Origin: Moniliella sp. 'wahieum'
Lineage: Eukaryota
NCBI GenBank assembly: GCA_003971905.1
Contig: RSEE01000023.1
Coordinates: 682,001-746,000 of the forward strand
Reading direction: 5' to 3'
Length of the DNA: 64,000 nt
Shown: piece by piece, positions 1 to 64,000 of the stretch
Layout of the letters: each line of letters begins with the position of its first letter
Numbering within the stretch: the stretch's first letter is position 1
The notes under the pieces: model-generated
What the model saw: only the letters and a program-made list of their open reading frames with translations
Told to the model about the DNA's origin: nothing
The model's database searches: none
Made by a program: the position numbers and the translations under genes

Positions 1-655
1 GGAGAGGAGGGGGAGCCATAGCCTCCTGCTTGTGTTGCCCTTTGGCAGCGTCAAGCGAGGGCAGGCTCTTTACTCGCCGCGCAACAACGGTACCCGCCTT
101 GGTATCGGCTGAGGTTGTGTTGCTACGACAGGGGACAGACTCGGGCGGCTGAGGGCCGGTATGCGGGGGATTGGGTGTGATGGGGAGGCATGGCGGCTCA
201 GGGATTGCCTCCTGTGGCGTGGGGGGCTTGTCCTGTACCGCATGTGGTTGGGGCTGGGGTGGATGTGGCAGAGAGGTCTTCGGCCGAGATGAAGCGGTCG
301 CCGTCGGTGAGGGCGCGGACAAGCTGGCGGGCGCGGGGAGGGAGGGGTTGCTGGGGAATGGCCGAGGGCGGGGAGGGGGGAGGGTGCAGCTCCGGCGGCT
401 GGACGTGTGCCATGTCGGGAGAGGGCGGGGCTGGGAAGATGCCGCTAAGCGCGGGCGAGACGGGGACGCCACGTGGGGGGGCAGGAGGGCGTTGCGCTGG
501 GTCTGGCGGCGTCGTGGCGCGGGGGGAGGGGGCGGTCGAGGGGAGCGAAGAGAGCGGGGGGGCGCATCGGGGAGGTCGCGGTCGGGCGAGGAGGAGGCGG
601 GTGCGACGGGTGGGGGAGAGGGGCAGAGGGCGCTGGCCCGCGGCAGGGCTGGCAT
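1..655 (-). CDS. 5' part of a Pro/Ser-rich protein running off the window start; function unknown
   Basis: ATG at 655 opens MPALPRASALCPSPPPVAPASSSPDRDLPD..., continuing by frameshift into ORF 198..797. Low complexity, no recognisable domain. Confidence 0.35.
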   Translation of the reverse strand, partial: MPALPRASALCPSPPPVAPASSSPDRDLPDAPPRSLRSPRPPPPPAPRRRQTQRNALLPPHVASPSRPRLAASSQPRPLPTWHTSSRRSCTLPPPRPRPFPSNPSLPAPASLSAPSPTATASSRPKTSLPHPPQPQPHAVQDKPPTPQEAIPEPPCLPITPNPPHTGPQPPESVPCRSNTTSADTKAGTVVARRVKSLPSLDAAKGQHKQEAMAPPPL

Positions 656-1390
656 GGCAGCGGCGGCTAGCCGGATGTGGTGGAGTGGAGAGGAGTGGAG
701 TGGAGAGGCGTGGAGAGGAGTGGAGAGAAACAAGGGGGAGAAGCGGTGGAGAAGAGGAGCGGCTGGGCTGAGTGCGCAGCCAAGCGGAGGCAGACAACTG
801 GGCTGGTTTGGGAGGCTGCTGCGCTCAGCCCCCCACAGCATCCACGCATCAGCGCATCCAGCCTCACCCTCACCCGTCCCAGCCTCCACCCGCCGCCGGA
901 GTGCCGCAGCCCACCCACACTGCCCCTGCGCCCTCCTATTCACCCCGATCACGTGTTGCGCGGGGGCGCACCATCCATCCCCGCCATTTCCATCGCCATC
1001 GCCACTGCCACCCATCCCCATCCCGCTCCCTCCCCATCCAGCACACATCATTCACCTGGCATCGCAGCGGGGAAGCTTAGATTCGGCCTGGCGTCGCATG
1101 GCAGCCGCCCTGTGCCCGCCTCGCTCGCGCCGTTTAACGTTTAGGCTGCGTGCGCTGGGCTTGCTATTTCAGCAGCGCCTGTCCCACGTCCTCCCCTCCA
1201 AGCAAAGCCTCACGCGTCCGGCGGCGGGATGACGTCACCACGCATCCCAAGTCGCTGTCGGGAGCGGGTGGGGCGAAGCTTAACCTACACCCGTGCATCA
1301 GCGCAGTGTAGCACACAGCTCCCCCTGCGCCCTCTCGTCCGGCGCATGTGTGCACCCTACCTACCCCTCACCTGTGCAGAACCCACCCGC

Positions 1391-1430
1391 ATCACTCGTC
1401 ACTAGTCACTAGTCACTAGTCACTAATCAC
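1391..1430. repeat. Tandem heptamer array (TCACTAG)n, about 6 units
   Basis: TCA starts at 1392, 1399, 1406, 1413, 1420 and 1427. Further copies near 1466-1487. Confidence 0.9.
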
Positions 1431-4400
1431 GTGTGCATGTGACTTCCACCTCAAGTCGCTAGCTTCACTAGTCCTATCACTAGTCACTTCGATATTATGC
1501 CACTACTGACATCGACTGAGATCTGAGATCCGGGGTAAGTCCATTCACCTTTCCAAGCGCACACTTGGCCCCAACAGACCAGAGAACCAACCGCCTCCAC
1601 TTGTGGCATCCCATTGCTTTCCTTCCTCTCCCACCCCTCCCACCCCCCTATATGCTCTCTCGCACGCCACCCCCCGATTTGGCTGTCCTCCGCCTTTGTC
1701 TCTTCCATACAGGGAGCAGGGCACTGTTGCCATCTACATCTCCCCCAGCCGCCAAAAACGTGGGCCTCCAGATCGCTCTCTCACAGTCAATGGCAGAAAT
1801 AGCTAGGGATGATTAGGGGTCGAAACACGAGAAGATACTCCGTCCAGACATCCATCAGCTTCCCTCTCTATAATCGAGCATTAAGGCCACGTTGCCTTGG
1901 TCGTCGCTCACATCCTCGGGCGAAGGTGGCCCTTTTCCCGGAGCTAGACCTGTCCATGATGAGGATGCGGAATATGTTGACACGGTCAACGTTGCGTCTT
2001 CCTCCCTCGGACCCAGCCGCGTATGCCTACTTCTGTTGGTCATCGTCTTTCTGTTTTCCTCTACTTCATCGTCGTTTGCTAGTGGAAATTGGACGTTGAT
2101 GGCGTTGATATCGGGACCAACTAGCCTTAGCAGGATGAAAGTGTCGTACAGTGCCGATCCGGTCTCGGACTGTGTACGTGGAGTTTCTCGCTCGTATTAT
2201 GTTGGCTGGTGTTGGCTGAATAGAAAACGAGGCAACGTGCGCGTCCTACTTCTATCTTCTCATCCCACACCTGCGTCTCGTATTGTCCAACTCTCCCAAC
2301 AGTACAGTCATCTTTTGCCCACCGGGTCGGTTCCTAATCTCTGCTGTGGTTTTGCCCCTTCTCCACAAAAAGTCACTCTGACGGAGGATCACACACACCC
2401 ATACCCACCGGCTGTGCGTATGATCCTGTTCTAGATCTTCCTTGACTCCCTTGTGTGTGCCCTCTCTACGTGTTGTTTACAACCGTGTGATTAGGATTAC
2501 TTATATCTTCTTCCTCTGGTACATAAAACACCATAGTCTCGGCCTGTACGCCCTTTTTGGCGAGGAGAAGACGGAAGGAGATAGGTAATAGCATGGCAGC
2601 CGATGGCTCTCACACGTCCTCCACGTTGCTCTCGGACGTATGCCGACTTGGCAGCATGGAGGTGGGGGAGATGTAGGAAATAAGGGGGCACCAAGGAGAT
2701 ACACACCGCCCCATTTCATATTCTCCTTCGAAAAACAGACTCTCCCTACAGTAGGGCCACATGCTGCATCTTACTCGATGGATTGGAGAGGGTATGGGTA
2801 CGCCACCCAACATTCCGCGATATCTTGGTCTTCCGGGATATAAGGTCTCGTTCGCATGCAGAATATGGTGCAGCAGGAGTTCGTTACACGGGGCGTGCAT
2901 GGTGTCGCTGTGCGAGGCGGGGACGGATGGTGAGCGAGAGGGAAGGATGTCAGATGAAGCTGATGAAGTGCGCGGTAGGTGAACAAGAGGAAGAGGATGA
3001 AATTTGAAATGTGTATGGAGTGGTCGCTGGCGCAGAGGCCACCCAAAAGGCCACGCACGGACAGCCCGAGCCTGCCCGAGCACAACGGCACACCTCCATC
3101 AGTAACCGGTAACTAAAGCTAGTAACCGGTAACGGTAACCCCAGATGTCCAACGCGGCTCCTAGTCACTTAGTCACGGTGCTTAGGCCCCGGCCCAGTCG
3201 CTTCCACCATCTTGCTCGGCGGGATCGATGATCCATTCGCCTTCGAAGTCTTAGGCTTCAGGCGCTGAGGCTCTCGGTCCCCGTCGGCAGAGCTAAAAAA
3301 CGCTGGGTCGCACATGCATCACACACCAGTATCAATAGATCGGAGAATATTGCTCGTTTGGCCGCCGATTGGTATACGATCGATGATTTCGGTTGCTACT
3401 CCACCCAGCCGTCCTCTGCAGAGGAGGATGGGTCCGATGGGCTACCTTCATGTTGCCACAGGAGATAGCAGACGCTGGCAGAGGTGACCCAACGCCCTAC
3501 AAAAGGGCGCATTGGCACATAATCCAACTGCGTTCCCGAGAGAGATGAGACTGCCACACCGAGAGAGAGAAGATTATTGTGATACCGGTGACGCGCTGTC
3601 TTTTTGCCATCGGGGTTGCCGCAACACAACACACCCATCAGAAAGGTCAATGTGTTTGGGGGAAGAGGCGCATTGTGAAGGTGCATCCTTTGTGGTAGTG
3701 GCACAACACATTATGTTGATACCCTTGGGATCGTTTGCATGCGCGATGGGTGTGCTAATAGGTCGCGCGCCCCTTCATGATGACGCGCGAGATGTGTTAA
3801 TTGTGTTCACTACCACACAATTAATGAAAGACGCATATTCGAACCTGCGCCTGTGTGTCGCTTCCCCCTCAACTTCAGAAGCGTAACGGTGTTGCGAATG
3901 CAATGCATTGCTTCTCCCCCCCGCCCAAAGCGTCAGAGACAGCTTGAGCAGGGGCCAACAACCGGTGAAAGCATGGCTTGCCGATCAGGCGTATAGAGAG
4001 TGGGGACTCTACTGACTAGCTGACTGCATAACGAGTATACACTTGAGTGGGCAGTTGCGTGTGCTTCTTACTGCCCGAGCGTCGTTGATTGTAAGTGCCA
4101 CGTTGCGCAGCCCTCCTGGTGGGGGTTCCAAATGCTGGGTGTTGCACATACCCCAGTAGGATTCTTCTTCGACTTGCCCCTGGCATCTGCTGCAGGTGCC
4201 CAATCGCCGCGCAGCTGCTTCCGGAGCCTTTCTTCTTCCACTGGCCGTCGATCAAGACATGATCAACCAAAGGGCAATCAGTTGCCCCTCTCCGTGCTGA
4301 GACGATTTAAAAGCGGACGTGTCCAGCTTCTGTCCCAACTGTCACCAGTCCCCTCCATTCCCCACTCTCCCCCTGAGTCCACAGACCCCCCACACTACAG

Positions 4401-4432
4401 GCTGTGCGCGTCCCTCTCCATTCTCTCTCATC

Positions 4433-5889
4433 ATGCAGGTATACCAAATTCTTGCTGAGTACTTGGACCACAAGCCTCTCTCCATCTCAACCTCGTCGGT
4501 CATCGCAGAGCATGCCAACAGCCTCGTGCGACACAAGATGTTCGACCTCTACGGTTCGGATGTGGTAGCTGAGAAAAACGCATCTGTCGCAACTGAGGCT
4601 CTCACCAATCTCCTGCTGCAATCAAACTTCCCCACCCACATCAGTGGCTCGGTGAAAGGCGACTTGGATGCTTACCTGAACAAATGTTCCTTCACTTGCT
4701 GGAAGAGTATCGTCCCAACCACTCTCCTTCACAGGCGTCTTCTCATAAAGACGAGAAGGAAAGCAAGTCACCTTCGGGCTTATACCGGCCAAGCGTCTAC
4801 TCGGTGCTCAATGCCTTCAAAAAACAGGAGGACCACATGCTAACCAGCGAAAGAAAGCTCTGAGCATGATGACAGGGCTCTCCTCGAGCCAGTTTGATTA
4901 ACCATGTGAGTACCCCTTCTTACCCTTCTGGTCCCGGTCCACTATCGGTAAGTAAAGAGAACTAGGACTAACATGGTGGTTTTCTCCCAGTTCCAAAACT
5001 CACGTCGCCCTGTCGAATCAAAGCAGCGGGCAGGCAAGAGCAAGCAAGAGCAGCAAGACCAATCGGCCTCGGCGGCCTCTCCCCAGGAACACTCTTTGGT
5101 TTCTGGCCTGCATCCTCCAGCTGGGATGGGTCCGTTCTGCCCTCTGAACTTCCACTTCGGCACCGACGCGCACTTCGTCCATCACTTCCTCGACCCTCAA
5201 CTCGGCTCTTACTTGCACAAGCCACTTGCCCTGGTTCTCCCCAGCCGATTGCTTCACACCTCTCGTGGACCGTGGACAGGAGACGCGCTCCAAGCGGCCG
5301 TCACTACCTCTCTTTCCTCCCTCTGCCGTGTCACTCACGCCTCCCCTAGTCAACCCAGTGGGGGCTCCAACCACGACAGATGACACCATGTACTTGAACA
5401 TGATGAACGCGACAGGCAACCTAATGTCTCCGTTCCTCATGCCCCCCATACCCGTCTTCTCTCCTTCTGTTCAGTGGCGCCACTGAACACTTCGGCTGCG
5501 GAAATCTCGTCGCCTAACCCTCCCCCAACAACCACCTCCTTTCGTCCTCATCCTCTCTATACCCTACCCAACCTCTTGTTGGCGCCGATCAGGAGGCCGA
5601 ATCGGAAACGGCACTTCAACTGCTGCTCGGAGCCATCGACCAGGGCGGGATGGATGGGTGCGACCCGCTGGAATCAACCCCTTCTTCCTTCTTTCAGGAC
5701 GACGTCAGCTTCAAATTCTCCTCCCTCTTCTCCCCCTCCGAGTTGGAGACAGGGGCGGCAATGGAAAATGACCTAATGGTTCCGGACTTGGCGCTTGTCG
5801 CCCCCCATTCCTCGATGGTGAAACCCGAAGCCCCGTCCCTTGAAAACACCCCGGGCAGTTGGGACTGCATCACTCCATCGCTCATCTAA
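4433..5889 (+). CDS. Candidate homeodomain transcription factor, HD2/bW mating-type-like, with one intron at 4906-4990
   Basis: After about 3 indel corrections it reads ...GLYRPSVYSVLNAFKKQEDHMLTSERKLLSMMTGLSSSQLINH|FQNSRRP. The intron GTGAGT..CTAAC..CAG falls directly before FQN. About 115 aa precede the homeodomain and a Ser/Pro-rich tail follows. Confidence 0.5.
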
Positions 5890-6401
5890 GAGATCTAGCT
5901 GGCACCTACGCACTGGCCCCCTCGATTTGTTGTGAATACCCTACTGGCCCCGCTTCTTCCTTCTCCTTCTATTCCTTTTTGGACCCGGGAGGCCGTCGTT
6001 CCTTGTTCTTCTATATCTTGATATATCTGCATCTGCTCCCAGCTCCGCCCCGCTTCGCCGCCTTGACCGTCGTAGCATATACTGAACCCTTTATATTCTC
6101 TGCATATACTATGAAAGAAGTTTCGCAATCACCCACCCGGTAACCTATCTGGTTTAGTTTCCTCCCCCAACGTCATGCCAACGTGCATCCATTGGCAACA
6201 GAGGCAAGGCCACCGGGTAAGATGGCATCAACCGTCAACGAGAGGGTGTGACAATACAACGGTGTCTATAGATAGTCCAAGAATGGGGGGGGGGGGAGGT
6301 GATGGGAGAATCAAGCTTCAAGGCGTATTAGCGTTCGGCTTGAGCTGACGTCAAGGGGGCAGAGGGGGACATGTCCTGATGCTGCAAGTGGCGTTACCGG
6401 G

Positions 6402-8234
6402 TTACCTCCTCCTCGGTTGGGAGGCAAGGGTATGTTTCTGCTCGCCCCACACCATGACCCCGAACCCGCCCAGAATGAGTGCGCCCCACCAAGCCCAACA
6501 AGGTAGGACGGTTACCCAGCAGACCGTCTGCCCCTCCACCAGGACGGTGGTGAGAAGACAAGAGACGGCAGCAAGTACCGGTCCCCAAAGACCCAGTAAG
6601 ATTGCTGCCAAGGCAAAGTTAGCTTGCTGTGGCAGACTGGGCGCGACCAGGCCAGCCAATCGAAACGAAACAGAGAGTCACGCACAGAAACAAGCATTGA
6701 ATACGATCCCAAATCCTGCCACCGCGGCCAGGCTGACGTACACCATGGGATTGGATGGCAACTCAAACGGTTCCCAACCCACAACGTGAGCGACGACCAC
6801 CATTGTCCACAGCAACGCAGCGGTGCACACCCCGATGAGCGACGTGACGTGACCAGACTGGCGTGCAAGCCAAAGGGAAGCGGAGGAGGGCGAGGGTCCC
6901 ACCGTGCCTCTTCATGCGTAAGGAAAGGAGAGACGGGCAAAGCGGCGTCTTGCGCACCGGCAGACAGCCCCGTTGCTTCCGCGTCGAGGGTGCCGTCCGG
7001 TCGAAGTACATCCAATGCCCGTCCGCCTGCACTACTCTCGGCATCCGATTCAAACGGCAACCACGTTCGGCCGGAATCCAAGGTGGTTTGGGTGGGAAAG
7101 CGTTTCAACTCGTGGTCCCCTGCAGTGTGCTCTGGTCCACGTCACTTCCCACCTCGAGTTGGGCCTCAGCATCGGTGTCGGTGTCAGTGTCGTGTCGGTG
7201 TAGATCTCGGAACCGCGCCTGCTCTCCGTCGTATCCACATCCGACTGCCGCGGCGCAACCGGCTCCGCAGGTGGCAACATATTCTCACCTGGTAGCGTTC
7301 CCAGCAACTTGAACAGCACCTCGTACAATCCCATGCTGATCGCGCCGAGCAAGGCAAGAAGATCACCGACCAGGGCATGGGGGTACGTCGTATCCTCCGA
7401 CTCGGTGCCGCTGTACGTGGTCACAGTAACGCCCAGTACGGCAACGGCGGTGGCAATCACCTTGAATGCTCGCCATTTGTCGCCCAAGATCCACACACTA
7501 AACACCAATGCGGCCAGGGCATTGGTGTTATAAATCGCGCTAATGTCACTCATGCGCGTGTAGGGGACAGCAGCGTACCAGCTCATAGCAGCCACGCCAA
7601 CGCCGATGGTCAAGATCACGCTGCAAGTCAAAGTGCGGAAGAGGACGTGGGCGGTAGATAGGGCGGAGGAGGCGCCGCCCACATTTCCTTCACCACCTCG
7701 GTTGCTGCGTCCACGTCGGCCTCGGCCGCGGTGGCCAAGGCGTGGTGGCGCGGACTGGCAAGAACAGGGAGAGCACGAGCATGCCATTGGATCGCCTGCC
7801 ACAGCAGCGGGAGGTAATGGGCGCGGATGGACTGGCCTGTGCGCAATCGCAGGCCGCACAGATGAAGGGGGAGGATCAGGGCAAACGAGCTGTGGCCCAG
7901 ATAGAGCGACAGAACGGGCTTGCGGGTAGCCCAGGCCGGCTTGAACCCAGGCGGCCGATTCGGTCTGGGCCGTGTAGGCAAACAAGCTCAGGACAAAGGC
8001 ACCCACCGCCGGCTGGCCTCCAGGCAGCGCATCCAGGGCAGCGCCCGCCCGCCGCACAGCGCCGGCACCGGGCACACGCTCCCACCAGGCGGGCCCAGCC
8101 TCGGCGCGGGCGGCCGGGCGCAGGAGGGGCGTTTGGTGCTCGTACTCGTGCTCGCGCTCGTGCTCGTTCTCGTGCTCGTGCTCGTGCTCGGCAGCACGGG
8201 ACGGAGGCGGAGATGCACTGGAGGGCTCCCGCAT
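6402..8234 (-). CDS. DMT/EamA-superfamily transporter (SLC35F/Thi74-like)
   Basis: Motifs AYTAQTESAAWVQAGLGY, SWYAAVPYTRMSDISAIYNTNA and LVGDLLALLGAISMGLYEVLFK, with multiple hydrophobic helices. N-terminal HE repeat at about 8136-8190. Confidence 0.8.
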
Positions 8235-8930
8235 CGGTGGGGGCGGTCACCAAGTCGGTCAGGCACGCGTCGGGGCATTCCAACCCCCGCCAGACACCGA
8301 CCCGCGAGCGACAGACGGGGTGGTGGCGGCGGGGCGGGGCACCGCTTACCACATATCACGTGCCACCCCACAGCAAGCCACTGCAAGGTTTGTGATACAA
8401 GTGACGTGTGACGTGGAGGTGATAGCTTGACGTAGACAGGCTATGTGCTGCGCTGGCACTGGGCCAGAGATCGGGCTGCGCGCCTGCGCTTTCCTTTCGT
8501 GCCGGTGTTCGCTTCGCCTGTTGTCTTCTCTCCGCGGCCGACACCGTTTCCACTCGATACTTCGTCCACCCTCCGTGCTCGCGATCAGCTACCTAGCTCA
8601 TTCAGTCACTAGGGGCCATCACATTGCGGCTAGTTGGTCACGGTGCAACACACGCAGCTGGTACTCGAGCAGGCTGTGACGACTCAGTCCCGGAAGGTCT
8701 ATGTGGATGCATGATGTTGGTGCGGCGTTTTTTGGGGCCACGAAGAATGGCCTCACACGCCACATCGCTGATCCTTCTGTGATTTGGTCGCCAATGCTGT
8801 GGTCCCGATGACAGTGTGAACTATAAGATGGGAAAGCAGTCGAAGAAGAGGATGGTATACACGCATTAAGAGTCGTGGGCCCAGAAGGGAAGCGCATCAC
8901 ACAGAACGTGAAACAGAGAGAGGAAGGAGG

Positions 8931-10774
8931 TTAAGGAGGATAGATACGAGGGAGGAGGGTGGCAACGCGCACAAGAGGAGGGAAGCTGGTGGAGGGTAGA
9001 ACGGTAGTAGGGGGGGGATTAGGCCACACCGAATCTGAATGGGCCTCTTTTTCCTTGTCATCCTCTTCAATGTCGACGGGAGCGACAGTGGCAATGTGCT
9101 TGTCGGTAAAGTCATTGTAGGGATAAGGCAAGGGGTGGGCCTCGGGCCGCACGCCCGTCGCAATCTCCACAATCTCGGGGTGGATCGTGGTCGTCGGCCC
9201 AACAAAGTGCTTGCGCGCCTCAAAGATCCATGTCAACACACAGAAGAGAGCGATGACTGCCTCGGCCACAATGGTCCAGTTCATTTCGTTGCCCCCCGTA
9301 ACCGGTACGGCGGTGGGGAAGAAGAAGAAGACGGTCGTGACCAAATTAAAGGCAACGGCAATGATGTTGATCACCGGCCCGGCCCGGCCTAGGTTCCAGC
9401 TGCGCTGTTGACCCGGCGGAACATAAGCATCCAGGATGCCGCGTCCACGGAGAAGGATGATCACGACCGGAACCATATACGACGTCTGGAAGTTGATCAC
9501 GGACGAGTCGAGAATCGCTCCATACCCAGCGGGCGTGCCAAGGTAAATCAAACCAAAGACGGTGACCAGAAACTGGTAAAGGTGATTGCCATGACAGGCG
9601 TGTGGAGCGTCTTGCTTTCGTACTGCCACCAGCGGTGAAAGAACAAGGCGCGGTCCATCGCAAGCGAGTGCACAACCCGCGACGCGGCAGTCAGGATGCC
9701 CGTCGCGGCAAAGCACATGGACAAAAGGGGGAACATGTTGAGGCAAATGGCGCCGGCCTGGTTGCGCGTAGCTTGGTACAGGATCTCCAGGAGTGGACCT
9801 GCGCTCGAGGTAATCACCATGTTATAGTCGCTCAAGCAAAAGAGCAGAACGATGAGGAAGACAAGGCTCAGACTCGCGCCGAGCATAACGGCCATCACCA
9901 TAACTACACAGAAACACAACCAGTCAGCTTTGAGCATGGGTGAGACGAGAATGGATGGGAGTGCATGAACGTACTTGCAGGAACGTACTTGGCCGGGTTG
10001 TTCACCTCCTCGGCAATGTGCAATACCCCGTCAATACCTGTTATGAACAAAAAACGTTAGTGGAGGAAGCAGACGCGGGGGGGGGTATAGATGTACACAC
10101 CAGTCAAGGAGAAGGCCGATTGAAGCAAACCGAGGATCCAGGCCACCCCGTCAGGCCAGCCAGTGTGTTGACGAAAGTGGCAAACACGAATTTGCCGGTC
10201 TGGAACTTTCCCGAAGAGCAAGCGAGGCAGACGATCGACATGACCGTCACACCTGCAATCATCCAGAGAAGCGAAGCGCGATTGACCGTGTCAAGCAACT
10301 TGATGCCAAACACGTTGATAGCCCAGGCAGCAATGGTGAGAGCAAGGTAGATGAGGAAGATGTGCCAGTTCTTTACCTCATAGGTGGGATCGCGAAGGGC
10401 AATGATCCCGGTAACAAACTGAGCAAAGATCGAGGAGGCAGAAGCTGTGACGGCAATCCAGCCTGCACCATTGATCCAGGCTGTAATGTAGGAGATGACG
10501 ATGCGCCGCTTCGTGTACTGCACCCCCTGTGGTGCGCACAGAAGATAGGCCCAGCTCGAGACGCCGGACCAAATCGGGAGCATGCTGCAATCTCAGCCAG
10601 GGAGAGGGCCATGCACAAGATGCCACACCAGCTCGCCACCATGCCCCAGATAACTGCTTCAGGTCCACCCGAAGACAGGACAGTCGAGAGCGATCCCGAT
10701 GCTGCGATGGGCGAATTCAGAATGGACAGACTGACGCCGACGGCGGCCATGGGCCCAAAGGACTTGCGTGGCAT
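8931..10774 (-). CDS. APC-superfamily amino acid/choline/GABA permease (Hnm1/Uga4-like); the true start may lie further upstream
   Basis: Motifs MPRKSFGPMAAVGVSLSILNS..GGPEAVIWG..LSLAEI, SYITAWINGAGW, TAASRVVHSLA and WNLGRAGPVINIIAV. Spliced, with frameshifts. Confidence 0.88.
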
Positions 10775-11454
10775 GTTGGCAGATGGGGGGGGGGGGGCGA
10801 TGTTGTTGGTGGTGCTGCCGGAAGGGTTAGCAACAGCAGGAAAGAAAATGAGAACGTCCTCCTGTTGGGAGCGGGCAGAAGCGTGCTGTTGGGCTTTATA
10901 GTGCCGATGCACGGATGCGGGTGCTGGGCGGGTCGACTTGGATCCAACTCCACCTCTGGCCGGCGGGAGGGGCAGGCGGGGAGTGTGATGGGCTGCGTAA
11001 CTGCGCGTGTCGTGCCCCTTACTCTGGAGCGGCTGGCCCCGTGCCAAGAGAGGCTGGGGTGGCGCATTGGCCCGCAGGACGCTATCCGTGGCAGGCAGCG
11101 CTGGGCCAGCGGACGGCGGCTGGCAATGCGCCGAGCGAGAGTGGCTGAATCGACGCGGTAGCTTTGCGGGACGTCCTGGCCACAGTGTTGCACTGCCCCC
11201 CAGGGCGAAGGCGAAGCCCACGTATGTACCGTCCGAGGCTGCGGCGCTGAGGCACTAGGGGGGTGACGCATATGACCCGTGAGGTGTGGCGTAGGACACT
11301 ACTGCGGTCCCAGCCGCCCTGCCTACGCCAGCCTTCACATCCACACTTGGGTTCCTGACGGCACAGTGGAGCACACTGGCTTGGACCCGCGCACACAGGC
11401 TGGGTGCGATTAGTTGTCCTTCGACGGTGTGCCTGGCGTGTCGGAATTCAATAT

Positions 11455-11528
11455 TCAGCGCTCAGCGCGCTTTGGCGCTTCAAGCTTCAAGCTTCAGCGC
11501 CTTCAAAGCTTCAGCGCTCTGCTTCAGC
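11455..11528. repeat. Heptamer-periodic array (TCAGCGC / TCAAGCT units)
   Basis: tcagcgctcag...ttcaagcttcaagcttcag... Confidence 0.8.
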
Positions 11529-13266
11529 CCCAAGTCTCACGCCCTCAGGCCTTCCGCGCCTCAGCGCCTCCTCCTTCTGGCCCTGTTGATATCTCGATAT
11601 CGATAGTCACCAATCGCTAATCAATCATTCCACGACAAAGGCGCACGAGCGCCGCTACCCCTAGCCGGCTCTCGGCGCTCTCGGCCGCGACGCTCAGCCA
11701 CTGCAACTCAATAACTCCGGACGCTAGTGCACTCAGTACCCACTACACTCTTCAGTTCGTGCTCCCATGTTTTAGACAACTGGTGTACACGGCGCGCCTC
11801 GAGGCCACTGTCGGCTCTCCACCCTCCATTCCCCCCACCCCCACCCCCACCCTCCACCGCTCTCGGATCTCGACGGGCTCAGCCTGAGCGCTGACACTCA
11901 CCCAAACCAAGTCAGGCACACACCGTCAAAATCTTCGAGCTTCAATCTTCAATTTTTCAATGCCTCGGACCCTCACGTCCTCGGTACTGAGTTACTAGTT
12001 GCTAGTTACTGTGGGGTCCCCCCTTCGCGTCTCTGATGCATGACACATCTGCATCATCCTGAGGCCTGATGCACCTGAGGCCTGGGCCTGAGGCCTGATG
12101 CTTGTTGAGGTCTGAGACACCCTGATCCCCTGACTCAGGTCGCCTGAAGCTCGCCTACTGAAGGCGTGAGGCCTGGGGCCCTGAGGACCGGATGGCATGA
12201 CTGGCGAGGACGGGAACAATCTGAGACCCCTTCTGGTCATTGAATATGGACTCCAGCGGAGAGATGGGAGAGGAGTCGCCACGTTGGGAGAGTGCTCTCG
12301 ATTGCTGTGGCTGGCTGTGGCAGGGGAGTCGATGAGGCTAAAGCTTAAAGGCGCTGTAAGGGTCGGAAATACCGAGTAAAAGGCAGGTTAGGCCGCTTAG
12401 GCCGCTTAGGCCGCGGGTTGCCAGTTAGGCCTCAGCGTTTCTAGTCGCCAGTACTTTTCAAAAAGCAAGCATGTCGTACAAATCTAGTGTTCCCCCGTGC
12501 ATATCTCCGCGAGCAAATGGTGTTTGGGGCTGATGGAGATGGAAGACACTTGTATATACTCGGAAAAACGGGTTGGTGCTGTTGGGAACCGTCGGGCCCA
12601 CGGACTGACTGGCAGGACCAGTACGGGGTTGGGGTACATCAGGAACCGCGGTTCTTTCGTTTGCGTCAAGCCGTGCCCGTCTTTCCCACATCAGTGGGCA
12701 AAAAGGAGCAGAAAAAGATGGCCACTCTGTGATGACCTAGTCGAAAATGGAAGCTAGAAAATGTGGAGCAGCAGTAGATCTCTTTTTTCGTACTTCGCCT
12801 CCTTTTTGGAAGAATTAAGTGGCAGGTATCACTTCCCCCGTTCATAGCAACTGCCCGCCACAGCGACGAGATGTGGCTACTCCCCCGTTCTAAGACGATG
12901 AGAGTATCGCAATGAGCATTATTTTTTAGTACCCGTGGGCTGCAACAGAAAGCAGCTCCTTCTTTTCGACCCAAACATGGCTCATTTGCTGGGTGGGCCC
13001 AAGAAGAGGCCCGGCAAGCAATACCATAAGATTGAGACTGTTCTTCATGCGTTAGTTCAACAGCTGGTGAAGACGATGTGCACCCTGCTCCACCCTCTTC
13101 CCTCTACTCCCCCTCGGCAAATTTTCAACCGGTTACCCGAGTTACCCCTCAACTACCTAGTGCACCGTAGAATCTGCCCATATCAAACACCGCCGTCACA
13201 CCGCCCTCTTCTATAACGAAAACAGCGTAAGGTGCTTTTTAGACCTGCCTTGCTTCGACAGCGGCA

Positions 13267-14760
13267 TCATCGCTTGCGGCTCTTGGATGTGCTGGCAGCG
13301 GGGGCGGCGGCCTTTTTCGTAAGCTCCTTGTTGCGCGCTGTGCGCATGCGCGCCAAGAACTTCAGCACCTGTGGATCACTCCCTTTTACATCCGGTGCGA
13401 CCGGCGTGCCAACCAAAGTGGGGTCTACGCCAGCCGGCCACCACTGCGTTGTCGTCTTGGAATCCTCCGAGCGGGTTTCCTCGCTTGCCCCAGTCCCACG
13501 CCATGCCACAGCTCGTAGTTGCTCAGGATTTCGGAAATCACCTCCTCCACCACGGGCCACGCCACATTCATCCCTGCCAGCACCGTCAGGCCATCTCCCG
13601 GCGGCTGGGGATGGGTGCCACTTTCCTCTGCTCCCGCCACATTCAGAGCGGTGGTTTTCCGGTCCCGTGTCCGGACTGCCATTGCGACTGCTGAGGAGCG
13701 AGCCTTGTCCTCGTCATGATTGGTCTTAACCTCTGCCCAGGCAGAGGCAATCGTCTCCTCCAACGCCTTGTCTCTCGCGTGCTGCCAACGTGCACGGAGT
13801 AGTCGCATTCCTTTTGTTGAGTCCAACACCTTTTTGCACACAGGGTCATATGACAGCATGCTCAGCATTATGCATGCAATGGCAATCGCATACGGCGGAT
13901 AAAGGAGACACGTGTCAAAGCGGTAAATGTCGTTGAGGATAAACCTGCGCGCTAGAGTTAGTAGGCAAAAAGCCAGCCACTGGAGAACAATGCGTACCAA
14001 GCATGCATCAACAACTGATCATCCAGCTCATCCATGCGCAAATCTCCACGGTAAAGGCCCGAATAGTCAGGTGCATCGCCCACCGATGAGGCTGTGCCCT
14101 CGCCCCAGGAGGCCGTGGGGGTTCGCTCCCCCGCTTCCCCCGCTCGTCGTCGCTTGCGGTCTTGAGCTCTGTCCTCACCTGGGGAACGAAAGGAGCCAAG
14201 TTGTTCGGCGATATGAAGCAAAGTTCGATAGGGATGGTGCACAACCAGGTCAAACTCCAGCTTCCAAGAGGTAAAACTCCATCTTGGCAATCTCCCCGTA
14301 GAAAGCGAATGCTTATACCTCGTCTCGTGTCCCGTTTCGAACGACAAAAGTGCTCTTGAAGCTTCTCCTTGCAACATCCTCAGAGGAACCGGCGACTCCT
14401 CCACCTTGCTCGCCACATAGACACACGTAGCAATAACCAAGCAGGGATCGGTGGAACAATACGAGTTTTTGGAATAGAAGCGTTTGAGAAATACAGAAGC
14501 TGTAGCAGAAACCCTCTGGCGTAAGTTAAGCCGCTTACACAGCGACGAAATGGCGTTGGACATCCAGATGCTCAAGGAGCCTAGCTCAGCCGCCGTTGCG
14601 TACCGGCGATCCTCGGCGCGCGCCTGGGCAAGCTGGTGGCGAGTAAATACCCATCGTTGACTGAGGAGAGCGAGAGGGCGGGGAGGGGGTCAGTCATGAG
14701 TGAGAAAGAAGAGAAGATGAGAGCGTACGCTTGCGTCGATGCCCAATAGTTGGCAGCCAT
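13267..14760 (-). CDS. SSN8: Cyclin C, Mediator kinase-module subunit
   Basis: N-terminus MAANYWASTQ. Cyclin box LNLRQRVSATASVFLKRFYSKNS..DPCLVIATCVYVASKVEESP, plus LEFDLVVHHPYR and FILNDIYRFDTCLLYPPYAIAIAC. Confidence 0.92.
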
Positions 14761-15059
14761 GTGAGAGATGGTGGACAGAGAAAGTGAAGCCTTCAGTGCG
14801 TCGTTGGCGAGTTGGCGAGAAATGCGGGAGGTCAAACGCGACCAACGCACATTGCAATGTTGATTAGCTCATCACGTGGGGCAAATGATTGGTACCCCTC
14901 TTTCCTGGTTGTTTACAACGGCCCATTGGTCCACGCGAATGAAGCGCTCATCGTACGGCAAATACCACTGGAAGCGGCTCATCTCTAGTCCAGTTCGGGA
15001 CCTCTCAGATCTCATGACCAAAAGGAAAGATATGATGTTTAACCAATCCAAAAAATAAT

Positions 15060-15141
15060 CTCTCCGACCGGGAATCGAACCCGGGTCTCGTCCGAACGTC
15101 CTGTTGACAGGGACGTGTCATAGCCACTAAACTATCGGAGA
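15060..15141 (-). tRNA. tRNA-Asp (anticodon GTC) with a 10-nt canonical intron at 15095-15104
   Basis: Minus strand folds as acceptor TCTCCGA/TCGGAGA, anticodon stem CGTCC/GGACG with loop CTGTCA^C, and T arm CCGGG-TTCGATT-CCCGG. Pol III T-run just downstream (A-run at 15050-15055). Confidence 0.93.
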
Positions 15142-15367
15142 ATTGTTGTTGCACTGCGTATTTCGATTTACATTCAAATGGTCACAACTGTATCGTTGCC
15201 TGCTTCTTATCTGCATCCTAGACTACTTCATCTTGATCCCCAGAGGAAAGCTCCGCTGTTCTATCGGACTACTGACCCCCCTGAGCCGTGCCCAAGGAAT
15301 GAAGAAGATGAATACTAGTATGATAGGCCAAACGTTCTTTTGACACCACCACGCACAACCATGTAAA

Positions 15368-16751
15368 TCATTCCTCCGAAGAGGTAACATGCACCTGCTC
15401 CTCGCTCACGCCGGAAGCGATGGCCAGAGCCGCTGGAGCATGTACTTCGGTCTGGGGCAAGGGGTGACCGAAATCGTCAATGCCCAAGCTGGCCTGACGG
15501 AATTTCCAGACAATGCACAGGACCAGCAAGGAGCCTTGGAGGGTGCCCGTAAAGCAATACGCCAGCACGCTCGTCCAATTCACCCCGGCCGGAGTAGAAG
15601 ACTGTAGATGAAAATGGCAGTGCCCGGGGTTTGAATGAGCATCGAGGGGATTGACAGCGAGCCCACAAGACGCCGGGTCGCGGTATAGTACAGTTGCGGC
15701 AAATACTGAGCTGCGGCCAAAACAGTAGCGGTGACCCCAAGGAAGGTCGCCCACCCATTTAGGAGCTTGACAGGGCCGATCTGGGACCCTGCTGGCGGCA
15801 AGGGCTCCGGTTCAAACGTGGTGCCAGGCAAGGACAGTACGATGATCATGGTTACAGATCCCACAAAGAGCAAGTGAATAAGGCAGACCCATGCAAGGGC
15901 GGTAGCCAACCCCCACTCGTACGTCTTCGTCCGCCATTTGCTCCGGATCTCCTCCCTCCACAGACCAAACATACTTGACATACCGGCCCGCGGGGGCTCG
16001 GCGATCGTCACCCGTTTCGGACCGGGGCACGGACACCAGAAGCACCGATGGGAGCGAGCGCGCCATCGGCCCCTTGGCGCGCCGGGGCAGCGCTGGGAAC
16101 CGAAGGCGGAGGGGCCACCACCCTCCCTGGCTGAGGTGCCTTCCACATCGGCCAGAAGGAAGGAACGAGCCGTGCAAACGCACTACTGCTCACCCTCCTC
16201 CTTTCTGCGCGTAGTTCAGCATCGGTGAAGCGAGCAATGGTCGATTGCGTGGGGGCTGAATCGACCCCTGAATCAATCGCACTCACCCCCTCTTCCCCGG
16301 AGAAGCCAGAGTCACCCTCCTCCTCTTCGTCGTCATCGGAGAGGGCCACCGCGTTCTCGTACCTCTCCTCCATAGGATAGTAGTACAGATACAGTCCGAA
16401 TCTTGGAGGCGTGTCAGTCAAGCGTCAGAAGAGGGAGAAAAAAGTGGGGAAGAAGGGAACGTACATGACCAAGCCCAACCCATTGGAAACCAACTTGCAG
16501 GACACCCAGCAGGCCTTCTAGGCACAATCCCGCACCCAGCTGGGGGCAGCATTGCACCACCCCCCATTGCAGAGACAGCACATTGAAGAAGCCTGAGGTG
16601 TGGGCCGTGACGCGAGGAATAGGTACCAAGGCGAAAAGCCCAGGGAATTCTTCCCCCAAACAAACCGGATGATTTGGGGGACATACGAACAGGCGAGTCC
16701 GACTAGGAGGAATGCGCCCAAGAACGACCCGAACCTATCGTGCTCCACATG
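15368..16751 (-). CDS. PQ-loop repeat membrane protein; start approximate
   Basis: Two PQ loops: CSYVPQIIRFVWGKNSLGFSPWYLFL and AAQYLPQLYYTATRRLVGSLSIPSMLIQTPG. C-terminal LGIDDFGHPL. Confidence 0.85.
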
Positions 16752-17167
16752 GCACTGGCCGGACGGCTGCTGACTGGGCGGGGGTGGTTGTGGTTGTGGT
16801 CCAAACGTTTTGTCCTGGGGGCGCTTGAAGCTTCACGCGTCACGAGAGGGGGCTGAGTGGGAACAGGCGGCTTATGTCATCGTAATTGGCAGTGCTAGTG
16901 ATCCAAGTGATCCATCCACGCTTTAAAGCGCTGGCCAGACTGTCGGTCTGACGCCGGTAGAACAGCCGTCTAGTCGATCTACCGGCAACCTGTTTGGGCT
17001 TCCATGGGGCTGGATGTCCAACGTCTATTGGAAACCAAAGCTATTCCACAATTCGAGGACCAGAAAGGCGGAGCAGGTTGTGCGCAAACCAAGAATTCGG
17101 CAGAGTGCACCCGGCCTTGGACGTTGGCCTGGGGGCGGGCGCAACTCCAAGGATAGGATGGATGGAC

Positions 17168-17511
17168 CTATCCTCGTCGTGTTGGTGGCAAGGGCTCTGC
17201 CCGAATTGAAGTAAGGTCCGTAGTTCGGTCTTTTTCGACATCCAACTCGCCCACCAAAAGCCTGGCAACAGGATTGTCAGTCCACACCTGAGACAAGAAG
17301 AAGACACCGACATACACTGCATCACCCCGGACAACATGGAGGCCCAGAGGTACCTCCTCCACAGGCTCGTCGAGAGAAAAGATGCGCTCAACGTGTCAGA
17401 CAGGATGAGGCTTCCAGACGGGTCGTAACCCCGGAGCTGGCCGACGATCACCCTCCCATCCTGCATGACAAGCAGGACTTGCTTCTCAGTGTAGGACGTC
17501 AAGCCGCTCAT
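17168..17511 (-). CDS. LSM8: U6 snRNA-associated Sm-like protein Lsm8
   Basis: MSGLTSYTEKQVLLVMQDGRVIVGQLRGYD..LILS..ERIFS..VEEVPLGLHVVRGD, then an intron, then LVGELDVEKD..DLTSIRAEPL. Confidence 0.92.
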
Positions 17512-17825
17512 ATTGGCGCTGGGCGTGCCGGAACACTGTGGTCGGGGGCGGATGCGCGGGAACCGAGGCGGTGGACCGCGCGAGGCGGCGAGAGGGGAGG
17601 CCGGGAGGGTCGAGACAACACGAGCGTGGGTGACTTCTGGGCAGACGCGTCGCATCGCCACGCCCGCAAAAACCCACCCGCCCGAGGAAGACAGCAAGGG
17701 TGTTGGCTGCTGACGTAATCCCAAGCCCACCTACGTGGAGCCAGCAACCGGGTCTCGGCTCGGGCCGCTCGACATTCTTCCCAGCCCCCACCTCCACCTG
17801 CTTGGGCCTGCAACCAGACCGCACG

Positions 17826-18555
17826 ATGAGGCGGCCAGCACCACTCTGCCTCCTCTTCTCGCTCGCGCTTGTCTTTCTGTGCGCATCCGTGGAGGCCATC
17901 AAGTTTGACCTCGTGGCCCAGCACGAGCCGGTGGAGAAGTGCATTTGGAACTATGCCCTGACCGACACCTGGTCGTGGTGACGATCAATGCGGTAACAGA
18001 GGGCAATGCGCAAAACTCGGCGGTGGATGTGCAGATTGTCGATGGATCGCAACACACAACGTATATTGGTCCCAGCATGACGTGCGGAGCGAAACTCGCA
18101 TGGCAATTAACACCCATTCTACTTCGGATCTGGGCGTGTGCTTTGTCAACCGCCTGTCCAAGAGTATGTTACTCTTTTCACCCGTCTCGCCGTCCATCAT
18201 GAATCACTGACCCTTTTGATAAGGTGCACACGACGACCGCCGCCACGCGACGGTCACCACGATTGATCTGGACGTGGACATTGGTGCTGAAGCATTGGAC
18301 TACAATGCGCTGGCCAACCAAGAGTCTCTCTCGGGCTCGAGACGGAGCTGCGCAAACTTGAGGCCGAGGTGGCTGAAATCCTCAACGAGATGGAATACCT
18401 GAAACGGCGGGAGCAACGAATGCGGGACACGAACGAGTCGACGAACCAACGGGTGAGGTCGTTCGCTTGGCTGACCATTATTGGCCTGGTTGCTGTCGGA
18501 CTTGGCAGATTGTGCATCTGCGCAACTTCTTCCGCAAAAGTATTTGATTGATTAA
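17826..18555 (+). CDS. ERV25: p24/GOLD-family cargo receptor (Erv25/TMED10)
   Basis: Signal peptide followed by IKFDL..KCIWNYA, DLDVDIGAEALDYNALANQESLS and EMEYLKRREQRMRDTNESTNQRV. C-terminal TM and FF..KYLID tail. Confidence 0.92.
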
Positions 18556-19861
18556 GTCGCTGCATCGCACTTGCTTCACTGGCTATGACCTCGCAGTTTG
18601 GGGTAATGAGCTAGCTATCGTCATCATGAACACGTTCTCGCATGCCTTATGGCTCTGCCCATGTCGAGTGCATGTCGTCTGACGTATGTCTACGGCACCT
18701 GTTTCGCAGCTGCTGCATGTTCGATGATTGAAGCTCATTAAGCTCTTGGCCCTGTAAGGACCCTGGCAGCCCCAGCATGTTATTTTGTGGGCGTGGAAGG
18801 AAACAATTTGACAGTTTCGCGGGTATTTACAGAGTAAGAGCCAAAGGGGTCCGCTCCCAGTCTACAAGCTATTCTCCCACAAACCGGGAGACCAAAGATA
18901 GGCCATCGCCATGTGTACTTGTGCTTCGCGGTATTCACACCTAGAAACACCGCGTGATGAGTCCATGCACGAGCGAAAGACGAGGCTCTCAGAATGGGGT
19001 GCATAGGCAGCGATGAATTGAGGGGTCATCATGGCAACACGAGAGGATCACCGGTCTGAGTGCCGTAGATGTGAAGTTGGTACGGGCCCTGAGCATTTAT
19101 GGTTGGGGCTTCGTCCCACCATTAGCGTTTAGCGTGTCCACCGTTCCAGCCTGCAACATAGACTAGGTCTCAACCCCATCAATCACATTTACCTACTCGT
19201 TGCAGAGAAGCAGAATTGGGATGCCGATCAGAGCATCAGCCGACCAGGAAGACAGCCGTATTTCGCGTGACATGCCCTAAGATGAAGCGAAACTGAAGGG
19301 GTACGCGAAGGTTGGCTCAGCCTGGAAGAATGGGCTTGATGGCGAAGCAGACGGGGAGAAACCAAAAGGAGGACGCATCGCCGCCTAAGTATACGTGAGG
19401 GGGCAGCAGCACAGAGTCCGCGCGTGTGAAACCAGGGGCTGACTCGCTGACCTCCCGCTAGATATCTTCCAAATGTGGTTCCGACCTTTGGTTAGTCGTT
19501 GAGGGATCAAATACGATTGTGGTGGGAGGTAGGTTCGGCAACCTTTCGACGAGAGACCGCATCATACCATGGGCATTTCTCGCCCGAAATCCATATGCAA
19601 TGAACGCGTCGGCACCAGACAGCAGCAATCTAGCTTGTTAGCGGCTTGCCGAGGCGCGTGCTACGATTCTGCTTCCTGTCTACGGTGACTACATATCGAG
19701 GGAGCTGCAAGGCCAGGAGATAGGATTTTGACGAATACAAGCCGAAAATGGCTAAAAGGGATCCAGAAAAAAAGTAGGAACCAAGGAGATCTGACGCGCT
19801 TGTGTTCAGTAGGGGGGGGGCTTGCCGCCCTTTCGCCCCCACCAAATTTTGTGCAAGAGAC

Positions 19862-21587
19862 TTAGTTGTTCATGTAGGAGCTCGAGTCAATGTGTCGGGC
19901 AGCTCGGGAATGGCTACCTCGAAACGAGACTGAATGTCCAGTACTTCTGGTCCTCCTCCGACGAGACAAACATGATGGCCAAACCCTTCGTGCCAAAGCG
20001 GCCGGCACGGCCCACACGATGGAGATACGAGTCGGCCTCGCCGGGCGTGTCGTACGAGATGGAAACGTTGCCCGCTCCACATCAATACCGCGGCCAAAGA
20101 TGTCAGTGGCAACGAGGATACGCTTCTCAAAGTTCTTGAACTGTTGGTACCGCTTGATCCGCTCCTCCTGGGAAGCGAACCATGGATCGAAATGGAAGGG
20201 AAGTTGCACTCCTGCAACAGCTTGTCCAGTTGATTCGCCCGCGAGACCGACTTGACAAAAATGATGACCTGGTTAAACTCAAGCGTGTCGAGCAAGTCGT
20301 TGAGCTTGCGGTTCTTCTGCGCCTCCTCGAGGCGGACATAGTGCTGCTGAAGACCGTGCAAGGTCAACTTGGTCTCGTCATCAACGTAAATCTCGAGCGG
20401 GTTCTGCATAAACTTCTTGCAAACAGGACGAATCTCCTTGGACAAGGTGGCAGAGAACATCATCACCTGCTTGTGATGGGGCGTGGCGCGGAAAATCTCC
20501 TGCACGTCGCGGCGCATGTCGATCGTTTCAAGCATCTTGTCGCACTCGTCCAGAACAAAGTGCTTGACCCCAGTTGCCTTCAACGACTTGTCCCGTACAG
20601 CGCATTCATCCGTCCGGGCGTACCGACAAGAATGTGGGGGCAACGAGCCTTGTCCTTCAGCAGCGCCTGGTCCTCCTTAATGGGGGTACCACCGTAGACA
20701 ACCGAGGTGCGCACCTCAGGCATGTACTTGGAGAAACGGAGGTACTCGTTCTTGATCTGGAAGGCCAACTCACGCGTGTGGCACATGACGATCACGCTCA
20801 CCTCCCCATCCACCGGTTCAATCTGTTGCAAAGTTGCCAGGACGAAGACGGCGGTCTTACCCATACCCGACTTGGCCTGGCAAAGCACGTCCATGCCAAG
20901 AATGGACTGGGATACATCTTGTTGGACTGTGGAATGAGATGGTTGGGAGGGGTCAGTTGCGGGCCTTCAGCAGCGTGGGTTGGAAATGGCGTACCTTCCG
21001 AAGGGTGCTCGAACCCAAGGTCACTGATGGCGCGCAGAAGCTCGGGCTTGAGCAAAAAGTCACGGAATCCAGTCGAGTGGATGCCTACGTAGGAGCCCTG
21101 ACGGCGGCGAAGAGAAAGGTAAGTAATGGTCGGAGAAGCTGGAGAAAGGTAAACAAATCCCCTAGTCGGGGCGGGGCGGGTCTGGCGTGGTCTGGTGTGG
21201 AACAGCCTGCCTGGCCAGTCCACAACGGGGCTTGCGGAGAAAAGCGGAGGGACAGGGTCCGACGCGTCCAAGCATCCGACAACATTGACCGGGGCCCAAC
21301 GACACGCAGCAACACGTTGCACCTGCGCAGGGGCCGCGCAGAGCACACAGCACAGTGCACCGATCCCGCCGAGACGAAGAGGAGGGTGGGGAATGGGACT
21401 CAGACTAAGATTGCATGCTGACCTTTTGGCGCCGTCGGCTTCGGCCGGGGCAGCGTCGGTGGACTCGCCGGTGGTGGCGGCGGGGGCGGGGCAACAATCT
21501 CCTCCTCGTAGTCGATGAGACTGGGCAGGGGTGGGGTTAGTGGTGGGATGGAGGGGGGGGGTGCGACACATACTCTTCGTTGTCCAT
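19862..21587 (-). CDS. SUB2: DECD-box RNA helicase Sub2/UAP56
   Basis: Motifs [62 protein letters not shown] and [13 protein letters not shown]. At least three introns. Confidence 0.96.
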
Positions 21588-22061
21588 GGCGAAGGGCAGA
21601 TGCACAGGTGGTGGTGGCCAGAAGAAGCGCGGCGGGCGACTCGCGTCGGGCGTGGGCAGGGACCGCCTGGGTCCTGTCGTCTCGGCGTGGCGTGTGCGGA
21701 TGAGGTAAGGGCGCGGGCACCGCACCAGCCTTGCGGCCCTCTCAGAAGAGAGTGCGGCTCGCACAGCGCCAATGCTGCCTGCGTGGCCGGGAGCGGAATG
21801 TTAATGAGGCGAGCGGAACCTGCTGGCATGGGTGCGTTGCGTTGCAGGCCACGTGTTCGCAGTCGAGCTGTGTCGCGGGCGAGGCAGGACGGAAACTTTC
21901 ACCGTGCCGTGCACGACACCAGCGAGGCAGCACTGGAGTGCGGGGGATGGGAGGCGGCGGCGCAGCGCCAGTGTCGGACGCGACTTACGAGATGCCGATC
22001 GGCGCAGCGCCAACTGGACGACCCCCAAGCCGACGCGCCCTCCCGCCCCCGTCCAGCAGCC

Positions 22062-24924
22062 ATGTCCAACGAACACAAGCACACGTCCGACTTGGGCTAT
22101 CAACCGCCGACAGCTGGGTGTGCCAACCTCCCCATTTCTCTTTGCATCACACGCTGACCTCGGGACCGCCCCAGCGTATTTCCACGATGGCTACTCGCTC
22201 AAGCAGTTCCAGGTCCTTTTGAACGTCGCCTTGGATCAGACGCGTTCTTTTGCCGGAGGTGTTCGTGACAACACCATGGCCTGCGTCTCTCATTACGGTC
22301 TCCTGCACCCCGAAAAGGTGCGCAACATTTTGATCATGGACTGTATGCCTTCGCACCCCCCAGGCCAGAGGGACCTACGGAGAGGGTAGAGGCGCTGCAA
22401 ATTATTCTGTTGGGCCGCAAGTCCACCTCGCAAGGTAACGAACCTGTCATGGGTGCGATGAGGAACAAGGACCCAAACCTGTGTTGTCTTTCGTCTCTAG
22501 CGCGCTATTTTTTCCACCGGTTGCAAATAGCAAGGGAACGCCGCCCGCAAGCATGGGGCGATGGAGTTTGCCCGCCCTTAACCGAACCCGACTCTTGGAT
22601 CGACTACCCGGTTTTTCCAGGCAACGACTGAGGGCCAGCCGGTCCAGCACCGATCTGCGGGAGGATTATGACGAGGGTGGCCCCAAGGATCGCCCCGAGG
22701 AGCCCGCAGAGGTTCCCGAAGAGGTTCCCGCAGAGGTTCCCGCAGAGGTTCCCGAAGACGACCCCGAAGACGACCCCGAAGACGACTCGAAGACGACCCC
22801 GAAAAGGTCCCCGAAGAGGTCCCGAAGACGACCCCGAAGAGGCCCCCAGAAGTTCCCGAGGAGGACCCGGGCAAGTCCAGCAAGTCCAGCAAGTCCAAAA
22901 GGCCAATCGGTCGTTCGCCGATGTCTTCTTTGGGTCATTACAACGCGGTGCTGCGGTGTTTGAGGGAAGCGGGATCGAGAGTTCCAAAAAGACCCTCATC
23001 TTCCGTTGGAGCGTGCTCGTATCGCTGAGTCGCTGGGTGTACCAGGTGATGCGGTCAATAGGGCTGCGCGTTGGGTACACCAACCAGATTACAGTACTAC
23101 AGTCCCGTTTGCATGGGCCTGGTACGCGCGCTGAGTGGATGGGCGCCCCAAGGTGGTTCCTATTTCCTCCCCCGAGGTCAGCTCGACCCCTGACAATCTT
23201 TTGCGCCAAATTTTCCCGACTTGGACCAGGAGGAGGAGAAAACTCGATAAAGCGCTTCAGGAGTGCGCGCCCCTCCCCGGTGGCGCAAGGGGAAAGAAGC
23301 GTACATATGAAGGGATTGAGGTCAGCAACAGGCGTGAGCAGCTTATGGTGGCGAAACACTTCGCCAGTTGCTGAGGATGTTTCGCCGAATCATCCTACAA
23401 GATGCACCTTTTTGGTCTGACACCGTATGCAACCGCCGTATTTTGAAGTTGGACGTGTTCCGGTCACCAGAGTACAATGAGTGGTGCGATCAGCTCAAGA
23501 CTTATGTCGCTGAACAGCTGCCGCTTGAGTTTTCCCTCGAACGGGCAGTGCCTGAGCTCACTGCTTTCATTCAGCAGTGTGTTGGGAAGGTCAATGCCAA
23601 GATGGAGTCTGTGGAGGATGCGGTTCACTTGTTTGCGGAAGCTCAAGAATCGTCCGATGCGATAACGACCCAGATGGCCAATGCTGTGGCCAGTTCACTG
23701 CCCCGTTTGGAAGAGTTGATCAAGGGCAACGGGGTCACCTGGACGCGTGCGACTTGAGCGTACAGGGTATGCGGAGTGAATTGGAGAGCCTCAAACCCAA
23801 AATGGAGGGCATCGAGACCAATGTGGAGGGCATCGAGACCAAACTGGAGGGCATGGCGAACGAAATGAAGGGCATGGCGACCATGCTTGCCGCCATCGCG
23901 GGTCGCATAGGCGTTCCACAGGATGCGATTGGCCCCCCACCCCGTCGTGTGTCTCCACCCGCCGCAGGCCTGGCTCCCATCCCCGTTCCCCCGTGCCTCC
24001 CCAAGAAGCTTCACGCTCGTCCGCGGGTCCAACGGCCTCCGCTGTGCCTCCTTCCGATGACCATGTGCTTACTTTGGAAAGACGTGTTGGCACTGTTCCT
24101 AACCCTGGTGCATTTCCGCCTCCGGTGCTTGTTACCCCCACCCTGTTCGGGAAATAGGGCCTTCTGCGTCTGCTGTGCCTACTGCGCTGCTGTGCCTACT
24201 GCGTATGCTGCTTGCCTGCTGTGCCTGCTGTGCCTACTGGCGTCTGCTGCGTCTGCTGCATCTGCTGCGCCACGATCGGAAGTCGCCTGGGCCCAATAGC
24301 TGTCGCCGCTCCGACCCCCCCGCCTCTATTCCAAGCAGCATGATTACGGTTGCGTGTGAAACGCTACTTCAGACCATCCCACCCCCTCCTGCACCTCCTG
24401 CTCCCTTTCCCAGTGAACTGACTGCTCCCTTTCCCAGTGAACTGACGCTGCGTCCGAACGTCGCGTCCGTAACTGCTGCCTGGGAGGAGTGGGACAGGGG
24501 GTGGGGGGGAGTGCTTTGTCTGCGGGATCAGCTTAAGCCGCCGCCGCGATTCAACGGGCCCGATGGACGGCGACGACCTGGTCTCAAAGCGGTCGGTGGT
24601 TCGCAAGAGAACATGCTCAAACGCCGTCGCAAGGTTGGCCGGCGCATGGAACAGCTCATCGCCACGTACAAGGTCAAGCTCACCACGTCCGAAATTGTCA
24701 AGCGGGTCCACACTGCCTTTGAAATGCTGGGCAAGAAGCGAGGCGGGTTCACACAGATCTGCGACAAATTAACACTAATCCACGACGCTGACTTGGTCTT
24801 GCCAGAGAAGGAATGGACTATGGCCAAGGTTGAGCAAGTCTGGAGCGGACTACGTCGACAAAAAGGACCTGAAACGACGGTGCAGGCACTGCAGTCCCGT
24901 CACGATCAAACAAGTGAAGCTTGA
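22062..24924 (+). mobile_element. Crypton (CryptonF)/Ndc10-type tyrosine-recombinase-derived gene with a C-terminal GCR1_C domain; probably domesticated or inactive
   Basis: Collinear Crypton/NDC10_II-like motifs: DGYS, SHYGLLHPEKVR, GRKSTSQG..GAMRNKDPNLCCLSSLARYFFHR, WIDYPVFPG, KKTLIFR, GVPGDAVNRAARW, QYYSP..VRALSGW, YFLPR..IFP and FRRIILQDAP. GCR1_C-like SVTAAWEEWDRGWGG near 24465-24510. Confidence 0.8.
22694..22897 (+). repeat. Intragenic minisatellite: 12-bp units (GCAGAGGTTCCC / GAAGACGACCCC) followed by 9-bp CAAGTCCAG units
   Basis: Visible tandem units encoding EEVP/AEVP/EDDP and QVQ. Confidence 0.85.
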
Positions 24925-26922
24925 AGGAATCAATATTGGTGTTGTACAATGCGACATGGGCCTTGGCGGCAGGTTGAACGCGGATATAGCCGGATAACCT
25001 CAGGCCTGCTCCGCCCGACGTTCAGGGTCATTGCGAGCCCGGATAGGAGGCCTTGAATGGTATGGTATAGGGGGCAAATGGCCATGCGCGCTGCACCATG
25101 CATCACCCGTCGCGCGCAACACGACGGCGCCCAAGGTTTGCGCACAACGGCGCCAACGCGCCTCTTGTGCCAAAACAAAAAGGGGTGCATTGCATGCGGA
25201 CGCAAAAGGACACAGCACAGATGAGCAGCAAAAGGGGCACATACCGCCTCACAATGCAACAGAACCCGCCAATTTGAGATGGTGTTACACGTTAGGGCCA
25301 ACCCCTACTAATCCGCGAACAGTAACCTCCATATCGCACAAGGCGCTCGGAAGCTGCGCATCAACTACTATAGTTAGTATGTAGCGTCACGCCAGCCCAC
25401 GGCCGCTAGTAAGCTGCTCAGAATGATGGAGAACGTTGAGGTGAACGTTGAGTACGTTGAACGTCGAGCCGATTAAGCGTGGCTCCGAGCTGCGGTTCAA
25501 CGCTGACTCATCGATCATCGCGCTGAAGTCGCTTAACGTGCGCAGCCACGTCCGCGTCAATGCGCATCCGTTCAGCGTTCATCTATCGTGCAATGAGACG
25601 ATGACATCTTGAGAAGATAACATGGAACACTGAAAAATATACTTGAAAAGCCCTCTCGCTTATCCATCATTGGCACTACACCCAAAAAGAGTCATCTACA
25701 TGCCAATTGAAGAATGCGGTGCGGTCTGTGGCCCGGGGTGTAGGGCACATAAACAGGGCTCGCAAGTTTGGAAAGGATGGAGATGTTTGTACGTATAAAC
25801 AACCGCTGAGAGCTGTATACATTAGTCTGTGGCAACAGAGGGAGAGCTTTCGTTGTTGCTGTGACATGTGACGCAAAAGCGCGTACAAGCAAATTAACGG
25901 AGACATTATGGTGGAACACTCAAGTTCTCTCGAATGCCAGATGAATAAACTCAAAGCCTTGAGGCTCAAGCTTAAATTTGAACTGAGCCTCGGTGAGGGG
26001 GACCTGAACAGCTCAACGAGAGAGGGAGCGGAAGGACATATACACTCCTGCTTTTGTCCACCAGTTAGTAGAATAGAGAGACACATTTGCGGAGGAGGCG
26101 ATCTGGGGAGCATGCAGAGGTCAGATCGACTAAGGAGATATATGGTGACTGGACCACATTACGGCAAGAGAGCTGGCATTTTATGGCGAAAGGGCTGGTA
26201 TGCGACGGCCAGCACATCAACTACCCTACAACAACACATGGGGTGGCCTCAAGCGTTGCCGATTGAGTCGCGCCGATTTCGAGCGGGAAACAGGGGACAT
26301 TATCGATGACACGATGTACACTACTGCAGTGCCATGCGATGGGCCGGCCGGTAATTGTTAATTGCCAACCCATCCCAACGTCCATGGCTGCGGCCCATTA
26401 ACACAGTGCCGGGTTCTCCTTTCCACTTCTTTTCACAACTCCACACTATATACTACCCTATTACTCCTTTCGCATCGTCCATCTTCTGTTCGTCCACGCT
26501 AGCCTATCGGCATCTGAGTACTGAAAGTCCACACAACGATATTGTGCGCTGGCACTGAGCCAAACTGGTTCGAGCATTCTTGCTCCGCCTACGCCACCTC
26601 CCAAAACAAAAGGGTTTAAATCTGACCCTGTCGCCTGACGTCCTTTATTGGGTCGCCGGAGGAACAGCTAGGTGCTCTCATGTAAGCCAACCGTCGCAAC
26701 ACCCCTGGCCGCCGGCTATTTCTACCCCTCCTCTCTGACCCCACCACCTCAAGCCATGCCCCACTTGATCGACCTGCGCCACATCCTACCCTGACCTTTG
26801 CGCCTGGGCTGTACACACGGCGCGTGTCACTCCCTGATCCGCAATAAAGGAATACCACCCTCTGGCCTCCGCCCCTCGACATCCTCATCCGCTTTTCGTC
26901 TGGTCCTCTCATCTGTCGCTCC

Positions 26923-29290
26923 ATGTCTACTTCTTCATTGTGTACATCGACCTCCTCACCCCGCAAAATCGTCTCCACCCACCCACCGCCCACCTTGGCT
27001 CCCCCCTCTCAACCATCTCAGCTTTCCCCAAGCAGCCCTGTTTCTGTCAAAACGCCACCGAGCGTGTTGGGCCCCCCCGCGTTCTTGTCTGACCCCTCTG
27101 ACGACTACCATCATAACCTCTTCCCTCGTCTTGGGCTGAGCTTCTCGGGTACTCCTGCTGGTATGTCGGCCACCCACAGGGGTTCCTTGAACGAAAACGG
27201 GGACCTTTCCCCCCGTACCCAGACCTACGATTTATCGCCACATTTCCCCCAGAAACCAAAGGTATGTCTGCTTTGCCATCGCCGACCAAAGATGCACAAC
27301 CGCTGACCCCTTGACAGAAAATTTGCGTCCGACCCAGAACCTTCGGTTGGATCACAACGATTGGTTTTATCCTATTCCAACATCGCCTTTGGCCCAGGGT
27401 GAAGAAAAGGAACGCTTCCGCATACCTGCTCCCTTTGGACCCAACATGACCTTGGCCCATCGTTCTTCTTCCTCGTCCTCGTTCTCCTTGTCGTCCGCCA
27501 CTGAGGATGCTTGGCCCCATAATCTCTTCTCCCCGATCCCTCCTCCTTGGAGTCCTGCGTCGAAAGAGGGTGGAACTGCTGCAAGCCCATCAGGCCTCAT
27601 CGACCCTTAAAGAGAGACCCCCGTTAAGTTCGGCAATCGCTCATTTGGAGAATTGGGTGTTATGCCGCTGGACCATTCCAGGTCGTATCCAACTCACAAT
27701 CTTCTCCCTTCCGATTGGGAAGGGATGATACAACAATGCGTGAGTTGCAGGCAAAAGCAGTGGTTTGCTCAAAGCTTCAACCGTGCCTGCACGCGCTCTG
27801 CATGCCCTGCAGCAGCCGCATATCGACTCGGTTTGCGGGCCATCTCTTCTTCTGTCCTTGTGGCTCCCGAGTCGAGCGTCTGTCGTATATCAGAGCAATT
27901 GGCCCGCCCCGTTTTGTCCTCCACAGATCCAGCCAAGGCTGTCGGAAGCACAACGCTCAACAGCAGAGTGGTTTCGGATGTTGATGTCTCCCAAGCACAG
28001 TTCCGCCCGCTTTCGCTTCCACCTCCTGCCTTCTCGTCCGCGGTGGCGAAACAAATGGAGGTAGGCAATGACGTTGAAGATCTGACAGACCAAATGGAGC
28101 AACTGCATTTACCCGACAGGTGCGCCAAGTCGTCCTTCACCGTGGTGCGAGTGGACAATATTCCGTGGACGACGACGATTGAGGATGTGCTGCGCTGGCT
28201 TCCGCGGGAGCTTCTGCCTCCACCGCAGATGGTGGTGCAGCCAGTCCACATTCCGATTGACCTGAAGAACGGAAAAACCTCCAACGCCTGTTTCGTCGAG
28301 TGCGCTACGCCCCTGGCCGCCCACCTCATTCTTACCAAGACCAACACCCGCCTTGGTCCCATGGGAAGCGAACGGCCTGTCAGCCTAGTGCAGAGCTCCT
28401 ACAATGAAGTTTGGGGAAGCATCTTTTCTCCCCCCTTCTCCTGCAGACGTCCCCACCTCTCGGCTTGGCACCGACTCTGCTCTGCCCGCCGTTTTTTCAC
28501 CCAAGACCGATTGGAGCAATTACTGGCCCTATCTCATTTCCTCCGACCCAGCTCAAGAACCAAACCAAGCCAATCGAGTTCCTCACTTCGGCGTTGTGTC
28601 TTCTTCCCAGCACATTGCCCGCCAATCAAACCTCACTATTGGTCCACTACGTCCAGCGTACGTCTTTCCTTTTCTCATGCAAGAACCGCATCGCAAACAG
28701 TATACTGACCTTCTGTGAAACTGGTTGTAGAGATGATCACCGTGACCATCCAACATTGGCTGCAATTGGACAGCCTGGTACGGACTCCTTTAGAGCGTTT
28801 GCTCTTGGCGGCCAAGAAAACCTCAGCGCTGGGCCCATGCCTCTCCTCGACCATCGATACCGCCTGGAGAGTGCTGAACCAAACCGCATCTGCTCACGCG
28901 TTACCTCCCATTATCCCGCCGACCAAAAAGCGCGTTGGCCGGCGCTCGTCCCACACCCATGACCGTTCTTCCCGACCCCCGCCCGCGTATTTGTGCCACC
29001 ACGCTCCTCCGTCTCTGACTTCGCACCATCATGCTCGCGCCCACTCGTCCATCTCGCTTCATCCAGCGTTGCCCAGCGAGATGCGTATGACCACACAGCA
29101 AGACCTCTCTTCTTTGATGCATCAGAACCCCGACTTCTCTTTCCCACGCTACCACCCATCCCGCGACACGCTGCCTCCACCTTGCCCCAGTCTGTTTCGG
29201 CCGCCCCTTTCTCGGCAACCAATGGGAGCACTTGGATTCCAGTTTCTGAGAGAGAGAACAGAAACAGTAGAATTCCATCTTCCTCCCTGA
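26923..29290 (+). CDS. RRM-like domain protein with long disordered flanks; 3' end approximate
   Basis: FTVVRVDNIPWTTTIEDVLRWLP..VHIPIDLKNGKTSNACFVEC..RLG..RPVSL resembles RNP2/RNP1. Intron near 27262-27317 (GTATGT..GCTGAC..CAG). Confidence 0.65.
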
Positions 29291-30801
29291 GGCCGCCGAT
29301 AAGGGTGCCAACGGTTCTCTCCACCCCGACTCGCTCTGCTCCCTTCTTCACATCTTTCTTTTCTCCCACCCCTCTTTCCTTGGCGCCTGTGTTCCTTGCT
29401 GGATGAGATACGTGACCCACAAGCGCGCTAAAGTGATCCACACTCTCCCGTTTCTCTCCCCTCTTGATCATCCATCGTGTTCTCAGCCGCAAAGAGAGCG
29501 TCTCTTGTCCCTTCTCCCTCCACCTACCCCTTTGCCTGCTGTGTGTGGGCTTTTCTGTGTGTTTTGTGGATGTCTCCCCTGTACGCTCTCTTCCTTGCCC
29601 CCCTTTCCCGATGCTCAGGCCCCCCTTGCCCATGCGCCTCGAATCTGTGCCGCAAGTGCGCTGTGACATATGATACGGCGTGTCCGTGATGCATCAACTC
29701 GCCGTCGGTTGTGGACGATAAGGTGAAGGGTGAGCCGGTGAGATGTGAGAAGAGGGAGATCTGAGATGGGGCTGGTGATTGATTCGATAACGCCTGTTGG
29801 GGAAGAGGGCCAGCATTGAGTGTTGCAGGTAGGATACAACCCAACCATTGGGGTAAACATTTCGGCGCTGCCGATCAGACATCATGCATGCCGTCATGCA
29901 TCGTGCGAGGGCAGCCAGGGTCGGCGCTCGGGCCTCGGGCTTCGGGGCACCAGGCGAGGCAAGCGGGACTCAAATTTCAAACGGCGAGTGAGCGCTCAGC
30001 AGCGTTACCGTTATGCGTTTCTCGTGGCTAGTAGTTCCTGGCCGGGCTGATCGAACACACCGATCCAAACTCGGGCGTGCCGCGTGCGGCCTCCCGCCTC
30101 CTGCGCTGGGCCACGCAGGACGCCGGTGCTTTGCCTGCGTCTACACGCCGCGCTGTCTCGTGGCCTGCGCACCCGTGATCGATGATCGGGAGCGCTGAGT
30201 GTCAGCGGCTGAGTGCACCCGCCCGCCGGCCCTTGGCTGCCTCGGGCCTCGGGCGTCGGATGCGCCAGACGCGCCTCCGCTGCGGTTCCCTGTCTTCCCA
30301 ACCCCGCCTCCACACTGTCGCCATGCCTGCGCGGCCACCACCAGCACCCAGGACAAACAGCAGCAGCCCAGACGTGTGACTAGGTCACTGTCACCTGTCA
30401 CCCATGTCACCCGCCGTGCATCATCCATCATGCGAGGTGGCGGCACGGCGCCCCTGTGGCGGCTGTCTGAGGTGGGAGACGCCGGGCGTGACGTGACGCG
30501 TGAGGCGGGAGGCGTATTGCAAATCGGGTGCTGGCTGCTCATGCATCATGCATCATGCCTGCGCCCCCTCGCATCCCAGCCATCTGACCTGCCCAAAGTT
30601 TAGCAGGCGCGCTGGCCCAGCACTCGGCAGGCCGATCCAGCCTGCCGCCTTCTTAAGCCCAGCGTCGATGGGGCCATCCTGCTTTGCTCGCCCCCACCCG
30701 CCCCGCCCCCGCTCCTTCCACGCTCACGCTCAGCCCAGTCCGTCTCCTGACGGTCCCCCGCCGCCCAGCCCTTGCCCTGCCCCTTCCCACGCCATCTCCC
30801 C

Positions 30802-31926
30802 ATGTCCTCCTTCTTTTTGGACCAGGCCGACGGTGGCGTGTTGCGCCGTCTGAGTGCCCTGCCGTACCCGCTGCGCCCATCGGGCGTGTTTGTGTCGCAG
30901 CAGGTCTTTGAGTGGTCCTTGTCCGCCTGGACTCCTGCCCTGTCGGCGCTGGTCTACCTCGTGGTGTGCGTGGGCCAACCAGCGACGGAGTCGCGCCATC
31001 CGTGCCGGCAAGCCGCTGCCCGACCTCATCAAGCGCAGCAAGGCGCTTTCGTTCCTTGTCTTGCTCCCAATGCCTTCCTTGCGCTGTACTCGGGATGGAC
31101 CTTTGTCATGCCGTCTTGGGTATCGTCCCTACTTCCTCAGCGGCATCCAGCAGGGCGGCGCCCACGGTTTCCGCAATGCCTACTGCACCGTGCCCACCAA
31201 CGACCCGGCCGGGCTGGGTCGCTACGTCTGGTTCTTTTACATGAGCAAGTACTATGAGATTGTCGATTCCGTCATCCTCGCCGCCAAGGGCAAGAAGGTG
31301 TCAACCTTCAGGCGTACCACCACGCCGGCGCCATTGCCGCCATGTGGTCCGGCACTCGGTACAGGTACGTTTTCCCCCCCGTCCCTATCCATCTTGTTTG
31401 GCTCCACATAACTAACCAACGCACTCAACCGTGAATAGTGCCAATGGGATCTGGATCTCTTGTTCAACAGCGGCATCCACACCATGATGTACTCGTACTA
31501 CACGCTCTCTACGCTCAAGTTCCCCTGGGCCGGGGCGGTGAAGCAAGCGATGACGACGGCGCAAATTGCGCAGCTGTTCTTTGGGTGCATTATTGGTCGC
31601 TGTACCTGCTGGTTCGCTACTCTCCCCGCGGCGTACCAGGGCGCAGCTCCGTCGGTCGGTGCGACGCCGATTGTGGAAGCGACCCGGGCGCGTTTACCTA
31701 CACGTGGGACGCATTGACTACCAGCCACGGCGCGGCGGATGCGTACCACCGCCTGCACGACTTGCTTACCTCCCGACGTGCGCATGCCATGCTGCGCCTC
31801 GACGGGCCACGCATTGCCGTTGCACTCAATGTGATACCTCATCCCGCTCATCGTCCTCTTTGTTCGCTTCTACCTCCGCAGCTACTTCCAGCCTACGGCG
31901 CCACCAAGCGCTCCAAGGCCGAGTAA
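30802..31926 (+). CDS. Fatty-acid elongase, ELO/GNS1/SUR4 family
   Basis: WFFYMSKYYEIVDSVIL..KGKKVS..YHHAG (His box across a frameshift), FNSGIHTMMYSYY and MTTAQIAQ. Confidence 0.88.
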
Positions 31927-33252
31927 ATCCGCGACGGTGCCAAAACAAAAAACGTCACTGGATACCCTCTCAAGCTGGAAGTTTGACCAGCAGGCTATGC
32001 AGCGACACTACTATGGCATGGCGTTCTGCCTTGCAGCTAAGCTCGTCATTAAATTCCCTCTTGGGCTTTCCCTGACCCCGGTTCATATTCTTTTGCCTTG
32101 ACCATTCCACACCACCCCTCTCCTGTTCTCTATGTTCAACTCTGTACTCTCCCATGTGTTCAATGGTTCCTTCTCCACCCAATCAAGTCATCTAATCCTG
32201 CATGGTCTGCCGCAGACCCGTCGCCTTCGTTGTCGGGTCACCGGTCAGAGGTGTTTGCATAGCAGAAAAAGGTCCAGGGTCAGCTTCAAGCTTCAAGCTT
32301 CACCGTCGCAACGACAAACTACATTATTTCGTGGGCAACTATAGATAGGCCCGCCCCCAAAACAAATTCTGACGCCTAGCACGGCGCCACACTCTCGGAA
32401 AGCGGCAGGGGGCCAGTCGGCCCCAGCCGGGCACGTATGTTGTGGCTGAGGCGCTGAGGCGCTGAGCGCATTGGGTGTCGAACACTGGCGCTGTGCAATC
32501 TGAGACATCTTTCCCATTGCGTCCCAACGTCCCAACCCAACCCAGCCCAGCCGGGCGCTCAGCAGCGGCGGAACTGCATCCAGCATCCAAGCGGAATTGC
32601 CAGCCCCGCGCCCTGGCGGGATGCCTATACCGCGCCTCCTGCGTAACGCGTAAACCACCGCCGTGCTCCACCTCGCGTCGAGGGCCCGTAGCTGGATCAA
32701 ACGGGAGGTGACACTTGGTTGGTAGTGGTAGTGCACGAACGGCAATTCCGGCTGCTGGAGTGGGCGCCTAGTCAAAGTTCGTCGGTAGGCCGCTAGGGGA
32801 GACCAAGCACATTACGTTGTGTATGCGAAAGATGCCACCTCTACCCACCAAAAAGAATACCTCCTGTGTTAGGGGAACCACGTGCCCGATGCCCTCGATG
32901 CTTCCTTTTCTACACGTGGCGACCATAAGGCCTACCTAAGGAGGGGCAGGGCAGTCTGTAGTGGCAGGGGCGCCGTAGCAGGCGCTGGTGAGGGTCGGCC
33001 TTCGGGCGTTTGGCGGTGGTGCGCGGGGCGTTGCTTGCGCCTGCAGGGGCAGCGTGGTGCAGCTGGGACAGGCCGGGCGTGAACATTTCATTGTGCTGCA
33101 AGCGTGGCAGGCAGCGCAGCGCCACATGCCCTCGGCCATCGGGCCAGGTGCGCGGGCCTACCTGGGGCCATGCGTCAGGCTGAGCGCCGGCGCAGGCGCA
33201 GCCACGCCTCCATCCATCCCTGCCTCCCCTCCACCACCACCCTCCACCGGCC

Positions 33253-34977
33253 ATGTCCGCGCCCGTCGCTCCTGTCTCCCCCGTCGCACACTCCCGCGGG
33301 ACGGAGGACGTCGTGCGCGTGCTGCTCGCCCAGTTCCTCACCCTCAGCAATGCCAAGGCCGTCGTCTTCTACGTCGTCGTCTGGCACCACCTCGTCCGCG
33401 TCCTGCGCCACCTCAAGGTCTACGGCGTCACGGCCTCTGTCCACCAGCTCTACACTGCCGTCTACCGCAGCGCCGTCTTGCTCTTCATGCGCCTCCCGGC
33501 CATCCGCCGCCGCGTCAACAAGGAGCTGGATGAGGTCGAGGCCGACCTGGAGCGCAAGCTGGTGCCCCGCCTGCCTACCTCGAAAACCACAACGAGCTCC
33601 GGCCCAGGGCATGGACGAGGCTGAGCTGCGCACTGAGCTCAAGAAACTTCAGCTCCTCGAGCTCGGCCATCGGAGGATGGGGTGGACCCCGAGGCTCTTG
33701 CTGGCCCATGCATGGAAGGAGGTCGATGGCCAGCGTGTGGCAGACGGGCAAGATCTCTGGTGCCGTCTACCATGGCGGCAAGGAGTTCAATGACCTGTTG
33801 GCCGATGCGATCAAGATGTTTATGGTCTCCAACCCCCTCCACCCGAGGTGTTCCCTGGCATCCGCCGCATGGAGGCCGAGATTGTGTCGATGGTGCTGCA
33901 AATGTACAATGCTCCCGACAGCGCGGCTGGCGCTACGACTTCGGGGGGTACCGAGTCCATCTTGATGGCCTGCAAGGCTCACCGTGACTGGGGCCGGGCC
34001 GTCAAGGGCATCACCGAGCCCGAGATTGTGCTTCCCGAATCGGCCCACGCTGCATTCAACAAGGCCGGCGCCTACTTTGGCATCACCATCCGCACTGTCA
34101 AGGTCGACCCCGTGACGCGGCAGGTCGATCTGCGTGCGTCCGTCGTGCGATCACGTCGAACACTGTTCTCATCGTTGGTTCTGCACCCAACTTCCCCGAT
34201 GGCGCGATTGATCCGATTGCCGAACTAGCAAACTGGCGACGAAGCATCGTGTCGGTCTGCATGTCGATTGCTGCCTCGGTTCTTTTCATCGTTCCCTTCC
34301 GAGGAAGCTGGTTTACCGATGCGCCCTGCTTTGATTTCCGCGTACCTGGTGTCACCTCCATCAGCTGCGACACGCACAAGTACGGGTTTGCGCCCAAAGG
34401 CTCGTCGTCGTTATGTTCCGCACCAACGAGCTGCGGCGGTTCATGTACTACGTCCCAGCCCAACTGGACTGGCGGGGTGTACGCTTCTCCGCGATGCCTG
34501 GTTCGCGGCCGGGCGCTCTGATTGCAGGCACGTGGGCCGCGATGATGAAGATGGGCCGGCAAGGGTATGTGGACAGCTGCTTTGAGATTGTATCTTCGGC
34601 GCGCAAGATTAGTACCGCGATCCGGACCGAGATCCCGCAGCTCAAGGTGATGGGCCAGCCTAAGGCGTCCGTCGTGGCCTTTGCCAGTGCGGGCAAGATC
34701 AACATTTACGATGTGGGGGACGAGATGTCCAAGCGCGGCTGGCACCTCAATGCGCTGCCACCGAACCGCCTGCCATTCACTTGGCTGTGACGAGGTTGAG
34801 TGTGCCGGCTACCGACGGGTTCGTGGCCGACCTCAAGGCCTCTCAAGGCCGCTCGCGCTGCCCCAGCCAAACCTGGCACCATGGCTACGCTCTATGGCTG
34901 GGCCAGCAATCGGCCGTGGGCCCGCGCTGATTGGCCAGCTGGCCACCCGCTTCATCGACACGCTGTACAAGACCTGA
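33253..34977 (+). CDS. DPL1: Sphingosine-1-phosphate (dihydrosphingosine phosphate) lyase
   Basis: Motifs [43 protein letters not shown] and HVDCCLG. PLP-lysine motif [17 protein letters not shown]; ends FIDTLYKT. Confidence 0.93.
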
Positions 34978-35364
34978 TCGTGGCGACATGCCGTGTCAAC
35001 GGACTATTGGGCTGAGGGGAGGCGGGGGGGGGGGGCGCGTCCCGCCTCTTCCCCCCCTCCCCCCCTTGCCCTCACTTTCTTTTCCCCCTCATTCCTTCCC
35101 CTCTCCTCTCCTCTTCAGCCTGTGTCCTCTCCTTTCCCTTGTCCACCCTTGTAATGTCCTTGTGGGTTGGCTGCTGCTGTGGCGTTACCGCTGGCCCTAC
35201 CTTCGATCGAGAGGGGGGGCAGCTGCTTCTTAGTCTCCCACCTACCACAGTCCTTTGGTCGGGTAGGTGGTTTCGCCTCGCCTGCCTGCTGCTGCGCTAC
35301 TGCACATGGTAGGGACTCTGGTGGCCTCTGCATAATGCAACGCTCGTCTCTACAACCTTCTGCG

Positions 35365-35404
35365 TAACCTAACCTAACCTAACCTAACCTAACTAACCTA
35401 ACCT
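35365..35404. repeat. (TAACC)n microsatellite, about 8 units
   Basis: taacctaacctaacctaacctaacctaactaacctaacct, in the convergent DPL1-PIK1 intergenic region. Confidence 0.9.
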
Positions 35405-36120
35405 GGGCTTGCGGCCTGGAGGACAGCGGGGAGGGTATAGCACACGTTGCCAGCAGCAGGCGGTAGAGGGACAGCTCGCGCGGGCTACTCTGAGCAGCAC
35501 TCGTTCTTGACTACATCTACTGTTGGCTTGCTTCCGTCCCACTGGGGCGGGGGGGAGGCGACTGCCCACCCCGCACCCGATCCATGCGAGGCGTACGCTC
35601 GGCGGGCTGATGATGCGCGTGTATGGTAGGATTATAGGTGTCCCGAGGGGGTTCCGGCGCTCCTGCAGCTCCCCCGCATCGACCCAGAGCCAGGCCGCTG
35701 GCAGGGGCAGGCTCAGGTGCCCCTGCCGGCGGCCTGTGGAGTGCGGTGTGGATGCGCATGCCGTTGCGGGGCGGGGGGTACATGCGTCGAGGGGAGGAGG
35801 ATCGTACCGAGTACCAGTACCAAGTCCAACGCCCCGCCTCCACGCCCGGGGCGCAGGCTACGGTGCATGTGTGCGTGGGAGCGAGGGGAGGGGAGAGTCT
35901 ATGGGCAGATGGGCTCGACGGCAACGGGTGGGGTGGGCGCGTCCAGTAAGGAACTGGTGGTATACGCACGCACTAGCAGCAGAGGCAGCCGTTGGGGGCT
36001 GTGGCTTGCTTCCTGGGTTGATTGTTTTCCACCAGCAGCCCGTGCGGTGCGCACCCCGACACGCCACGCCACACCATCCCATCACCGCCGGCATCTGCGC
36101 CCTTGCGCCCTGCGGATCGT

Positions 36121-39100
36121 TTAGAGGATGCCCTGGGAGTAGTATGGAACTGGTCGTAGAGCCGGGTAATGCAGAGCCGGCCGAGTTGAGGATGAGGCGA
36201 TCGACAATTCGTCGCTCTGCTCGGCGCTGAGCGCGAGCTGGAAGCGCTGCCGCAGCTGGTTGGCCGCCTCCTCGCCGAGCGCAAAGCAAGGCAGCCGCGA
36301 ATCGCGCGCCATCAGCTCACAATCATGATGATCCGCTCTGCCTCCTTGCGCACGTCCCGGAACGCCTGCCGCATCAACTGTCGGAACTGATCAAACTTGC
36401 TGCTCTCCATGCCGCCCAGCAGATCAATGTACTCCTGCGGCATCTTGAATGGCGCCGCCTCGAACCCCACACCAGGCGAGATGCCGAGCATAAAGCCAAA
36501 GTCAATGTCTGTCACATACAATCCCTGTCAGTTTCCTCTTCCTCCTTCCTCCATTCCCCCCCCCCCCCTCCCACCACCACTCGGACGGAGAGCAAGGACG
36601 TACGGATCAAGTGGCCCTCGTGGTCGACGAGGATGTTGCCATTGTGGCGGTCCTTGATCTGCAGGAGATAGCAGATGATCGAGTAGGCCGCCAGCGACCG
36701 CATAAACGCATCCTGGGCGCGTTTGAACTTGCCCGACGAAGGCGGGCCATAGACCTGGGTGTAGTGGTCCCAGAGCGAGTAGGTGCGGATCGGCTCGGAG
36801 CCAGCGCCTTCCGAGGCGTGCGAGTAGGCCTCCTTTTTGATCGAGTGCACCGACACGGCATCGGTGATGGTCTCCATCACCCCCGACGACTCGGAAGTGA
36901 CGAGGATGTTAAAGTAGCGCACCCACACCCCGGATCCCTCGGCGTGCCAGATCGATCAAACTCGCCAATGAGCTGGGTGGCCAGCTGCTCCTGCCGCAGG
37001 TCCGCGCCGGTTTTGATAATGACGCTGATCACGTCCCAGTGCGCATGCGCGCCATACGGCGACGCGGCGCGCAACCGCTCCCGCTTGGCGGCCCACGACT
37101 CGCGGAAGATGGCGCAGAGGGATCATCTTTGTTCACCACCGCACGGATCGTGTCCGCATCCTCTTCGCCCCCCGCTGCCTCGTCGGTACCCGCGAACGCG
37201 TTCCGCTTGGCCTTGGCTTTGGCCTTGGCCTTGTGCGAGCACACGGGCCCACGCAACCGCGCCATTCGCTCCTCCTCCAACGAGATCATCTCCGCCATGA
37301 TGCGTGCCCGAATCGCTTCTGCGTCCGCAGGGATGGTGCGTGCCGCACTCGAGCTGCTCACCACCGCCCCACCGCCCGCAGCACTCACTCCGCCATTCAT
37401 TGCGCTGGGCGGAACCGATGTGCGGCGGCGGTACTGTTTGTGCCCACGAGGGCAAGAGCTTGCTCACCACCCCTGCCGTTCCCTGCCCCGGTTCGGAGGA
37501 CGCAGGCGCGGCGCAGGCGCAGACGCAGACGCACCAACGCCTACTAGCGACGCAGCCCCGCTCGCGGCGGCACCCAAGGGCGCCGTGATGACCCAGCCCT
37601 TGCGCGCGCGGTTCTGGTTGAGCTGGGCAAGCATGATGGCCGCGGTGCGCATGCGCTCCGAGTAATCTGCCAGGCTAAACTCGCGTTCCTCCTTGCCGTC
37701 GCTCGAGTGAACATGAGACCCGCGCGAGCCGCGCCAGACCATCGTGTCGTGGACCGGTTGCGCGACGAGCCCGAGGCAAAGGGGCCCGGTTCAAGGCCAT
37801 CCGGCTCGGATTCCGACGAATCGGGATCTTCTTGCCCGCCAAACCGTTCGAGGTGCGAGCCATACGCCTGTTCCGTCATATCCACCCCTTCGGCCTCGGG
37901 GGATCGTCGTCAACAGAAGCTCTGCACCACCTGCATCGTCCACGCTCACCTCGGACACCATGCTTTCGTCGGCCCAGTCACCAGCCTGTGCCTCGGCTTC
38001 GCTGGGCCGTCGGGAGAATGGGCCAAGGCCAGGGAAGAGGAAAGGGAAGGATGGTCCGTGTGCGCCTTTTGCCCCAGAGGTGGCCGGGCTCCATGCGAAC
38101 CAGGCGCGCTCTGACTCAAGGACCGCTTGAGCCCATCCGAAGGCGGCGGACTCAGTGCCGGGCCTGACGTGTGGGCGTCACGGTGGGTGCGGCACGGGTC
38201 CAAGAGGGGTGAGGAGACATCGAGACGGGTGTGCGAAGCTGCTGAGCGGGTTCGACAGCGTCCGGGCCGCGCCATTGCGTCGGGGGACAAGGTGGCTGCC
38301 GAGCCGCCGGGGGCAGGGGGGAGCCTGATTGCGCGCGCGGCACGGGAGTGGGCTTCTTTGGTCAACAGCCGCCGCATTGTGTCCCGGTTGGCGCGGCGGT
38401 CCGGGTCAAAGTCGAGGTCATTGCGCAGGACCTCAATCTGCAGCACATACGGTGCGCGGTCCGCCGAGTTGAGCACCACCGCCTCGGACGGATTGATTCG
38501 GACTATGCGGTGGTGGCGCGCTTGCTTGCCCGGCACAGACGTCCCATCCCCATGTGCGTCGTGGTGCTTGTGCCGGCCCATCACGTCCGACGTGGCGGCA
38601 CACCAAGCGGGAGACAGCTTCAAGGGGGAGCATGTGGTTCAGTTCTGTCAGCTCTGCCCGCAACGCCGATACACGTGCCGGTTTCGGAAGCAGTAACAGC
38701 CGTCCCGAAATCGATCGAGCCGGGCCAGAAAGTCGGTTTGGGTGCGGGCATAGTGCGAGCGGAGGAGCGCAACCCGCTCCTCGTACGGCACGTCGCTACC
38801 AAGCGCAGGCGCAGGCGCGTGCGCTTCGCTCGGTATCGAAGCGGCACTGAGCCTTTGCCCACGTAGGCGGAACAGGTTTCCTGACGAACTGCTCGGTGCT
38901 TGTCGCGCCAGATTGGGCACACTGGCCCCCCTTGCCAAGTTGGGCGTGGACTGGCTCGGTGCACCTCGAGCGAGATGGCCAAGATTGAAGCTGGTGGGAG
39001 GAGGGCCCGGGTGGGGCGAAGAATAAATCATCGATCGCGCTGCCTGGTGTGAACCGTACGCTGCACCAGGGATCGATCCGGGGTCTTTGGTGGCTCCATC

Positions 39101-40578
39101 ACCGTCCCGGGGGGAGGTTGAATCAGTTGGGTAAAGGCCAGGCTGGGTCGTGCTCGCTGCACGGGCCCACAAGGTGGGAGGCGTATTGCCAAACCCTTCG
39201 GGACCGAGGAGGCATAGGTGTACCCGTAGGGGCCTTGCGTGGGAGCTGCAAGGCGATTGCCAGCTTGGTGCACCATGGGCGAAGGAGAGCCAGATACGAG
39301 CTGCGGCGAGGGCGGGAGTGGTGGGGGTGGCGCAAGCGTTTGTTGCGTTTGGGTTCGCTACTCGACCAGGCGCAAGCATCCCGGGGGGAGGTACGATTTG
39401 GACTTGGGACATACCAGCGGCCAGCATGCCCGCTGCGCGGTCCTTGAGCTCAGCCAGCTTCTCAGACGTGCTGTTGGACCAAAGAGATGCCCCCCACGAC
39501 CCCCACGAGGACGAAGCGAACGTTTGGGTCCAGCCAGCGCCACCGGCTTCCTCACGTCCAAGAAACGGGGCCGAGTGGGCGCGTTGGTGCGGCGCGCCGT
39601 CTGGCAGAGCAAGATTCGTCGCGTCATTCGGGGACAGGGAGGATGGCGATTCAACGCGGGGGAACAAAGACGACTCTTCCCTCCTAGCGGGTGGAGAGGC
39701 CAAAGGAAGATTTGGCTGCGCCTGGTGGGCGTCTGTGCCGTGTTCCGGGTCCGAAGTCGCGCCCAGGCTAAAGGAAGTGGGGCTCTTGGAGGGTAGTGGA
39801 GGTGGCACTTGCTGTTCCTCCGTGTCCGAAGCACTGCTGGAGCTGAGAAAGACGCGTCGTCGCCCTCATCGTCACTCGGTTCCTCGTCCGCAGCGCGGCG
39901 GAGCAGCCGTCAAACTCATCCGGCGCGGGCTTGCAGCCTTCAAGAATGGTCATTGGACCGGCTGCGGTCATGATGGCCGGTTGCCCAGGCGTCGAGGCAG
40001 CCATGGACGCCATTCCGACCAGAGTGGTCAGAGCATGGGCCGGGTGGACGCGCACGGCCTTGCCTCTGCAGGGCTAGCGCGGGCGGCGGCGGCGAAAGGG
40101 AGCGGCCCAGGCGGCCCAGGGCGACATGGGCCCGTCCTGGGTGGGCGGGATGGCGGTGGAGACGTCATCGCTGGCATGGGGGACAGAGGGCGGCGGCGCC
40201 TGGGCATCAAAGAGGAGGCGCTGGCAGTGGTTGATCACGCGGCGGCTCACCAGCAGCGCGGGCGAGGAGGGATCGCCGGACCAGTCGGCGCGGGCGGCCT
40301 GGAAGAACCAGAGGGTAATGAGCGCGGTATGCACCGAGTCGCCGCAGCGCGCGAGGATGAAGTGCTCGAGCGCGGCCGAGGGCCCGTCGGGGCGGCTGAT
40401 GAGCAGGTGGCAGAGCTGGGGCCAGTAGACGCGCACCTGGTCCCAGGGGAAGGCGCGTTCGAGGGCGCGGACGAGGTAGTGGGTGATGCCGACGCTGTCC
40501 CAGTACGTCTTGAGGTAGGTGATGGCGAGGGGGGCGTGAAGTGACGAGTGGAGAGAGCCGGAGCAGCAGCTCGGCCAT
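36121..40578 (-). CDS. PIK1: Phosphatidylinositol 4-kinase type III beta (Pik1)
   Basis: N-terminus MAELLLRL..GITHYL..YWPQLCHLL, then IVRINPSEAVVLNSADRAPY, SVIIKTGADLRQEQLATQLI, SLAAYSIICYLLQIKDRHNGNIL and IDFGFML..SPG.VGFEAAPFK. Ends YYSQGIL. Confidence 0.94.
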
Positions 40579-41583
40579 CCTGGGCGGCGCAGAGGAGGTG
40601 GTGGGCGGAGCGAGCAGGTGCGCGTGGCTGGCCAGCGCACGCCGTGTGAGCAGGGCGATGCGTGACGGGCTGCCACGCCACACACTGGCCCTGCGCCGCC
40701 GCGGCCAACCCTAGTGCGGGCGGCGCGGAATGTGCGGGGTGCGGCGCACGGGGGGGAGTAACTAGTAACCACGGCCATATGGCAGCAACCACGAGCGGGT
40801 TTGTATACTAGCTCTTTTTCCTCCCCACGAGGTGCCCTGTAATGGATCACTCCAACCGGCATTGTTCCGTTGGTCCGACGCCCTACTGGTTAAAGAGGCG
40901 CCAGTGGGGTGTACCAAATTCTACGAGAACTGCCAAGGGGGAGGGGGGTTCGTCTTCGGTTCATGACCTGGTGCCACAGCAGTATGTACGCACCCGAGAA
41001 GAACGGAGAAGAAGTCATATGATCATCATCGCCTACCAGTTCGCCATGTTGGACCTAAGCAATACTTCCATCCAACGCAATGACGTCGGCGATGTAGCAA
41101 CCCCGGGTATGCACTCCATGGTTCAGATACAGCTAATTCTGTTTTCTGCGCCTCTGTGTCCCCTCTCTCGCACCCCTGTCGTCAGACCCCATATACTACC
41201 ACAAAAAGTACGCCCTGGCATATATTTTGAGGATCCCTTTTCTCCCCTCCGCCTCCCCCACATCTCACAAGAACGTGCCCATGGCACCTAGGCGGCCTGG
41301 GGAAGGCATCTGCGGGTAATAGCAGGCTCTCGCAACAAGGTGTTCGGGTGTGGAGCTGTATTTAGGTGGCTCAGAAAGGATGCGTGCTAGTGAAACGTTC
41401 AGTGTTGGTTAGCTTTGACTGGCGTGGCCGCGGGCGGCGGAATGCGCGTCCACAATAGGCCAGGTGGGTAGCGAGCAGTTCCGCCCCCCGCCTCCTCGCC
41501 TCCCCGCCCACCTAGCGGGGTGCGTCCATTCCATCGCCGCCACGGGCCGCGTCGCGTTTCTCTTGCCAGCCAGCTTGCCCACC

Positions 41584-43247
41584 ATGCCTCGCGCCCTCCG
41601 ACACACCGCAGCCTCAAGCGTTCGCCCAGCCCCTTCGATGACATCGACGCTCCCTCCCCCACCGCCCGTAGGCCCATCCCACCCTACGACGCCAGCGGCG
41701 ACGAGAGCCAGGCGACCCAGCGCCTTCCTCCCCCCCCGGTGGGCCAGACGCCGCGCCTTCCTCGGTTGCCGACGATGCGTCCGATATGGAGGAGAGCGGA
41801 CGCCGTGGCTCTTATCATGAGCCTCCCCCCGACGAGCCATCTGTCCAGTGTCTCTGGCACAACTGCGGCCGAAGATACACCGAACTCCACGGGCTCATTG
41901 ACCATCTGCACCAAGGTTCGTCATCTCGGTTCTCTTCGCTTCCTTACTCTGCCGTGCCCTACTGACGCATCGTCTCTTCAGATCACATTGGCACCCACAA
42001 AAAACGCTACAGTTGCGAGTGGGTGGGCTGCTCGCGCAAGTCTCGCACTCAAACCTCTAGGTTTGCCCTGCTGAGCCACTTGCGCAGTCATACGGGAGAG
42101 AAACCCTTTACGTGCCCCCTGGTAGATTGCGACAAGTCCTTACCGTTCCGATGCGCTCGCCAAGCATATGCGTTCCCAGCACCAGATGGTTCCCATTCCC
42201 ACACGCCGCGCCAAACCTCGTCGCTCCCTCCGCAAACCCGACGAGCAAGGTCAGACAGTGAAGATGAAGCGGTGGAGATGGTGACGCTCTCCGACTATGA
42301 ACCAATTGACAAGCCGCCAGTCGTCATCCACCCCGGTGCTCGTGGACGCCAATTTAACGATGAGGCGTTGGGAATTACGCGGGAGCCGTTGGGCTCGGAG
42401 AGTGAGGAGTATGAGATCCGTCAAGTTCGCATCAAAGCTGCCAAGCTAATGCGGGACCAGCATGGGGTGGGAACGGGGACGATCCCAGATGGAGAAGGCC
42501 CTGGTCACACTGCTCCTGCAGGCCAGTCAGGGCAATTGGCTAGCTCCTCCTCTAGCCCGTTCAGCACCGACGTGTCCGCGGACGAGGATGAGACGGAGGA
42601 GGAGCCGATGAATGTGGGCTCGCCCCCACTTCGACGACCCAATCCGTTGGATCTGATCAACAACACTGCTGGCGGTCCCACGGGAGAGAGTAAGAATGGC
42701 AGGCATGAGGCAGATAGGAAACCTGCCCGGCCCATGCCCCCAAAGCGGACCAAGAAGGATTACAAGAAGCGCTATCTATCTCCAAGGCCAAATTCCAGTT
42801 CCTTCACGCAGAGCACCAGGAGCTGGTGCGGGAGTTGGACCAACTTCGTCAGGACTACGAGGCGATGCAAGAGTACAAGTCAGACGAACTCAACTCCGCT
42901 CTCGCCCTGGAACTTGGGTGCGTTCGCCCCACCCCCCTTTCTCTCTTCCCCCCCTGCGTTCCTGCCTCGGAATACTGACCGCATACCTGCTATATCCAGC
43001 GAAGATGTTGAGGCCAATTTTCCCCCCCGGGCACCCCCCACCCATGCAGTCCTACACCGAGCTCGTGGAGCCCCGCCGAGGGATACTGAGCACGACCCGC
43101 CAGTTCTTGGGGCTCGGAACGAGGAATCCCCTTTCCATGAGGTCCACCCTCCGCCCCCCTGGAATATGTATCTCCGCCAAAACAGGTCCCCATCCACATT
43201 CCATGCTGGGAGACACTTGGATCGATGACTGGCATAGCAAGGGATAG
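41584..43247 (+). CDS. C2H2 zinc-finger protein, similar to the INO80-complex subunit Iec1; ends approximate
   Basis: HIGTHKKRYSCEWVGCSRKSRTQTSRFALLSHLRSHTGEKPFTCPLVDCDKS..RSDALAKHMRSQH matches the Iec1-type finger array as I recall it. Confidence 0.75.
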
Positions 43248-43551
43248 GTAGAAGTCAATGCAGCACCGAATAAACAACTATGCACGTCCGCGGCGGAAAT
43301 GCAGTTCCGCCTACCTTTAAGACGAAGGACGACAGAGAGGCACTTTAATCATTGATACCGGCCGCGCCACCACCCCGCCTCTGATGCTGGTCCGACGGCG
43401 ATCCCCATGGTCCGCAGCGTTCGCCGGGACACGGCGTCCATGGGCGCCTGCGACCCGCGTTATTTTCTCTGCCCCTTCTCTTCTGTTCCACCATCTCGCC
43501 CCCGCCACCCGATACCGACGTTCTTGCCCCCGCCAGACGCCAGGCGGGCCT

Positions 43552-45848
43552 ATGCATCCTGTCTGCTCACCCGCCGGAGCTACCCCATCTCCCCCCGTGC
43601 CGGCCCAGACCCCCGTTGATGTATCGATTTGGTGGGATGTGGAGGTGCGTTTTTGATTCGCTATGGATAGCCCTAAGCTGACAGAAGGTTGCCTCAGTCG
43701 TGCCCACCGCCTACGACGATCAGCTTTGCGGAGGCGCTCTGTGCGCTCTACAATGTAGCCATTGCCCTGGCGCCTTGGACAGTGGCATGGACTCGGTCGA
43801 ATCTCCCATTCGGTCTGCCGTCGACGGCGAGCTCCTTGTTTCGTGCCTACGGAGACTGGACCACTCGCTCCTCTCATCTTCTCCAGGAGCTCGAGTCGGC
43901 ACCGGTTACCTTGCTCGAGGCCCCGTACGAAGGATGATGCAGAAACTCACATCCGATATCCGCCTCATTACCGATGTCGTGGCATTTGCCGTTGCACACA
44001 ACGCTCGATTTGCTGGACAAACGGGATACCGCACGCGCCGCTCCAGCCGCAAGCTGAGGATCGTCTTGGCTCTGGGAACCGGGACTACCAATACACCATC
44101 CAGCAGCTCCAGCAATTGGGGCACGAAGTTGTCTTGATCATGCCTCGCCCATCCGTTCCCAATCCCGAGTCCCCGATGCTCAATATGTTTTCCACTAACA
44201 CCAAGGCGCAGGGGGGGCAACTTGATTGGCACACGGATGTGTTACGTCCGCCATGGACCACCACCCCCATCACCGGTCTTGATCATCCTGTCGATATGCC
44301 GCTCTGGGCCCTTTCCTCCAACGACCCGCCACGATTGGCCGATCTGCTGTGCACCCTGCGTCAAATAAGAAGACGGGAGGTGTTGCGCGCGCGTTTCTTC
44401 CCCGTTGGAGCGTTGCTGCACCAGTCTCATTCGGGCAAATGGTTGAGTGAGCGCGAGCTTATCCTCATGGTCGACCTGGACGCATCAGTTATGGGCACAG
44501 ACAATTGGGGCCACTACCTTGATGGTGCAAAAGGCAGGTCTTGTGTTGGCGCGTGTGCCGCAGGACAAAGAGCGGAAGGCGGCCAAGCTAGATGGCGCAC
44601 TCTTGCATCCCAAGTGGTACAAGACGTTGATTGACTTGGAACTTCGCTCGTTTCCCTCTGTCCAAGCCGCTGCGTGGCAAAAGCCAGGGAGATGTGCCTT
44701 GGACCGATCAACAGTCCCACTTGGCCATCTGGACCGACGATCCAGTGAGTGTCTTTGGTCCTTTGGTGGAGACGCTCCTCGATCCTCAATTCGCTCGCAA
44801 CATGCCCACCCTCGAACAAGTACGGGAGAGGCTGACACCCAATTTACTACCGCTGCTGCCCATGTTGCTGGAGATGTGGGAGCGTACCTCGAACTGGCGG
44901 CCCAAGGAGGGCTTTGGCATCCGACGAGTGGTCCCAGGGCAGAATCAAATTGGCAAAAGACTGGTGGGACACGCTGTACTGTCTTGCGCTTGCGTCCTTG
45001 TTACGGCCACGTCTTGATGACACTGCACCTCTCATCAGCACAGGCGGATCAACGATCGTCACTGTCGACTTGGCTACCCCATTTATCGATGCTGTCACTC
45101 GCTTTCACCAACTTGGGACTTGGAAACCTAGCCAAGAGCAACTGCGTCACCACATTGCCCAAAATGATCCTTCCATCTATCGTCGTGCCGGTGTTGGTGG
45201 ATGGGATGACTACATTCGGATGTTACAGGTACGTTGGGACTTGGCCTGCCCACTCGTGCCAGATGAACTTGTGTGTGAGACTGACCGCTCATACCGGTGT
45301 GTCAGAATGCAAATCTCGTGTTTGACGATGGAATGGGGGCGTTTCCCTGGAAAACTTTTGGTACCTCACCTTGATCAAGTTGGAGTTGACAGCGATGGCT
45401 CTTTGAGAGGCGCCTTGGCCGCAGAGGCGGACAAAGCCCAACAGCCGCTGGCCTGGTCGCCACGGCAACATTGGTGGTGGACCAGACGGATCGACCACTG
45501 GATGCGTTTGTGCCTTTCATGGGAACATTCTGCATGCTCGACGGGCGGCCGCTGGCTGCCGTTCACCCAGGAGGGAATGCGGAGCTTGCTTTCTCCCAAG
45601 GCATACCGGCTGGCACAGCTGGAACAAGGCGACTCGGCGGGCTATCTGGCTTTGGCCGAGGTACGTGTCTCTCTAGGCAGGCAGAGCACAGGGCGCGACA
45701 GCGACGACTGACGCTTGCTTTGGATGGACAGAACGCCGGGATCCTCAGCCACGACCAGACGGGGCACCTATTTCTGAACCCCAAATGGTGGACGGCGCTC
45801 TACCGCGTCCATCTCGCCTATCTGTCGCGAGTTCATGGGCTCAGCTAA
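43552..45848 (+). CDS. NYN (PIN-like, LabA/DUF88/MARF1-type) domain protein 1 with about 4 C-terminal helical repeats
   Basis: NYN motifs VSIWWDVE|SCPPP (spliced), FRAYGDW, KLTSDIRLITD and IVLALGNRDY..LQQLGHEVVLI. Repeats such as FGPLVETLL.. and DPSIYRRAGVGGWDDYI. Confidence 0.72.
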
Positions 45849-46175
45849 GGCGGCGGCGATGGGCGAGGGATTGCGGCGCAGCGCGATCGGTTGGGGAGAG
45901 GCGGCTGTCGCGCTCTGTGGCGGGCAGGCAGAGGGGTGGTAGTCGAGAGACGCCGCTGCTCCTTCCATTCGATCCATACCATACCATGCAGACTTGAACT
46001 TTCATTCGCGCCACCACGGCCGGAGCAAACTACCTTAGCCATCAGTCATCAGCTCAGTGAGTAGCAAACAGACCAGCGCAGCCAGTAAAGTAAACGTTCC
46101 GACCGCCGGCTGGGGCGCCTCTCCACCGCCATCCTTCTTCTCGGCCCCCGCCTCTGCGACTCCGGTGGCCCCTCC

Positions 46176-49100
46176 ATGACCATCCTGGTGCGCAGCGCCC
46201 GTCTGGGTGTCTCTCGCGCTGCCGCCACCCGCCTGCGTCTCCCGCCCCGCCCGCGGCGGCCGGGCGTCGGGCACACGCGCTCGCCGTCCGCCCCGCCCGC
46301 CTCCGCCCGTCCCGACGCCGTCGGCTCGGCTGCCCCCCTCATCCGTGCCCGTCGCGTCCGAGGCGATCGACCCGCCCGTGTGCATCCTGTGGGACTTTGA
46401 AAACTGCCGCATCCCTTCGGAATATTCCGCCCCTCACGCCATCGCCGCGCTTCTCACCACCGTCCGCCTGGCCACCTTGCCTCACAATGCCCAGCACGGC
46501 GGCCAGCTGGTCCGTTTCCAGGTGTATGCCGACTGGAGCCTCGTGCCCAGCCACACGACCAGGGAGCTTTCCCGCGCCGCGCCACGCTCGTCCACACGCC
46601 CCATGTGCCCGGCCTGTCCAACACGGCCGATTGGCGCTCATCACCGATGCGCTGGCCCGAGCCAACCTGCTGGGCCGCTCGCAGCCCATGCGCATCTTTT
46701 GTCTCCTCGGCGACCGACTACGGGCCGATGCTGCGCATGCTGCGCAATTGGCACCACGAAGTCGTCCTCGTCAATCCCCATCCCACCATGGGCAAGCTGC
46801 CCCCTCCCTCACCGAGTCTGCCGATGCCATTCTTAGCTGGCGCCACGACGTTCTCGACACCCACGTTAACTACACCCCTGCTTGGCGAGAAGCAGCTACG
46901 CTGCCCCTCTCTTCTCGGCAAAAGGCGTCCGTCGCTCACCTGCGCTCCCCTGCTCGCGCTTTCTCCCCCTTGGTAGACACGCTGCTCTCGTTTCAACTCA
47001 ACGGCGTCGTGGCGCCGACCAAAGCACAGTTCCACAACGAGCTTCTTCGTGTCTTTCCCGACGCGTATTCCCGCGCCGGTGTGCCACTGCCGATGACTAC
47101 GTTGAGCTAGCCGTCGAGGCCCAAGTGCTGTGGCCTCCCAGTGCAGAAATGGACACGGTTCGACTCGATCGGCGCTACTTTGTCCATTTGGTCAAGCTTC
47201 ACCTTGCGGCGTTCCCCTTTCCTGCGCCGCTGCGGCCGATATGGTAGACCCAAGCTTGCGGGGGAAGTATCGACTGAAGGGAACGTTCTTGCCAGGCCGT
47301 CAGTAGGAGGACCTGTGATCCCACTGCGACGGGAACAGCGGTATGCGCTCCGCGCCTGTCTCTTTCTCCCCTCGCCACGTACTTGCCCCTGATTGAAACA
47401 CTGCTCTACTCTCGCCGTCTGTCGGGTCGCGCAAGCGGGGTGAAACGAAGTTGGTGAGCTCCTCACGGCCGAGTTTGGCGTCGATGCGTTTGGCAAGCTC
47501 GGCTTGTCTGATTGGTCCACCTACCTCCAATCTGCCATGGATGCCGGTCTGGTCCGTCTAATCAACCAACGTGGCACGGAGAGCGTCAGCTCACCCTCGA
47601 TTGGTTTTCTACCTTGGTCCACTTAGAGGCAATCACCTTGCCGTCCTCGGACTCCCTCCCTCGCCCTCTGCCGCAACAATCGCAACCCTCACCTCCATCT
47701 TCCTCATCCACTTCCACTCCCACTCCTCTTCCTCTTCGCAGTCAAGCCTTCACGCCTGCCCCGCCGCTCTATCATTTCATCCCCCCAGTCCACACCCGCA
47801 TCCACATCCACATCCTCACAGCAAAGGCGTCGTTGGAGACGCTCTATTCCCTTCCGGTTGCCAGCCTTCCCTCAGACTCCATCCCTCCATTTGCTGAGTT
47901 GGTCGTATTCATGCGAGCGTTGAGTCTTTGGCTCTTCGTCCCGATATGACGTACCTCATCTCGTCTGGTCTCCTGGTCAAGGCCGAAGCGTGGGAGGAAG
48001 GCGCACATTTGATCAAAACCAGATGGCCAAAAGCGCATGGTACGTCCTTCTCTGTTCGACAAAAAACAAGACCCGTACTAACGCAGTTGTGTTGCAGGAA
48101 TTGGGACTGGTAACCATGTCTTCTGACGACCTGACCACTTGACCCCACCCCGAGATTCTACATCTCCTTGTACCGCATCATGGAGCTTCAGTCGCCTTCC
48201 CCCCAAATTACTGCTGATTGGTTGCAGCGCCAGTGGCAGGACAGACGGGCATGGCGACTTGTACAATTGGTTTATGCACAGTCGCAAATTTCTCGGCGAA
48301 TGGTCTCCATTGTACGCGTTTGTTCCCCTGCTCGACACGCTCTTTGGCCATGACGTTCCGGCCAAGGAGAGTTGACATTGGTGGCGCTCAAGCAGGCTGT
48401 CCTCAGTCATGCCCCCGAGATCCTCTCAGATGCCCACATTGAAAGTTGGGACGAGTACATGGCAATCGCCAAATCAGCCGGGATTGTGGATCTAGACTCC
48501 ACTGGCCTGCTGCCCACTGTGTCTTTGACAGCAGGATGGATGGCAGCTCTTTTCCACCTGGAACTGCTCCATCGCCATACCATCTACCGCCTCCCCGCCC
48601 ATCTTGCCCGACCTCCTACCCCTGCCCCTGCCCCTGCCCCGGCCTCCCTTCCCAGCCGGCGCCAGTCCCACAACTACCGCGAAAGGAAAAAGCAAAGCAC
48701 ATGCCCGCCCACCTAGTTATGCTCGACACCACCAGTGCACCCATGGGGGGCGGCAAAGCTACCGCCGCCTCGTCCCAGTCCCGTAGGAAACGATTCTTGC
48801 CTCGGATCACGCCCTCTCAGGAGCAAGCCGCTCATCTGACCCCATCCCCGTCGAAGCGTTTGGTCCGTTGGCCAACATCCTGCTTCAGATGCAATTCCAC
48901 CGCCTGCCTACGCCTTCCACCGCCGAACTGGAAGCAACGGTGCTAGCGACCATGCCGGATACCTTGGATGCTGCGGGGTTGATGGATGGGCCTCCTACCT
49001 ATCGCTTGCCGAAGCAACGGGGATTGTGCAGGTATCGACGTCTCGCGACGGAAGCGAACACGTTGCGCTCGAACCTGACTTTTACGCCCGCCTAGCCGAG

Positions 49101-51232
49101 TTCCAAGCTACCTCCATCTCCAATGATCCGGCGGAACTGGAGGGCCTGCTCGAAGTGCAGGGTCAAGCAATGGGACGATCCTTTGCTCCGGCCCGCCACC
49201 CAGTTGGACGAGGGAGGTAGATGAGGAGGAGTTGGGGGAGCATGCACCTTCGTACGGGGTGACGGATGTGATCTGGGATGACCAGAAGGACGCATTCGCT
49301 CCTGCGGCGCAAGCACGTCATGAACCGAGCTCTCTCCAGTCATGGCACGCCGCCGTGTGGCTGCCAAGGGAATTGGTGCGCCGTTGGAAGCATTTGCGCC
49401 CTTGATCGAGACGTTGCTCAATCAGGGGGTGCCATGTCTTCCAGCACCGAGACGGGCCACTTTTTCGCGTCGCGCTTCCCTGGCGTTTTCAAGTTGGCCG
49501 AGACGTTGAGTTGGAAACTATACTGAAGCGTGCCGTTGAAGTTGGCATCCTGGAGGATGTGCCTGAGAAGGCATTGTGGAGCTTCAGCCCGACTTTTGGG
49601 TTACCATCCTAGACCTTCACTTGTTCAAGCTTGGTAAGTTGCACGCCCGTGCCGCCTCGGGTCTGGAGGGTGAGTTGGACGTGTCTCCGATCCAAGCTCG
49701 TCTACACCAAGTGGTTAACGAGAATGGGTCGGCGCTGGAGGTATTTGGGCCTTTGGTGCAGGCTCTATTACGGTCCCGCGAGGCGGATGGGGTATCGGCC
49801 TCTCGTCTGCATGTGCGCACCCTTCTGTCGATTGAGCTGGAAGGCGGGTATGCCTCGCTGGGTGTGCGGGACTTTGATGAGTACATGGAATTAGCGAGGC
49901 CGCTGGCCTAGCCCTACCGGACTCCATGGCACCGACGGTTCATTCTCGACGCCCGATGGTACGCCCGTCTGCTCCAACTTCAACGGGCCGCTTTTCTTCC
50001 CCACAAGCGGCAATGGAGGGATTGTGCGGGCCCGTTGGCACGCTTGCTCCGACACAGGGCTCTTTCCTCTCGCCGCTGCTCCAGCGTGATGCCGACTTTT
50101 CTCTCACCATGGCCACCATGCCCTTTGCTGAGCGAGATCAGCACGAACCCTCTGCATACGTTCATGCCGTTGCTTGATATGATGCTCGCCCACGCCAGCG
50201 CAAGGAGCGCTCTGCCCATCATTCCCAAGCCATGGATTCGTAGCGCGCTGGAAGCCAACTTTGACTCACTCTACTCGCGTGTGGGCGTGCGCGGGTTCGA
50301 CGAGTACATTCAACTAGCCAAGGTTCGTATCGTTTCATTGCTCACCCCCGTTATTAACCCTCGCTGGATGTGCTTGCAGGATGCTCGTCTGTTGGGACCG
50401 TCTCCCGATACGAGACGGTGATCCCTTCTCCTTTCTGGCTTCGCACCCTTTCTTTCCTCCATCTTTCATACATCAAATCTCCAAACACTTCTAGTCCAGA
50501 AGAGCATGGCCTGGTCCAAGGCGAAGCTACTGACATCCCCATGACGATCCTCTGCAAGCGCTGTCCTCAGCTGAACGCGCTCTCCTTCGGTATATCGTTA
50601 AGGAAAAGGGCACCGTCGCTAGGGCATTTGCTACGTCCATGGACGAATACCTCAAACTGGGTGACCATGTGCCCAATCAGCCACTGAATGAAGTTGCTGA
50701 GGTGAGTGGATTCTCCTCCCCGTCGTGAACTACGTTTGGGTGTCATGATGCTGACCCTGCTCTGTTCGGCAACACGTAGAAGCTCGGTCTGTTCCAGGAG
50801 AACCCAGAAGCACCTTGGAGCTGGCTTTCCCAGCTCGCGGACCTCCACTTGGCCCTCTATCCCCACATCCCTCTTGAGGCTGAGCTAGAGATGGCCCGCA
50901 AGCTACCCCTCGAGCCCGACGACGTGATGGATCGGCTTTTGACCTGTCGCCAGGCCAGTGTGTTGGACGACCTGGCCACCATTGACCTTGCTGGCCTAAC
51001 GGCCGCGTTTGACCTTGGGCCTAGTGAGATGTCCGTGATTGGCCAACTTCAACTTGCTGGTCTCGTTACCGCCGTCCTTCAACACCCACCTGCCCACTTC
51101 TTGTCTCGTGTTCTGGCGTTGGATTCCCAGACCCCAGTGTATGGCAACATCCGCCTGGCTCCCGACTGGTGGCAGCAGTTTGTTCGTTTACACGCCGCCA
51201 CCCTTCGCATACAGGATCAGGCACATGGGTAA
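46176..51232 (+). CDS. NYN domain protein 2 with about 9-10 C-terminal ~75-aa repeats (LOTUS/OST-HTH-like by inference); start approximate
   Basis: NYN motifs CILWDFENCRIP, FQVYADW, NTAD..LITDAL and LLGD.DYGPMLRMLRNWHHEVVLV. Repeat consensus F.PL...L...P..Y...G...W/FD.Y...A...G.V....V.L.P.W...L..L. Confidence 0.75.
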
Positions 51233-51522
51233 TCATACACGCCATGTATCGGCCCAGAGAGACCACCTACACACACGTTGCCGGCCATGGCGTTGGCCAC
51301 AGTGTTAGCGTACACTACCTACAGGATCTATAGACGAAACACAGACATAGAGCTGTGCAAAGAGTTGCACATTTTGGGGGGGTGGTACAAGGCGATGGAC
51401 ACTTTGGGTCGTCATGTGTGGCCAGAACCAAGGGCAGGCAGCAGGGTGCCTGAGGCTCTGAGGGCATGCACCACAAAATAGGCCAAGGCCAAGGCAGGCA
51501 TGGGAAGAGCAAAACAAGGAGT

Positions 51523-52147
51523 TTACACGCTCTTGAAGTTCTTGCCCACACCGCCGGCAGCCCTTCATCTGCTGCTTGGAGAGCTTGGGAGCCGCGGCGG
51601 AACCGGCCTTCTTGGCCTCCTTGCGAGCCTCGGCACGCGCCTTCTTCTCCTCCTTGGACTTGGACTTGGCCGCGTCGCGGGCCGCCGAGCGCACTTCGGG
51701 CTTCTGGTTGCGCTTGGCCTGGATGTTAGCCAGCGAGAGACCGACCACACCACGCTGGTGCTTGACCGTCTTGCGCGAGCGCTTCTTGGCCACCTCCTCC
51801 GAGATGCCCTTCTTGTGCATGCGGCGGAAGTACACCGTCCAGGCAATCTTACGCGGGTTCTTGCGCTGCAGGAACAGCTGCTCGGTCTTGTGCGAGTTGA
51901 AGCGGTAGACCTTGCCGTCACCAGAGCGCACAAACAGGCGGCCCCGGCTGGGGTACCTTGCGCAGCGAGAAAGAGTCCGTCTCCACCTGTCCCACCGCAG
52001 AGGCTGGTCAGTTTCCATCCTGCCGCCACCGCCTTGTGGCATCCGAAGAGCACCCAAGGCAGAAAAGGGGACACGGAACGTCCGCCCCACGGTGCCCAGG
52101 CGTGCGGACGACACGAGGAGGCCATCCCCGAGTACACGTACCTTCAT
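51523..52147 (-). CDS. RPL24: 60S ribosomal protein eL24
   Basis: MK|intron|[72 protein letters not shown]. Confidence 0.96.
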
Positions 52148-52962
52148 CTTGACTTGAGCGAGTTGGGTAGCGTCGAGAGGACAGGACCGTCAGCTGGCGT
52201 GTGGCCGTCTGAAGCCCGCAACGCTGCTGGACCATTACGTCAGGGAGGAGCATTTGATTGCGCCGATGCGGATGTATTGGGCGGCAACGTATCAGTATGA
52301 ATGCATAACCCTAATTAACCCATTTTGCCTTCAATCGCGCTGCAACCCTATTGTCCTGTCGCGTCGGGGCCCCAACTCAACCGCAGAGATTTCAAGCCGG
52401 TCATTTAACTGGGTGGGTGCTGGCATGCTGCTGTTACGCTGTTCTGTAGTTGATGGGCGATTCAACGCACTTGGACATGGGAATCTCCACCTTTTCCCTC
52501 ATTTCCTCTTCTCTCCGCCTGCAAAGGGATGGCGCATGTGGGCTTGTAGAAGCCCGGTACGATGTGTTCTTTGGGATAGCTAATCCATGGAACTCCTCAC
52601 TTGGAAACCAACGAACTGGCAGCCAGTTCCTTCCGTTTGAGCAAAATACGCCTGTGGTTGCTTTGAATCTTTCGCGTTTCGTATAGCCGCCTGTCAGGGC
52701 CAGTGGCATGCTTGCTATGCCGAAGCGGCGACGCTGCCATGCCGCTAACCATCATTCCTGATCTGTGGGGGATGGACAGCCCAATATTGCGGCCAGATAC
52801 TTTGCTGGAGGACGACTACAGTTGCTTCATGGCATCCACACAGATTGCAGCATCGCGTAACATCAAGCGGAGAGAACAGCGGTATTATCGGCCGTTAGGG
52901 GCCGGAGGACAAGAGGATCAGACGCTACCATCGATCCCGGAGAGACCAACCAGGGGACAATT

Positions 52963-55072
52963 CTAAATGTCATCGTGGGCAATCCCCAAGACTCTGCCAT
53001 TTGCCATCATGGCTTTGGGGCGAGCCGGAGCAGCTGGGGAGCGGTTCTGAGGGCGGACAAGGTGGGGGAAGAGCAACCGGATAGGGAAGCACATGGTACG
53101 CAAGGCGAGGAGGAGCACGCGTAGGACGAGGTGGGCCAGGGTGCGCATGACCCGCTTAAACAAGCTGGACGGATGGGACGCTGGGAAACGACTGTCATGC
53201 GTGCCAGCTGCGGTCCAGCGGACTGCCTCGGTATCCCGTCCTCCCAACGCAACGGCCATCAGACGAGGCAGTTGCGCAAGCACCGCTGTCCACATATGGC
53301 TGGGGAAGGAGACGATTCGCAGGACAAGCAGATAGGCCAACGTCCGTGCCAGGTTCCGTTTTCGCCGACTCACCACCGCAACCGTTTGGTTGGCATGGCC
53401 AGCCGGCACACCATTCGCCCCCCGCGGTCCTCCTTCTTCCACCATCACAACAGGGTAGCCAAAGTAAGGGTTGGCCGAATCGTACCGAGAGAGGGTGCGG
53501 GGCGGGCGAGAAGAATGAGAGTGTGGTCCGGACAAGGATGCGGATGGAGATCCTTGAGGTGGTACAACTTGTGTGCTGCCTGGGTGACTGTCTCTTCCGT
53601 CGGTAGGCTTCCCACCGGCGAGCTGGGACGACTAGGCAAGGGAGTAGCAAACCTCGATCCAGCAGGCGAAACGACCCGGCTTGAGACGGGCGTGACAAAG
53701 CGGGATGTAGGAGTCTGGCAGAAACGAAGCACTGGGTCAGAACGCCAAACCAAATGCGAGAGGGAGAAGTGACGTACTGTTCCCATGCCGGAGCCGGCCA
53801 CCGACTTGAAGTCATCATAGACGTCGCCGGTTGGTTCGGATGTGCGTAGCTGCTGCGCTCCCATTGCTCTCCAGGAACCCAGCACGACCATTTTTGCAAA
53901 CCCGTGTTGGTAGATGCATGAACGGCAGGACGATAGAGGTCATGTTGAGGTGGGGGGGTCTTGGCATCATCCGCACCTACATTAAGGGGATACCCGGCGG
54001 TGGACAAACCAGGCTCGTACCAGATCTTGCGCACGTCGGCGGCGCCGGCAGGAAAACGGACGCGTTCAGCTGCGGAAGGAGGTAAGATCTTTTTGGCAAA
54101 CGCCCACAAGCCTGCGTGGATCCAACCAAAGCCAACCACATGCACCCGACCAGAGCGAAACAAAGTGGCGTTTCGACAGACGCTCCAATTCCGGCAGCAG
54201 CTCCATCCCGGCCTTGGCAATCGAAAGCGAGTTCATCCCCTGGCTGGGACGCAGGTCAATGACAAGCGTACCTTGTACCACTGGTGTCGTCAGCCTTTCC
54301 TTTACGGACGCTTGGTACGCATTGTCGATGGCCAGCCGCGCCATTTCCAGCCCCGCAAGCAAATATGCATCCACACCACTGATTTCGTCCCCTTCCTTGT
54401 GCAGGAAAGCCTCCACCTCGTCGATCACCTCGGTATCTGACACCGCCTCCTTCGCCACCTCCCCCGGCTCGTCGAGCAAAGTCAAACGTCCATCCATCTC
54501 TACCGCCTGGTGCCCAGGAAAGGTGGACGACGACGGAACAGGGGCCGAGTGGAAAGAGAAGAAGCTGTCAGGGTTCGAATGGAGGCAACCACAAGAGGAC
54601 GTCGGTGGGCATCGGCCAACTCGTCGTTCATCCAAAACAATGGCGAGCAGTGTCGGAAGCCGAGCCATAGTCGCTGCTGGACAGGTGGGGATCGCCAGAA
54701 ACAAGACTAGGAGGTGGTGCGGCGAGCGGGAGGATGGTCCAAATGCCGCGCTCTTGTTGGCCAGGCATGCGGACCAGTAGCTTCCAAGCCAGCGATTGGG
54801 CCATGGCCAGGGCGGCCAAGCGTACGTCTCCTTCGACCTTACGGATAATTCGGAACAGATGTGCATCGTCCCGCACCATCGACAGAGCATACAGTCTCCT
54901 GCGCTCGGCGCCCACGGGGCCCAAGTAGCCGGCCACGTGCGTGAGGACAAGGGGGAACACGTGGCGGGCCAGCTCGGCCCGCAGCTGCTCCAGCAGCGAT
55001 TGCGTCGGGGGGCTGGGCAATCGCAATGCTGCGCCACGCGTCGGGAGTGGAGGGGGCCTTGGAGTAGGACAT
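52963..55072 (-). CDS. CRAL-TRIO (Sec14-like) lipid-binding protein with hydrophobic C-terminal segments
   Basis: LEMARL..VVQGTLVIDL..MELLP..KRHF..HVVGFGWIHAGLWAFAKKILPPSAAERVRF, plus SANPYFGYPV and C-terminal LAYLLVLRI. Confidence 0.72.
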
Positions 55073-55996
55073 GGTGGGGGGGGGGGAGGCACGAGGAAGG
55101 TGAGTGGTTCGTTCCTACCACCAAACGGACGGAATGCCCACAGCGCGCAATGGGCAGGACGGAGGCAGGCAGGTAGGTGGAAGCAGCGTTGCTTGGCGCG
55201 CTCGGCCGTGTTGGTATCGACGAGGATGATGGGTGATCTCCCCACTCTGCCCTTCCACCGCGGCACTGTAGCGCAGCAGAAAATCACGCCGCGCTTTTTG
55301 CTTTCACGCGACGCTGCGCCTGATTAGGCGATTTGGGCGCCGGACGTCCTGGGCGCCACCTGCCATGGGCGCCATTTTGAGGCTGGTGGGTTTCTGCCAC
55401 GTTCAGCCTGGGCAGAGGCTCTAGCACGCCCGAGTCCACCATCCTCCACCACCACTGCGTACCATACTCAGTACACTGTTCGGCACCATCCAACGTATAG
55501 TCAGCTGGCATCCGCGCTTCCACACCTCCCCTCTGACACCTGTTCGCACACTCTTTGCGATACAGTTCAGACGGATACAACATCGCCCCCGTTCGTCCCC
55601 TCCCACAGGTAAACGACAGAGAGAGGACAAAGACAGGCCAATGCGAGAGGGCCCAACGTTATATCACAGTCTCTGAAACGAAAGCGGTAGGTCTGATGGA
55701 TCTTACGGGGGGGGCACAGCTTCAGCTTGCGAATGGCTGCTCCTATAATGTGGGCGACGACAGCGAGAAAAGGAGAGTTGACCATGGCTGATTCTACTCT
55801 CCACGGCGGCGCGAACCGAAAACCGTACGCTTCTCGTACGTTGTGAGTGGGGAGGCGGATAGGGGAGGGAAGAGGACTACGGTTCCCAAACGAAAGTGTT
55901 GATCCTACCCCAGAAGGTACATGCCACTTGGCATTGACCGGGGCTGATTTATGTGGAGGTCATGACGGCGGCCAGATTGCGGAAAACAATTGAAGG

Positions 55997-56449
55997 TCAC
56001 GACCGACGGGTGCAAACCTGGCACCCCCCAGGTCTCGCATGAAAACGCGTCATTCACGACGCCGAAATGCCGCACCCTGTTGGATCCTCTTCGCCATCCG
56101 ACTCTGTCTGGGTTCGGTGCTCCATTCAATATTCGAGGCAGCACAGCTCTTACATTGCTGAGCACAGGGCAATAGATATATTAGTTTGGGCAGGGCAGCA
56201 AGGCGCACCAGCGCCACCGCAGGAGACTACCGGGTGTATACAGTAGAGCATGTTGGCGCGTAGGGGATGTAGACTCCGATAGAATGGTACAATCGTCGTC
56301 CTGCCTGCAGGGGTCCACACCACTTTATGACAAACAAGAGAATCATCAGGGACAAACTCACCTTGGTGCTGGTCGCATCGCACTAGCGCCCCCATGGACT
56401 GAAGCGGCAAAAGCAAAAGCAAGTGCAACGCAACCAACCCATCCTCCAT
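55997..56449 (-). CDS. Candidate small secreted cysteine-rich protein (two putative introns)
   Basis: MEDGLVALHLLLLLPLQSMGA-LVRCDQHQ, intron GTGAGT..CAG, LYCIHP, intron GTAGT..CTAAT..CAG, QCKSC...CQVC. Needs indel corrections. Confidence 0.35.
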
Positions 56450-56659
56450 CCAACTTGTGGAGAGTTGGATTCCGCTCACCCCAACGCGACGATGGATGCC
56501 TCCTCCACGCCTCTCCTTGCTGGCTTGTTGGCGCTGAGGGGGGCGAGGAGGAAGGACAATGTTGGGAAGGCCGCGTTGTCGGCGCCACCAGTTGGTGCGA
56601 CGAACGATGCTGGCTGTAAGTGGGGGGCAGGGGGGGTTAGTTTGGAATCGGGTACCTAC

Positions 56660-58329
56660 TCATGTCAAACGAGGGGTGGGGTGGGACGTACGATTAAACA
56701 AGAACCACCATTTGCGCAAGAAGCGTTCGGACAGTTCGTACGCCTCGGGATCGAAGAGGTCATCGCCATGGACTATGTAAGCCGTGTCCCACACATTGTC
56801 CGATTCCAGCGCCCACATATCGGCGCACAAGTCGAATTGGCTAAAGTGGCCGGCCCACAGGTGCCGCAACACCTCGTCCCGCACCGACTGCCAGGGAAAG
56901 CACGCGTCAATAAAAAAGTGATGCGGTACCGTCGCAGCCAACTGGCTGGGATGCAATGCGTCGGGTACCACATGCCACCGCAACTGTCCTTGTGGCCGTT
57001 TGCGTGAGGGACCACGCAAAAGTGGCTCGTCCTGCCAATCGGACGAGGAAGTAAGTGAGGCACGGGGGGCAGTGGGTGCGCCCACTGCACCAGGCGAGAG
57101 GCGCATCGACATGGAATCCGAGCCAGGCTCCGTGGTGGAACAGTACTGCGCAAAGTCGTCGGCCAAATAGGAGAGTTGGTACTCATCGTCCCAGACGGCC
57201 AGCTCAATGCCAAGGAGCTCCCTCATGCGATAATACACGTGCTCGACAGGGAAGGTAGGCAGAACGCGAGTGTCATTCCACGCACTGGCCAACAGAGCCT
57301 TGGAGAACAGGTCCGGAGAAAACCAACTTGGGTCGGACCCACGGCTCGGCCGCTTGGCCACAACGCCACGTGGTTCCTTAGATGCCTCTCGGTCTGTTTG
57401 GAATGTAGGTGGGGGCACCAACAGAGTACTCGCGAACAGCCCTGGGCTTGGTATCCATTCCCCCGACTTGCCATTGCAATCCAAGGGTGGATTGTTGGTC
57501 AAAAGAGAAGGGGTGGAAGGATTGGTAGGCAGCATGTCCCGAACAGAGCGGGCGTGGCAGGACTGGCATCACCTGTTCCCACCACGGAACCGAAACTTTC
57601 CTCATTGGCACCACTCTTCTCGACGGGAGACGTGTCGTGGCGCGGTGTGCGATCACCTCGGTGTCTCCGTCCTCACGATCGACAGAATCCAAGCCGGCCG
57701 CCAAGGCAGTGTAGAAGGCCACAGCCTCGCGCCGCATGGCATCCCGTCCAGTTCCTGCGGCCCCACTGCAGACGTGGGTGCATCGCGTGCGTAGGTAAGC
57801 CATGTTTCGAGGCATCGGCATCGGACGAGGCGCATGGGGATGACGTGGAAGCCGACGAGGCGGACGTGGCGTCAGGTCGGGGGCCAGCTTCCCGAGGCCA
57901 GACTGGACTGTCGCAGTGGGTCGGGTTGGGCACGGGGGTGAGCCATGGGACGGGCGGGGCCAGCGCAGAAAGGTCCAACAAGGGGTCCAGCAACTGCGGC
58001 AGATCGGCATCGGTTGAGAGGGGAGGCACCGCGCTTGCATCGAGTGGTGGTGGCGGCTTGCTCGCGTGGAGGGGCAGCGACAGCACAGCGGGATCGTAGA
58101 CGAGAGGAGGCGGAGGGGCGTGAGAGACGGGGATGGCACGGGAGACTTGGGCGGTCGGGCTTGCGCGACACGGTCGGACGCACTCGCCCCACTTCTCGCA
58201 GCGAAGATGGCGCGCCCTGGGCATCGGGTCAAAGCCACGCTTGCGCAGGCGCAAGCGCGTCTGGGCCAGACGGTTCTGCTCCCTTCGTCTCCGTTGGCGT
58301 GCTTGGAGCTCCTCGGGGGTGAGGACCAT
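56660..58329 (-). CDS. bZIP-basic-region plus DUF3425 domain transcription factor
   Basis: N-terminal RRRREQNRLAQTRLRLRK. C-terminal LHPSQLAATVPHHFFIDACFPWQSVRD..DPEAYELSERFLRKWWFLF (DUF3425-type). Confidence 0.8.
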
Positions 58330-58976
58330 GGGCGGACGACCATCGGTGGTGAGGGTGGACGGGGGGGCAGGGGTGGTAAGGGCGGGGAGGGCGGGATGGA
58401 GGATGGTGGGAGCGAACCAAGCGCCTGGTTCGATCGGATCAATGGGAGGGGTGATGTGGATCGCGGCTGTGGTACTGAAGGTTCAGTCGAACGTTGAAGA
58501 GTGATGGGCCGATGCGGATGGATGATGGATAGGGCGTGACACGTGACATGTGACATGTGATCGGTGGGTGATTGGGGGTCGATGGTCGATGACCGATCTG
58601 AGCATCTGAGATCTCAGGCGAAGCGAGGCGCTCCCCCCAAGTCAAAGTGGGGCGGCGACTCGAGCTTCGCCACAGCGAACGCCGATGACGTCCACACTGG
58701 CCGGAGGCCTTCAAGGTCTGGCTGGACCAGGGGCTTGGGGAGGCAGGCACTCGCTAGTCCTTTGGAGCCATTCCATCTTCCATCTTCCGTCTTCCATCTG
58801 CAAGCTTCAAGCTTCAATCCTCATTAACCTCATTCATGTCGCAGCATGTCGTATCAACGTATCAACGTTGAACGTTCAACGTTCAACCCCTTCTCCTCAT
58901 CCTGTCTTCCACACCTATCCAATTGGGGGTGCAGCCACAAGGAACAATGGTAGCGTGTCTGCTCATCGGCTCATCC

Positions 58977-59519
58977 TCATCGGGACTCCCATACTTGCAT
59001 GTCAAATCCCTCCACCAGCGCCGGGTCGTCCTGCTCCCACACACAAAGGGACGAATCGCCGGTACGGTAAGCAAACAGACATCGCAGGTTGGCGTATGGG
59101 GGCACATCGGACCGGCAGAGGACTTACCTTGTAGGTGGGGCCGAATCCGGCAAAGCCATCGCGCAAGACCAGGATCTGCTGTGGGGCCAGGGGCACCTTG
59201 GCCTGGCGCGCAAAGGCTGCCCGGGCCTCCGAGTAGATGCGCGCCGCCTTGGGCCCTCGTGCTTGGGACAGGTGGCAGTGGAAGACGACCTTTGACTTGT
59301 CCTTCAGCTCCTGGACCAAGTCGGACACGAGCGTGTCCGCCTGGGCGTCGCCGCGGGCGAGGTGGACGGTAGGCCTGTTGAGAGCACCGAGGATGTGGCC
59401 GCCAACAAAGTCGTCGTCGCGTGCGTCGACAATGGCGAGCTGGTCGCGCGTACGGGCATCTTTGAGCTGGGCAGCGAGGTCGGAGGCGTTGATGTACGTG
59501 TAGGCAGCGTGAAGGACAT
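58977..59519 (-). CDS. Cdc25-like rhodanese phosphatase / arsenate reductase (Ych1/Ibp1/Acr2 family)
   Basis: IVDARDDDFVGGHILGA, active site VFHCHLSQARGP (HCX5R) and VLRDGF. Intron near 59031-59127; last exon DDPALVEGFD..WESR*. Confidence 0.88.
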
Positions 59520-60509
59520 GCCAACGGGGCGAGCGGAAGCAGGCAGACAAGGCTGGGGTGAGGGTGCCAACGCCCGAGCGCATTGCGCGGTGGGCGTTCC
59601 GAAGCCAGGACAGAAGCGGTGGATTGCGGGTGGCGGCAAGGTTGGTAGGTGCTCTGCCAGCGCCAGGCGCTGTTGTTGCAGGGACGCAGATGGACGGGAT
59701 GCAATGGTGATGCGCCAGGTCTGTCACTGTGACATGCATAGTGACTAGCTTGAAGCTCGACGGAGAAGCGCAGCCGCATGTCAGACCACAGTGACTAGTG
59801 ACATGCACATGCGACGAGCGCTGCCCTGTGTTGCAAGGGTTTTGTTACCACTAGTACCTGCGGTTACCGGTTACCTGTCACTTGTGTTACTCTTCGCGGT
59901 ACTCGGTACACTTCGTCATACTCATGCTGCCGCGCGCAACGCGTAACGCGTTACGTGTAACATGTACCGACTTTTGGCATGTCCTCCTGTCCTCAACACG
60001 CCTCAGGGCCTCCGAACTGAGGCTCAGTTCTGAGGGGGCTCATCGATTTCATCCATCGACCTAACCCGATCTTCAGGTGTCGCCGCCACCGCAACCAAAC
60101 CGGCATGGCAGGGCACCTGGTCAGGCGGCAATGCCGCTGACGGGCTGCGCACACGTTGAACCAACACCCCATTCCGCCCATTCCGCTGGGCATTCCTCGG
60201 CTGCCGCCCAGGCAGGGCTGATGCATGATGCATGATGCTCGGGAGGGAGAGGGAGCGGGACGTACCAGGGCCCTGGCCCGCCCGCAGCCTCCCGCACTCG
60301 CCCGGCCTTGGCTGTGCTCGGCCGGGGCAGGCATGAGCATGGTGTGGGATGCCGCGGACGTGGTGTGGATGAGATCGATGACGCAGGGCAGCGATCGCAT
60401 CCATAGTCAATCTAGTCAATGGCGCAGCCAACTCACGCACACCCTCCCTCCCTCCCATCCCAGCCTCACCCCCACCGCCACCGCCACCTCCACCACCATC
60501 TCGCGCGCC

Positions 60510-63263
60510 ATGCCGCCCCCCCACCCCCGCCCACCCACCCAAATGCCGCAGAAGCGCACCCAGGCCGTCTTCGCTGCTGCCCCACCGCAGCCTGTCCCGG
60601 TCACGCTCGCTGTCATGTCGCGCTGCCCCGACGCCCACTTCTGCGAGGCCGTGTTTGACGAGGTGCTGCCCCTGGTGCCCACCAGCCACCTCGACCTGGC
60701 ACTCACCTACATTGGAACCCCCGACCCCGCTGCCACGTACGGCGTGCGATGCATGCACGGCGACGCCGAGTGTCGCGGCAACATCCATCAGCTTTGCGCA
60801 GCTCGCGCCTTGGCCCCTGTTCCCGGCGTTGCCGGCGTTCCAGACCACAACCGAGCACTATTGGACTTTGTCCTGTGCTCCAACTCGGACAAGGAATCCA
60901 TTGGACAAGACGCGGCCGCTGAGCGGTGCTGGGCTCAAAGCCAGCCCCACAGCATCCACACGTCCTTCCCCCCCTGGCACGCCATTCAATCTTGCGTCGA
61001 CGACCCGGCCCAAGGACAGGCACTTCTCCTGTCCAGTGTTATTGACACGTCTCGGCACAACGTTCGCTCCTCTTGCACCGTCCTCATCGACCACATTTCT
61101 CCCTCCTGTATCCGCGACGGGGAACTTGGCGCGACTGCCCGCCTGACGTAGGTACCGAGCCAAAGGATTTTGCCATGCAAATCGAGCAGGCTTGGCGCAA
61201 GCGAGTATCTCCCTTTGCCCAACAGTCGACCATCATTGAAGCTCCTTCATCCCATCTGTTCAAGCGCCAACCCCCTGATATGGTTCCGACGTCATCAGCG
61301 AACAATGACGATCCCCCCTCCCCCGTCGCCCCTGTGGGGACAACCTCCGCCTCCCGTCCGGGTGACAACTCCGACCAAGGGGACCACAAGTCAGGAGGTA
61401 CCAACCCTGCCATTTTGCGGGTGCCATTACAGGCGCTGTGGTTGCGATTATCATCGCAGTTGCTCTGTTGCGCTTTCTCCGCCGCCGTCGCACTGGCCAA
61501 TCCTTCTTCGGGTCAATCAGGACTCGAGCCCCGGCTTCCCGTGCTGCGCCGGCGGGTGCTACTGCACGTACGACCGGTGCAGCTACCGGGCGTGGTGGCG
61601 GTACAGATGCTACCACCCCTCGATCGGCCATCGTTACAGAGGATGACCCCTTGAAGCCACCCAAGCTGTGGGATGCCAAGGTTGCCGACTTTGATACTCT
61701 GGCCAAGCTAGGCTATGCCTATCCGGCTTCCGACAACAAGCAAACGGTCACCATGATTGGGACCGAATTGTGCCGGTAGCGGCCGCACTCTCTCCGCAAC
61801 TGTACCCCATCTTGTTTGCTGACCAGGACGAGAAGGCCACCGCTCACACATCGTCGACTTCCGCAGCTGGTACCACTGACGTCCGGCGCCGAGTCAAGTC
61901 GATGCGTGAGAGTCGCGCAGGCACAGGATCCGGTAGGGAGGATTCAGCGGTGGAGAATGAGGCGACACCTGCCAGTGTCATGTGACTGTGTTGATTGCGA
62001 TGCCGACGGAATCGACAGTGGTACCTTCTAGTTCGGAAGGAGATCTCCTTCCGGCTAGGCGGTGCAGATGCTTCAATCGGAAGCGGGTGTCGCGCCTCTA
62101 TCTGCTGGTCCAAGATGGCCGGCATGCTTCGATGCGTTCCACCCGCTCCAATCGCTCTTTCCGCTCGATTCGTTCTTCTGCCTCGGCTCGCTCGGTTGCC
62201 TCAGCGCGCCGGTCTGCCTTCTTTGGTGAGGATTATGATCCCGCCCTTGACCCTGCTGCCGACAAGGACGAGAAGAACAAGAACAAGATGCGAGTTGATC
62301 TAGTGGACACAGAGCCGTCTGGCGCTTGAGCGATGCTGGGTCTTCATCGGAGGATAACAAGGACAATGATGACGATACTATGACGAGGACGAAGACGCCG
62401 AGGCAGAGGGGATCCTTTCTGAGCTCATGTTTGGCACAGCCTCAGTACCGATCTATACGCTCGAATCCGCTTCCAACGCCAACCGGATTGGCTCGCGCTC
62501 CGGATCCGGGGTGTACACGGGCGGGTTCACCTACTCCTCTCGCGCGCCGCCTTCGCGAAACGACTTGTATGCATTGCTGGCCCGTGCGCAGGACGTGCGA
62601 GAGAACAAGCCCATCCCGCGGATGGACATTGCTGCGCCACAGGGGGAGTCTGCGCCTGACCATCCAGGGTCCCTCTTAGCACCCCTACAACGGGCTCCAC
62701 GCCGGTGCGCGTGCCTTCGACGTTGGGCACCTCGCTTGCCCCCGCGCGATCTGCAGTGGGGAGCATCCATTCCACCGCGCACCCGCTCGCCGCTTCGCCT
62801 CCGCCGCTTGCCACCTCTCCGCCGCCTATGGGACGGAACGCTTCCACCCGTTCCTCCCAGCCTCTCCAGCCACCTGCAAGTCCGGCTCGGTCGTTGCCCA
62901 CACGGGCGCTAGGGACCAGTTCGCCGCGCCAGTATCCCTCCCCGCCGCCCGGACACACCTTCCTCCCCTCCCCAACCCGTGGGCTGCCGTGCCCCCTGCA
63001 TCGTCGTCGCCTTCGCCGCTAGGTTCGTTGGGCGTCAGCGTGCCCTCGCGCTCGGCCTCTGGTGCGCCCGCACCGATCTTCGCGTGGTGGAGGAAGAAGA
63101 GCCAGCTAGCCCCGGTGTCGCCCAGCTTGCTGCTACGCCCCCCCTGGCCCGGCCGACGCTACGCCGGCTCAGCCGGCGCCTGAGACGGATCGCAGTTGGC
63201 TCGGCTCCTTGCAGTGAGTGGCGCCTCGGATGCAGCTCATGCTTCATGCTTCATGGCGCCTAG
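60510..63263 (+). CDS. GILT-like thiol reductase domain apparently continuous with a single-pass membrane protein and long disordered tail; may be two genes, ends approximate
   Basis: VTLAVMSRCPDAHFCE and GILT signature CMHGDAECRGNIHQLCA at about 60600-60800. TM segment AGAITGAVVAIIIAVALLRFLRRRR at about 61410-61490. Confidence 0.65.
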
Positions 63264-64000
63264 CGACGGCTCAGTGCACTCACTGTGTCACTTGTGCCCG
63301 CTTTGCCTGTTGGTTCAACCATCATGGCCTGATCCACTTTCTGTTGGCACGCCCCCCCCTCTCGCGCGCTCTCTCTCTCTTCTTACCGCCCGGACAATGT
63401 CGATGATGAGGGGAAACAAAAAGCCCTCGCCATATTACGACCGCTTTGGACATTAGTTGTTGATTAAAATTCCCCTCCTGTTGCCTATGCATGCATCTGT
63501 TGGACCGTTTGCGCCGGCCGGGGACGGAAGGGAGGGGGATGATCGATGAGGATGAGGGTACGTATATGTTTACGGTATGCAGAGAAGTGGCGTGCGGCAG
63601 CGCCTACATAGCGGCGGGATTTTACTGCTGCAGGGCCAAGCTCTGGATTGGTGTCCTTTGCTGGTATGGGTAAAACGTTAAGCTTCAAGGGGATGAAGTG
63701 GATGAGGGGAACGAGGGGAACGAGGAGAACGAGGCGGACGAGCTGCATGTTATGCAGAGGCCAATTCTAAGCGGCACCCTAACCCCTCGAAGCTCTTGCC
63801 GCTATGCTACGCCCCCACTCAGTACTCAACCCGATCGAGTTGGCACGATCCATGGGCAGGAAAGACACCAGTCCTAGCACAAGCCAGACAGCATGTCATA
63901 GTTTGACAAGGGCCACGGGTACCGATAAAATGCACCTCAGTCGGACAGACGCGTAATTTCTGCCCCCCACCCCCGCCTAACCTCCCTCCAATCCGGGAGA

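Follow-up and report, generated by a model that had tools for sequence, protein, structure and literature searches.

Genes and T-N-A elements in the window

The window (the whole 64-kb stretch of basidiomycete fungal DNA that was analyzed) carried a permease gene on the - strand, a gene with an ELO-domain match, a PI4-kinase open reading frame (ORF), divergent rhodanese and GILT genes, and a tRNA gene, the last being the only type of match in an Rfam scan of the window. The closest named relatives of the domain-bearing ORF pieces were other Ustilaginomycotina, at modest identity, while a whole-ORF homology search returned no matches because that ORF was mostly non-coding. Across the window, decamers composed of a T-N-A triplet, a 4-bp palindrome and a second T-N-A triplet were found 62 times at 45 loci, a density of approximately one element per 1.4 kb.

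The longest array lay at 1392..1430 on the + strand, with 5.6 copies of TCACTAG (TCACT plus a 2-nt junction) and outer junctions of CG and AA rather than AG. Further elements on the + strand were an isolated 12-mer, TCACT-AG-TCACT (1477..1488), a TGA-GATC element consisting of 2.1 copies of CTGAGAT (1516..1530), isolated TGAAA-TT-TGAAA(T) (2998..3010), and an isolated 12-mer, TCAAG-CT-TCAAG (6311..6322). At 3102..3133 (unstranded), GTAACCGGTAAC, containing TAA-CCGG-TAA, was present twice, 20 bp apart, indicating that the element was carried by a larger duplication. The spacer upstream of the permease gene (11.45-12.43 kb) was rich in loci. It began with an unstranded mixed array at 11446..11520, in which a single TCA anchor was combined with the spacers ATAT, GCGC, GCGC, AGCT, AGCT, GCGC and others, followed by an isolated decamer, TGA-GCGC-TGA, with a flank extension of 1 nt only (11885..11894, -), and a second unstranded mixed array with a TGA anchor and interleaved TGCA and GGCC spacers (12034..12101). 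An isolated 12-mer, TAAAG-CT-TAAAG (12339..12350, +), and a period-9 variant, three copies of TTAGGCCGC (TTAGG-CC, with the restart 2 nt upstream of T; 12388..12414, +), were also located there. Some 45-60 bp past the 3' end of the tRNA gene lay an isolated 12-mer on the - strand (15003..15014; the + strand reads TCTCA-GA-TCTCA). Two abutting elements shared a TCA at 16826..16844 (TGA-AGCT-TCA-CGCG-TCA-CG, +), and an isolated 12-mer, TGAAG-CT-TGAAG, stood at 24915..24926 (+). The stretch 25442..25520 (+) held two separate elements, TGA-ACGT-TGA at 25442 and TCATC-GA-TCATC(G) at 25508, and TGA-CATG-TGA with a flank extension was isolated at 25860..25872 (-).

The spacer upstream of the ELO gene (29.97-30.56 kb) was similarly rich, containing isolated TCAAA-TT-TCAAA (29970..29981, +), isolated TGATC-GA-TGATC(G) (30176..30188, +), an isolated 12-mer on the - strand (30492..30503; CGTGA-CG-CGTGA on the + strand), and an array of two TCATG-CA units plus TCATG (30539..30558, +) around 600 bp upstream of the ELO-domain match. 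Three elements on the - strand were an isolated 12-mer (32236..32247; GGTCA-CC-GGTCA on the + strand), an array of 3.0 copies of AGCTTCA (32282..32302), and isolated TAA-CGCG-TAA with a flank extension (32641..32653). Isolated TAA-CTAG-TAA (40757..40769, -) lay two to three codons past a candidate ATG of the PI4-kinase ORF and was possibly coding. An unstranded array at 58535..58560 read TGA-CACG, TGA-CATG, TGA-CATG, TGA; 2.4 copies of CAAGCTT were found at 58801..58817 (-), and an array of five TCAAC-GT(A) units, with one anchor switched to TGA so that N became its complement, at 58854..58887 (+). A third locus-rich spacer, between the divergent rhodanese and GILT genes (59.79-60.24 kb), held isolated TGA-CTAG-TGA upstream of the first Met of the rhodanese ORF (59790..59802, -), 2.1 copies of CGGTTAC (TTA-CCGG-TTA; 59861..59875, -), an array of TAA-CGCG, TTA-CGTG and TAA-CATG with N of the middle unit switched from A to T (59933..59961, +), and an array of two TGATG-CA units plus TGATG (60219..60238, +) ca. 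365 bp upstream of the GILT domain match. Isolated 12-mers on the - strand were present at 63538..63549 (GATGA-TC-GATGA on the + strand) and 63817..63828 (ACTCA-GT-ACTCA on the + strand).

An earlier note on this DNA had listed arrays at about 17 loci, and the words it described were present at all 17 of its coordinate ranges; the rule stood, while its extent grew to the 45 loci given above. Some of its arrays required amendment. At 3103-3133 and at 25442-25517 the words occurred as two separate decamers instead of one continuous array; at 11992-12008 (TTA-CTAG) the middle triplet was TTG; and the arrays at 58537-58560 and 59938-59960 each contained one non-palindromic spacer (CACG and CGTG, respectively). 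The note had also placed the arrays between genes, and this was supported, as the elements avoided coding DNA. With the longest spanning ORF and Pfam anchors as proxies for coding sequence, none of the 62 decamers fell within the 4,785 Pfam-matched bases, compared with 4.6 expected, and the longest spanning open frame was shorter at the loci (median 130 codons) than across the window (median 200 codons; Mann-Whitney p 2.8e-7). Two other proxies were dropped as too insensitive: a self-trained codon-usage model, which called 13% of the window coding, and a GC3-GC2 ORF score, which covered 22% of it. Most spacers were short and shared, and a position upstream of starts was therefore inseparable from one downstream of the neighboring gene. 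The loci showed strong clustering, and the stretches 33-40.7 kb, 41-47 kb and 47.3-58.5 kb contained none of them despite having intergenic DNA.

Enrichment and polarity of the element

The T-N-A palindrome pattern was confirmed as genuine and was stronger than first described. The 62 decamers compared with 6.21 +/- 2.46 (maximum 15) in 200 dinucleotide shuffles, whereas T-N-A pairs with non-palindromic 4-bp spacers showed no enrichment (71 against 100.4 +/- 9.4 expected from dinucleotide shuffles), so that palindromes made up 47% of T-N-A 4-bp spacers instead of the ~6% expected. This preference and a 7-bp periodicity had both been claimed, and both were recovered in the window counts. Identical T-N-A triplets occurred 80 times at lag 7 against 33.3 expected (z 8.6) and 49 times at lag 14 against 33.4 (z 2.9), and counts at lags 3-6, 8 and 10 were flat relative to expectation. 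An excess at lag 9 (61 against 32.2, z 5.1) was accounted for only in part by period-9 variants. The lag-7 excess of identical pairs rested wholly on 48 pairs with palindromic spacers. When 16 outer base pairs were combined with four palindromic spacer lengths, T.A with 4 bp alone was enriched (62 against 6.4), and generic 6-, 8- and 10-bp palindromes were at or below expectation in the window.

Chance would be expected to yield about 6-7 decamers, and some of the 14 decamers without an identical N were probably random, such as those at 28894, 29115 and 29687 in long ORFs. However, the overall count was far outside the shuffled range; decamers with the same N numbered 48 against 2.2 (maximum 6-7) in 200 shuffles within 200- or 500-bp blocks, and a single rule was followed by different sequences at 45 separate loci. 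Chance, or a sequencing or assembly artefact, is thus a highly improbable source of the pattern.

The identity of N was informative. It was identical in 48 decamers, complementary in 8 and otherwise in 6 (against 2.2, 2.0 and 2.6, respectively, in block shuffles), and it was C or G in 41 of the 48 same-N decamers. Fourteen of the 16 possible palindromic 4-mers were used as spacers, each matching its own flank, and apart from AGCT, the commonest at 12 of 62, no word was preferred.

The pattern has as its basic unit a polar 12-mer, TNAxy-y'x'-TNAxy, in which a 5-bp direct repeat encloses a 2-nt inverted filler. Isolated elements, each of 1.4-1.7 units, accounted for 31 of the 48 same-N decamers. 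Identity at lag 7 continued past the decamer on one side for at least 2 nt in 25 of these 31 (exactly 2 nt in 15) and for 0 nt on the opposite side in 24, with no conservation at the other flank positions. In 25 of the 31, the neighboring flank dinucleotide and the filler were reverse complements, and 25 showed the direct-inverted-direct order xy, y'x', (TNA)xy. The unit contains three copies of xy, the central one in inverted orientation, and two copies of T-N-A. A 7-bp odd palindrome had been regarded as the unit; its periodicity held, while the 12-mer described the elements better. Odd palindromes centered on T-N-A were rejected as the primary unit, with 592 5-mers against 668 expected and a modest 217 7-mers against 173.

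The junction was similarly constrained. With D as the direct repeat, a 5-nt D, the reverse complement of its last two bases and D again, where T.A occupied positions 1 and 3, occurred 48 times against 0.37 expected. The 2-nt inverted junction was near-deterministic, at 48 (43+5) against ~0.5, in comparison with 2 against 0.75 for 1-nt junctions, 1 against 0.02 for 3-nt junctions, 1 against 0.05 for junctions templated by the other flank, and counts of 0-1 for mixed forms. The point of inversion was constant at 2 nt 3' of T-N-A, and the restart varied from T to T-2: T.A at D[-5] and D[-3] was observed 48 times against 0.36 at d=5, 6 against 0.16 at d=6, and 5 against 0.0 at d=7, and it was found at no other offset of D. 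Microhomology at the restart was 1 nt at most.

These properties bear on whether the elements are selected cis-regulatory or chromatin elements, either recognized by one or more factors that would read T-S-A at 7-bp spacing or acting as expression-tuning promoter repeats. Loci did occupy intergenic spacers adjoining gene starts (ELO, rhodanese/GILT and permease), crowding some spacers and missing from others, and some hexamers resembled known fungal sites, such as ACGCGT, the MluI cell-cycle box. However, a symmetric dimer or homodimer site would predict a complementary N, found in only 8 of 62, and the diversity of 14 spacers left no favored word besides AGCT. A polar element with a spacer that follows from the two bases beside it is beyond what a protein can impose, and neither lag-7 T-N-A pairs with non-palindromic spacers nor odd 5-mer palindromes on T-N-A were enriched. 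The proposal of a general factor reading spacing and symmetry consequently found little support, and the regulatory-site reading is poorly supported and unlikely.

Arrays, slippage and folding

Arrays of period 7 with 2.1-5.7 copies were reported by TRF at 1392, 11477, 30539, 32282, 58535, 58854, 59933 and 60219, among others. The array at 1392..1430 contained three exact [D+P] units and then a full D on the + strand. Pure reiteration, [D+P]n+D, held on one strand in only 4 of 11 multi-unit arrays, the number that ended in a full D; this counted against pure reiteration, and it is not claimed here. Switches of N to its complement occurred within arrays at 58862-58885 and 59944-59960. In 2.7 copies of TCATGCT at 63237, each unit carried the identical non-palindromic error, and shared errors of this kind indicated slippage as a separate step of growth.

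Slippage also underlies the reading of the elements as ordinary heptanucleotide microsatellites, in which slippage could expand any 7-mer and self-complementary units would be favored through hairpin-stabilized slipped intermediates. Arrays sharing a non-palindromic error make slippage evident, and short tandem runs were raised generally, with exact runs observed 16 times at lag 5 against 1.1 expected, 14 at lag 6 against 0.4, 10 at lag 7 against 0.15, and 4 at lag 9 against 0. The elements resembled heptanucleotide microsatellites or promoter repeats in their head-to-tail 7-bp non-coding arrays and growth by slippage; they differed in that their units follow a grammar and that most instances are polar singletons of 1.7 units. 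Those isolated 12-mers are left unexplained by microsatellite growth, as are the T.A requirement and the one-sided polarity, and palindrome-bearing repeats of other periods were not enriched (7 against 5.7 at lag 8, 8 against 8 at lag 10). Two longer arrays folded better than shuffles (z -3.0 for 11446..11520 and -3.7 for 58854..58887), yet folding was no better than shuffles in 4 of 9 arrays. Ordinary microsatellites are therefore a decidedly unlikely explanation. Predicted single-strand hairpins were weak overall (z -3.7 to +1.1), and strong hairpin or cruciform potential was ruled out for most arrays by these scores; secondary structure consequently offers scant help to an explanation by turn-around as well.

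A candidate turn-around duplication and its meaning

We suggest, at a probability of roughly one half, that the elements are mutational scars rather than binding sites, left by a +7 "turn-around" duplication specific for T-N-A and later amplified by slippage. The direction of change, a +7 insertion, was inferred from structure alone in one window. In the elementary event, a T-N-A-x-y site would become T-N-A-x-y, y'-x', T-N-A-x-y and would thereby lengthen by exactly 7 bp. Having reached a set position 2 nt 3' of T-N-A, the strand being copied or the end under repair would turn back along the complementary strand for two bases before restarting at T or 1-2 nt upstream. As T.A was the sole qualifier among the 16 outer pairs, this step would probably be set by a sequence-specific nick or break from a putative enzyme rather than by microhomology. 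Every event would make a second identical target, so that events could recur. Once two units were present, ordinary replication slippage would amplify them and, together with repeat events, give period-7 arrays, in which an occasional strand switch would turn N into its complement. A template-switch or slippage footprint had been raised earlier as one possibility, and it fits the copying of N in 48 of 62 decamers, the repetition of xy after the second triplet, the filler as exact reverse complement, and the flips of N within arrays.

T-N-A is a stop codon on one or the other strand, whatever the N. Because of this, and because 7 is not a multiple of 3, insertions in exons would be removed by selection and scars would build up in non-coding DNA. 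Against a uniform mutational process, the clustering of loci would not be predicted without hot spots. The low number of arrays closing with a full D and the unexplained part of the lag-9 excess also weigh against the scar reading. Zero-loop turn-arounds are sterically awkward, and to our knowledge no enzyme or repair pathway has been documented to act at T-N-A with such geometry.

The excision of cut-and-paste DNA transposons would provide another source of duplicated triplets. The footprint would be either a 3-bp T-N-A target-site duplication (TSD) with an element-end 4-mer, or a 5-bp TNAxy duplication with two P nucleotides from a hairpin-opened flank. Hairpin-forming transposases (hAT, Transib and CACTA) and V(D)J recombination give P-nucleotide junctions templated from the flank end, and these are heterogeneous, with 0-4 P nt from either flank and deletions. 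The T-N-A filler is likewise templated from the flank end (48 against ~0.5); in contrast, it has one fixed length and comes from one flank, without nibbling. Repair of opened hairpins predicts variable P lengths, both flanks and nibbling, while only the 2-nt one-flank form was enriched, and T.A is placed asymmetrically within the 5-bp duplication. PIF/Harbinger elements usually target T-W-A, at odds with C or G at N in 41 of 48 decamers here. They generally excise precisely (PMC4561436). The same source describes Stowaway/mariner excision as leaving a small duplication and a short element-end sequence, and Tc1/mariner/Stowaway footprints are thus alike in layout, with a short duplicated target around a short palindromic filler (PMC4561436). 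However, the T-N-A filler varies by flank and not by element: 14 4-mers were used, and each agreed with its flank on one side, whereas fillers from element ends would be uniform within a family and would not match the flank. An identical N in 48 of 62 is what a TSD would give, promoter-biased insertion would account for clustering, and basidiomycetes carry Harbinger (3-bp TSD), EnSpm/Plavaka (2-3 bp) and 7-bp-TSD families (PMC12730594). A search for a source element found no TIR-bounded element and no dispersed repeat in the 64 kb. On balance, excision footprints appear improbable.

The proposed turn-around duplication also has parallels in known rearrangements and repeats. Small inverted triplications (DUP-TRP/INV-DUP) were attributed to two template switches during replication and linked to FEN1 loss, with segments of 148/160/148 bp, a 30-bp spacer and 6-bp junction homology (PMC13334657). 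T-N-A elements share their direct-inverted-direct segment order and differ in having segments of 2-5 bp, no spacer, homology of 1 nt or less, and a strict T-N-A anchor. The 7-bp direct repeat TAACTGA is reported to be abundant in intergenic DNA of Beggiatoaceae, where one fixed bacterial word has a proposed regulatory role (PMC4679880); here, many words follow one rule in a fungus. Like the proposed turn-around, quasipalindrome switching involves a few bases copied from the complementary strand, and it would account for the flips of N in arrays; unlike the turn-around, it makes no direct repeat and has no T-N-A requirement. In the models of Ripley and Lovett, quasipalindrome template-switch mutagenesis reportedly perfects pre-existing imperfect inverted repeats. 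The elements had been likened to heptamer-periodic TCACGA-type repeats in Ustilago maydis, a species distinct from this fungus, and a literature search for such repeats found no such paper; a search of open-access papers and preprints likewise found no description of the T-N-A 7-bp pattern.

If the rule held genome-wide, mutation would leave a very clean signature here, with a single triplet, distance, insert length and polarity, and clean signatures can usually be traced to one enzyme or one pathway. A +7 (= +1 frame) reversion at a defined site would then serve as a simple genetic assay for the responsible activity. More speculatively, an endogenous sequence-specific DNA-writing activity might insert exactly 7 bp at T-S-A-x-y, with the bases dictated by the site, and so build and resize promoter arrays; it would be self-propagating, as each event yields a new target, and its source could be, for instance, a domesticated transposase or a nuclease coupled to turn-around synthesis. 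This remains a tentative idea that we consider possible rather than probable. Motif discovery in this clade should be treated with caution, as palindromic hexamers such as ACTAGT, AAGCTT, ATGCAT and ACGCGT would emerge from it as candidate regulatory sites when they are probably scars. A DNA-writing activity, if true, would be a mutational mechanism that has not been described before, and through it the fungus would carry its own source of regulatory variation. A rule that held genome-wide would show how non-coding DNA is remodeled in a compact fungal genome and would provide a natural origin of promoter length variation.

Enrichment and specificity of the T-N-A motif

The decamer made of a T-N-A triplet, a self-complementary 4-mer and a second T-N-A triplet was found 62 times at 45 loci, vs. 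6.21 ± 2.46 (maximum 15) in 200 dinucleotide-preserving shuffles. In the same shuffles, the T-N-A frame with non-palindromic spacers was slightly depleted (71 vs. 100.4 ± 9.4). Shuffling within 200- or 500-bp blocks, which preserves local composition, left the decamer enrichment unchanged, and decamers with identical triplets (same-N) numbered 48 vs. 2.2 (no more than 6-7 in any of 200 block shuffles). Identical T-N-A triplets peaked at a spacing (lag) of 7 nt (80 vs. 33.3, z 8.6), lag 14 showing a weaker secondary peak (z 2.9); the 48 pairs with palindromic spacers accounted for the entire lag-7 excess. The earlier note had claimed 7-bp-periodic arrays of T-N-A and palindromic 4-mers; both the spacer and the lag-7 enrichment were present, so the claim survived, and the ranges that it listed all held the words named, with small inaccuracies only. 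Identical triplets were also raised window-wide at lag 9 (61 vs. 32.2, z 5.1), an excess only partly explained by five period-9 variants of the element and by repeats of 9 bp, for example (TTAGGCCGC)x3 at 12388.

The rule was narrow. Even palindromes at large were not enriched in the window (6-mers, 981 vs. 1029; 8-mers, 225 vs. 267; 10-mers, 60 vs. 70). A-xyy'x'-T was the only hexamer palindrome class raised (218 vs. 160), and its excess consisted of the 62 hexamers with both T at -2 and A at +2, those with only one of the two (30 and 35) being at background. When b1-N-b3 + palindrome(k) + b1-N-b3 was scanned over all 16 outer pairs b1.b3 and k = 2, 4, 6 and 8, T.A with k = 4 alone stood out (62 vs. 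6.4), the runners-up T.G (26 vs. 13.8) and C.A (24 vs. 15.7) remaining below two-fold. Exact runs with a 6-bp palindrome in the unit were raised at lag 7 (40 vs. 5.7) and near expectation at lags 8 (7 vs. 5.7), 10 (8 vs. 8.0) and 11 (11 vs. 9.7). Among odd palindromes centred on T-N-A, 5-mers were not enriched (592 vs. 668) and 7-mers rose modestly (217 vs. 173).

Anatomy of the element and its arrays

The two triplets of a decamer are copies of each other: 48 of the 62 had identical N, 8 had complementary N and the remaining 6 had some other pair. Among the same-N decamers, 41 of 48 carried C or G as N, and 14 of the 16 possible self-complementary 4-mers were used, most commonly AGCT (12), TGCA (7) and CTAG (6). 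Thirty-one same-N decamers had no neighbour within 20 bp and were oriented by their longer extension. On that side, lag-7 identity continued at least 2 nt past the decamer in 25 of 31 (exactly 2 in 15, 3 in 6); on the opposite side, 24 had no extension and just 2 had one of 2 nt or more. By our own arithmetic, a 2-nt extension would arise by chance on one or both sides with a probability of about 12%, and no flank position farther out was conserved among the 31. Therefore, the unit is a polar 12-mer, D-P-D, in which D is T-N-A-x-y and P is y'x'.

For any five-base D, the order D, reverse complement of its last two bases, D occurred 74 times vs. 7.2, and T and A occupied positions 1 and 3 in 48 of those 74 words (0.37 expected). 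The junction was almost deterministic: between two T-N-A-x-y copies, 2 nt reverse-complementary to the left copy's end were found in 43 + 5 cases vs. ~0.5, a 1-nt junction in 2 vs. 0.75, a 3-nt junction in 1 vs. 0.02, and a junction templated from the right copy in 1 vs. 0.05. In longer D, the triplet kept its distance, spanning bases five to three before the inversion point (6 vs. 0.16 for six bases; 5 vs. 0.0 for seven), and T.A was not enriched at any other offset. Therefore, the inversion point holds a fixed position, 2 nt 3' of T-N-A, and the restart point floats: of 59 cases, 48 restarted at T, 6 at 1 nt and 5 at 2 nt upstream of it. Thus, T-N-A is itself the object of recognition and does not arise as a side effect of the hexamer palindrome. 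Transposon excision would leave footprints of the same layout, but with flank-independent filler constant per family, or else variable hairpin-derived junctions, and the elements had neither. The transposon family with T-N-A-like duplications generally excises precisely, according to PMC4561436, and no transposon element lay within the 64-kb window; an origin as footprints is unlikely.

Eleven loci held at least two exact units, the longest being 5.6 copies of TCACTAG (1392-1430). Mixed arrays kept one anchor triplet throughout as the spacer varied: TCA with ATAT, GCGC and AGCT at 11446-11520, and TGA with TGCA and GGCC at 12034-12101. Within two arrays (58862-58885 and 59944-59960), N changed to its complement, the result expected of a local strand switch. 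In several period-7 arrays, such as (TCATGCT)x2.7 at 63237, the spacer was one mismatch off a palindrome; because the identical mismatch recurred in each unit, this shows that ready-made units were also copied as such, by slippage, separately from the birth step. Plain microsatellite slippage accounts for such array growth but leaves the isolated polar 12-mers and the T.A rule unexplained, making it a highly improbable source of the elements. On one strand, a complete D closed only 4 of the 11 arrays, and we therefore make no claim of pure reiteration. In the predicted folds, T-N-A formed the loop on a 5-bp stem (-2.6 to -3.2 kcal/mol in short arrays); hairpin extrusion was a weak candidate, predicted folding being clearly better than in shuffles in only 2 of 9 arrays (z -3.7 to +1.1).

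Other tandem repeats were present. An interstitial pentamer array, (TAACC)x8 at 35365-35404, has as its complement TTAGG, a telomere-like repeat one G short; its unit fits T-N-A-x-y, yet is repeated without inverted filler. A 24-bp tandem duplication at 24398-24446 (CTGCTCCCTTTCCCAGTGAACTGA x2) is recent, as its copies are perfect. The long 12-bp-period repeat at 22679-22897 (consensus GAGGACCCCGAA, ~13 copies, then (GCAAGTCCA)x3) probably encodes a Pro/Glu/Asp-rich repeat near an NDC10-like ORF, since its period is a multiple of three. Short duplications that break the rule (GTCACCT x2.9 at 30384-30402, GCTGAGGC x2.8 at 32445-32466 and TTCCATC x4.1 at 58771-58799) shared spacers with T-N-A elements, suggesting a general tendency of these spacers to undergo 5-9 bp duplications.

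Placement and genomic setting

No decamer fell within the 4,785 bases of Pfam-matched DNA (0 of 62; 4.6 expected if uniform). The median length of the longest spanning open frame was 130 codons at the loci vs. 200 for positions overall (p 2.8e-7). Frames of 200 codons or more covered 9 of 45 loci vs. 52% of the window; this proxy for coding is noisy at this G+C content. Clusters lay in spacers: upstream of the minus-strand permease (11.45-12.43 kb) and of the plus-strand ELO (29.97-30.56 kb), in the ELO/decarboxylase spacer (32.24-32.65 kb), in the interval bounded by the 5' side of the DUF3425 gene and the rhodanese 3' end (58.54-58.89 kb), and in the divergent rhodanese/GILT spacer (59.79-60.24 kb). 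The element at 59792 precedes the first Met of the rhodanese frame, and that at 40759, which may be coding, directly follows a candidate ATG of the PI4-kinase frame. Long stretches at 33-40.7, 41-47 and 47.3-58.5 kb were element-free. Such placement would fit a regulatory array, an unlikely reading that is hard to square with as many as 14 spacers, with N that is not complementary and with filler templated by the flank.

The window is nuclear DNA of an intron-rich fungus (~59% G+C). Its Pfam anchors, each broken across short ORFs, included EamA transporter, amino-acid permease, cyclin, PQ-loop, LSM, Sub2/UAP56-type DEAD-box helicase, ELO, PLP-decarboxylase, PI4-kinase, C2H2 protein, RLP24, DUF3425, rhodanese and GILT. 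In homology searches, the best named relative of the GILT protein was Sympodiomycopsis (39% identity), and a conserved helicase piece matched Tilletiopsis (83%), Ceraceosorus (82%) and Tilletia (81%). The best named relatives are Ustilaginomycotina, none of those named being close and the helicase being too conserved to be decisive. Positions 1-1230 form a low-complexity stretch (64% G+C) with long open frames on both strands, which encode Pro/Ala/Gly/Arg-rich sequence without a Pfam match and are probably spurious, or disordered protein. G or C homopolymers of 12-13 nt (6285-6296, 10785-10797, 35024-35035 and 36556-36568) all lay in non-coding stretches. The sole tRNA gene (15059-15142, minus strand) was called tRNA-SeC (anticodon tca) by ARAGORN in bacterial mode; because the covariance alignment placed a 12-nt insertion in the anticodon loop, 3' of C-U-G-U-C, an intron-bearing tRNA-Asp(GUC) is the likelier identity, the SeC label being an artefact. 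A T-N-A element (15003-15014) lay just past its 3' end.

Proposed origin

The elements are most likely a product of copying, not of protein recognition, because N and x-y are copied, the inverted y'x' is predicted by the flank, the length is exact and the unit is polar. Formally, the element is a miniature direct-inverted-direct duplication. The identical segment order is found in small inverted triplications, which PMC13334657 ascribes to template switching during replication, but the T-N-A elements are 30-70 times smaller than those described there and are tied to T-N-A. In open-access papers, we found no description of the pattern and no report matching the heptamer-periodic intergenic repeats of Ustilago maydis to which the earlier note had likened it.

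From one 64-kb window, we infer both the direction of change and its genome-wide extent. A break or nick would be positioned by T-N-A, the putative enzyme being the weakest step of the scheme; a transposase-derived nuclease is a candidate, since basidiomycete transposon families with 3-bp and 7-bp duplications exist (PMC12730594). After the break, a two-base turn-round and restart at T would yield a gain of 7 bp. Repeated events and slippage would then build the arrays, and selection would purge the insertions from exons.

Follow-up and report, generated by a model that had tools for sequence, protein, structure and literature searches.

The window, by which we mean the whole 64-kb stretch of DNA that was analysed, holds a Crypton-derived gene on its forward strand at 22062..24924, of which 22180-24924 is the homologous part. 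According to tblastn and self-BLAST the gene is present in one copy only within the window, and a self-BLAST of 21-27 kb against the 64 kb gave no repeat. The divergent neighbour on the reverse strand (19867..21590) encodes the DEAD-box helicase SUB2/UAP56 and served as a control gene for assembly errors. SUB2 starts near 21587, and only about 0.5-0.6 kb is left between this start and the Crypton-derived gene.

The first large part of the gene is a tyrosine-recombinase domain of the NDC10_II/Crypton type (22180..23340), recognised by Pfam, tblastn and frameshift-aware alignments and broken by about nine single-base frame changes. It contains a low-complexity insert (22697..22897) in which TRF found about 13 copies of a 12-nt unit, coding for an acidic, Pro/Glu-rich stretch, and then three copies of a 9-nt unit. 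The family alignment places this insert in a variable loop, where the proteins P0016 and P0019 also carry variable inserts. The end of the recombinase domain and a helical region follow at 23338..23754, and after them come four copies of a 21-nt unit (23797..23883; TRF and translation), whose seven-residue period may be coiled-coil-like. A low-complexity linker at 24159..24446, also from TRF, combines 9/18-nt repeats (24159-24271) with a 24-nt unit present twice (24398-24446). The C-terminal region (24445..24924), compared by Pfam, BLASTP and tblastn, has a partial GCR1_C-like start at 24445-24510 and ends with the stop codon 24922-24924.

As references standing for CryptonF we used intact metagenomic Cryptons, the loci L001-L004, together with the proteins P0007-P0032. 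The series of Crypton/NDC10_II-like motifs that the earlier note had read from the DNA is real: Pfam NDC10_II matched the piece 22269-22628 with E=5e-6 and 26.2 bits, which for this fragment query is 0.1 bit below the cut-off of 26.3, and the end of the same profile (positions 278-316) was matched in 23338-23754 with E=0.11. In tblastn a query from L004 (L004_A) matched 22180-22520 with E=7e-14, one from L001 (L001_A) gave E=1.9e-10, and one from L002 (L002_B) gave E=2.4e-4 in the 23338-23754 part, where a stretch reading 'AVPE...GKV' resembles L003 by eye. Identity to L004 in the first half is 49% and 37% over two blocks. The gene is also collinear with CryptonF proteins, its NDC10_II-type domain being followed by a helical region, by linkers of low complexity and by a tail with a weak likeness to GCR1_C, and together these similarities support descent of the gene from a CryptonF-type recombinase.

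A HMMER search of representative proteins gave six matches at E<=0.001, five of which are fragments with 38-45% identity; the sixth, P0001, is a repeat protein and was rejected as spurious. A metagenome scan found four loci that are 31-47% identical, with no close relative among them. Word-based protein searches gave nothing at E<=0.001 with 22269-22628 against longer proteins and no match with the C-terminal 169 residues, and when an intact Crypton piece was compared with the sequences of the PDB there were 0 matches at E<=1. In the Atlas, 23338-23754 brought up nothing but nucleoporin-like helical clusters, with scores of 0.84 or lower, which were taken as noise.

The proposal of a C-terminal GCR1_C-like domain is weak. 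BLASTP against the GCR1_C region of the L003 Crypton gave 4e-4 for the first half, which suggests a partial start, but the second half (3.5) is not recognisable as GCR1_C, and the Pfam match stays below threshold: its E-value is 0.057, it reaches 14.1 bits where the cut-off is 23, and it covers only profile positions 2-23 of 80. Of the two Pfam profiles suggested as a check, NDC10_II was matched just under its cut-off, and GCR1_C weakly and below its own. Further hints are a tblastn match of L003_mid to the C-terminal region (0.003) and an Atlas lead, a cluster with a score of 0.89 in which GCR1_C is found on 20% of the members. For the basidiomycete origin that the earlier note assumed, an Atlas lead is the sole hint.

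At the other end of the gene, the N-terminal part was said to be missing, and we agree. L001, L002 and L004 have about 120-240 residues before the DGY motif, and none of three N-terminal pieces of active elements matched upstream in tblastn at E<=1, a search whose sensitivity is lowered by frame errors; nothing of this region is detectable in the roughly 0.5 kb up to the start of SUB2. The start had been placed some 20 codons before DGY. This distance holds, at 22 codons, but it requires that a candidate intron of 55 nt is removed. The candidate first exon, inferred from the sequence, is 22062..22119 on the forward strand (ATG at 22062, 19 codons plus 1 nt), and the predicted intron at 22120..22174 begins with GTGCCA, has CTGAC at 22154 and ends with CAG. 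Its removal would restore the frame between the ATG and DGY and take out an in-frame stop at 22155-22157, while the alternative donor GTGTGC at 22118 would put the join one base off.

The catalytic positions of these recombinases are Arg, Lys, His-x-x-Arg, His/Trp and Tyr. This set agrees with the one described in PMC13465315. In the gene studied here two of the six positions are replaced and four are kept, as the earlier note had claimed for each of them. The first catalytic Arg is His at 22306 and the adjoining Gly is Pro at 22309, so that LLRGE has become LLHPE (22300..22314), while all eight relatives that cover the position in the family alignment read LRGE. LLHPE does not depend on the choice of frame, because it lies within a long uninterrupted frame-1 stretch (22180-22356). 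In the HxxR motif (22992..23006, THIFR to TLIFR by frameshift-aware and family alignments) the His has become Leu at 22995 and the Arg at 23004 is kept; T-H-x-x-R is read in 26 of the 26 alignment sequences that cover the motif, and five of seven residues around it match L004 (THIFRGS vs TLIFRWS). A frame-2 reading of this region, with the His one position off and the Arg lost, fits the family more poorly and was set aside as the less likely one. The alignments also bear out that the Lys (22419..22421, where the GKTN of the family is RKST), the second Arg, the Trp and the Tyr are retained. The latter two belong to the segment 23069..23100, with Arg-Trp at 23069-23074 and the Tyr region QYY at 23092-23100; the tyrosines are at 23095-23100 and the nucleophile aligns at 23098, and the alternative in frame 2 (DYSTTVP) has a Tyr as well. 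Residues within a few codons of any frame junction are uncertain. Outside the catalytic site the gene has changed too: 15 of 44 family-invariant columns differ in the alignments, whereas in the second-half set 16 of 18 are intact even in the least conserved natural member.

The expectation of a single continuous open reading frame failed. As assembled, the motifs are spread over all three frames, with 9-12 frame changes in 2.74 kb and no room for introns; those in the recombinase domain are near 22357, 22629, within 22640-22900, and near 22951, 23013, 23078, 23183 (two) and 23337. All of them can be read as 1-nt deletions, and no insertions or larger indels are required. SUB2 needs at least five single-base deletions itself, four in its last ~390 nt and one near 20585, again with no room for introns, and an amino-acid permease gene near 9575 is split by the same kind of error. 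The density in SUB2 (5 in 1.1 kb) is comparable to that in the Crypton-derived gene, and since SUB2 is an essential neighbour the frame changes are probably errors of the assembly, whose coding sequence has lost roughly one base in every 200-250 to single-base deletions. The same similarity in density means that they are inseparable from real frameshifts. Nor is their clustering decisive, as five shifts crowd into 232 nt of catalytic-core sequence (22951-23183) and four into 275 nt of SUB2. We consider it most likely that the frame breaks are 1-nt deletions made in assembly, which say nothing about the death of the gene, and real frameshifts could be present among them.

Other features of the sequence also bear on whether the gene is open. 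Not one in-frame stop interrupts the 282 codons supported by homology. When neutral change was simulated to the same extent (34% of residues), 4.5 stops were expected and only 4 of 300 runs were stop-free, and long neutral decay is disfavoured. To avoid all stops the gene strand needs at least 9 shifts, whereas the reverse strand needs 20 and shuffled sequences need 29.7 +/- 5.1 (300 shuffles); openness alone is weak evidence, however, because 43 of the 246 tiles of the window also need 12 shifts or fewer. In all five tandem arrays found by TRF the basic unit is divisible by three, and GC by codon position (0.59/0.46/0.62) is coding-like. The third-position value of 0.62 is below the 0.78 of other host gene pieces (the value of SUB2 left aside), in keeping with poor adaptation or a transposon origin. 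On balance the results support a sequence that behaves as an open gene rather than as a long-decayed relic.

We think the chances are close to even that this is a CryptonF-derived gene that has lost its N-terminal domain and its catalytic activity and is kept by the host as a DNA-binding or chromatin protein, a reading in which intactness of the reading frame, binding and host function are all inferred. The changes of the first Arg to His and of the HxxR His to Leu would abolish recombination catalysis, while the Crypton plan would be retained from the recombinase fold through the helical region to at least the beginning of a GCR1_C-type tail, with repeat-encoded and probably disordered linkers added. 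The real gene would probably be open, its frame breaks coming from assembly deletions. The dead recombinase fold, the C-terminal domain or both could then hold DNA, and the helical region may serve for pairing. Retention by the host would amount to a domestication parallel to those of Gcr1 and Ndc10, which the sequence makes plausible. More tentatively, and with the odds somewhat against it, we suggest that CryptonF was domesticated independently outside the budding yeasts, and that a non-catalytic DNA-binding or chromatin protein became fixed beside SUB2, much as Ndc10 and Gcr1 arose in their own lineage. On that reading the protein would have held on to the dead recombinase fold and the beginning of the GCR1_C tail, given up the N-terminal domain, and acquired disordered repeat linkers and a pairing helix.

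CryptonF transposons occur in fungi and oomycetes (Kojima & Jurka 2011, PMC3212892). With their proteins the gene shares the order of recombinase domain, helical region and, putatively, GCR1_C-type tail, and it has retained Lys, the second Arg, Trp and Tyr, but it differs by lacking the first catalytic Arg, the HxxR His and the N-terminal domain, and by its large repeat-encoded inserts. L004 has an intron after 'FYR' that is absent here. In Saccharomycotina, Cbf2/Ndc10, Gcr1, Msn1, Hot1 and Cdg1 are described as derived from CryptonF (PMC3212892). Set beside our gene by description only, these yeast proteins likewise have a recombinase-like part without the catalytic site and a GCR1_C-type C-terminal region, the latter putative in our gene, and non-catalytic DNA binding is the proposed common role. 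Compared with the Ndc10/Gcr1-type genes, the gene studied here keeps four of the six catalytic positions, and on present evidence it is not an orthologue of them; its nearest relatives are of the transposon type. The animal DUF3504 genes KCTD1, ZMYM2-4 and QRICH1 are reported to derive from CryptonA (PMC3212892, PMC13465315). Judged by description they go back to an event of this kind, in which a recombinase domain that lacks R-H-R-Y was reused in regulators, but from another Crypton group and with another domain family. No report of such a Crypton domestication in basidiomycetes was found in the titles or abstracts of the literature searched.

A less likely but serious alternative is that the locus is an inert, 5'-truncated Crypton remnant, a dead copy that inserted or was cut short beside SUB2, without host function and heading to decay, with some of the frame changes real. 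The absence of the N-terminal domain in tblastn, the alteration of two catalytic residues and of about one third of the family-invariant positions, and a GCR1_C that is hardly recognisable would all be expected of such a remnant, and so would the 9-12 frame changes with five of them inside 232 nt, a GC3 below that of host genes and the lack of a close homologue in protein searches. Yet SUB2, which is essential, matches the gene in both density and kind of frame changes, neither insertions nor larger indels have to be assumed, and the tandem arrays have stayed multiples of three. Nor does a remnant account well for 282 homology-supported codons without a stop where neutral change predicts 4.5, or for the small number of shifts on the gene strand, far below that of the reverse strand or of shuffled sequences. 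We regard as improbable a non-autonomous but still mobile Crypton, whose disabled protein would be moved in trans by intact copies and might be a transposon-encoded regulator; the collinearity with the entire C-terminal two thirds of CryptonF proteins and the apparently open reading frame agree with it, but there is no second copy in the 64 kb, element ends are not recognisable, and the many altered family-invariant residues weigh against recent descent from an active element. That the locus is an active autonomous Crypton with defects produced by the assembly is very improbable even in an assembly this rich in errors, as the errors observed are single-base deletions and not substitutions, Arg-Gly to His-Pro takes three base changes within a long in-frame stretch, His to Leu is in frame with five of seven flanking residues matching, and there is no space for the ~120-240-residue N-terminal region of L001, L002 and L004.

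Calls of 'pseudogene' or 'altered residue' in the present assembly need a control gene, because about one base is deleted per 200-250 coding bases. In budding yeasts Crypton recombinases were the source of the kinetochore protein Ndc10 and of the transcription factors Gcr1, Msn1 and Hot1, and in animals they were the source of regulators. If the host-kept DNA-binding protein proposed here is real, it would add a further, separate instance from a different fungal lineage, and the reuse of Cryptons would be recurrent. As an intermediate in which four of the six catalytic positions and the entire fold can still be read, it would also allow one to ask which features of a recombinase survive the switch to a DNA-binding protein.

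The window is GC-rich (0.53-0.65) and eukaryotic, with genes of fungal type. Recognised among these are SUB2/UAP56, a PIK1-type kinase, an amino-acid permease and genes for ribosomal protein L24e (RPL24; 51794-51955, minus strand), a DUF3425 protein (56663-57568, minus strand) and a GILT-type thiol reductase (60222-61148, plus strand); a rhodanese-domain protein (59005-59844, minus strand) and a C2H2 zinc-finger protein (41966-43225, plus strand) are recognisable as well. The longest stop-to-stop frame in the 64 kb is at most 469 residues. As a control for assembly errors we used SUB2, the essential minus-strand neighbour of the Crypton-like gene. One of its frames matches residues 164-288 and 364-381 of human UAP56, a second matches residues 285-322, and a third, by our own reading, holds a 10-residue block between the matches of the other two. 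A base-level check gave four frame junctions in the last ~390 nt, each equal to one missing base, and a fifth base is missing near 20585, where two overlapping pieces match adjoining positions of the DEAD profile, making five single-base deletions in 1.1 kb. On the minus strand, single bases are thus lost from coding sequence at 19867-20200 as well as at 20585, and the permease near 9575 is likewise split between overlapping frames. The assembly therefore drops a base roughly every 200-250 nt within coding sequence, and frameshift or pseudogene calls in this genome require a control gene. At the SUB2 N-terminus (21430-21590, minus strand), one frame gives MDNEE and another gives LIDYEEE and then a proline run, which suggests an additional frame change within the first exon. 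The PIK1-type phosphatidylinositol 4-kinase (36515-40889, minus strand; kinase domain piece at 36515-36955, PIK accessory domain in 40077-40889) is detectable only as short pieces per frame, presumably from the same single-base losses.

The Crypton-like gene (22062-24924, plus strand) has its motifs spread over three frames; the stop-free pieces that carry them are 25-273 residues long, and the open reading frame described in the earlier note is not continuous as assembled. The frame path is 1, 0, 2, 1, 0, 2, 1, (0), 2, 1 ... 1, and each step can be read as a 1-base deletion; with deletions only, the path takes 12 steps over 2.74 kb, and 9 suffice once an insertion may stand in for two deletions. 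Introns were rejected as the cause of the frame changes, since the pieces overlap or abut and homology runs on into the next frame. SUB2 has 5 shifts in 1.1 kb against 9-12 in 2.74 kb here, and the frame breaks therefore say nothing on whether the gene is dead or alive.

No close relative turned up in the protein collections; a full HMMER search gave six matches at E<=0.001, one of them spurious and five being fragments 38-45% identical. An Atlas cluster that came up as a lead for the C-terminus has few recorded members, mostly Basidiomycota, a hint at the phylum. A metagenome scan, in turn, yielded four loci (L001-L004) with intact, intron-bearing Crypton genes, pieces of which pass the Pfam recombinase profile NDC10_II; L003 also passes GCR1_C, the C-terminal domain, on both halves. 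Between these two halves (L003:1331-1678) lies one in-frame TAG, which represents either a nonsense mutation of that copy or an unrecognised intron of very small size. One L004 piece retrieved 26 more family members, all 26 with PF16787. L004:435-1276 groups with these relatives (P0007-P0032), which come from several sources, in a subfamily of very tight conservation: 25 of the 26 show 54-92% identity across the catalytic half. The subfamily looks like a widespread, probably active element group in environmental fungi. In the Moniliella gene, NDC10_II matches the piece 22269-22628 (E=5e-6, 26.2 bits against a cut-off of 26.3, profile 79-143) and, faintly, the piece 23338-23754 (E=0.11, profile 278-316).

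Alignment to Crypton relatives places DGY at 22186, LLHPE at 22300-22314 where all eight relatives covering the position have LRGE, RKST for the family GKTN with the Lys kept at 22419, TLIFRWS for THIFRGS at 22992-23012, Arg-Trp at 23069-23074 and QYY at 23092-23100, all on the plus strand. LLHPE is not a frame artefact, because it lies inside a 59-codon uninterrupted stretch and three base changes are needed. At HxxR, the distance from the conserved Gly-Ile to Ala-Arg falls short of the family length by two bases on our count, which agrees with two deletions and with an alignment free of gaps. Read in frame 0, the motif matches L004 at five of seven positions and the frame-2 alternative displaces the His by one position and loses the Arg; the motif is intact in neither. 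Compared with real Cryptons, the motifs read as first proposed, with the first catalytic Arg and the His altered and Lys, Arg, Trp and Tyr retained.

In the active elements L001, L002 and L004 some 120-240 residues precede DGY, and none of their three N-terminal pieces has a match upstream in the window, which bears out the suggestion that this part is missing. The SUB2 start codon near 21587 on the opposite strand leaves only ~0.5 kb before the gene. ATG 22062 is out of frame with DGY as assembled, and a candidate 55-nt intron at 22120-22174 (CTGAC at 22154, CAG end) would join them in frame, with the start 22 codons before DGY; a donor at 22118 looks better, but its join is one base off. From this we infer a possible start at ATG 22062.

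At the other end, 23338-23754 covers the last part of the recombinase domain plus helical sequence and is collinear with both L002 and L003; after it come a 7-residue unit repeated four times and then low-complexity repeats. The last ~160 residues begin like GCR1_C (Pfam profile 2-23 of 80, E=0.057, 14.1 bits where the cut-off is 23), and this start matches L003 (BLASTP 4e-4; tblastn 0.003); the domain's second half escapes detection in the gene (E=3.5). The earlier observation largely holds, save for the continuous frame and for the GCR1_C-like tail, for which the evidence is weak and partial.

Of the 22 first-half columns in which 7 or more relatives all share one residue, the gene keeps 16. 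In the second half, where columns were taken from 24 or more sequences of two subfamilies with at most one sequence deviating, it keeps 13 of 22, and the least conserved natural member keeps 16/18; against the L004-type subfamily alone the gene keeps 18/38. Close to frame junctions, part of the loss may come from misalignment. Judged by these columns, the gene clearly lies outside the constraint regime of active elements. Such losses could belong to an inert Crypton remnant, the most serious rival though the less probable reading, and a few real frameshifts may be hidden among the assembly errors. There is, however, no stop in 282 homology-supported codons; random substitution to 34% residue change gave a mean of 4.5 stops and was stop-free in 4 of 300 runs (12 at 20% change, 55 at 10%). 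Over 22186-24921 the fewest stop-avoiding deletion-type shifts are 9 on the gene strand and 20 on the reverse, against 29.7 +/- 5.1 (minimum 15) in 300 shuffles, and the gene ranks with the most open of 246 window tiles (mean 18.3), although 43 of these need 12 or fewer, so that the test is weak alone. TRF finds five tandem arrays with basic units of 12, 9, 21, 9/18 and 24 nt, and for two of them it also gives other rows, of 23, 24, 35 and 17 nt; in the first array the 35-nt row scores highest and agrees with three 12-nt units from which one base has dropped out. GC by codon position is coding-like (0.59/0.46/0.62), with a third-position value below the 0.78 of other host pieces, and the 64-kb window has no second copy. 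Together with the residue results, these argue against a long-dead relic and are consistent with selection that keeps the frame open but does not preserve catalysis. A non-autonomous mobile copy is improbable, and an active element very improbable.

The best reading, which we hold tentatively, is a kept, non-catalytic gene derived from a Crypton. The independent domestication proposed earlier is partly supported, in that the results fit an open frame free of catalytic constraint; a host function would be putative. Cre and Flp lose cleavage but still bind DNA when the first Arg is changed, and in Ndc10 the recombinase fold serves DNA binding only. In the R-H-R-Y set the first Arg and the His are described as helping to activate and stabilise the scissile phosphate (PMC13465315). 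With both gone, the protein would bind DNA without cutting it, its helical 7-residue repeats might bring two chains together, and a further DNA contact might come from the C-terminal region.

In the account of Kojima & Jurka (PMC3212892), CryptonF proteins combine recombinase and GCR1_C domains, Gcr1, Msn1, Hot1, Cbf2/Ndc10 and Cdg1 derive from CryptonF, the catalytic site is lost in the recombinase-like parts of Cbf2 and Gcr1, and no Crypton insertions are left in Saccharomycotina. Our literature searches did not find such a gene in basidiomycetes. The Moniliella gene would be the same kind of object as the Gcr1/Ndc10-type yeast genes, at an earlier stage of change. The nearest relatives in our searches are transposon-type sequences, and this would fit an independent event.

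Follow-up and report, generated by a model that had tools for sequence, protein, structure and literature searches.

A predicted spliced NYN ribonuclease gene with ten diverged, probably LOTUS-like winged-helix units in Moniliella

In animal oocytes, a protein that joins an NYN nuclease domain to LOTUS (OST-HTH) domains, MARF1, controls the decay of mRNA as well as transposon RNA; in plants, mRNA turnover is under the control of another such protein, DNE1. Two papers report G-rich or G-quadruplex RNA as the ligand of the LOTUS domains in MARF1 and in plant DNE1, and G-quadruplex RNA for DNE1 (PMC7498356, PMC9181182). Passages in PMC2848206 and PMC5499597 propose that bacterial and archaeal NYN domains (LabA-like, DUF88) with one or two OST-HTH domains form a stand-alone RNA-degradation module, and a passage in the latter already places the NYN and OST-HTH architecture in fungi.

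The window studied here, the whole stretch of 64,000 nucleotides that was analysed, holds gene B, which is predicted to encode an uncharacterised MARF1-like nuclease of this known architectural kind. With moderate confidence, we read gene B as a spliced gene for a metal-dependent NYN (PIN-like) endoribonuclease with ten diverged winged-helix units, most probably divergent LOTUS/OST-HTH domains. We know of no prior study of such fungal NYN and LOTUS counterparts.

Gene structure, nuclease domain and reading frame

Gene B runs from a putative ATG at 46176-46178 to a TAA stop at 51230-51232, the same ends that an earlier note on this DNA had given it, and two canonical introns divide it into three exons. 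The NYN domain is read in frame 1 and the ATG, a putative start codon, in frame 3. The first reading had missed both introns, and also a second, shorter copy just upstream, gene A.

46176..51232, + strand: gene B, whole gene, putative ATG to TAA, three exons
46378..46850, + strand: NYN nuclease domain of gene B (WDFENC, TAD/ITD, GD.DY), with 4 frameshifts
48040..48097, + strand: intron 1 of gene B, 58 nt, GTACGT ... TACTAAC ... CAG
50702..50779, + strand: intron 2 of gene B, 78 nt, GTGAGT ... CTGAC ... TAG, frame kept across it
43552..45848, + strand: gene A, NYN and four units, frame-broken, start putative; tandem paralog just upstream of gene B
43615..44244, + strand: NYN domain of gene A (VSIWWDVE, DIRLITD, G.RDY)

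The stop of gene A is at 45846-45848, and its orthologs P0020 (63.6%) and P0039 (56.9%) both pass Pfam NYN. P0020, P0007 and P0001 have members on contigs that share the same five lengths, and the tandem gene pair seems to be conserved in a relative.

The earlier note had called the N-terminal domain of gene B an NYN domain, and this is borne out by its motifs, its ortholog and its profile. The acidic motifs WD.EN, ..AD/..TD and GD.D are all kept when gene B is read through with X at the breaks and aligned with 18 family NYN domains; we presume these residues to be the catalytic ones, as in MARF1. Pfam NYN matched the in-frame fragment 46180-46836 weakly (E 0.013, 16.5 bits against a cut-off of 24.2), and the 54-aa NYN fragment scores only this much because frameshifts split the domain into five pieces. 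The ortholog P0007 reaches 46.8 bits with Pfam NYN (PF01936) over residues 42-192, above the cut-off; of 42 family members scanned, 26 match at E<=0.01, and 24 of these score above the cut-off. The profile of the family's NYN domains (A3) was searched against PDB sequences and matched the MARF1 NYN structures 6fdl (E 3.3e-20) and 5yaa (E 3.7e-19), with the LabA-like 2qip at E 0.01. P0007 alone matched MARF1 NYN in the PDB weakly (E 0.046 and 0.31), and gene B's own 79-aa NYN piece gave no PDB match. By these profile matches the family's NYN domain is of the MARF1 type, with the animal MARF1 nuclease domain as its nearest solved relative.

The raw sequence of 46176-51232 shows only short open frames, as it might if it held several unrelated short genes. 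Against this, the relative P0007 (579 aa) aligns to 46285-48017 with 69.1% identity over 544 codons and P0001 (919 aa) to 48116-50743 with 64.7% identity over 850 codons. These frames cover the stretch colinearly and are broken only at the canonical introns: that of P0007 stops at intron 1, and that of P0001 starts just after intron 1 and ends within intron 2. Because the relatives' frames end and start exactly at both introns, and since the NYN domain and the units share one protein in full-length relatives, the several-gene reading is extremely unlikely. Gene B is predicted to be a single spliced gene, about 1,640 codons long, with an NYN domain and a ten-unit array, and the earlier view of it as one gene stands. 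The frame breaks raise another possibility, that gene B is a decaying pseudogene and the breaks are true mutations of the organism: 29 frameshifts fall within ~4.36 kb of gene B when it is aligned to the intact relatives P0007 and P0001, and gene A has 8-9. However, all the breaks are single-base events (in gene B, a base seems to be lost at 21 of them and gained at 8), no in-frame stop occurs in the 1,394 codons of gene B matched to relatives or in the 472 matched codons of gene A, and despite the breaks the NYN domain of gene B keeps 85% identity with residues 42-192 of P0007. Essential genes elsewhere in the window lose frame about as often: compared with two homologs, RPL24 shows 2 frameshifts within 449 bp, and a DEAD-box helicase has 3 frame changes between contiguous Pfam positions, with no space for an intron. 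Given single-base indels, the lack of in-frame stops and the alignment to intact relatives, the assembly seems to be at fault rather than the gene; the breaks are most likely assembly errors, and decay is improbable. Indels occur in the coding sequence of this assembly at roughly one per 150-300 bases, and its gene models need polishing before any pseudogene claim. The earlier advice to polish the indels was apt, as RPL24 and the helicase are also frame-broken.

The repeat units and their fold

The earlier note had counted about 9-10 diverged repeats of ~75 aa. Ten mutually alignable units were placed in gene B, in keeping with that count, but their length is ~85 aa rather than ~75, because a conserved putative helix follows the wing in each. 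The units of both genes are as follows.

46961..47208, + strand: unit U1, unit HMMs
47377..47631, + strand: unit U2, unit HMMs
~47885..48190, + strand: unit U3, degenerate, split by intron 1; placed by three-frame view and alignment to P0007 and P0001
48319..48593, + strand: unit U4, unit HMMs
48859..49103, + strand: unit U5, unit HMMs
49393..49629, + strand: unit U6, unit HMMs
49741..49983, + strand: unit U7, unit HMMs
50158..50474, + strand: unit U8, unit HMMs
50597..50857, + strand: unit U9, unit HMM, split by intron 2
~50920..51199, + strand: unit U10, degenerate; its last strand and helix alone match the unit HMM
44341..44647, + strand: gene A unit A, unit HMMs
44751..44994, + strand: gene A unit B, unit HMMs
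45076..45391, + strand: gene A unit C, unit HMMs, split by an intron
45229..45305, + strand: intron of gene A unit C, 77 nt, GTACGT ... CTGAC ... CAG
45500..45833, + strand: gene A unit D, its last unit, unit HMM

An HMM built from four units found five more units of the locus, all scoring above the best match elsewhere in the window on both strands (5.6 bits). Once the HMM had been iterated, the 21 best matches among 2078 fragments all fell at 43.4-51.4 kb on the + strand. An HMM built from public relatives only recovered U1, U2, U4, U5, U7, U8 and one unit of the upstream gene, with E from 4e-8 to 7e-12; U3 was not found at significant E by the unit HMMs. The units align both with each other and with the public family. 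Identity between units is 12-35%, positional orthologs of single units share 48-85%, and no repetition was found at the DNA level (TRF, 0 rows). On these comparisons the units are real, restricted within the window to this locus, anciently diverged and each separately conserved. The intron in gene A unit C has the same within-unit position as intron 2 of gene B. Every unit of the two genes, 14 in all, has a conserved amphipathic segment after the last strand, P-x-[WF]-[WYF]-x-x-L-x-x-L-[HE]-L.

The fold was approached through P0103, a distant relative of the gene B protein with two units. Its AlphaFold2 model has a mean pLDDT of 87.2, and ~95 in each unit, and the order of elements in its units, H-(b)-H-H-H-E-E, is that of a winged helix. 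A profile of the window's own units (A1) and one of the relatives' units (A2) were made, and hhalign links the window units to the relatives' units, those of P0103 included, at a probability of 98.9%. The units of gene B are predicted by way of this model to be winged helices. That part of the earlier proposal of LOTUS-like winged helices found support in P0103, whereas LOTUS membership is probable rather than established: Pfam OST-HTH (PF12872) never matched (none of 10 window pieces at E<=1, of 42 relatives at E<=0.01 or of 20 relatives at E<=10), and in fold searches with the P0103 model LOTUS was among the best, with winged helices of ORC2, JetB, MCM8 and MarR equal or higher. Searched against PDB sequences with E<=10 as the limit, neither A1 nor A2 matched a LOTUS chain.

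Other comparisons point to LOTUS. P0103's top three named clusters in the ESM Atlas were all OST-HTH (0.86-0.88, with 176-181 of 256 features shared), and the U4 piece of the window itself did not point consistently to any family. hhalign placed A2 in register with 9 alphaproteobacterial OST-HTH domains (weakly: probability 28%, P 6.2e-4, 71 columns) and with 26 OST-HTH domains sampled from three prokaryote groups, the class of G005 and the phyla of G002 and G001 (also weakly: probability 30%, P 5.6e-4, 48 columns). None of 100 column shuffles reached the score in either set (0 of 200 in total), and reversed alignments score ~18; the window's own A1 gave nothing against the OST-HTH profiles. 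The likeliest identity of the gene B units is that of very divergent LOTUS/OST-HTH domains.

The fungal family and a proposed function

Profile A1 found 232 protein clusters at E<=1e-3, of which 105 were at E<=1e-10. The family was defined by an N-terminal NYN domain and at least two copies of the unit found by A1, and gene B has the N-terminal NYN domain and multiple units. Among 30 clusters looked up, 21 carry names, all of basidiomycete species; the lineage of Mrakia frigida was confirmed, and that of the others we take to be basidiomycete. Named examples are Schizophyllum amplum TRM61728.1 and TRM61729.1, Sporisorium graminicola XP_029742749.1, Tilletia indica KAE8220382.1 and Mrakia frigida XP_076500419.1, with unit profile E down to 1e-29, and the nearest named relatives of gene B are Ustilaginomycotina. 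The named members are annotated as "NYN domain-containing" or hypothetical, with only the NYN part annotated, and they have 2-7 detectable units against 10 in gene B. In agaricomycete members the unit match mostly ends before the post-wing segment.

The unit array of gene B would bind RNA, providing substrate choice and avidity, and would bring the NYN site to transcripts for cutting; it may also dock partner proteins. The proposed RNA binding is drawn from the likeness to the LOTUS domains found in MARF1 and in plant DNE1, and we infer the LOTUS homology, RNA binding, nuclease activity and biological role of gene B throughout. The part in RNA surveillance or defence that the earlier note had proposed, like one in mating or meiosis, is hypothetical.

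The units could instead be generic winged helices unrelated to LOTUS, for example DNA-binding ones, in a protein that acts on DNA or chromatin-bound nucleic acid. This seems improbable with the array fused to a MARF1-type RNase domain, with ESM features indicating OST-HTH only, and with an in-register hhalign signal to OST-HTH that exceeds every shuffle. It is unlikely, too, that the array serves chiefly as a scaffold for docking proteins instead of binding RNA, maybe like the animal extended LOTUS domains that hold and stimulate a DEAD-box helicase via the post-wing helix, a role described for the extra helix in a passage of PMC5458760. The amphipathic segment kept in every unit of genes A and B would suit such a scaffold, as would the agaricomycete matches that mostly end ahead of it and the individual conservation of each unit, which is expected if units have separate partners; yet passages in PMC5458760 and PMC7498356 describe fungal LOTUS domains without the extension and RNA binding as the ancestral activity. 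A rather unlikely version would make the units a fungal counterpart of extended LOTUS, docking DEAD-box helicases or other RNP proteins through the helix after each wing. The protein would then be a scaffold armed with a nuclease, in a cytoplasmic RNA granule that keeps RNA of transposons or mycoviruses in check. If true, it would mean germ-granule-like logic outside animals, with a tandem gene pair kept across a basidiomycete lineage. A role in organellar RNA maturation, with gene B encoding a nuclease similar to plant MNU1/MNU2 that an arginine-rich N-terminus directs to mitochondria, is very improbable. The MNU architecture is NYN with LOTUS (an excerpt of PMC9181182), and the frame from the ATG at 46176 is rich in R, A, S and P with few acidic residues ahead of the NYN domain, but the start codon and frame are putative and GC-rich DNA yields such peptides in any frame. 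P0007 has only 41 residues before its NYN domain, which do not resemble those of gene B, and in most agaricomycete relatives the domain begins at residues 4-16.

Comparison with known systems

Animal MARF1/limkain-b1, which in humans has an NYN domain, 2 RRM and 8 LOTUS domains, carries an NYN domain of the same type as the gene B family. It differs in having RRM between the nuclease and the LOTUS array: no RRM appeared in Pfam scans of 10 pieces of the window and of two sets of relatives (42 and 20). The MARF1 repeats are LOTUS domains, whereas those of gene B fail Pfam OST-HTH and carry a conserved extra post-wing segment. Plant DNE1 and MNU1/MNU2 share with gene B a two-part logic without RRM, in which an NYN domain of one broad type is joined to LOTUS domains (LOTUS-like units in gene B), but they have two LOTUS domains against ten units, and MNU also has OHA and WW, for which no match was found here. 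The prokaryotic NYN and OST-HTH proteins show the weak in-register profile match to the fungal unit; the fungal array is much longer than their one or two OST-HTH domains, and the fungal family NYN is far closer to MARF1 (E 3e-20) than to LabA-like 2qip (0.01).

The named basidiomycete NYN proteins have an N-terminal NYN domain and the same unit and belong to gene B's family. They share ~20-27% identity with P0007, the ortholog of gene B, and their units, unlike those of gene B, mostly do without the long putative helix after the wing. Across this basidiomycete-wide family, which counts at least 232 sequence clusters, a MARF1-type nuclease is joined to a winged-helix repeat that goes unrecognised by current domain libraries. 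Schizophyllum commune and the smuts are tractable hosts of the family, in which LOTUS-like arrays can be tested in organisms without a germline. Among the members compared, gene B has the longest array, ten separately kept units, and its lineage also holds a tandem paralog that seems to be conserved.

Course and integrity of gene B

The raw sequence of 46176-51232 (+) holds short open frames only, and three-frame views show a single coding path that switches frame every 50-150 bases. This path, gene B, opens with an NYN-like segment (WDFENC, TAD/ITD, GD.DY) and continues with units of the pattern [AV]F.PL...LL ... Y..AGV..[WF]DEY..LA...G.V.L ... V.L.P.[WF][WY]..L..L[HE]L. The gene ends proposed in the earlier note were borne out. 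Because the ATG lies in another frame (3) than the NYN domain (1), the start of the gene is putative. The features discussed here are as follows.

46176-51232, + strand: gene B, ATG at 46176 and TAA at 51230-51232
48040-48097, + strand: gene B intron 1 (GTACGT, TACTAAC, CAG), a textbook fungal intron
50702-50779, + strand: gene B intron 2 (GTGAGT, CTGAC, TAG)
about 43552-45848, + strand: gene A, the upstream paralog, with its own NYN segment and four units
45229-45305, + strand: gene A intron, in the penultimate unit, after the DEY-type helix and before the strand that follows it
51541-51989, - strand: RPL24e, two frame corrections needed
19900-20970, - strand: DEAD-box helicase, three frame changes between contiguous Pfam positions
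37900-41300, - strand: PIK1-like kinase gene, PIK accessory domain at 40077-40889

Sequence comparison shows gene B to have two clear orthologs among public proteins without names: P0007 (579 aa) matches window 46285-48017 at 69.1% over 544 codons, and P0001 (919 aa) matches 48116-50743 at 64.7% over 850 codons. Intron 1 is where the P0007 frame stops and the P0001 frame opens, and the P0001 open frame ends within intron 2. Since the relatives' frames stop and start at these introns, 46176-51232 is read as a single three-exon gene. A reading as several unrelated genes, which the short raw frames might suggest, was rejected on the same evidence, as the P0007 and P0001 frames break only at the two canonical introns.

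The frame breaks themselves could be taken as the decay of a pseudogene: gene B needs 29 corrections in about 4.36 kb, 21 of them resembling the loss of a single base and 8 the gain of one, and a further 8-9 are needed in 1.48 kb of gene A. There were no in-frame stops, however, in 1,394 matched codons of gene B or in 472 of gene A, and two ordinary genes of the window are broken too. RPL24 takes its two corrections within 449 bp when compared with two homologs. In the DEAD-box helicase, where an intron would not fit at the three frame changes, pieces in different frames cover DEAD positions 2-108 and 115-164 and Helicase_C positions 2-52, 50-85 and 85-110. Because the same fault occurs in essential genes of the window, the breaks appear to be a property of the assembly, to which those in genes A and B are best attributed. 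The pseudogene reading was therefore rejected, and gene B is a real and probably intact gene. Gene models or pseudogene calls from this assembly need polishing first.

The window has a GC content of 53-65% and carries ordinary fungal genes (amino-acid permease, cyclin, DEAD-box helicase, ELO, PIK1, C2H2 factor, RPL24e and GILT). For the PIK1-like gene, no PI3/PI4-kinase catalytic domain was matched in pieces of at least 35 aa at E<=0.01 within 37900-41300, and indels chopping that domain may be the cause. Gene B and RPL24e are convergent, their stop codons lying only some 300 bases apart (51232-51541). The window's RPL24 is nearest to Ustilaginomycotina, at about 70%.

Gene A has an NYN segment with the motifs VSIWWDVE, DIRLITD and G.RDY, and its intron falls at the same place in the penultimate unit as intron 2 of gene B. 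Its orthologs are P0020 (63.6%) and P0039 (56.9%). Cluster members of P0020, P0007 and P0001 share one set of five contig sizes, 10,731 to 10,737 bases; judged by these sizes, the tandem pair seems to be conserved in the relative concerned. Two Schizophyllum amplum members, P0009 and P0024 (TRM61728.1 and TRM61729.1), have consecutive accessions and contigs of equal size (661,552), and on that basis tandem pairs of this NYN-plus-unit family may also exist in Agaricomycetes.

The repeat units and their family

The earlier note had counted about 9-10 diverged repeats, and searches of the window bear this out with ten. Single units found other units by tblastn at E 1e-4 to 6e-6. With an HMM of four units, five more units at the locus outscored every match elsewhere in the window, both strands included (best 5.6 bits); after three further rounds the 21 best of 2078 fragments all fell within 43.4-51.4 kb, + strand. 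When the HMM was rebuilt using only public relatives, it recovered U1, U2, U4, U5, U7, U8 and a unit of the upstream gene, with E values of 4e-8 to 7e-12. By these searches the repeats exceed chance. The degenerate units U3 and U10 were placed mainly by position, alignment to relatives and the C-terminal motif.

The units are 12-35% identical to one another, and DNA-level repeats at 43.0-52.5 kb are limited to two short coding motifs, so the array is taken to be old; TRF returned no rows and Rfam no matches over the same interval. Identity between a unit and its positional ortholog is 48-85%, which indicates that the units have been kept one by one. The linkers between units at 47650-47880 and 48600-48650 (+) are of low complexity and contain runs of His-Pro and Pro-Ala as well as proline-rich ones. 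They are poorly conserved against the ortholog, as would be expected of flexible tethers.

The profile A1 was made from 17 pieces of the window that are in frame. Among 1.84 billion representatives it matched 232 proteins at E<=1e-3; 105 of these reach E<=1e-10, and 8 reach E<=1e-30. Names were obtained for 21 of the 30 representatives looked up, all of them basidiomycete species (the lineage was looked up for Mrakia and Meira) and annotated as 'NYN domain-containing' or hypothetical proteins. They include Schizophyllum, Plicaturopsis, Gymnopilus, Marasmius, Tephrocybe, Rhizopogon, Athelia, Suillus, Astraeus and Serendipita, the smut and bunt fungi Sporisorium and Tilletia, and the yeast Mrakia; the named genera other than Mrakia are ones we take to be basidiomycetes. 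Among the best 150 of the 232, many of which are fragments, 71 proteins have two detectable units, 35 have three, 29 four, 10 five, 4 six and 1 seven; the ten units of gene B are the largest array seen.

No real match was found by PADLOC on eight family members or by NCBIfam on six. A tblastn search of plasmids with P0024, aimed at bacterial NYN-OST-HTH genes, gave no match, and a word-indexed protein search with A2, a profile of the two-unit relative P0103 and its homologs, gave 4 matches only. A bacterial promoter and terminator scan of the 5' region is without meaning for a fungus.

The nuclease domain and the fold of the units

Pfam NYN was found at E<=0.01 in 26 of 42 relatives scanned, 24 of them above the cut-off; the 42 were the top 28 of the 150 listed plus 14 of greater length. 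The P0007 domain scores 46.8 bits; the window is 85% identical to it and keeps the acidic motifs. A profile from 21 family members (A3) aligned over the whole length of solved MARF1 NYN domains (6fdl, E 3.3e-20; 5yaa, 3.7e-19), as against E 0.01 for the LabA-like 2qip. P0007 as a single sequence matched MARF1 NYN in the PDB weakly (E 0.046), the window's 79-aa NYN piece matched no PDB sequence, and a word-indexed search of longer proteins with that piece gave 139 candidates, none of which scored. One relative, P0133 (Tephrocybe rancida KAG6920005.1, 1565 aa), has three separate NYN stretches in a single protein model (Pfam E 5e-37), which represents either a fusion of several nucleases or neighbouring genes that were merged. 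A mitochondrial presequence on the gene B protein is a weak possibility.

Because no window unit runs end to end in one frame, P0103 (188 aa) was folded instead with AlphaFold2, using 34 homologs. The model has a mean pLDDT of 87.2, about 95 within each unit, and each unit runs helix, short strand, three helices and two-strand wing. The window units align with P0103-type units by hhalign (probability 98.9%, E 1.3e-17), and we regard the two as homologous on this profile match.

The earlier note had proposed LOTUS-like (OST-HTH) winged helices. The winged helix stands, on the model and the fold searches, but structure does not single out LOTUS: Foldseek returned tandem winged-helix proteins only (best E 3.9e-3), and winged helices of ORC2, JetB, MCM8 and MarR type score 8-9.7. 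The Pfam OST-HTH model matched none of the 42 relatives (E<=0.01), none of 20 relatives (E<=10) and none of 10 window pieces (E<=1), and the units fall outside PF12872 as defined. Neither A1 nor A2 found a LOTUS chain among PDB sequences at E<=10; their arginine decarboxylase and cytidine deaminase matches were dismissed as chance. In the ESM Atlas, P0103 matched OST-HTH only: its ten best matches are all of that family, and the top three clusters with names have 176-181 of 256 features in common with it, at scores of 0.86-0.88, which fall short of the tool's 0.9 line. This signal is a lead. The window's U4 piece gave low, inconsistent matches to AbrB-like and EF-hand clusters. True OST-HTH domains were also gathered from prokaryote genomes with the Pfam model, and A2 aligned by hhalign to 9 of them (probability 28%, P 6.2e-4, 71 columns) and to 26 sampled from one class and two phyla of prokaryotes (30%, P 5.6e-4, 48 columns), both in the correct register. 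The best of 100 column shuffles per set reached 18.0 and 18.6 against the observed 27.6 and 28.0, and reversed alignments reached about 18; A1, the window's own units, gave no signal against OST-HTH. When the fused NYN domain of MARF1 type is also taken into account, homology of the units to LOTUS seems quite likely.

Comparison with known NYN-LOTUS proteins

In the literature, eukaryotic LabA-like PIN domains are described as mostly fungal and usually OST-HTH-fused (PMC5499597), the nuclease plus OST-HTH module is defined (PMC2848206), an extra C-terminal helix is apparently absent from fungal LOTUS domains (PMC5458760), and the plant proteins MNU and DNE1 are described (PMC9181182). No paper on a basidiomycete NYN-LOTUS protein was found in the open-access literature searched. 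Gene B is an uncharacterised member of a known architecture, in which an NYN nuclease of the MARF1 type is combined with winged helices that resemble LOTUS. In such a protein the unit array would bind RNA or partners, and the NYN domain would cut RNA brought by the array. Gene B differs from the known NYN and LOTUS architecture in having a repeat unrecognised by domain libraries, a conserved segment that follows every wing, a ten-unit array and a conserved tandem paralog.
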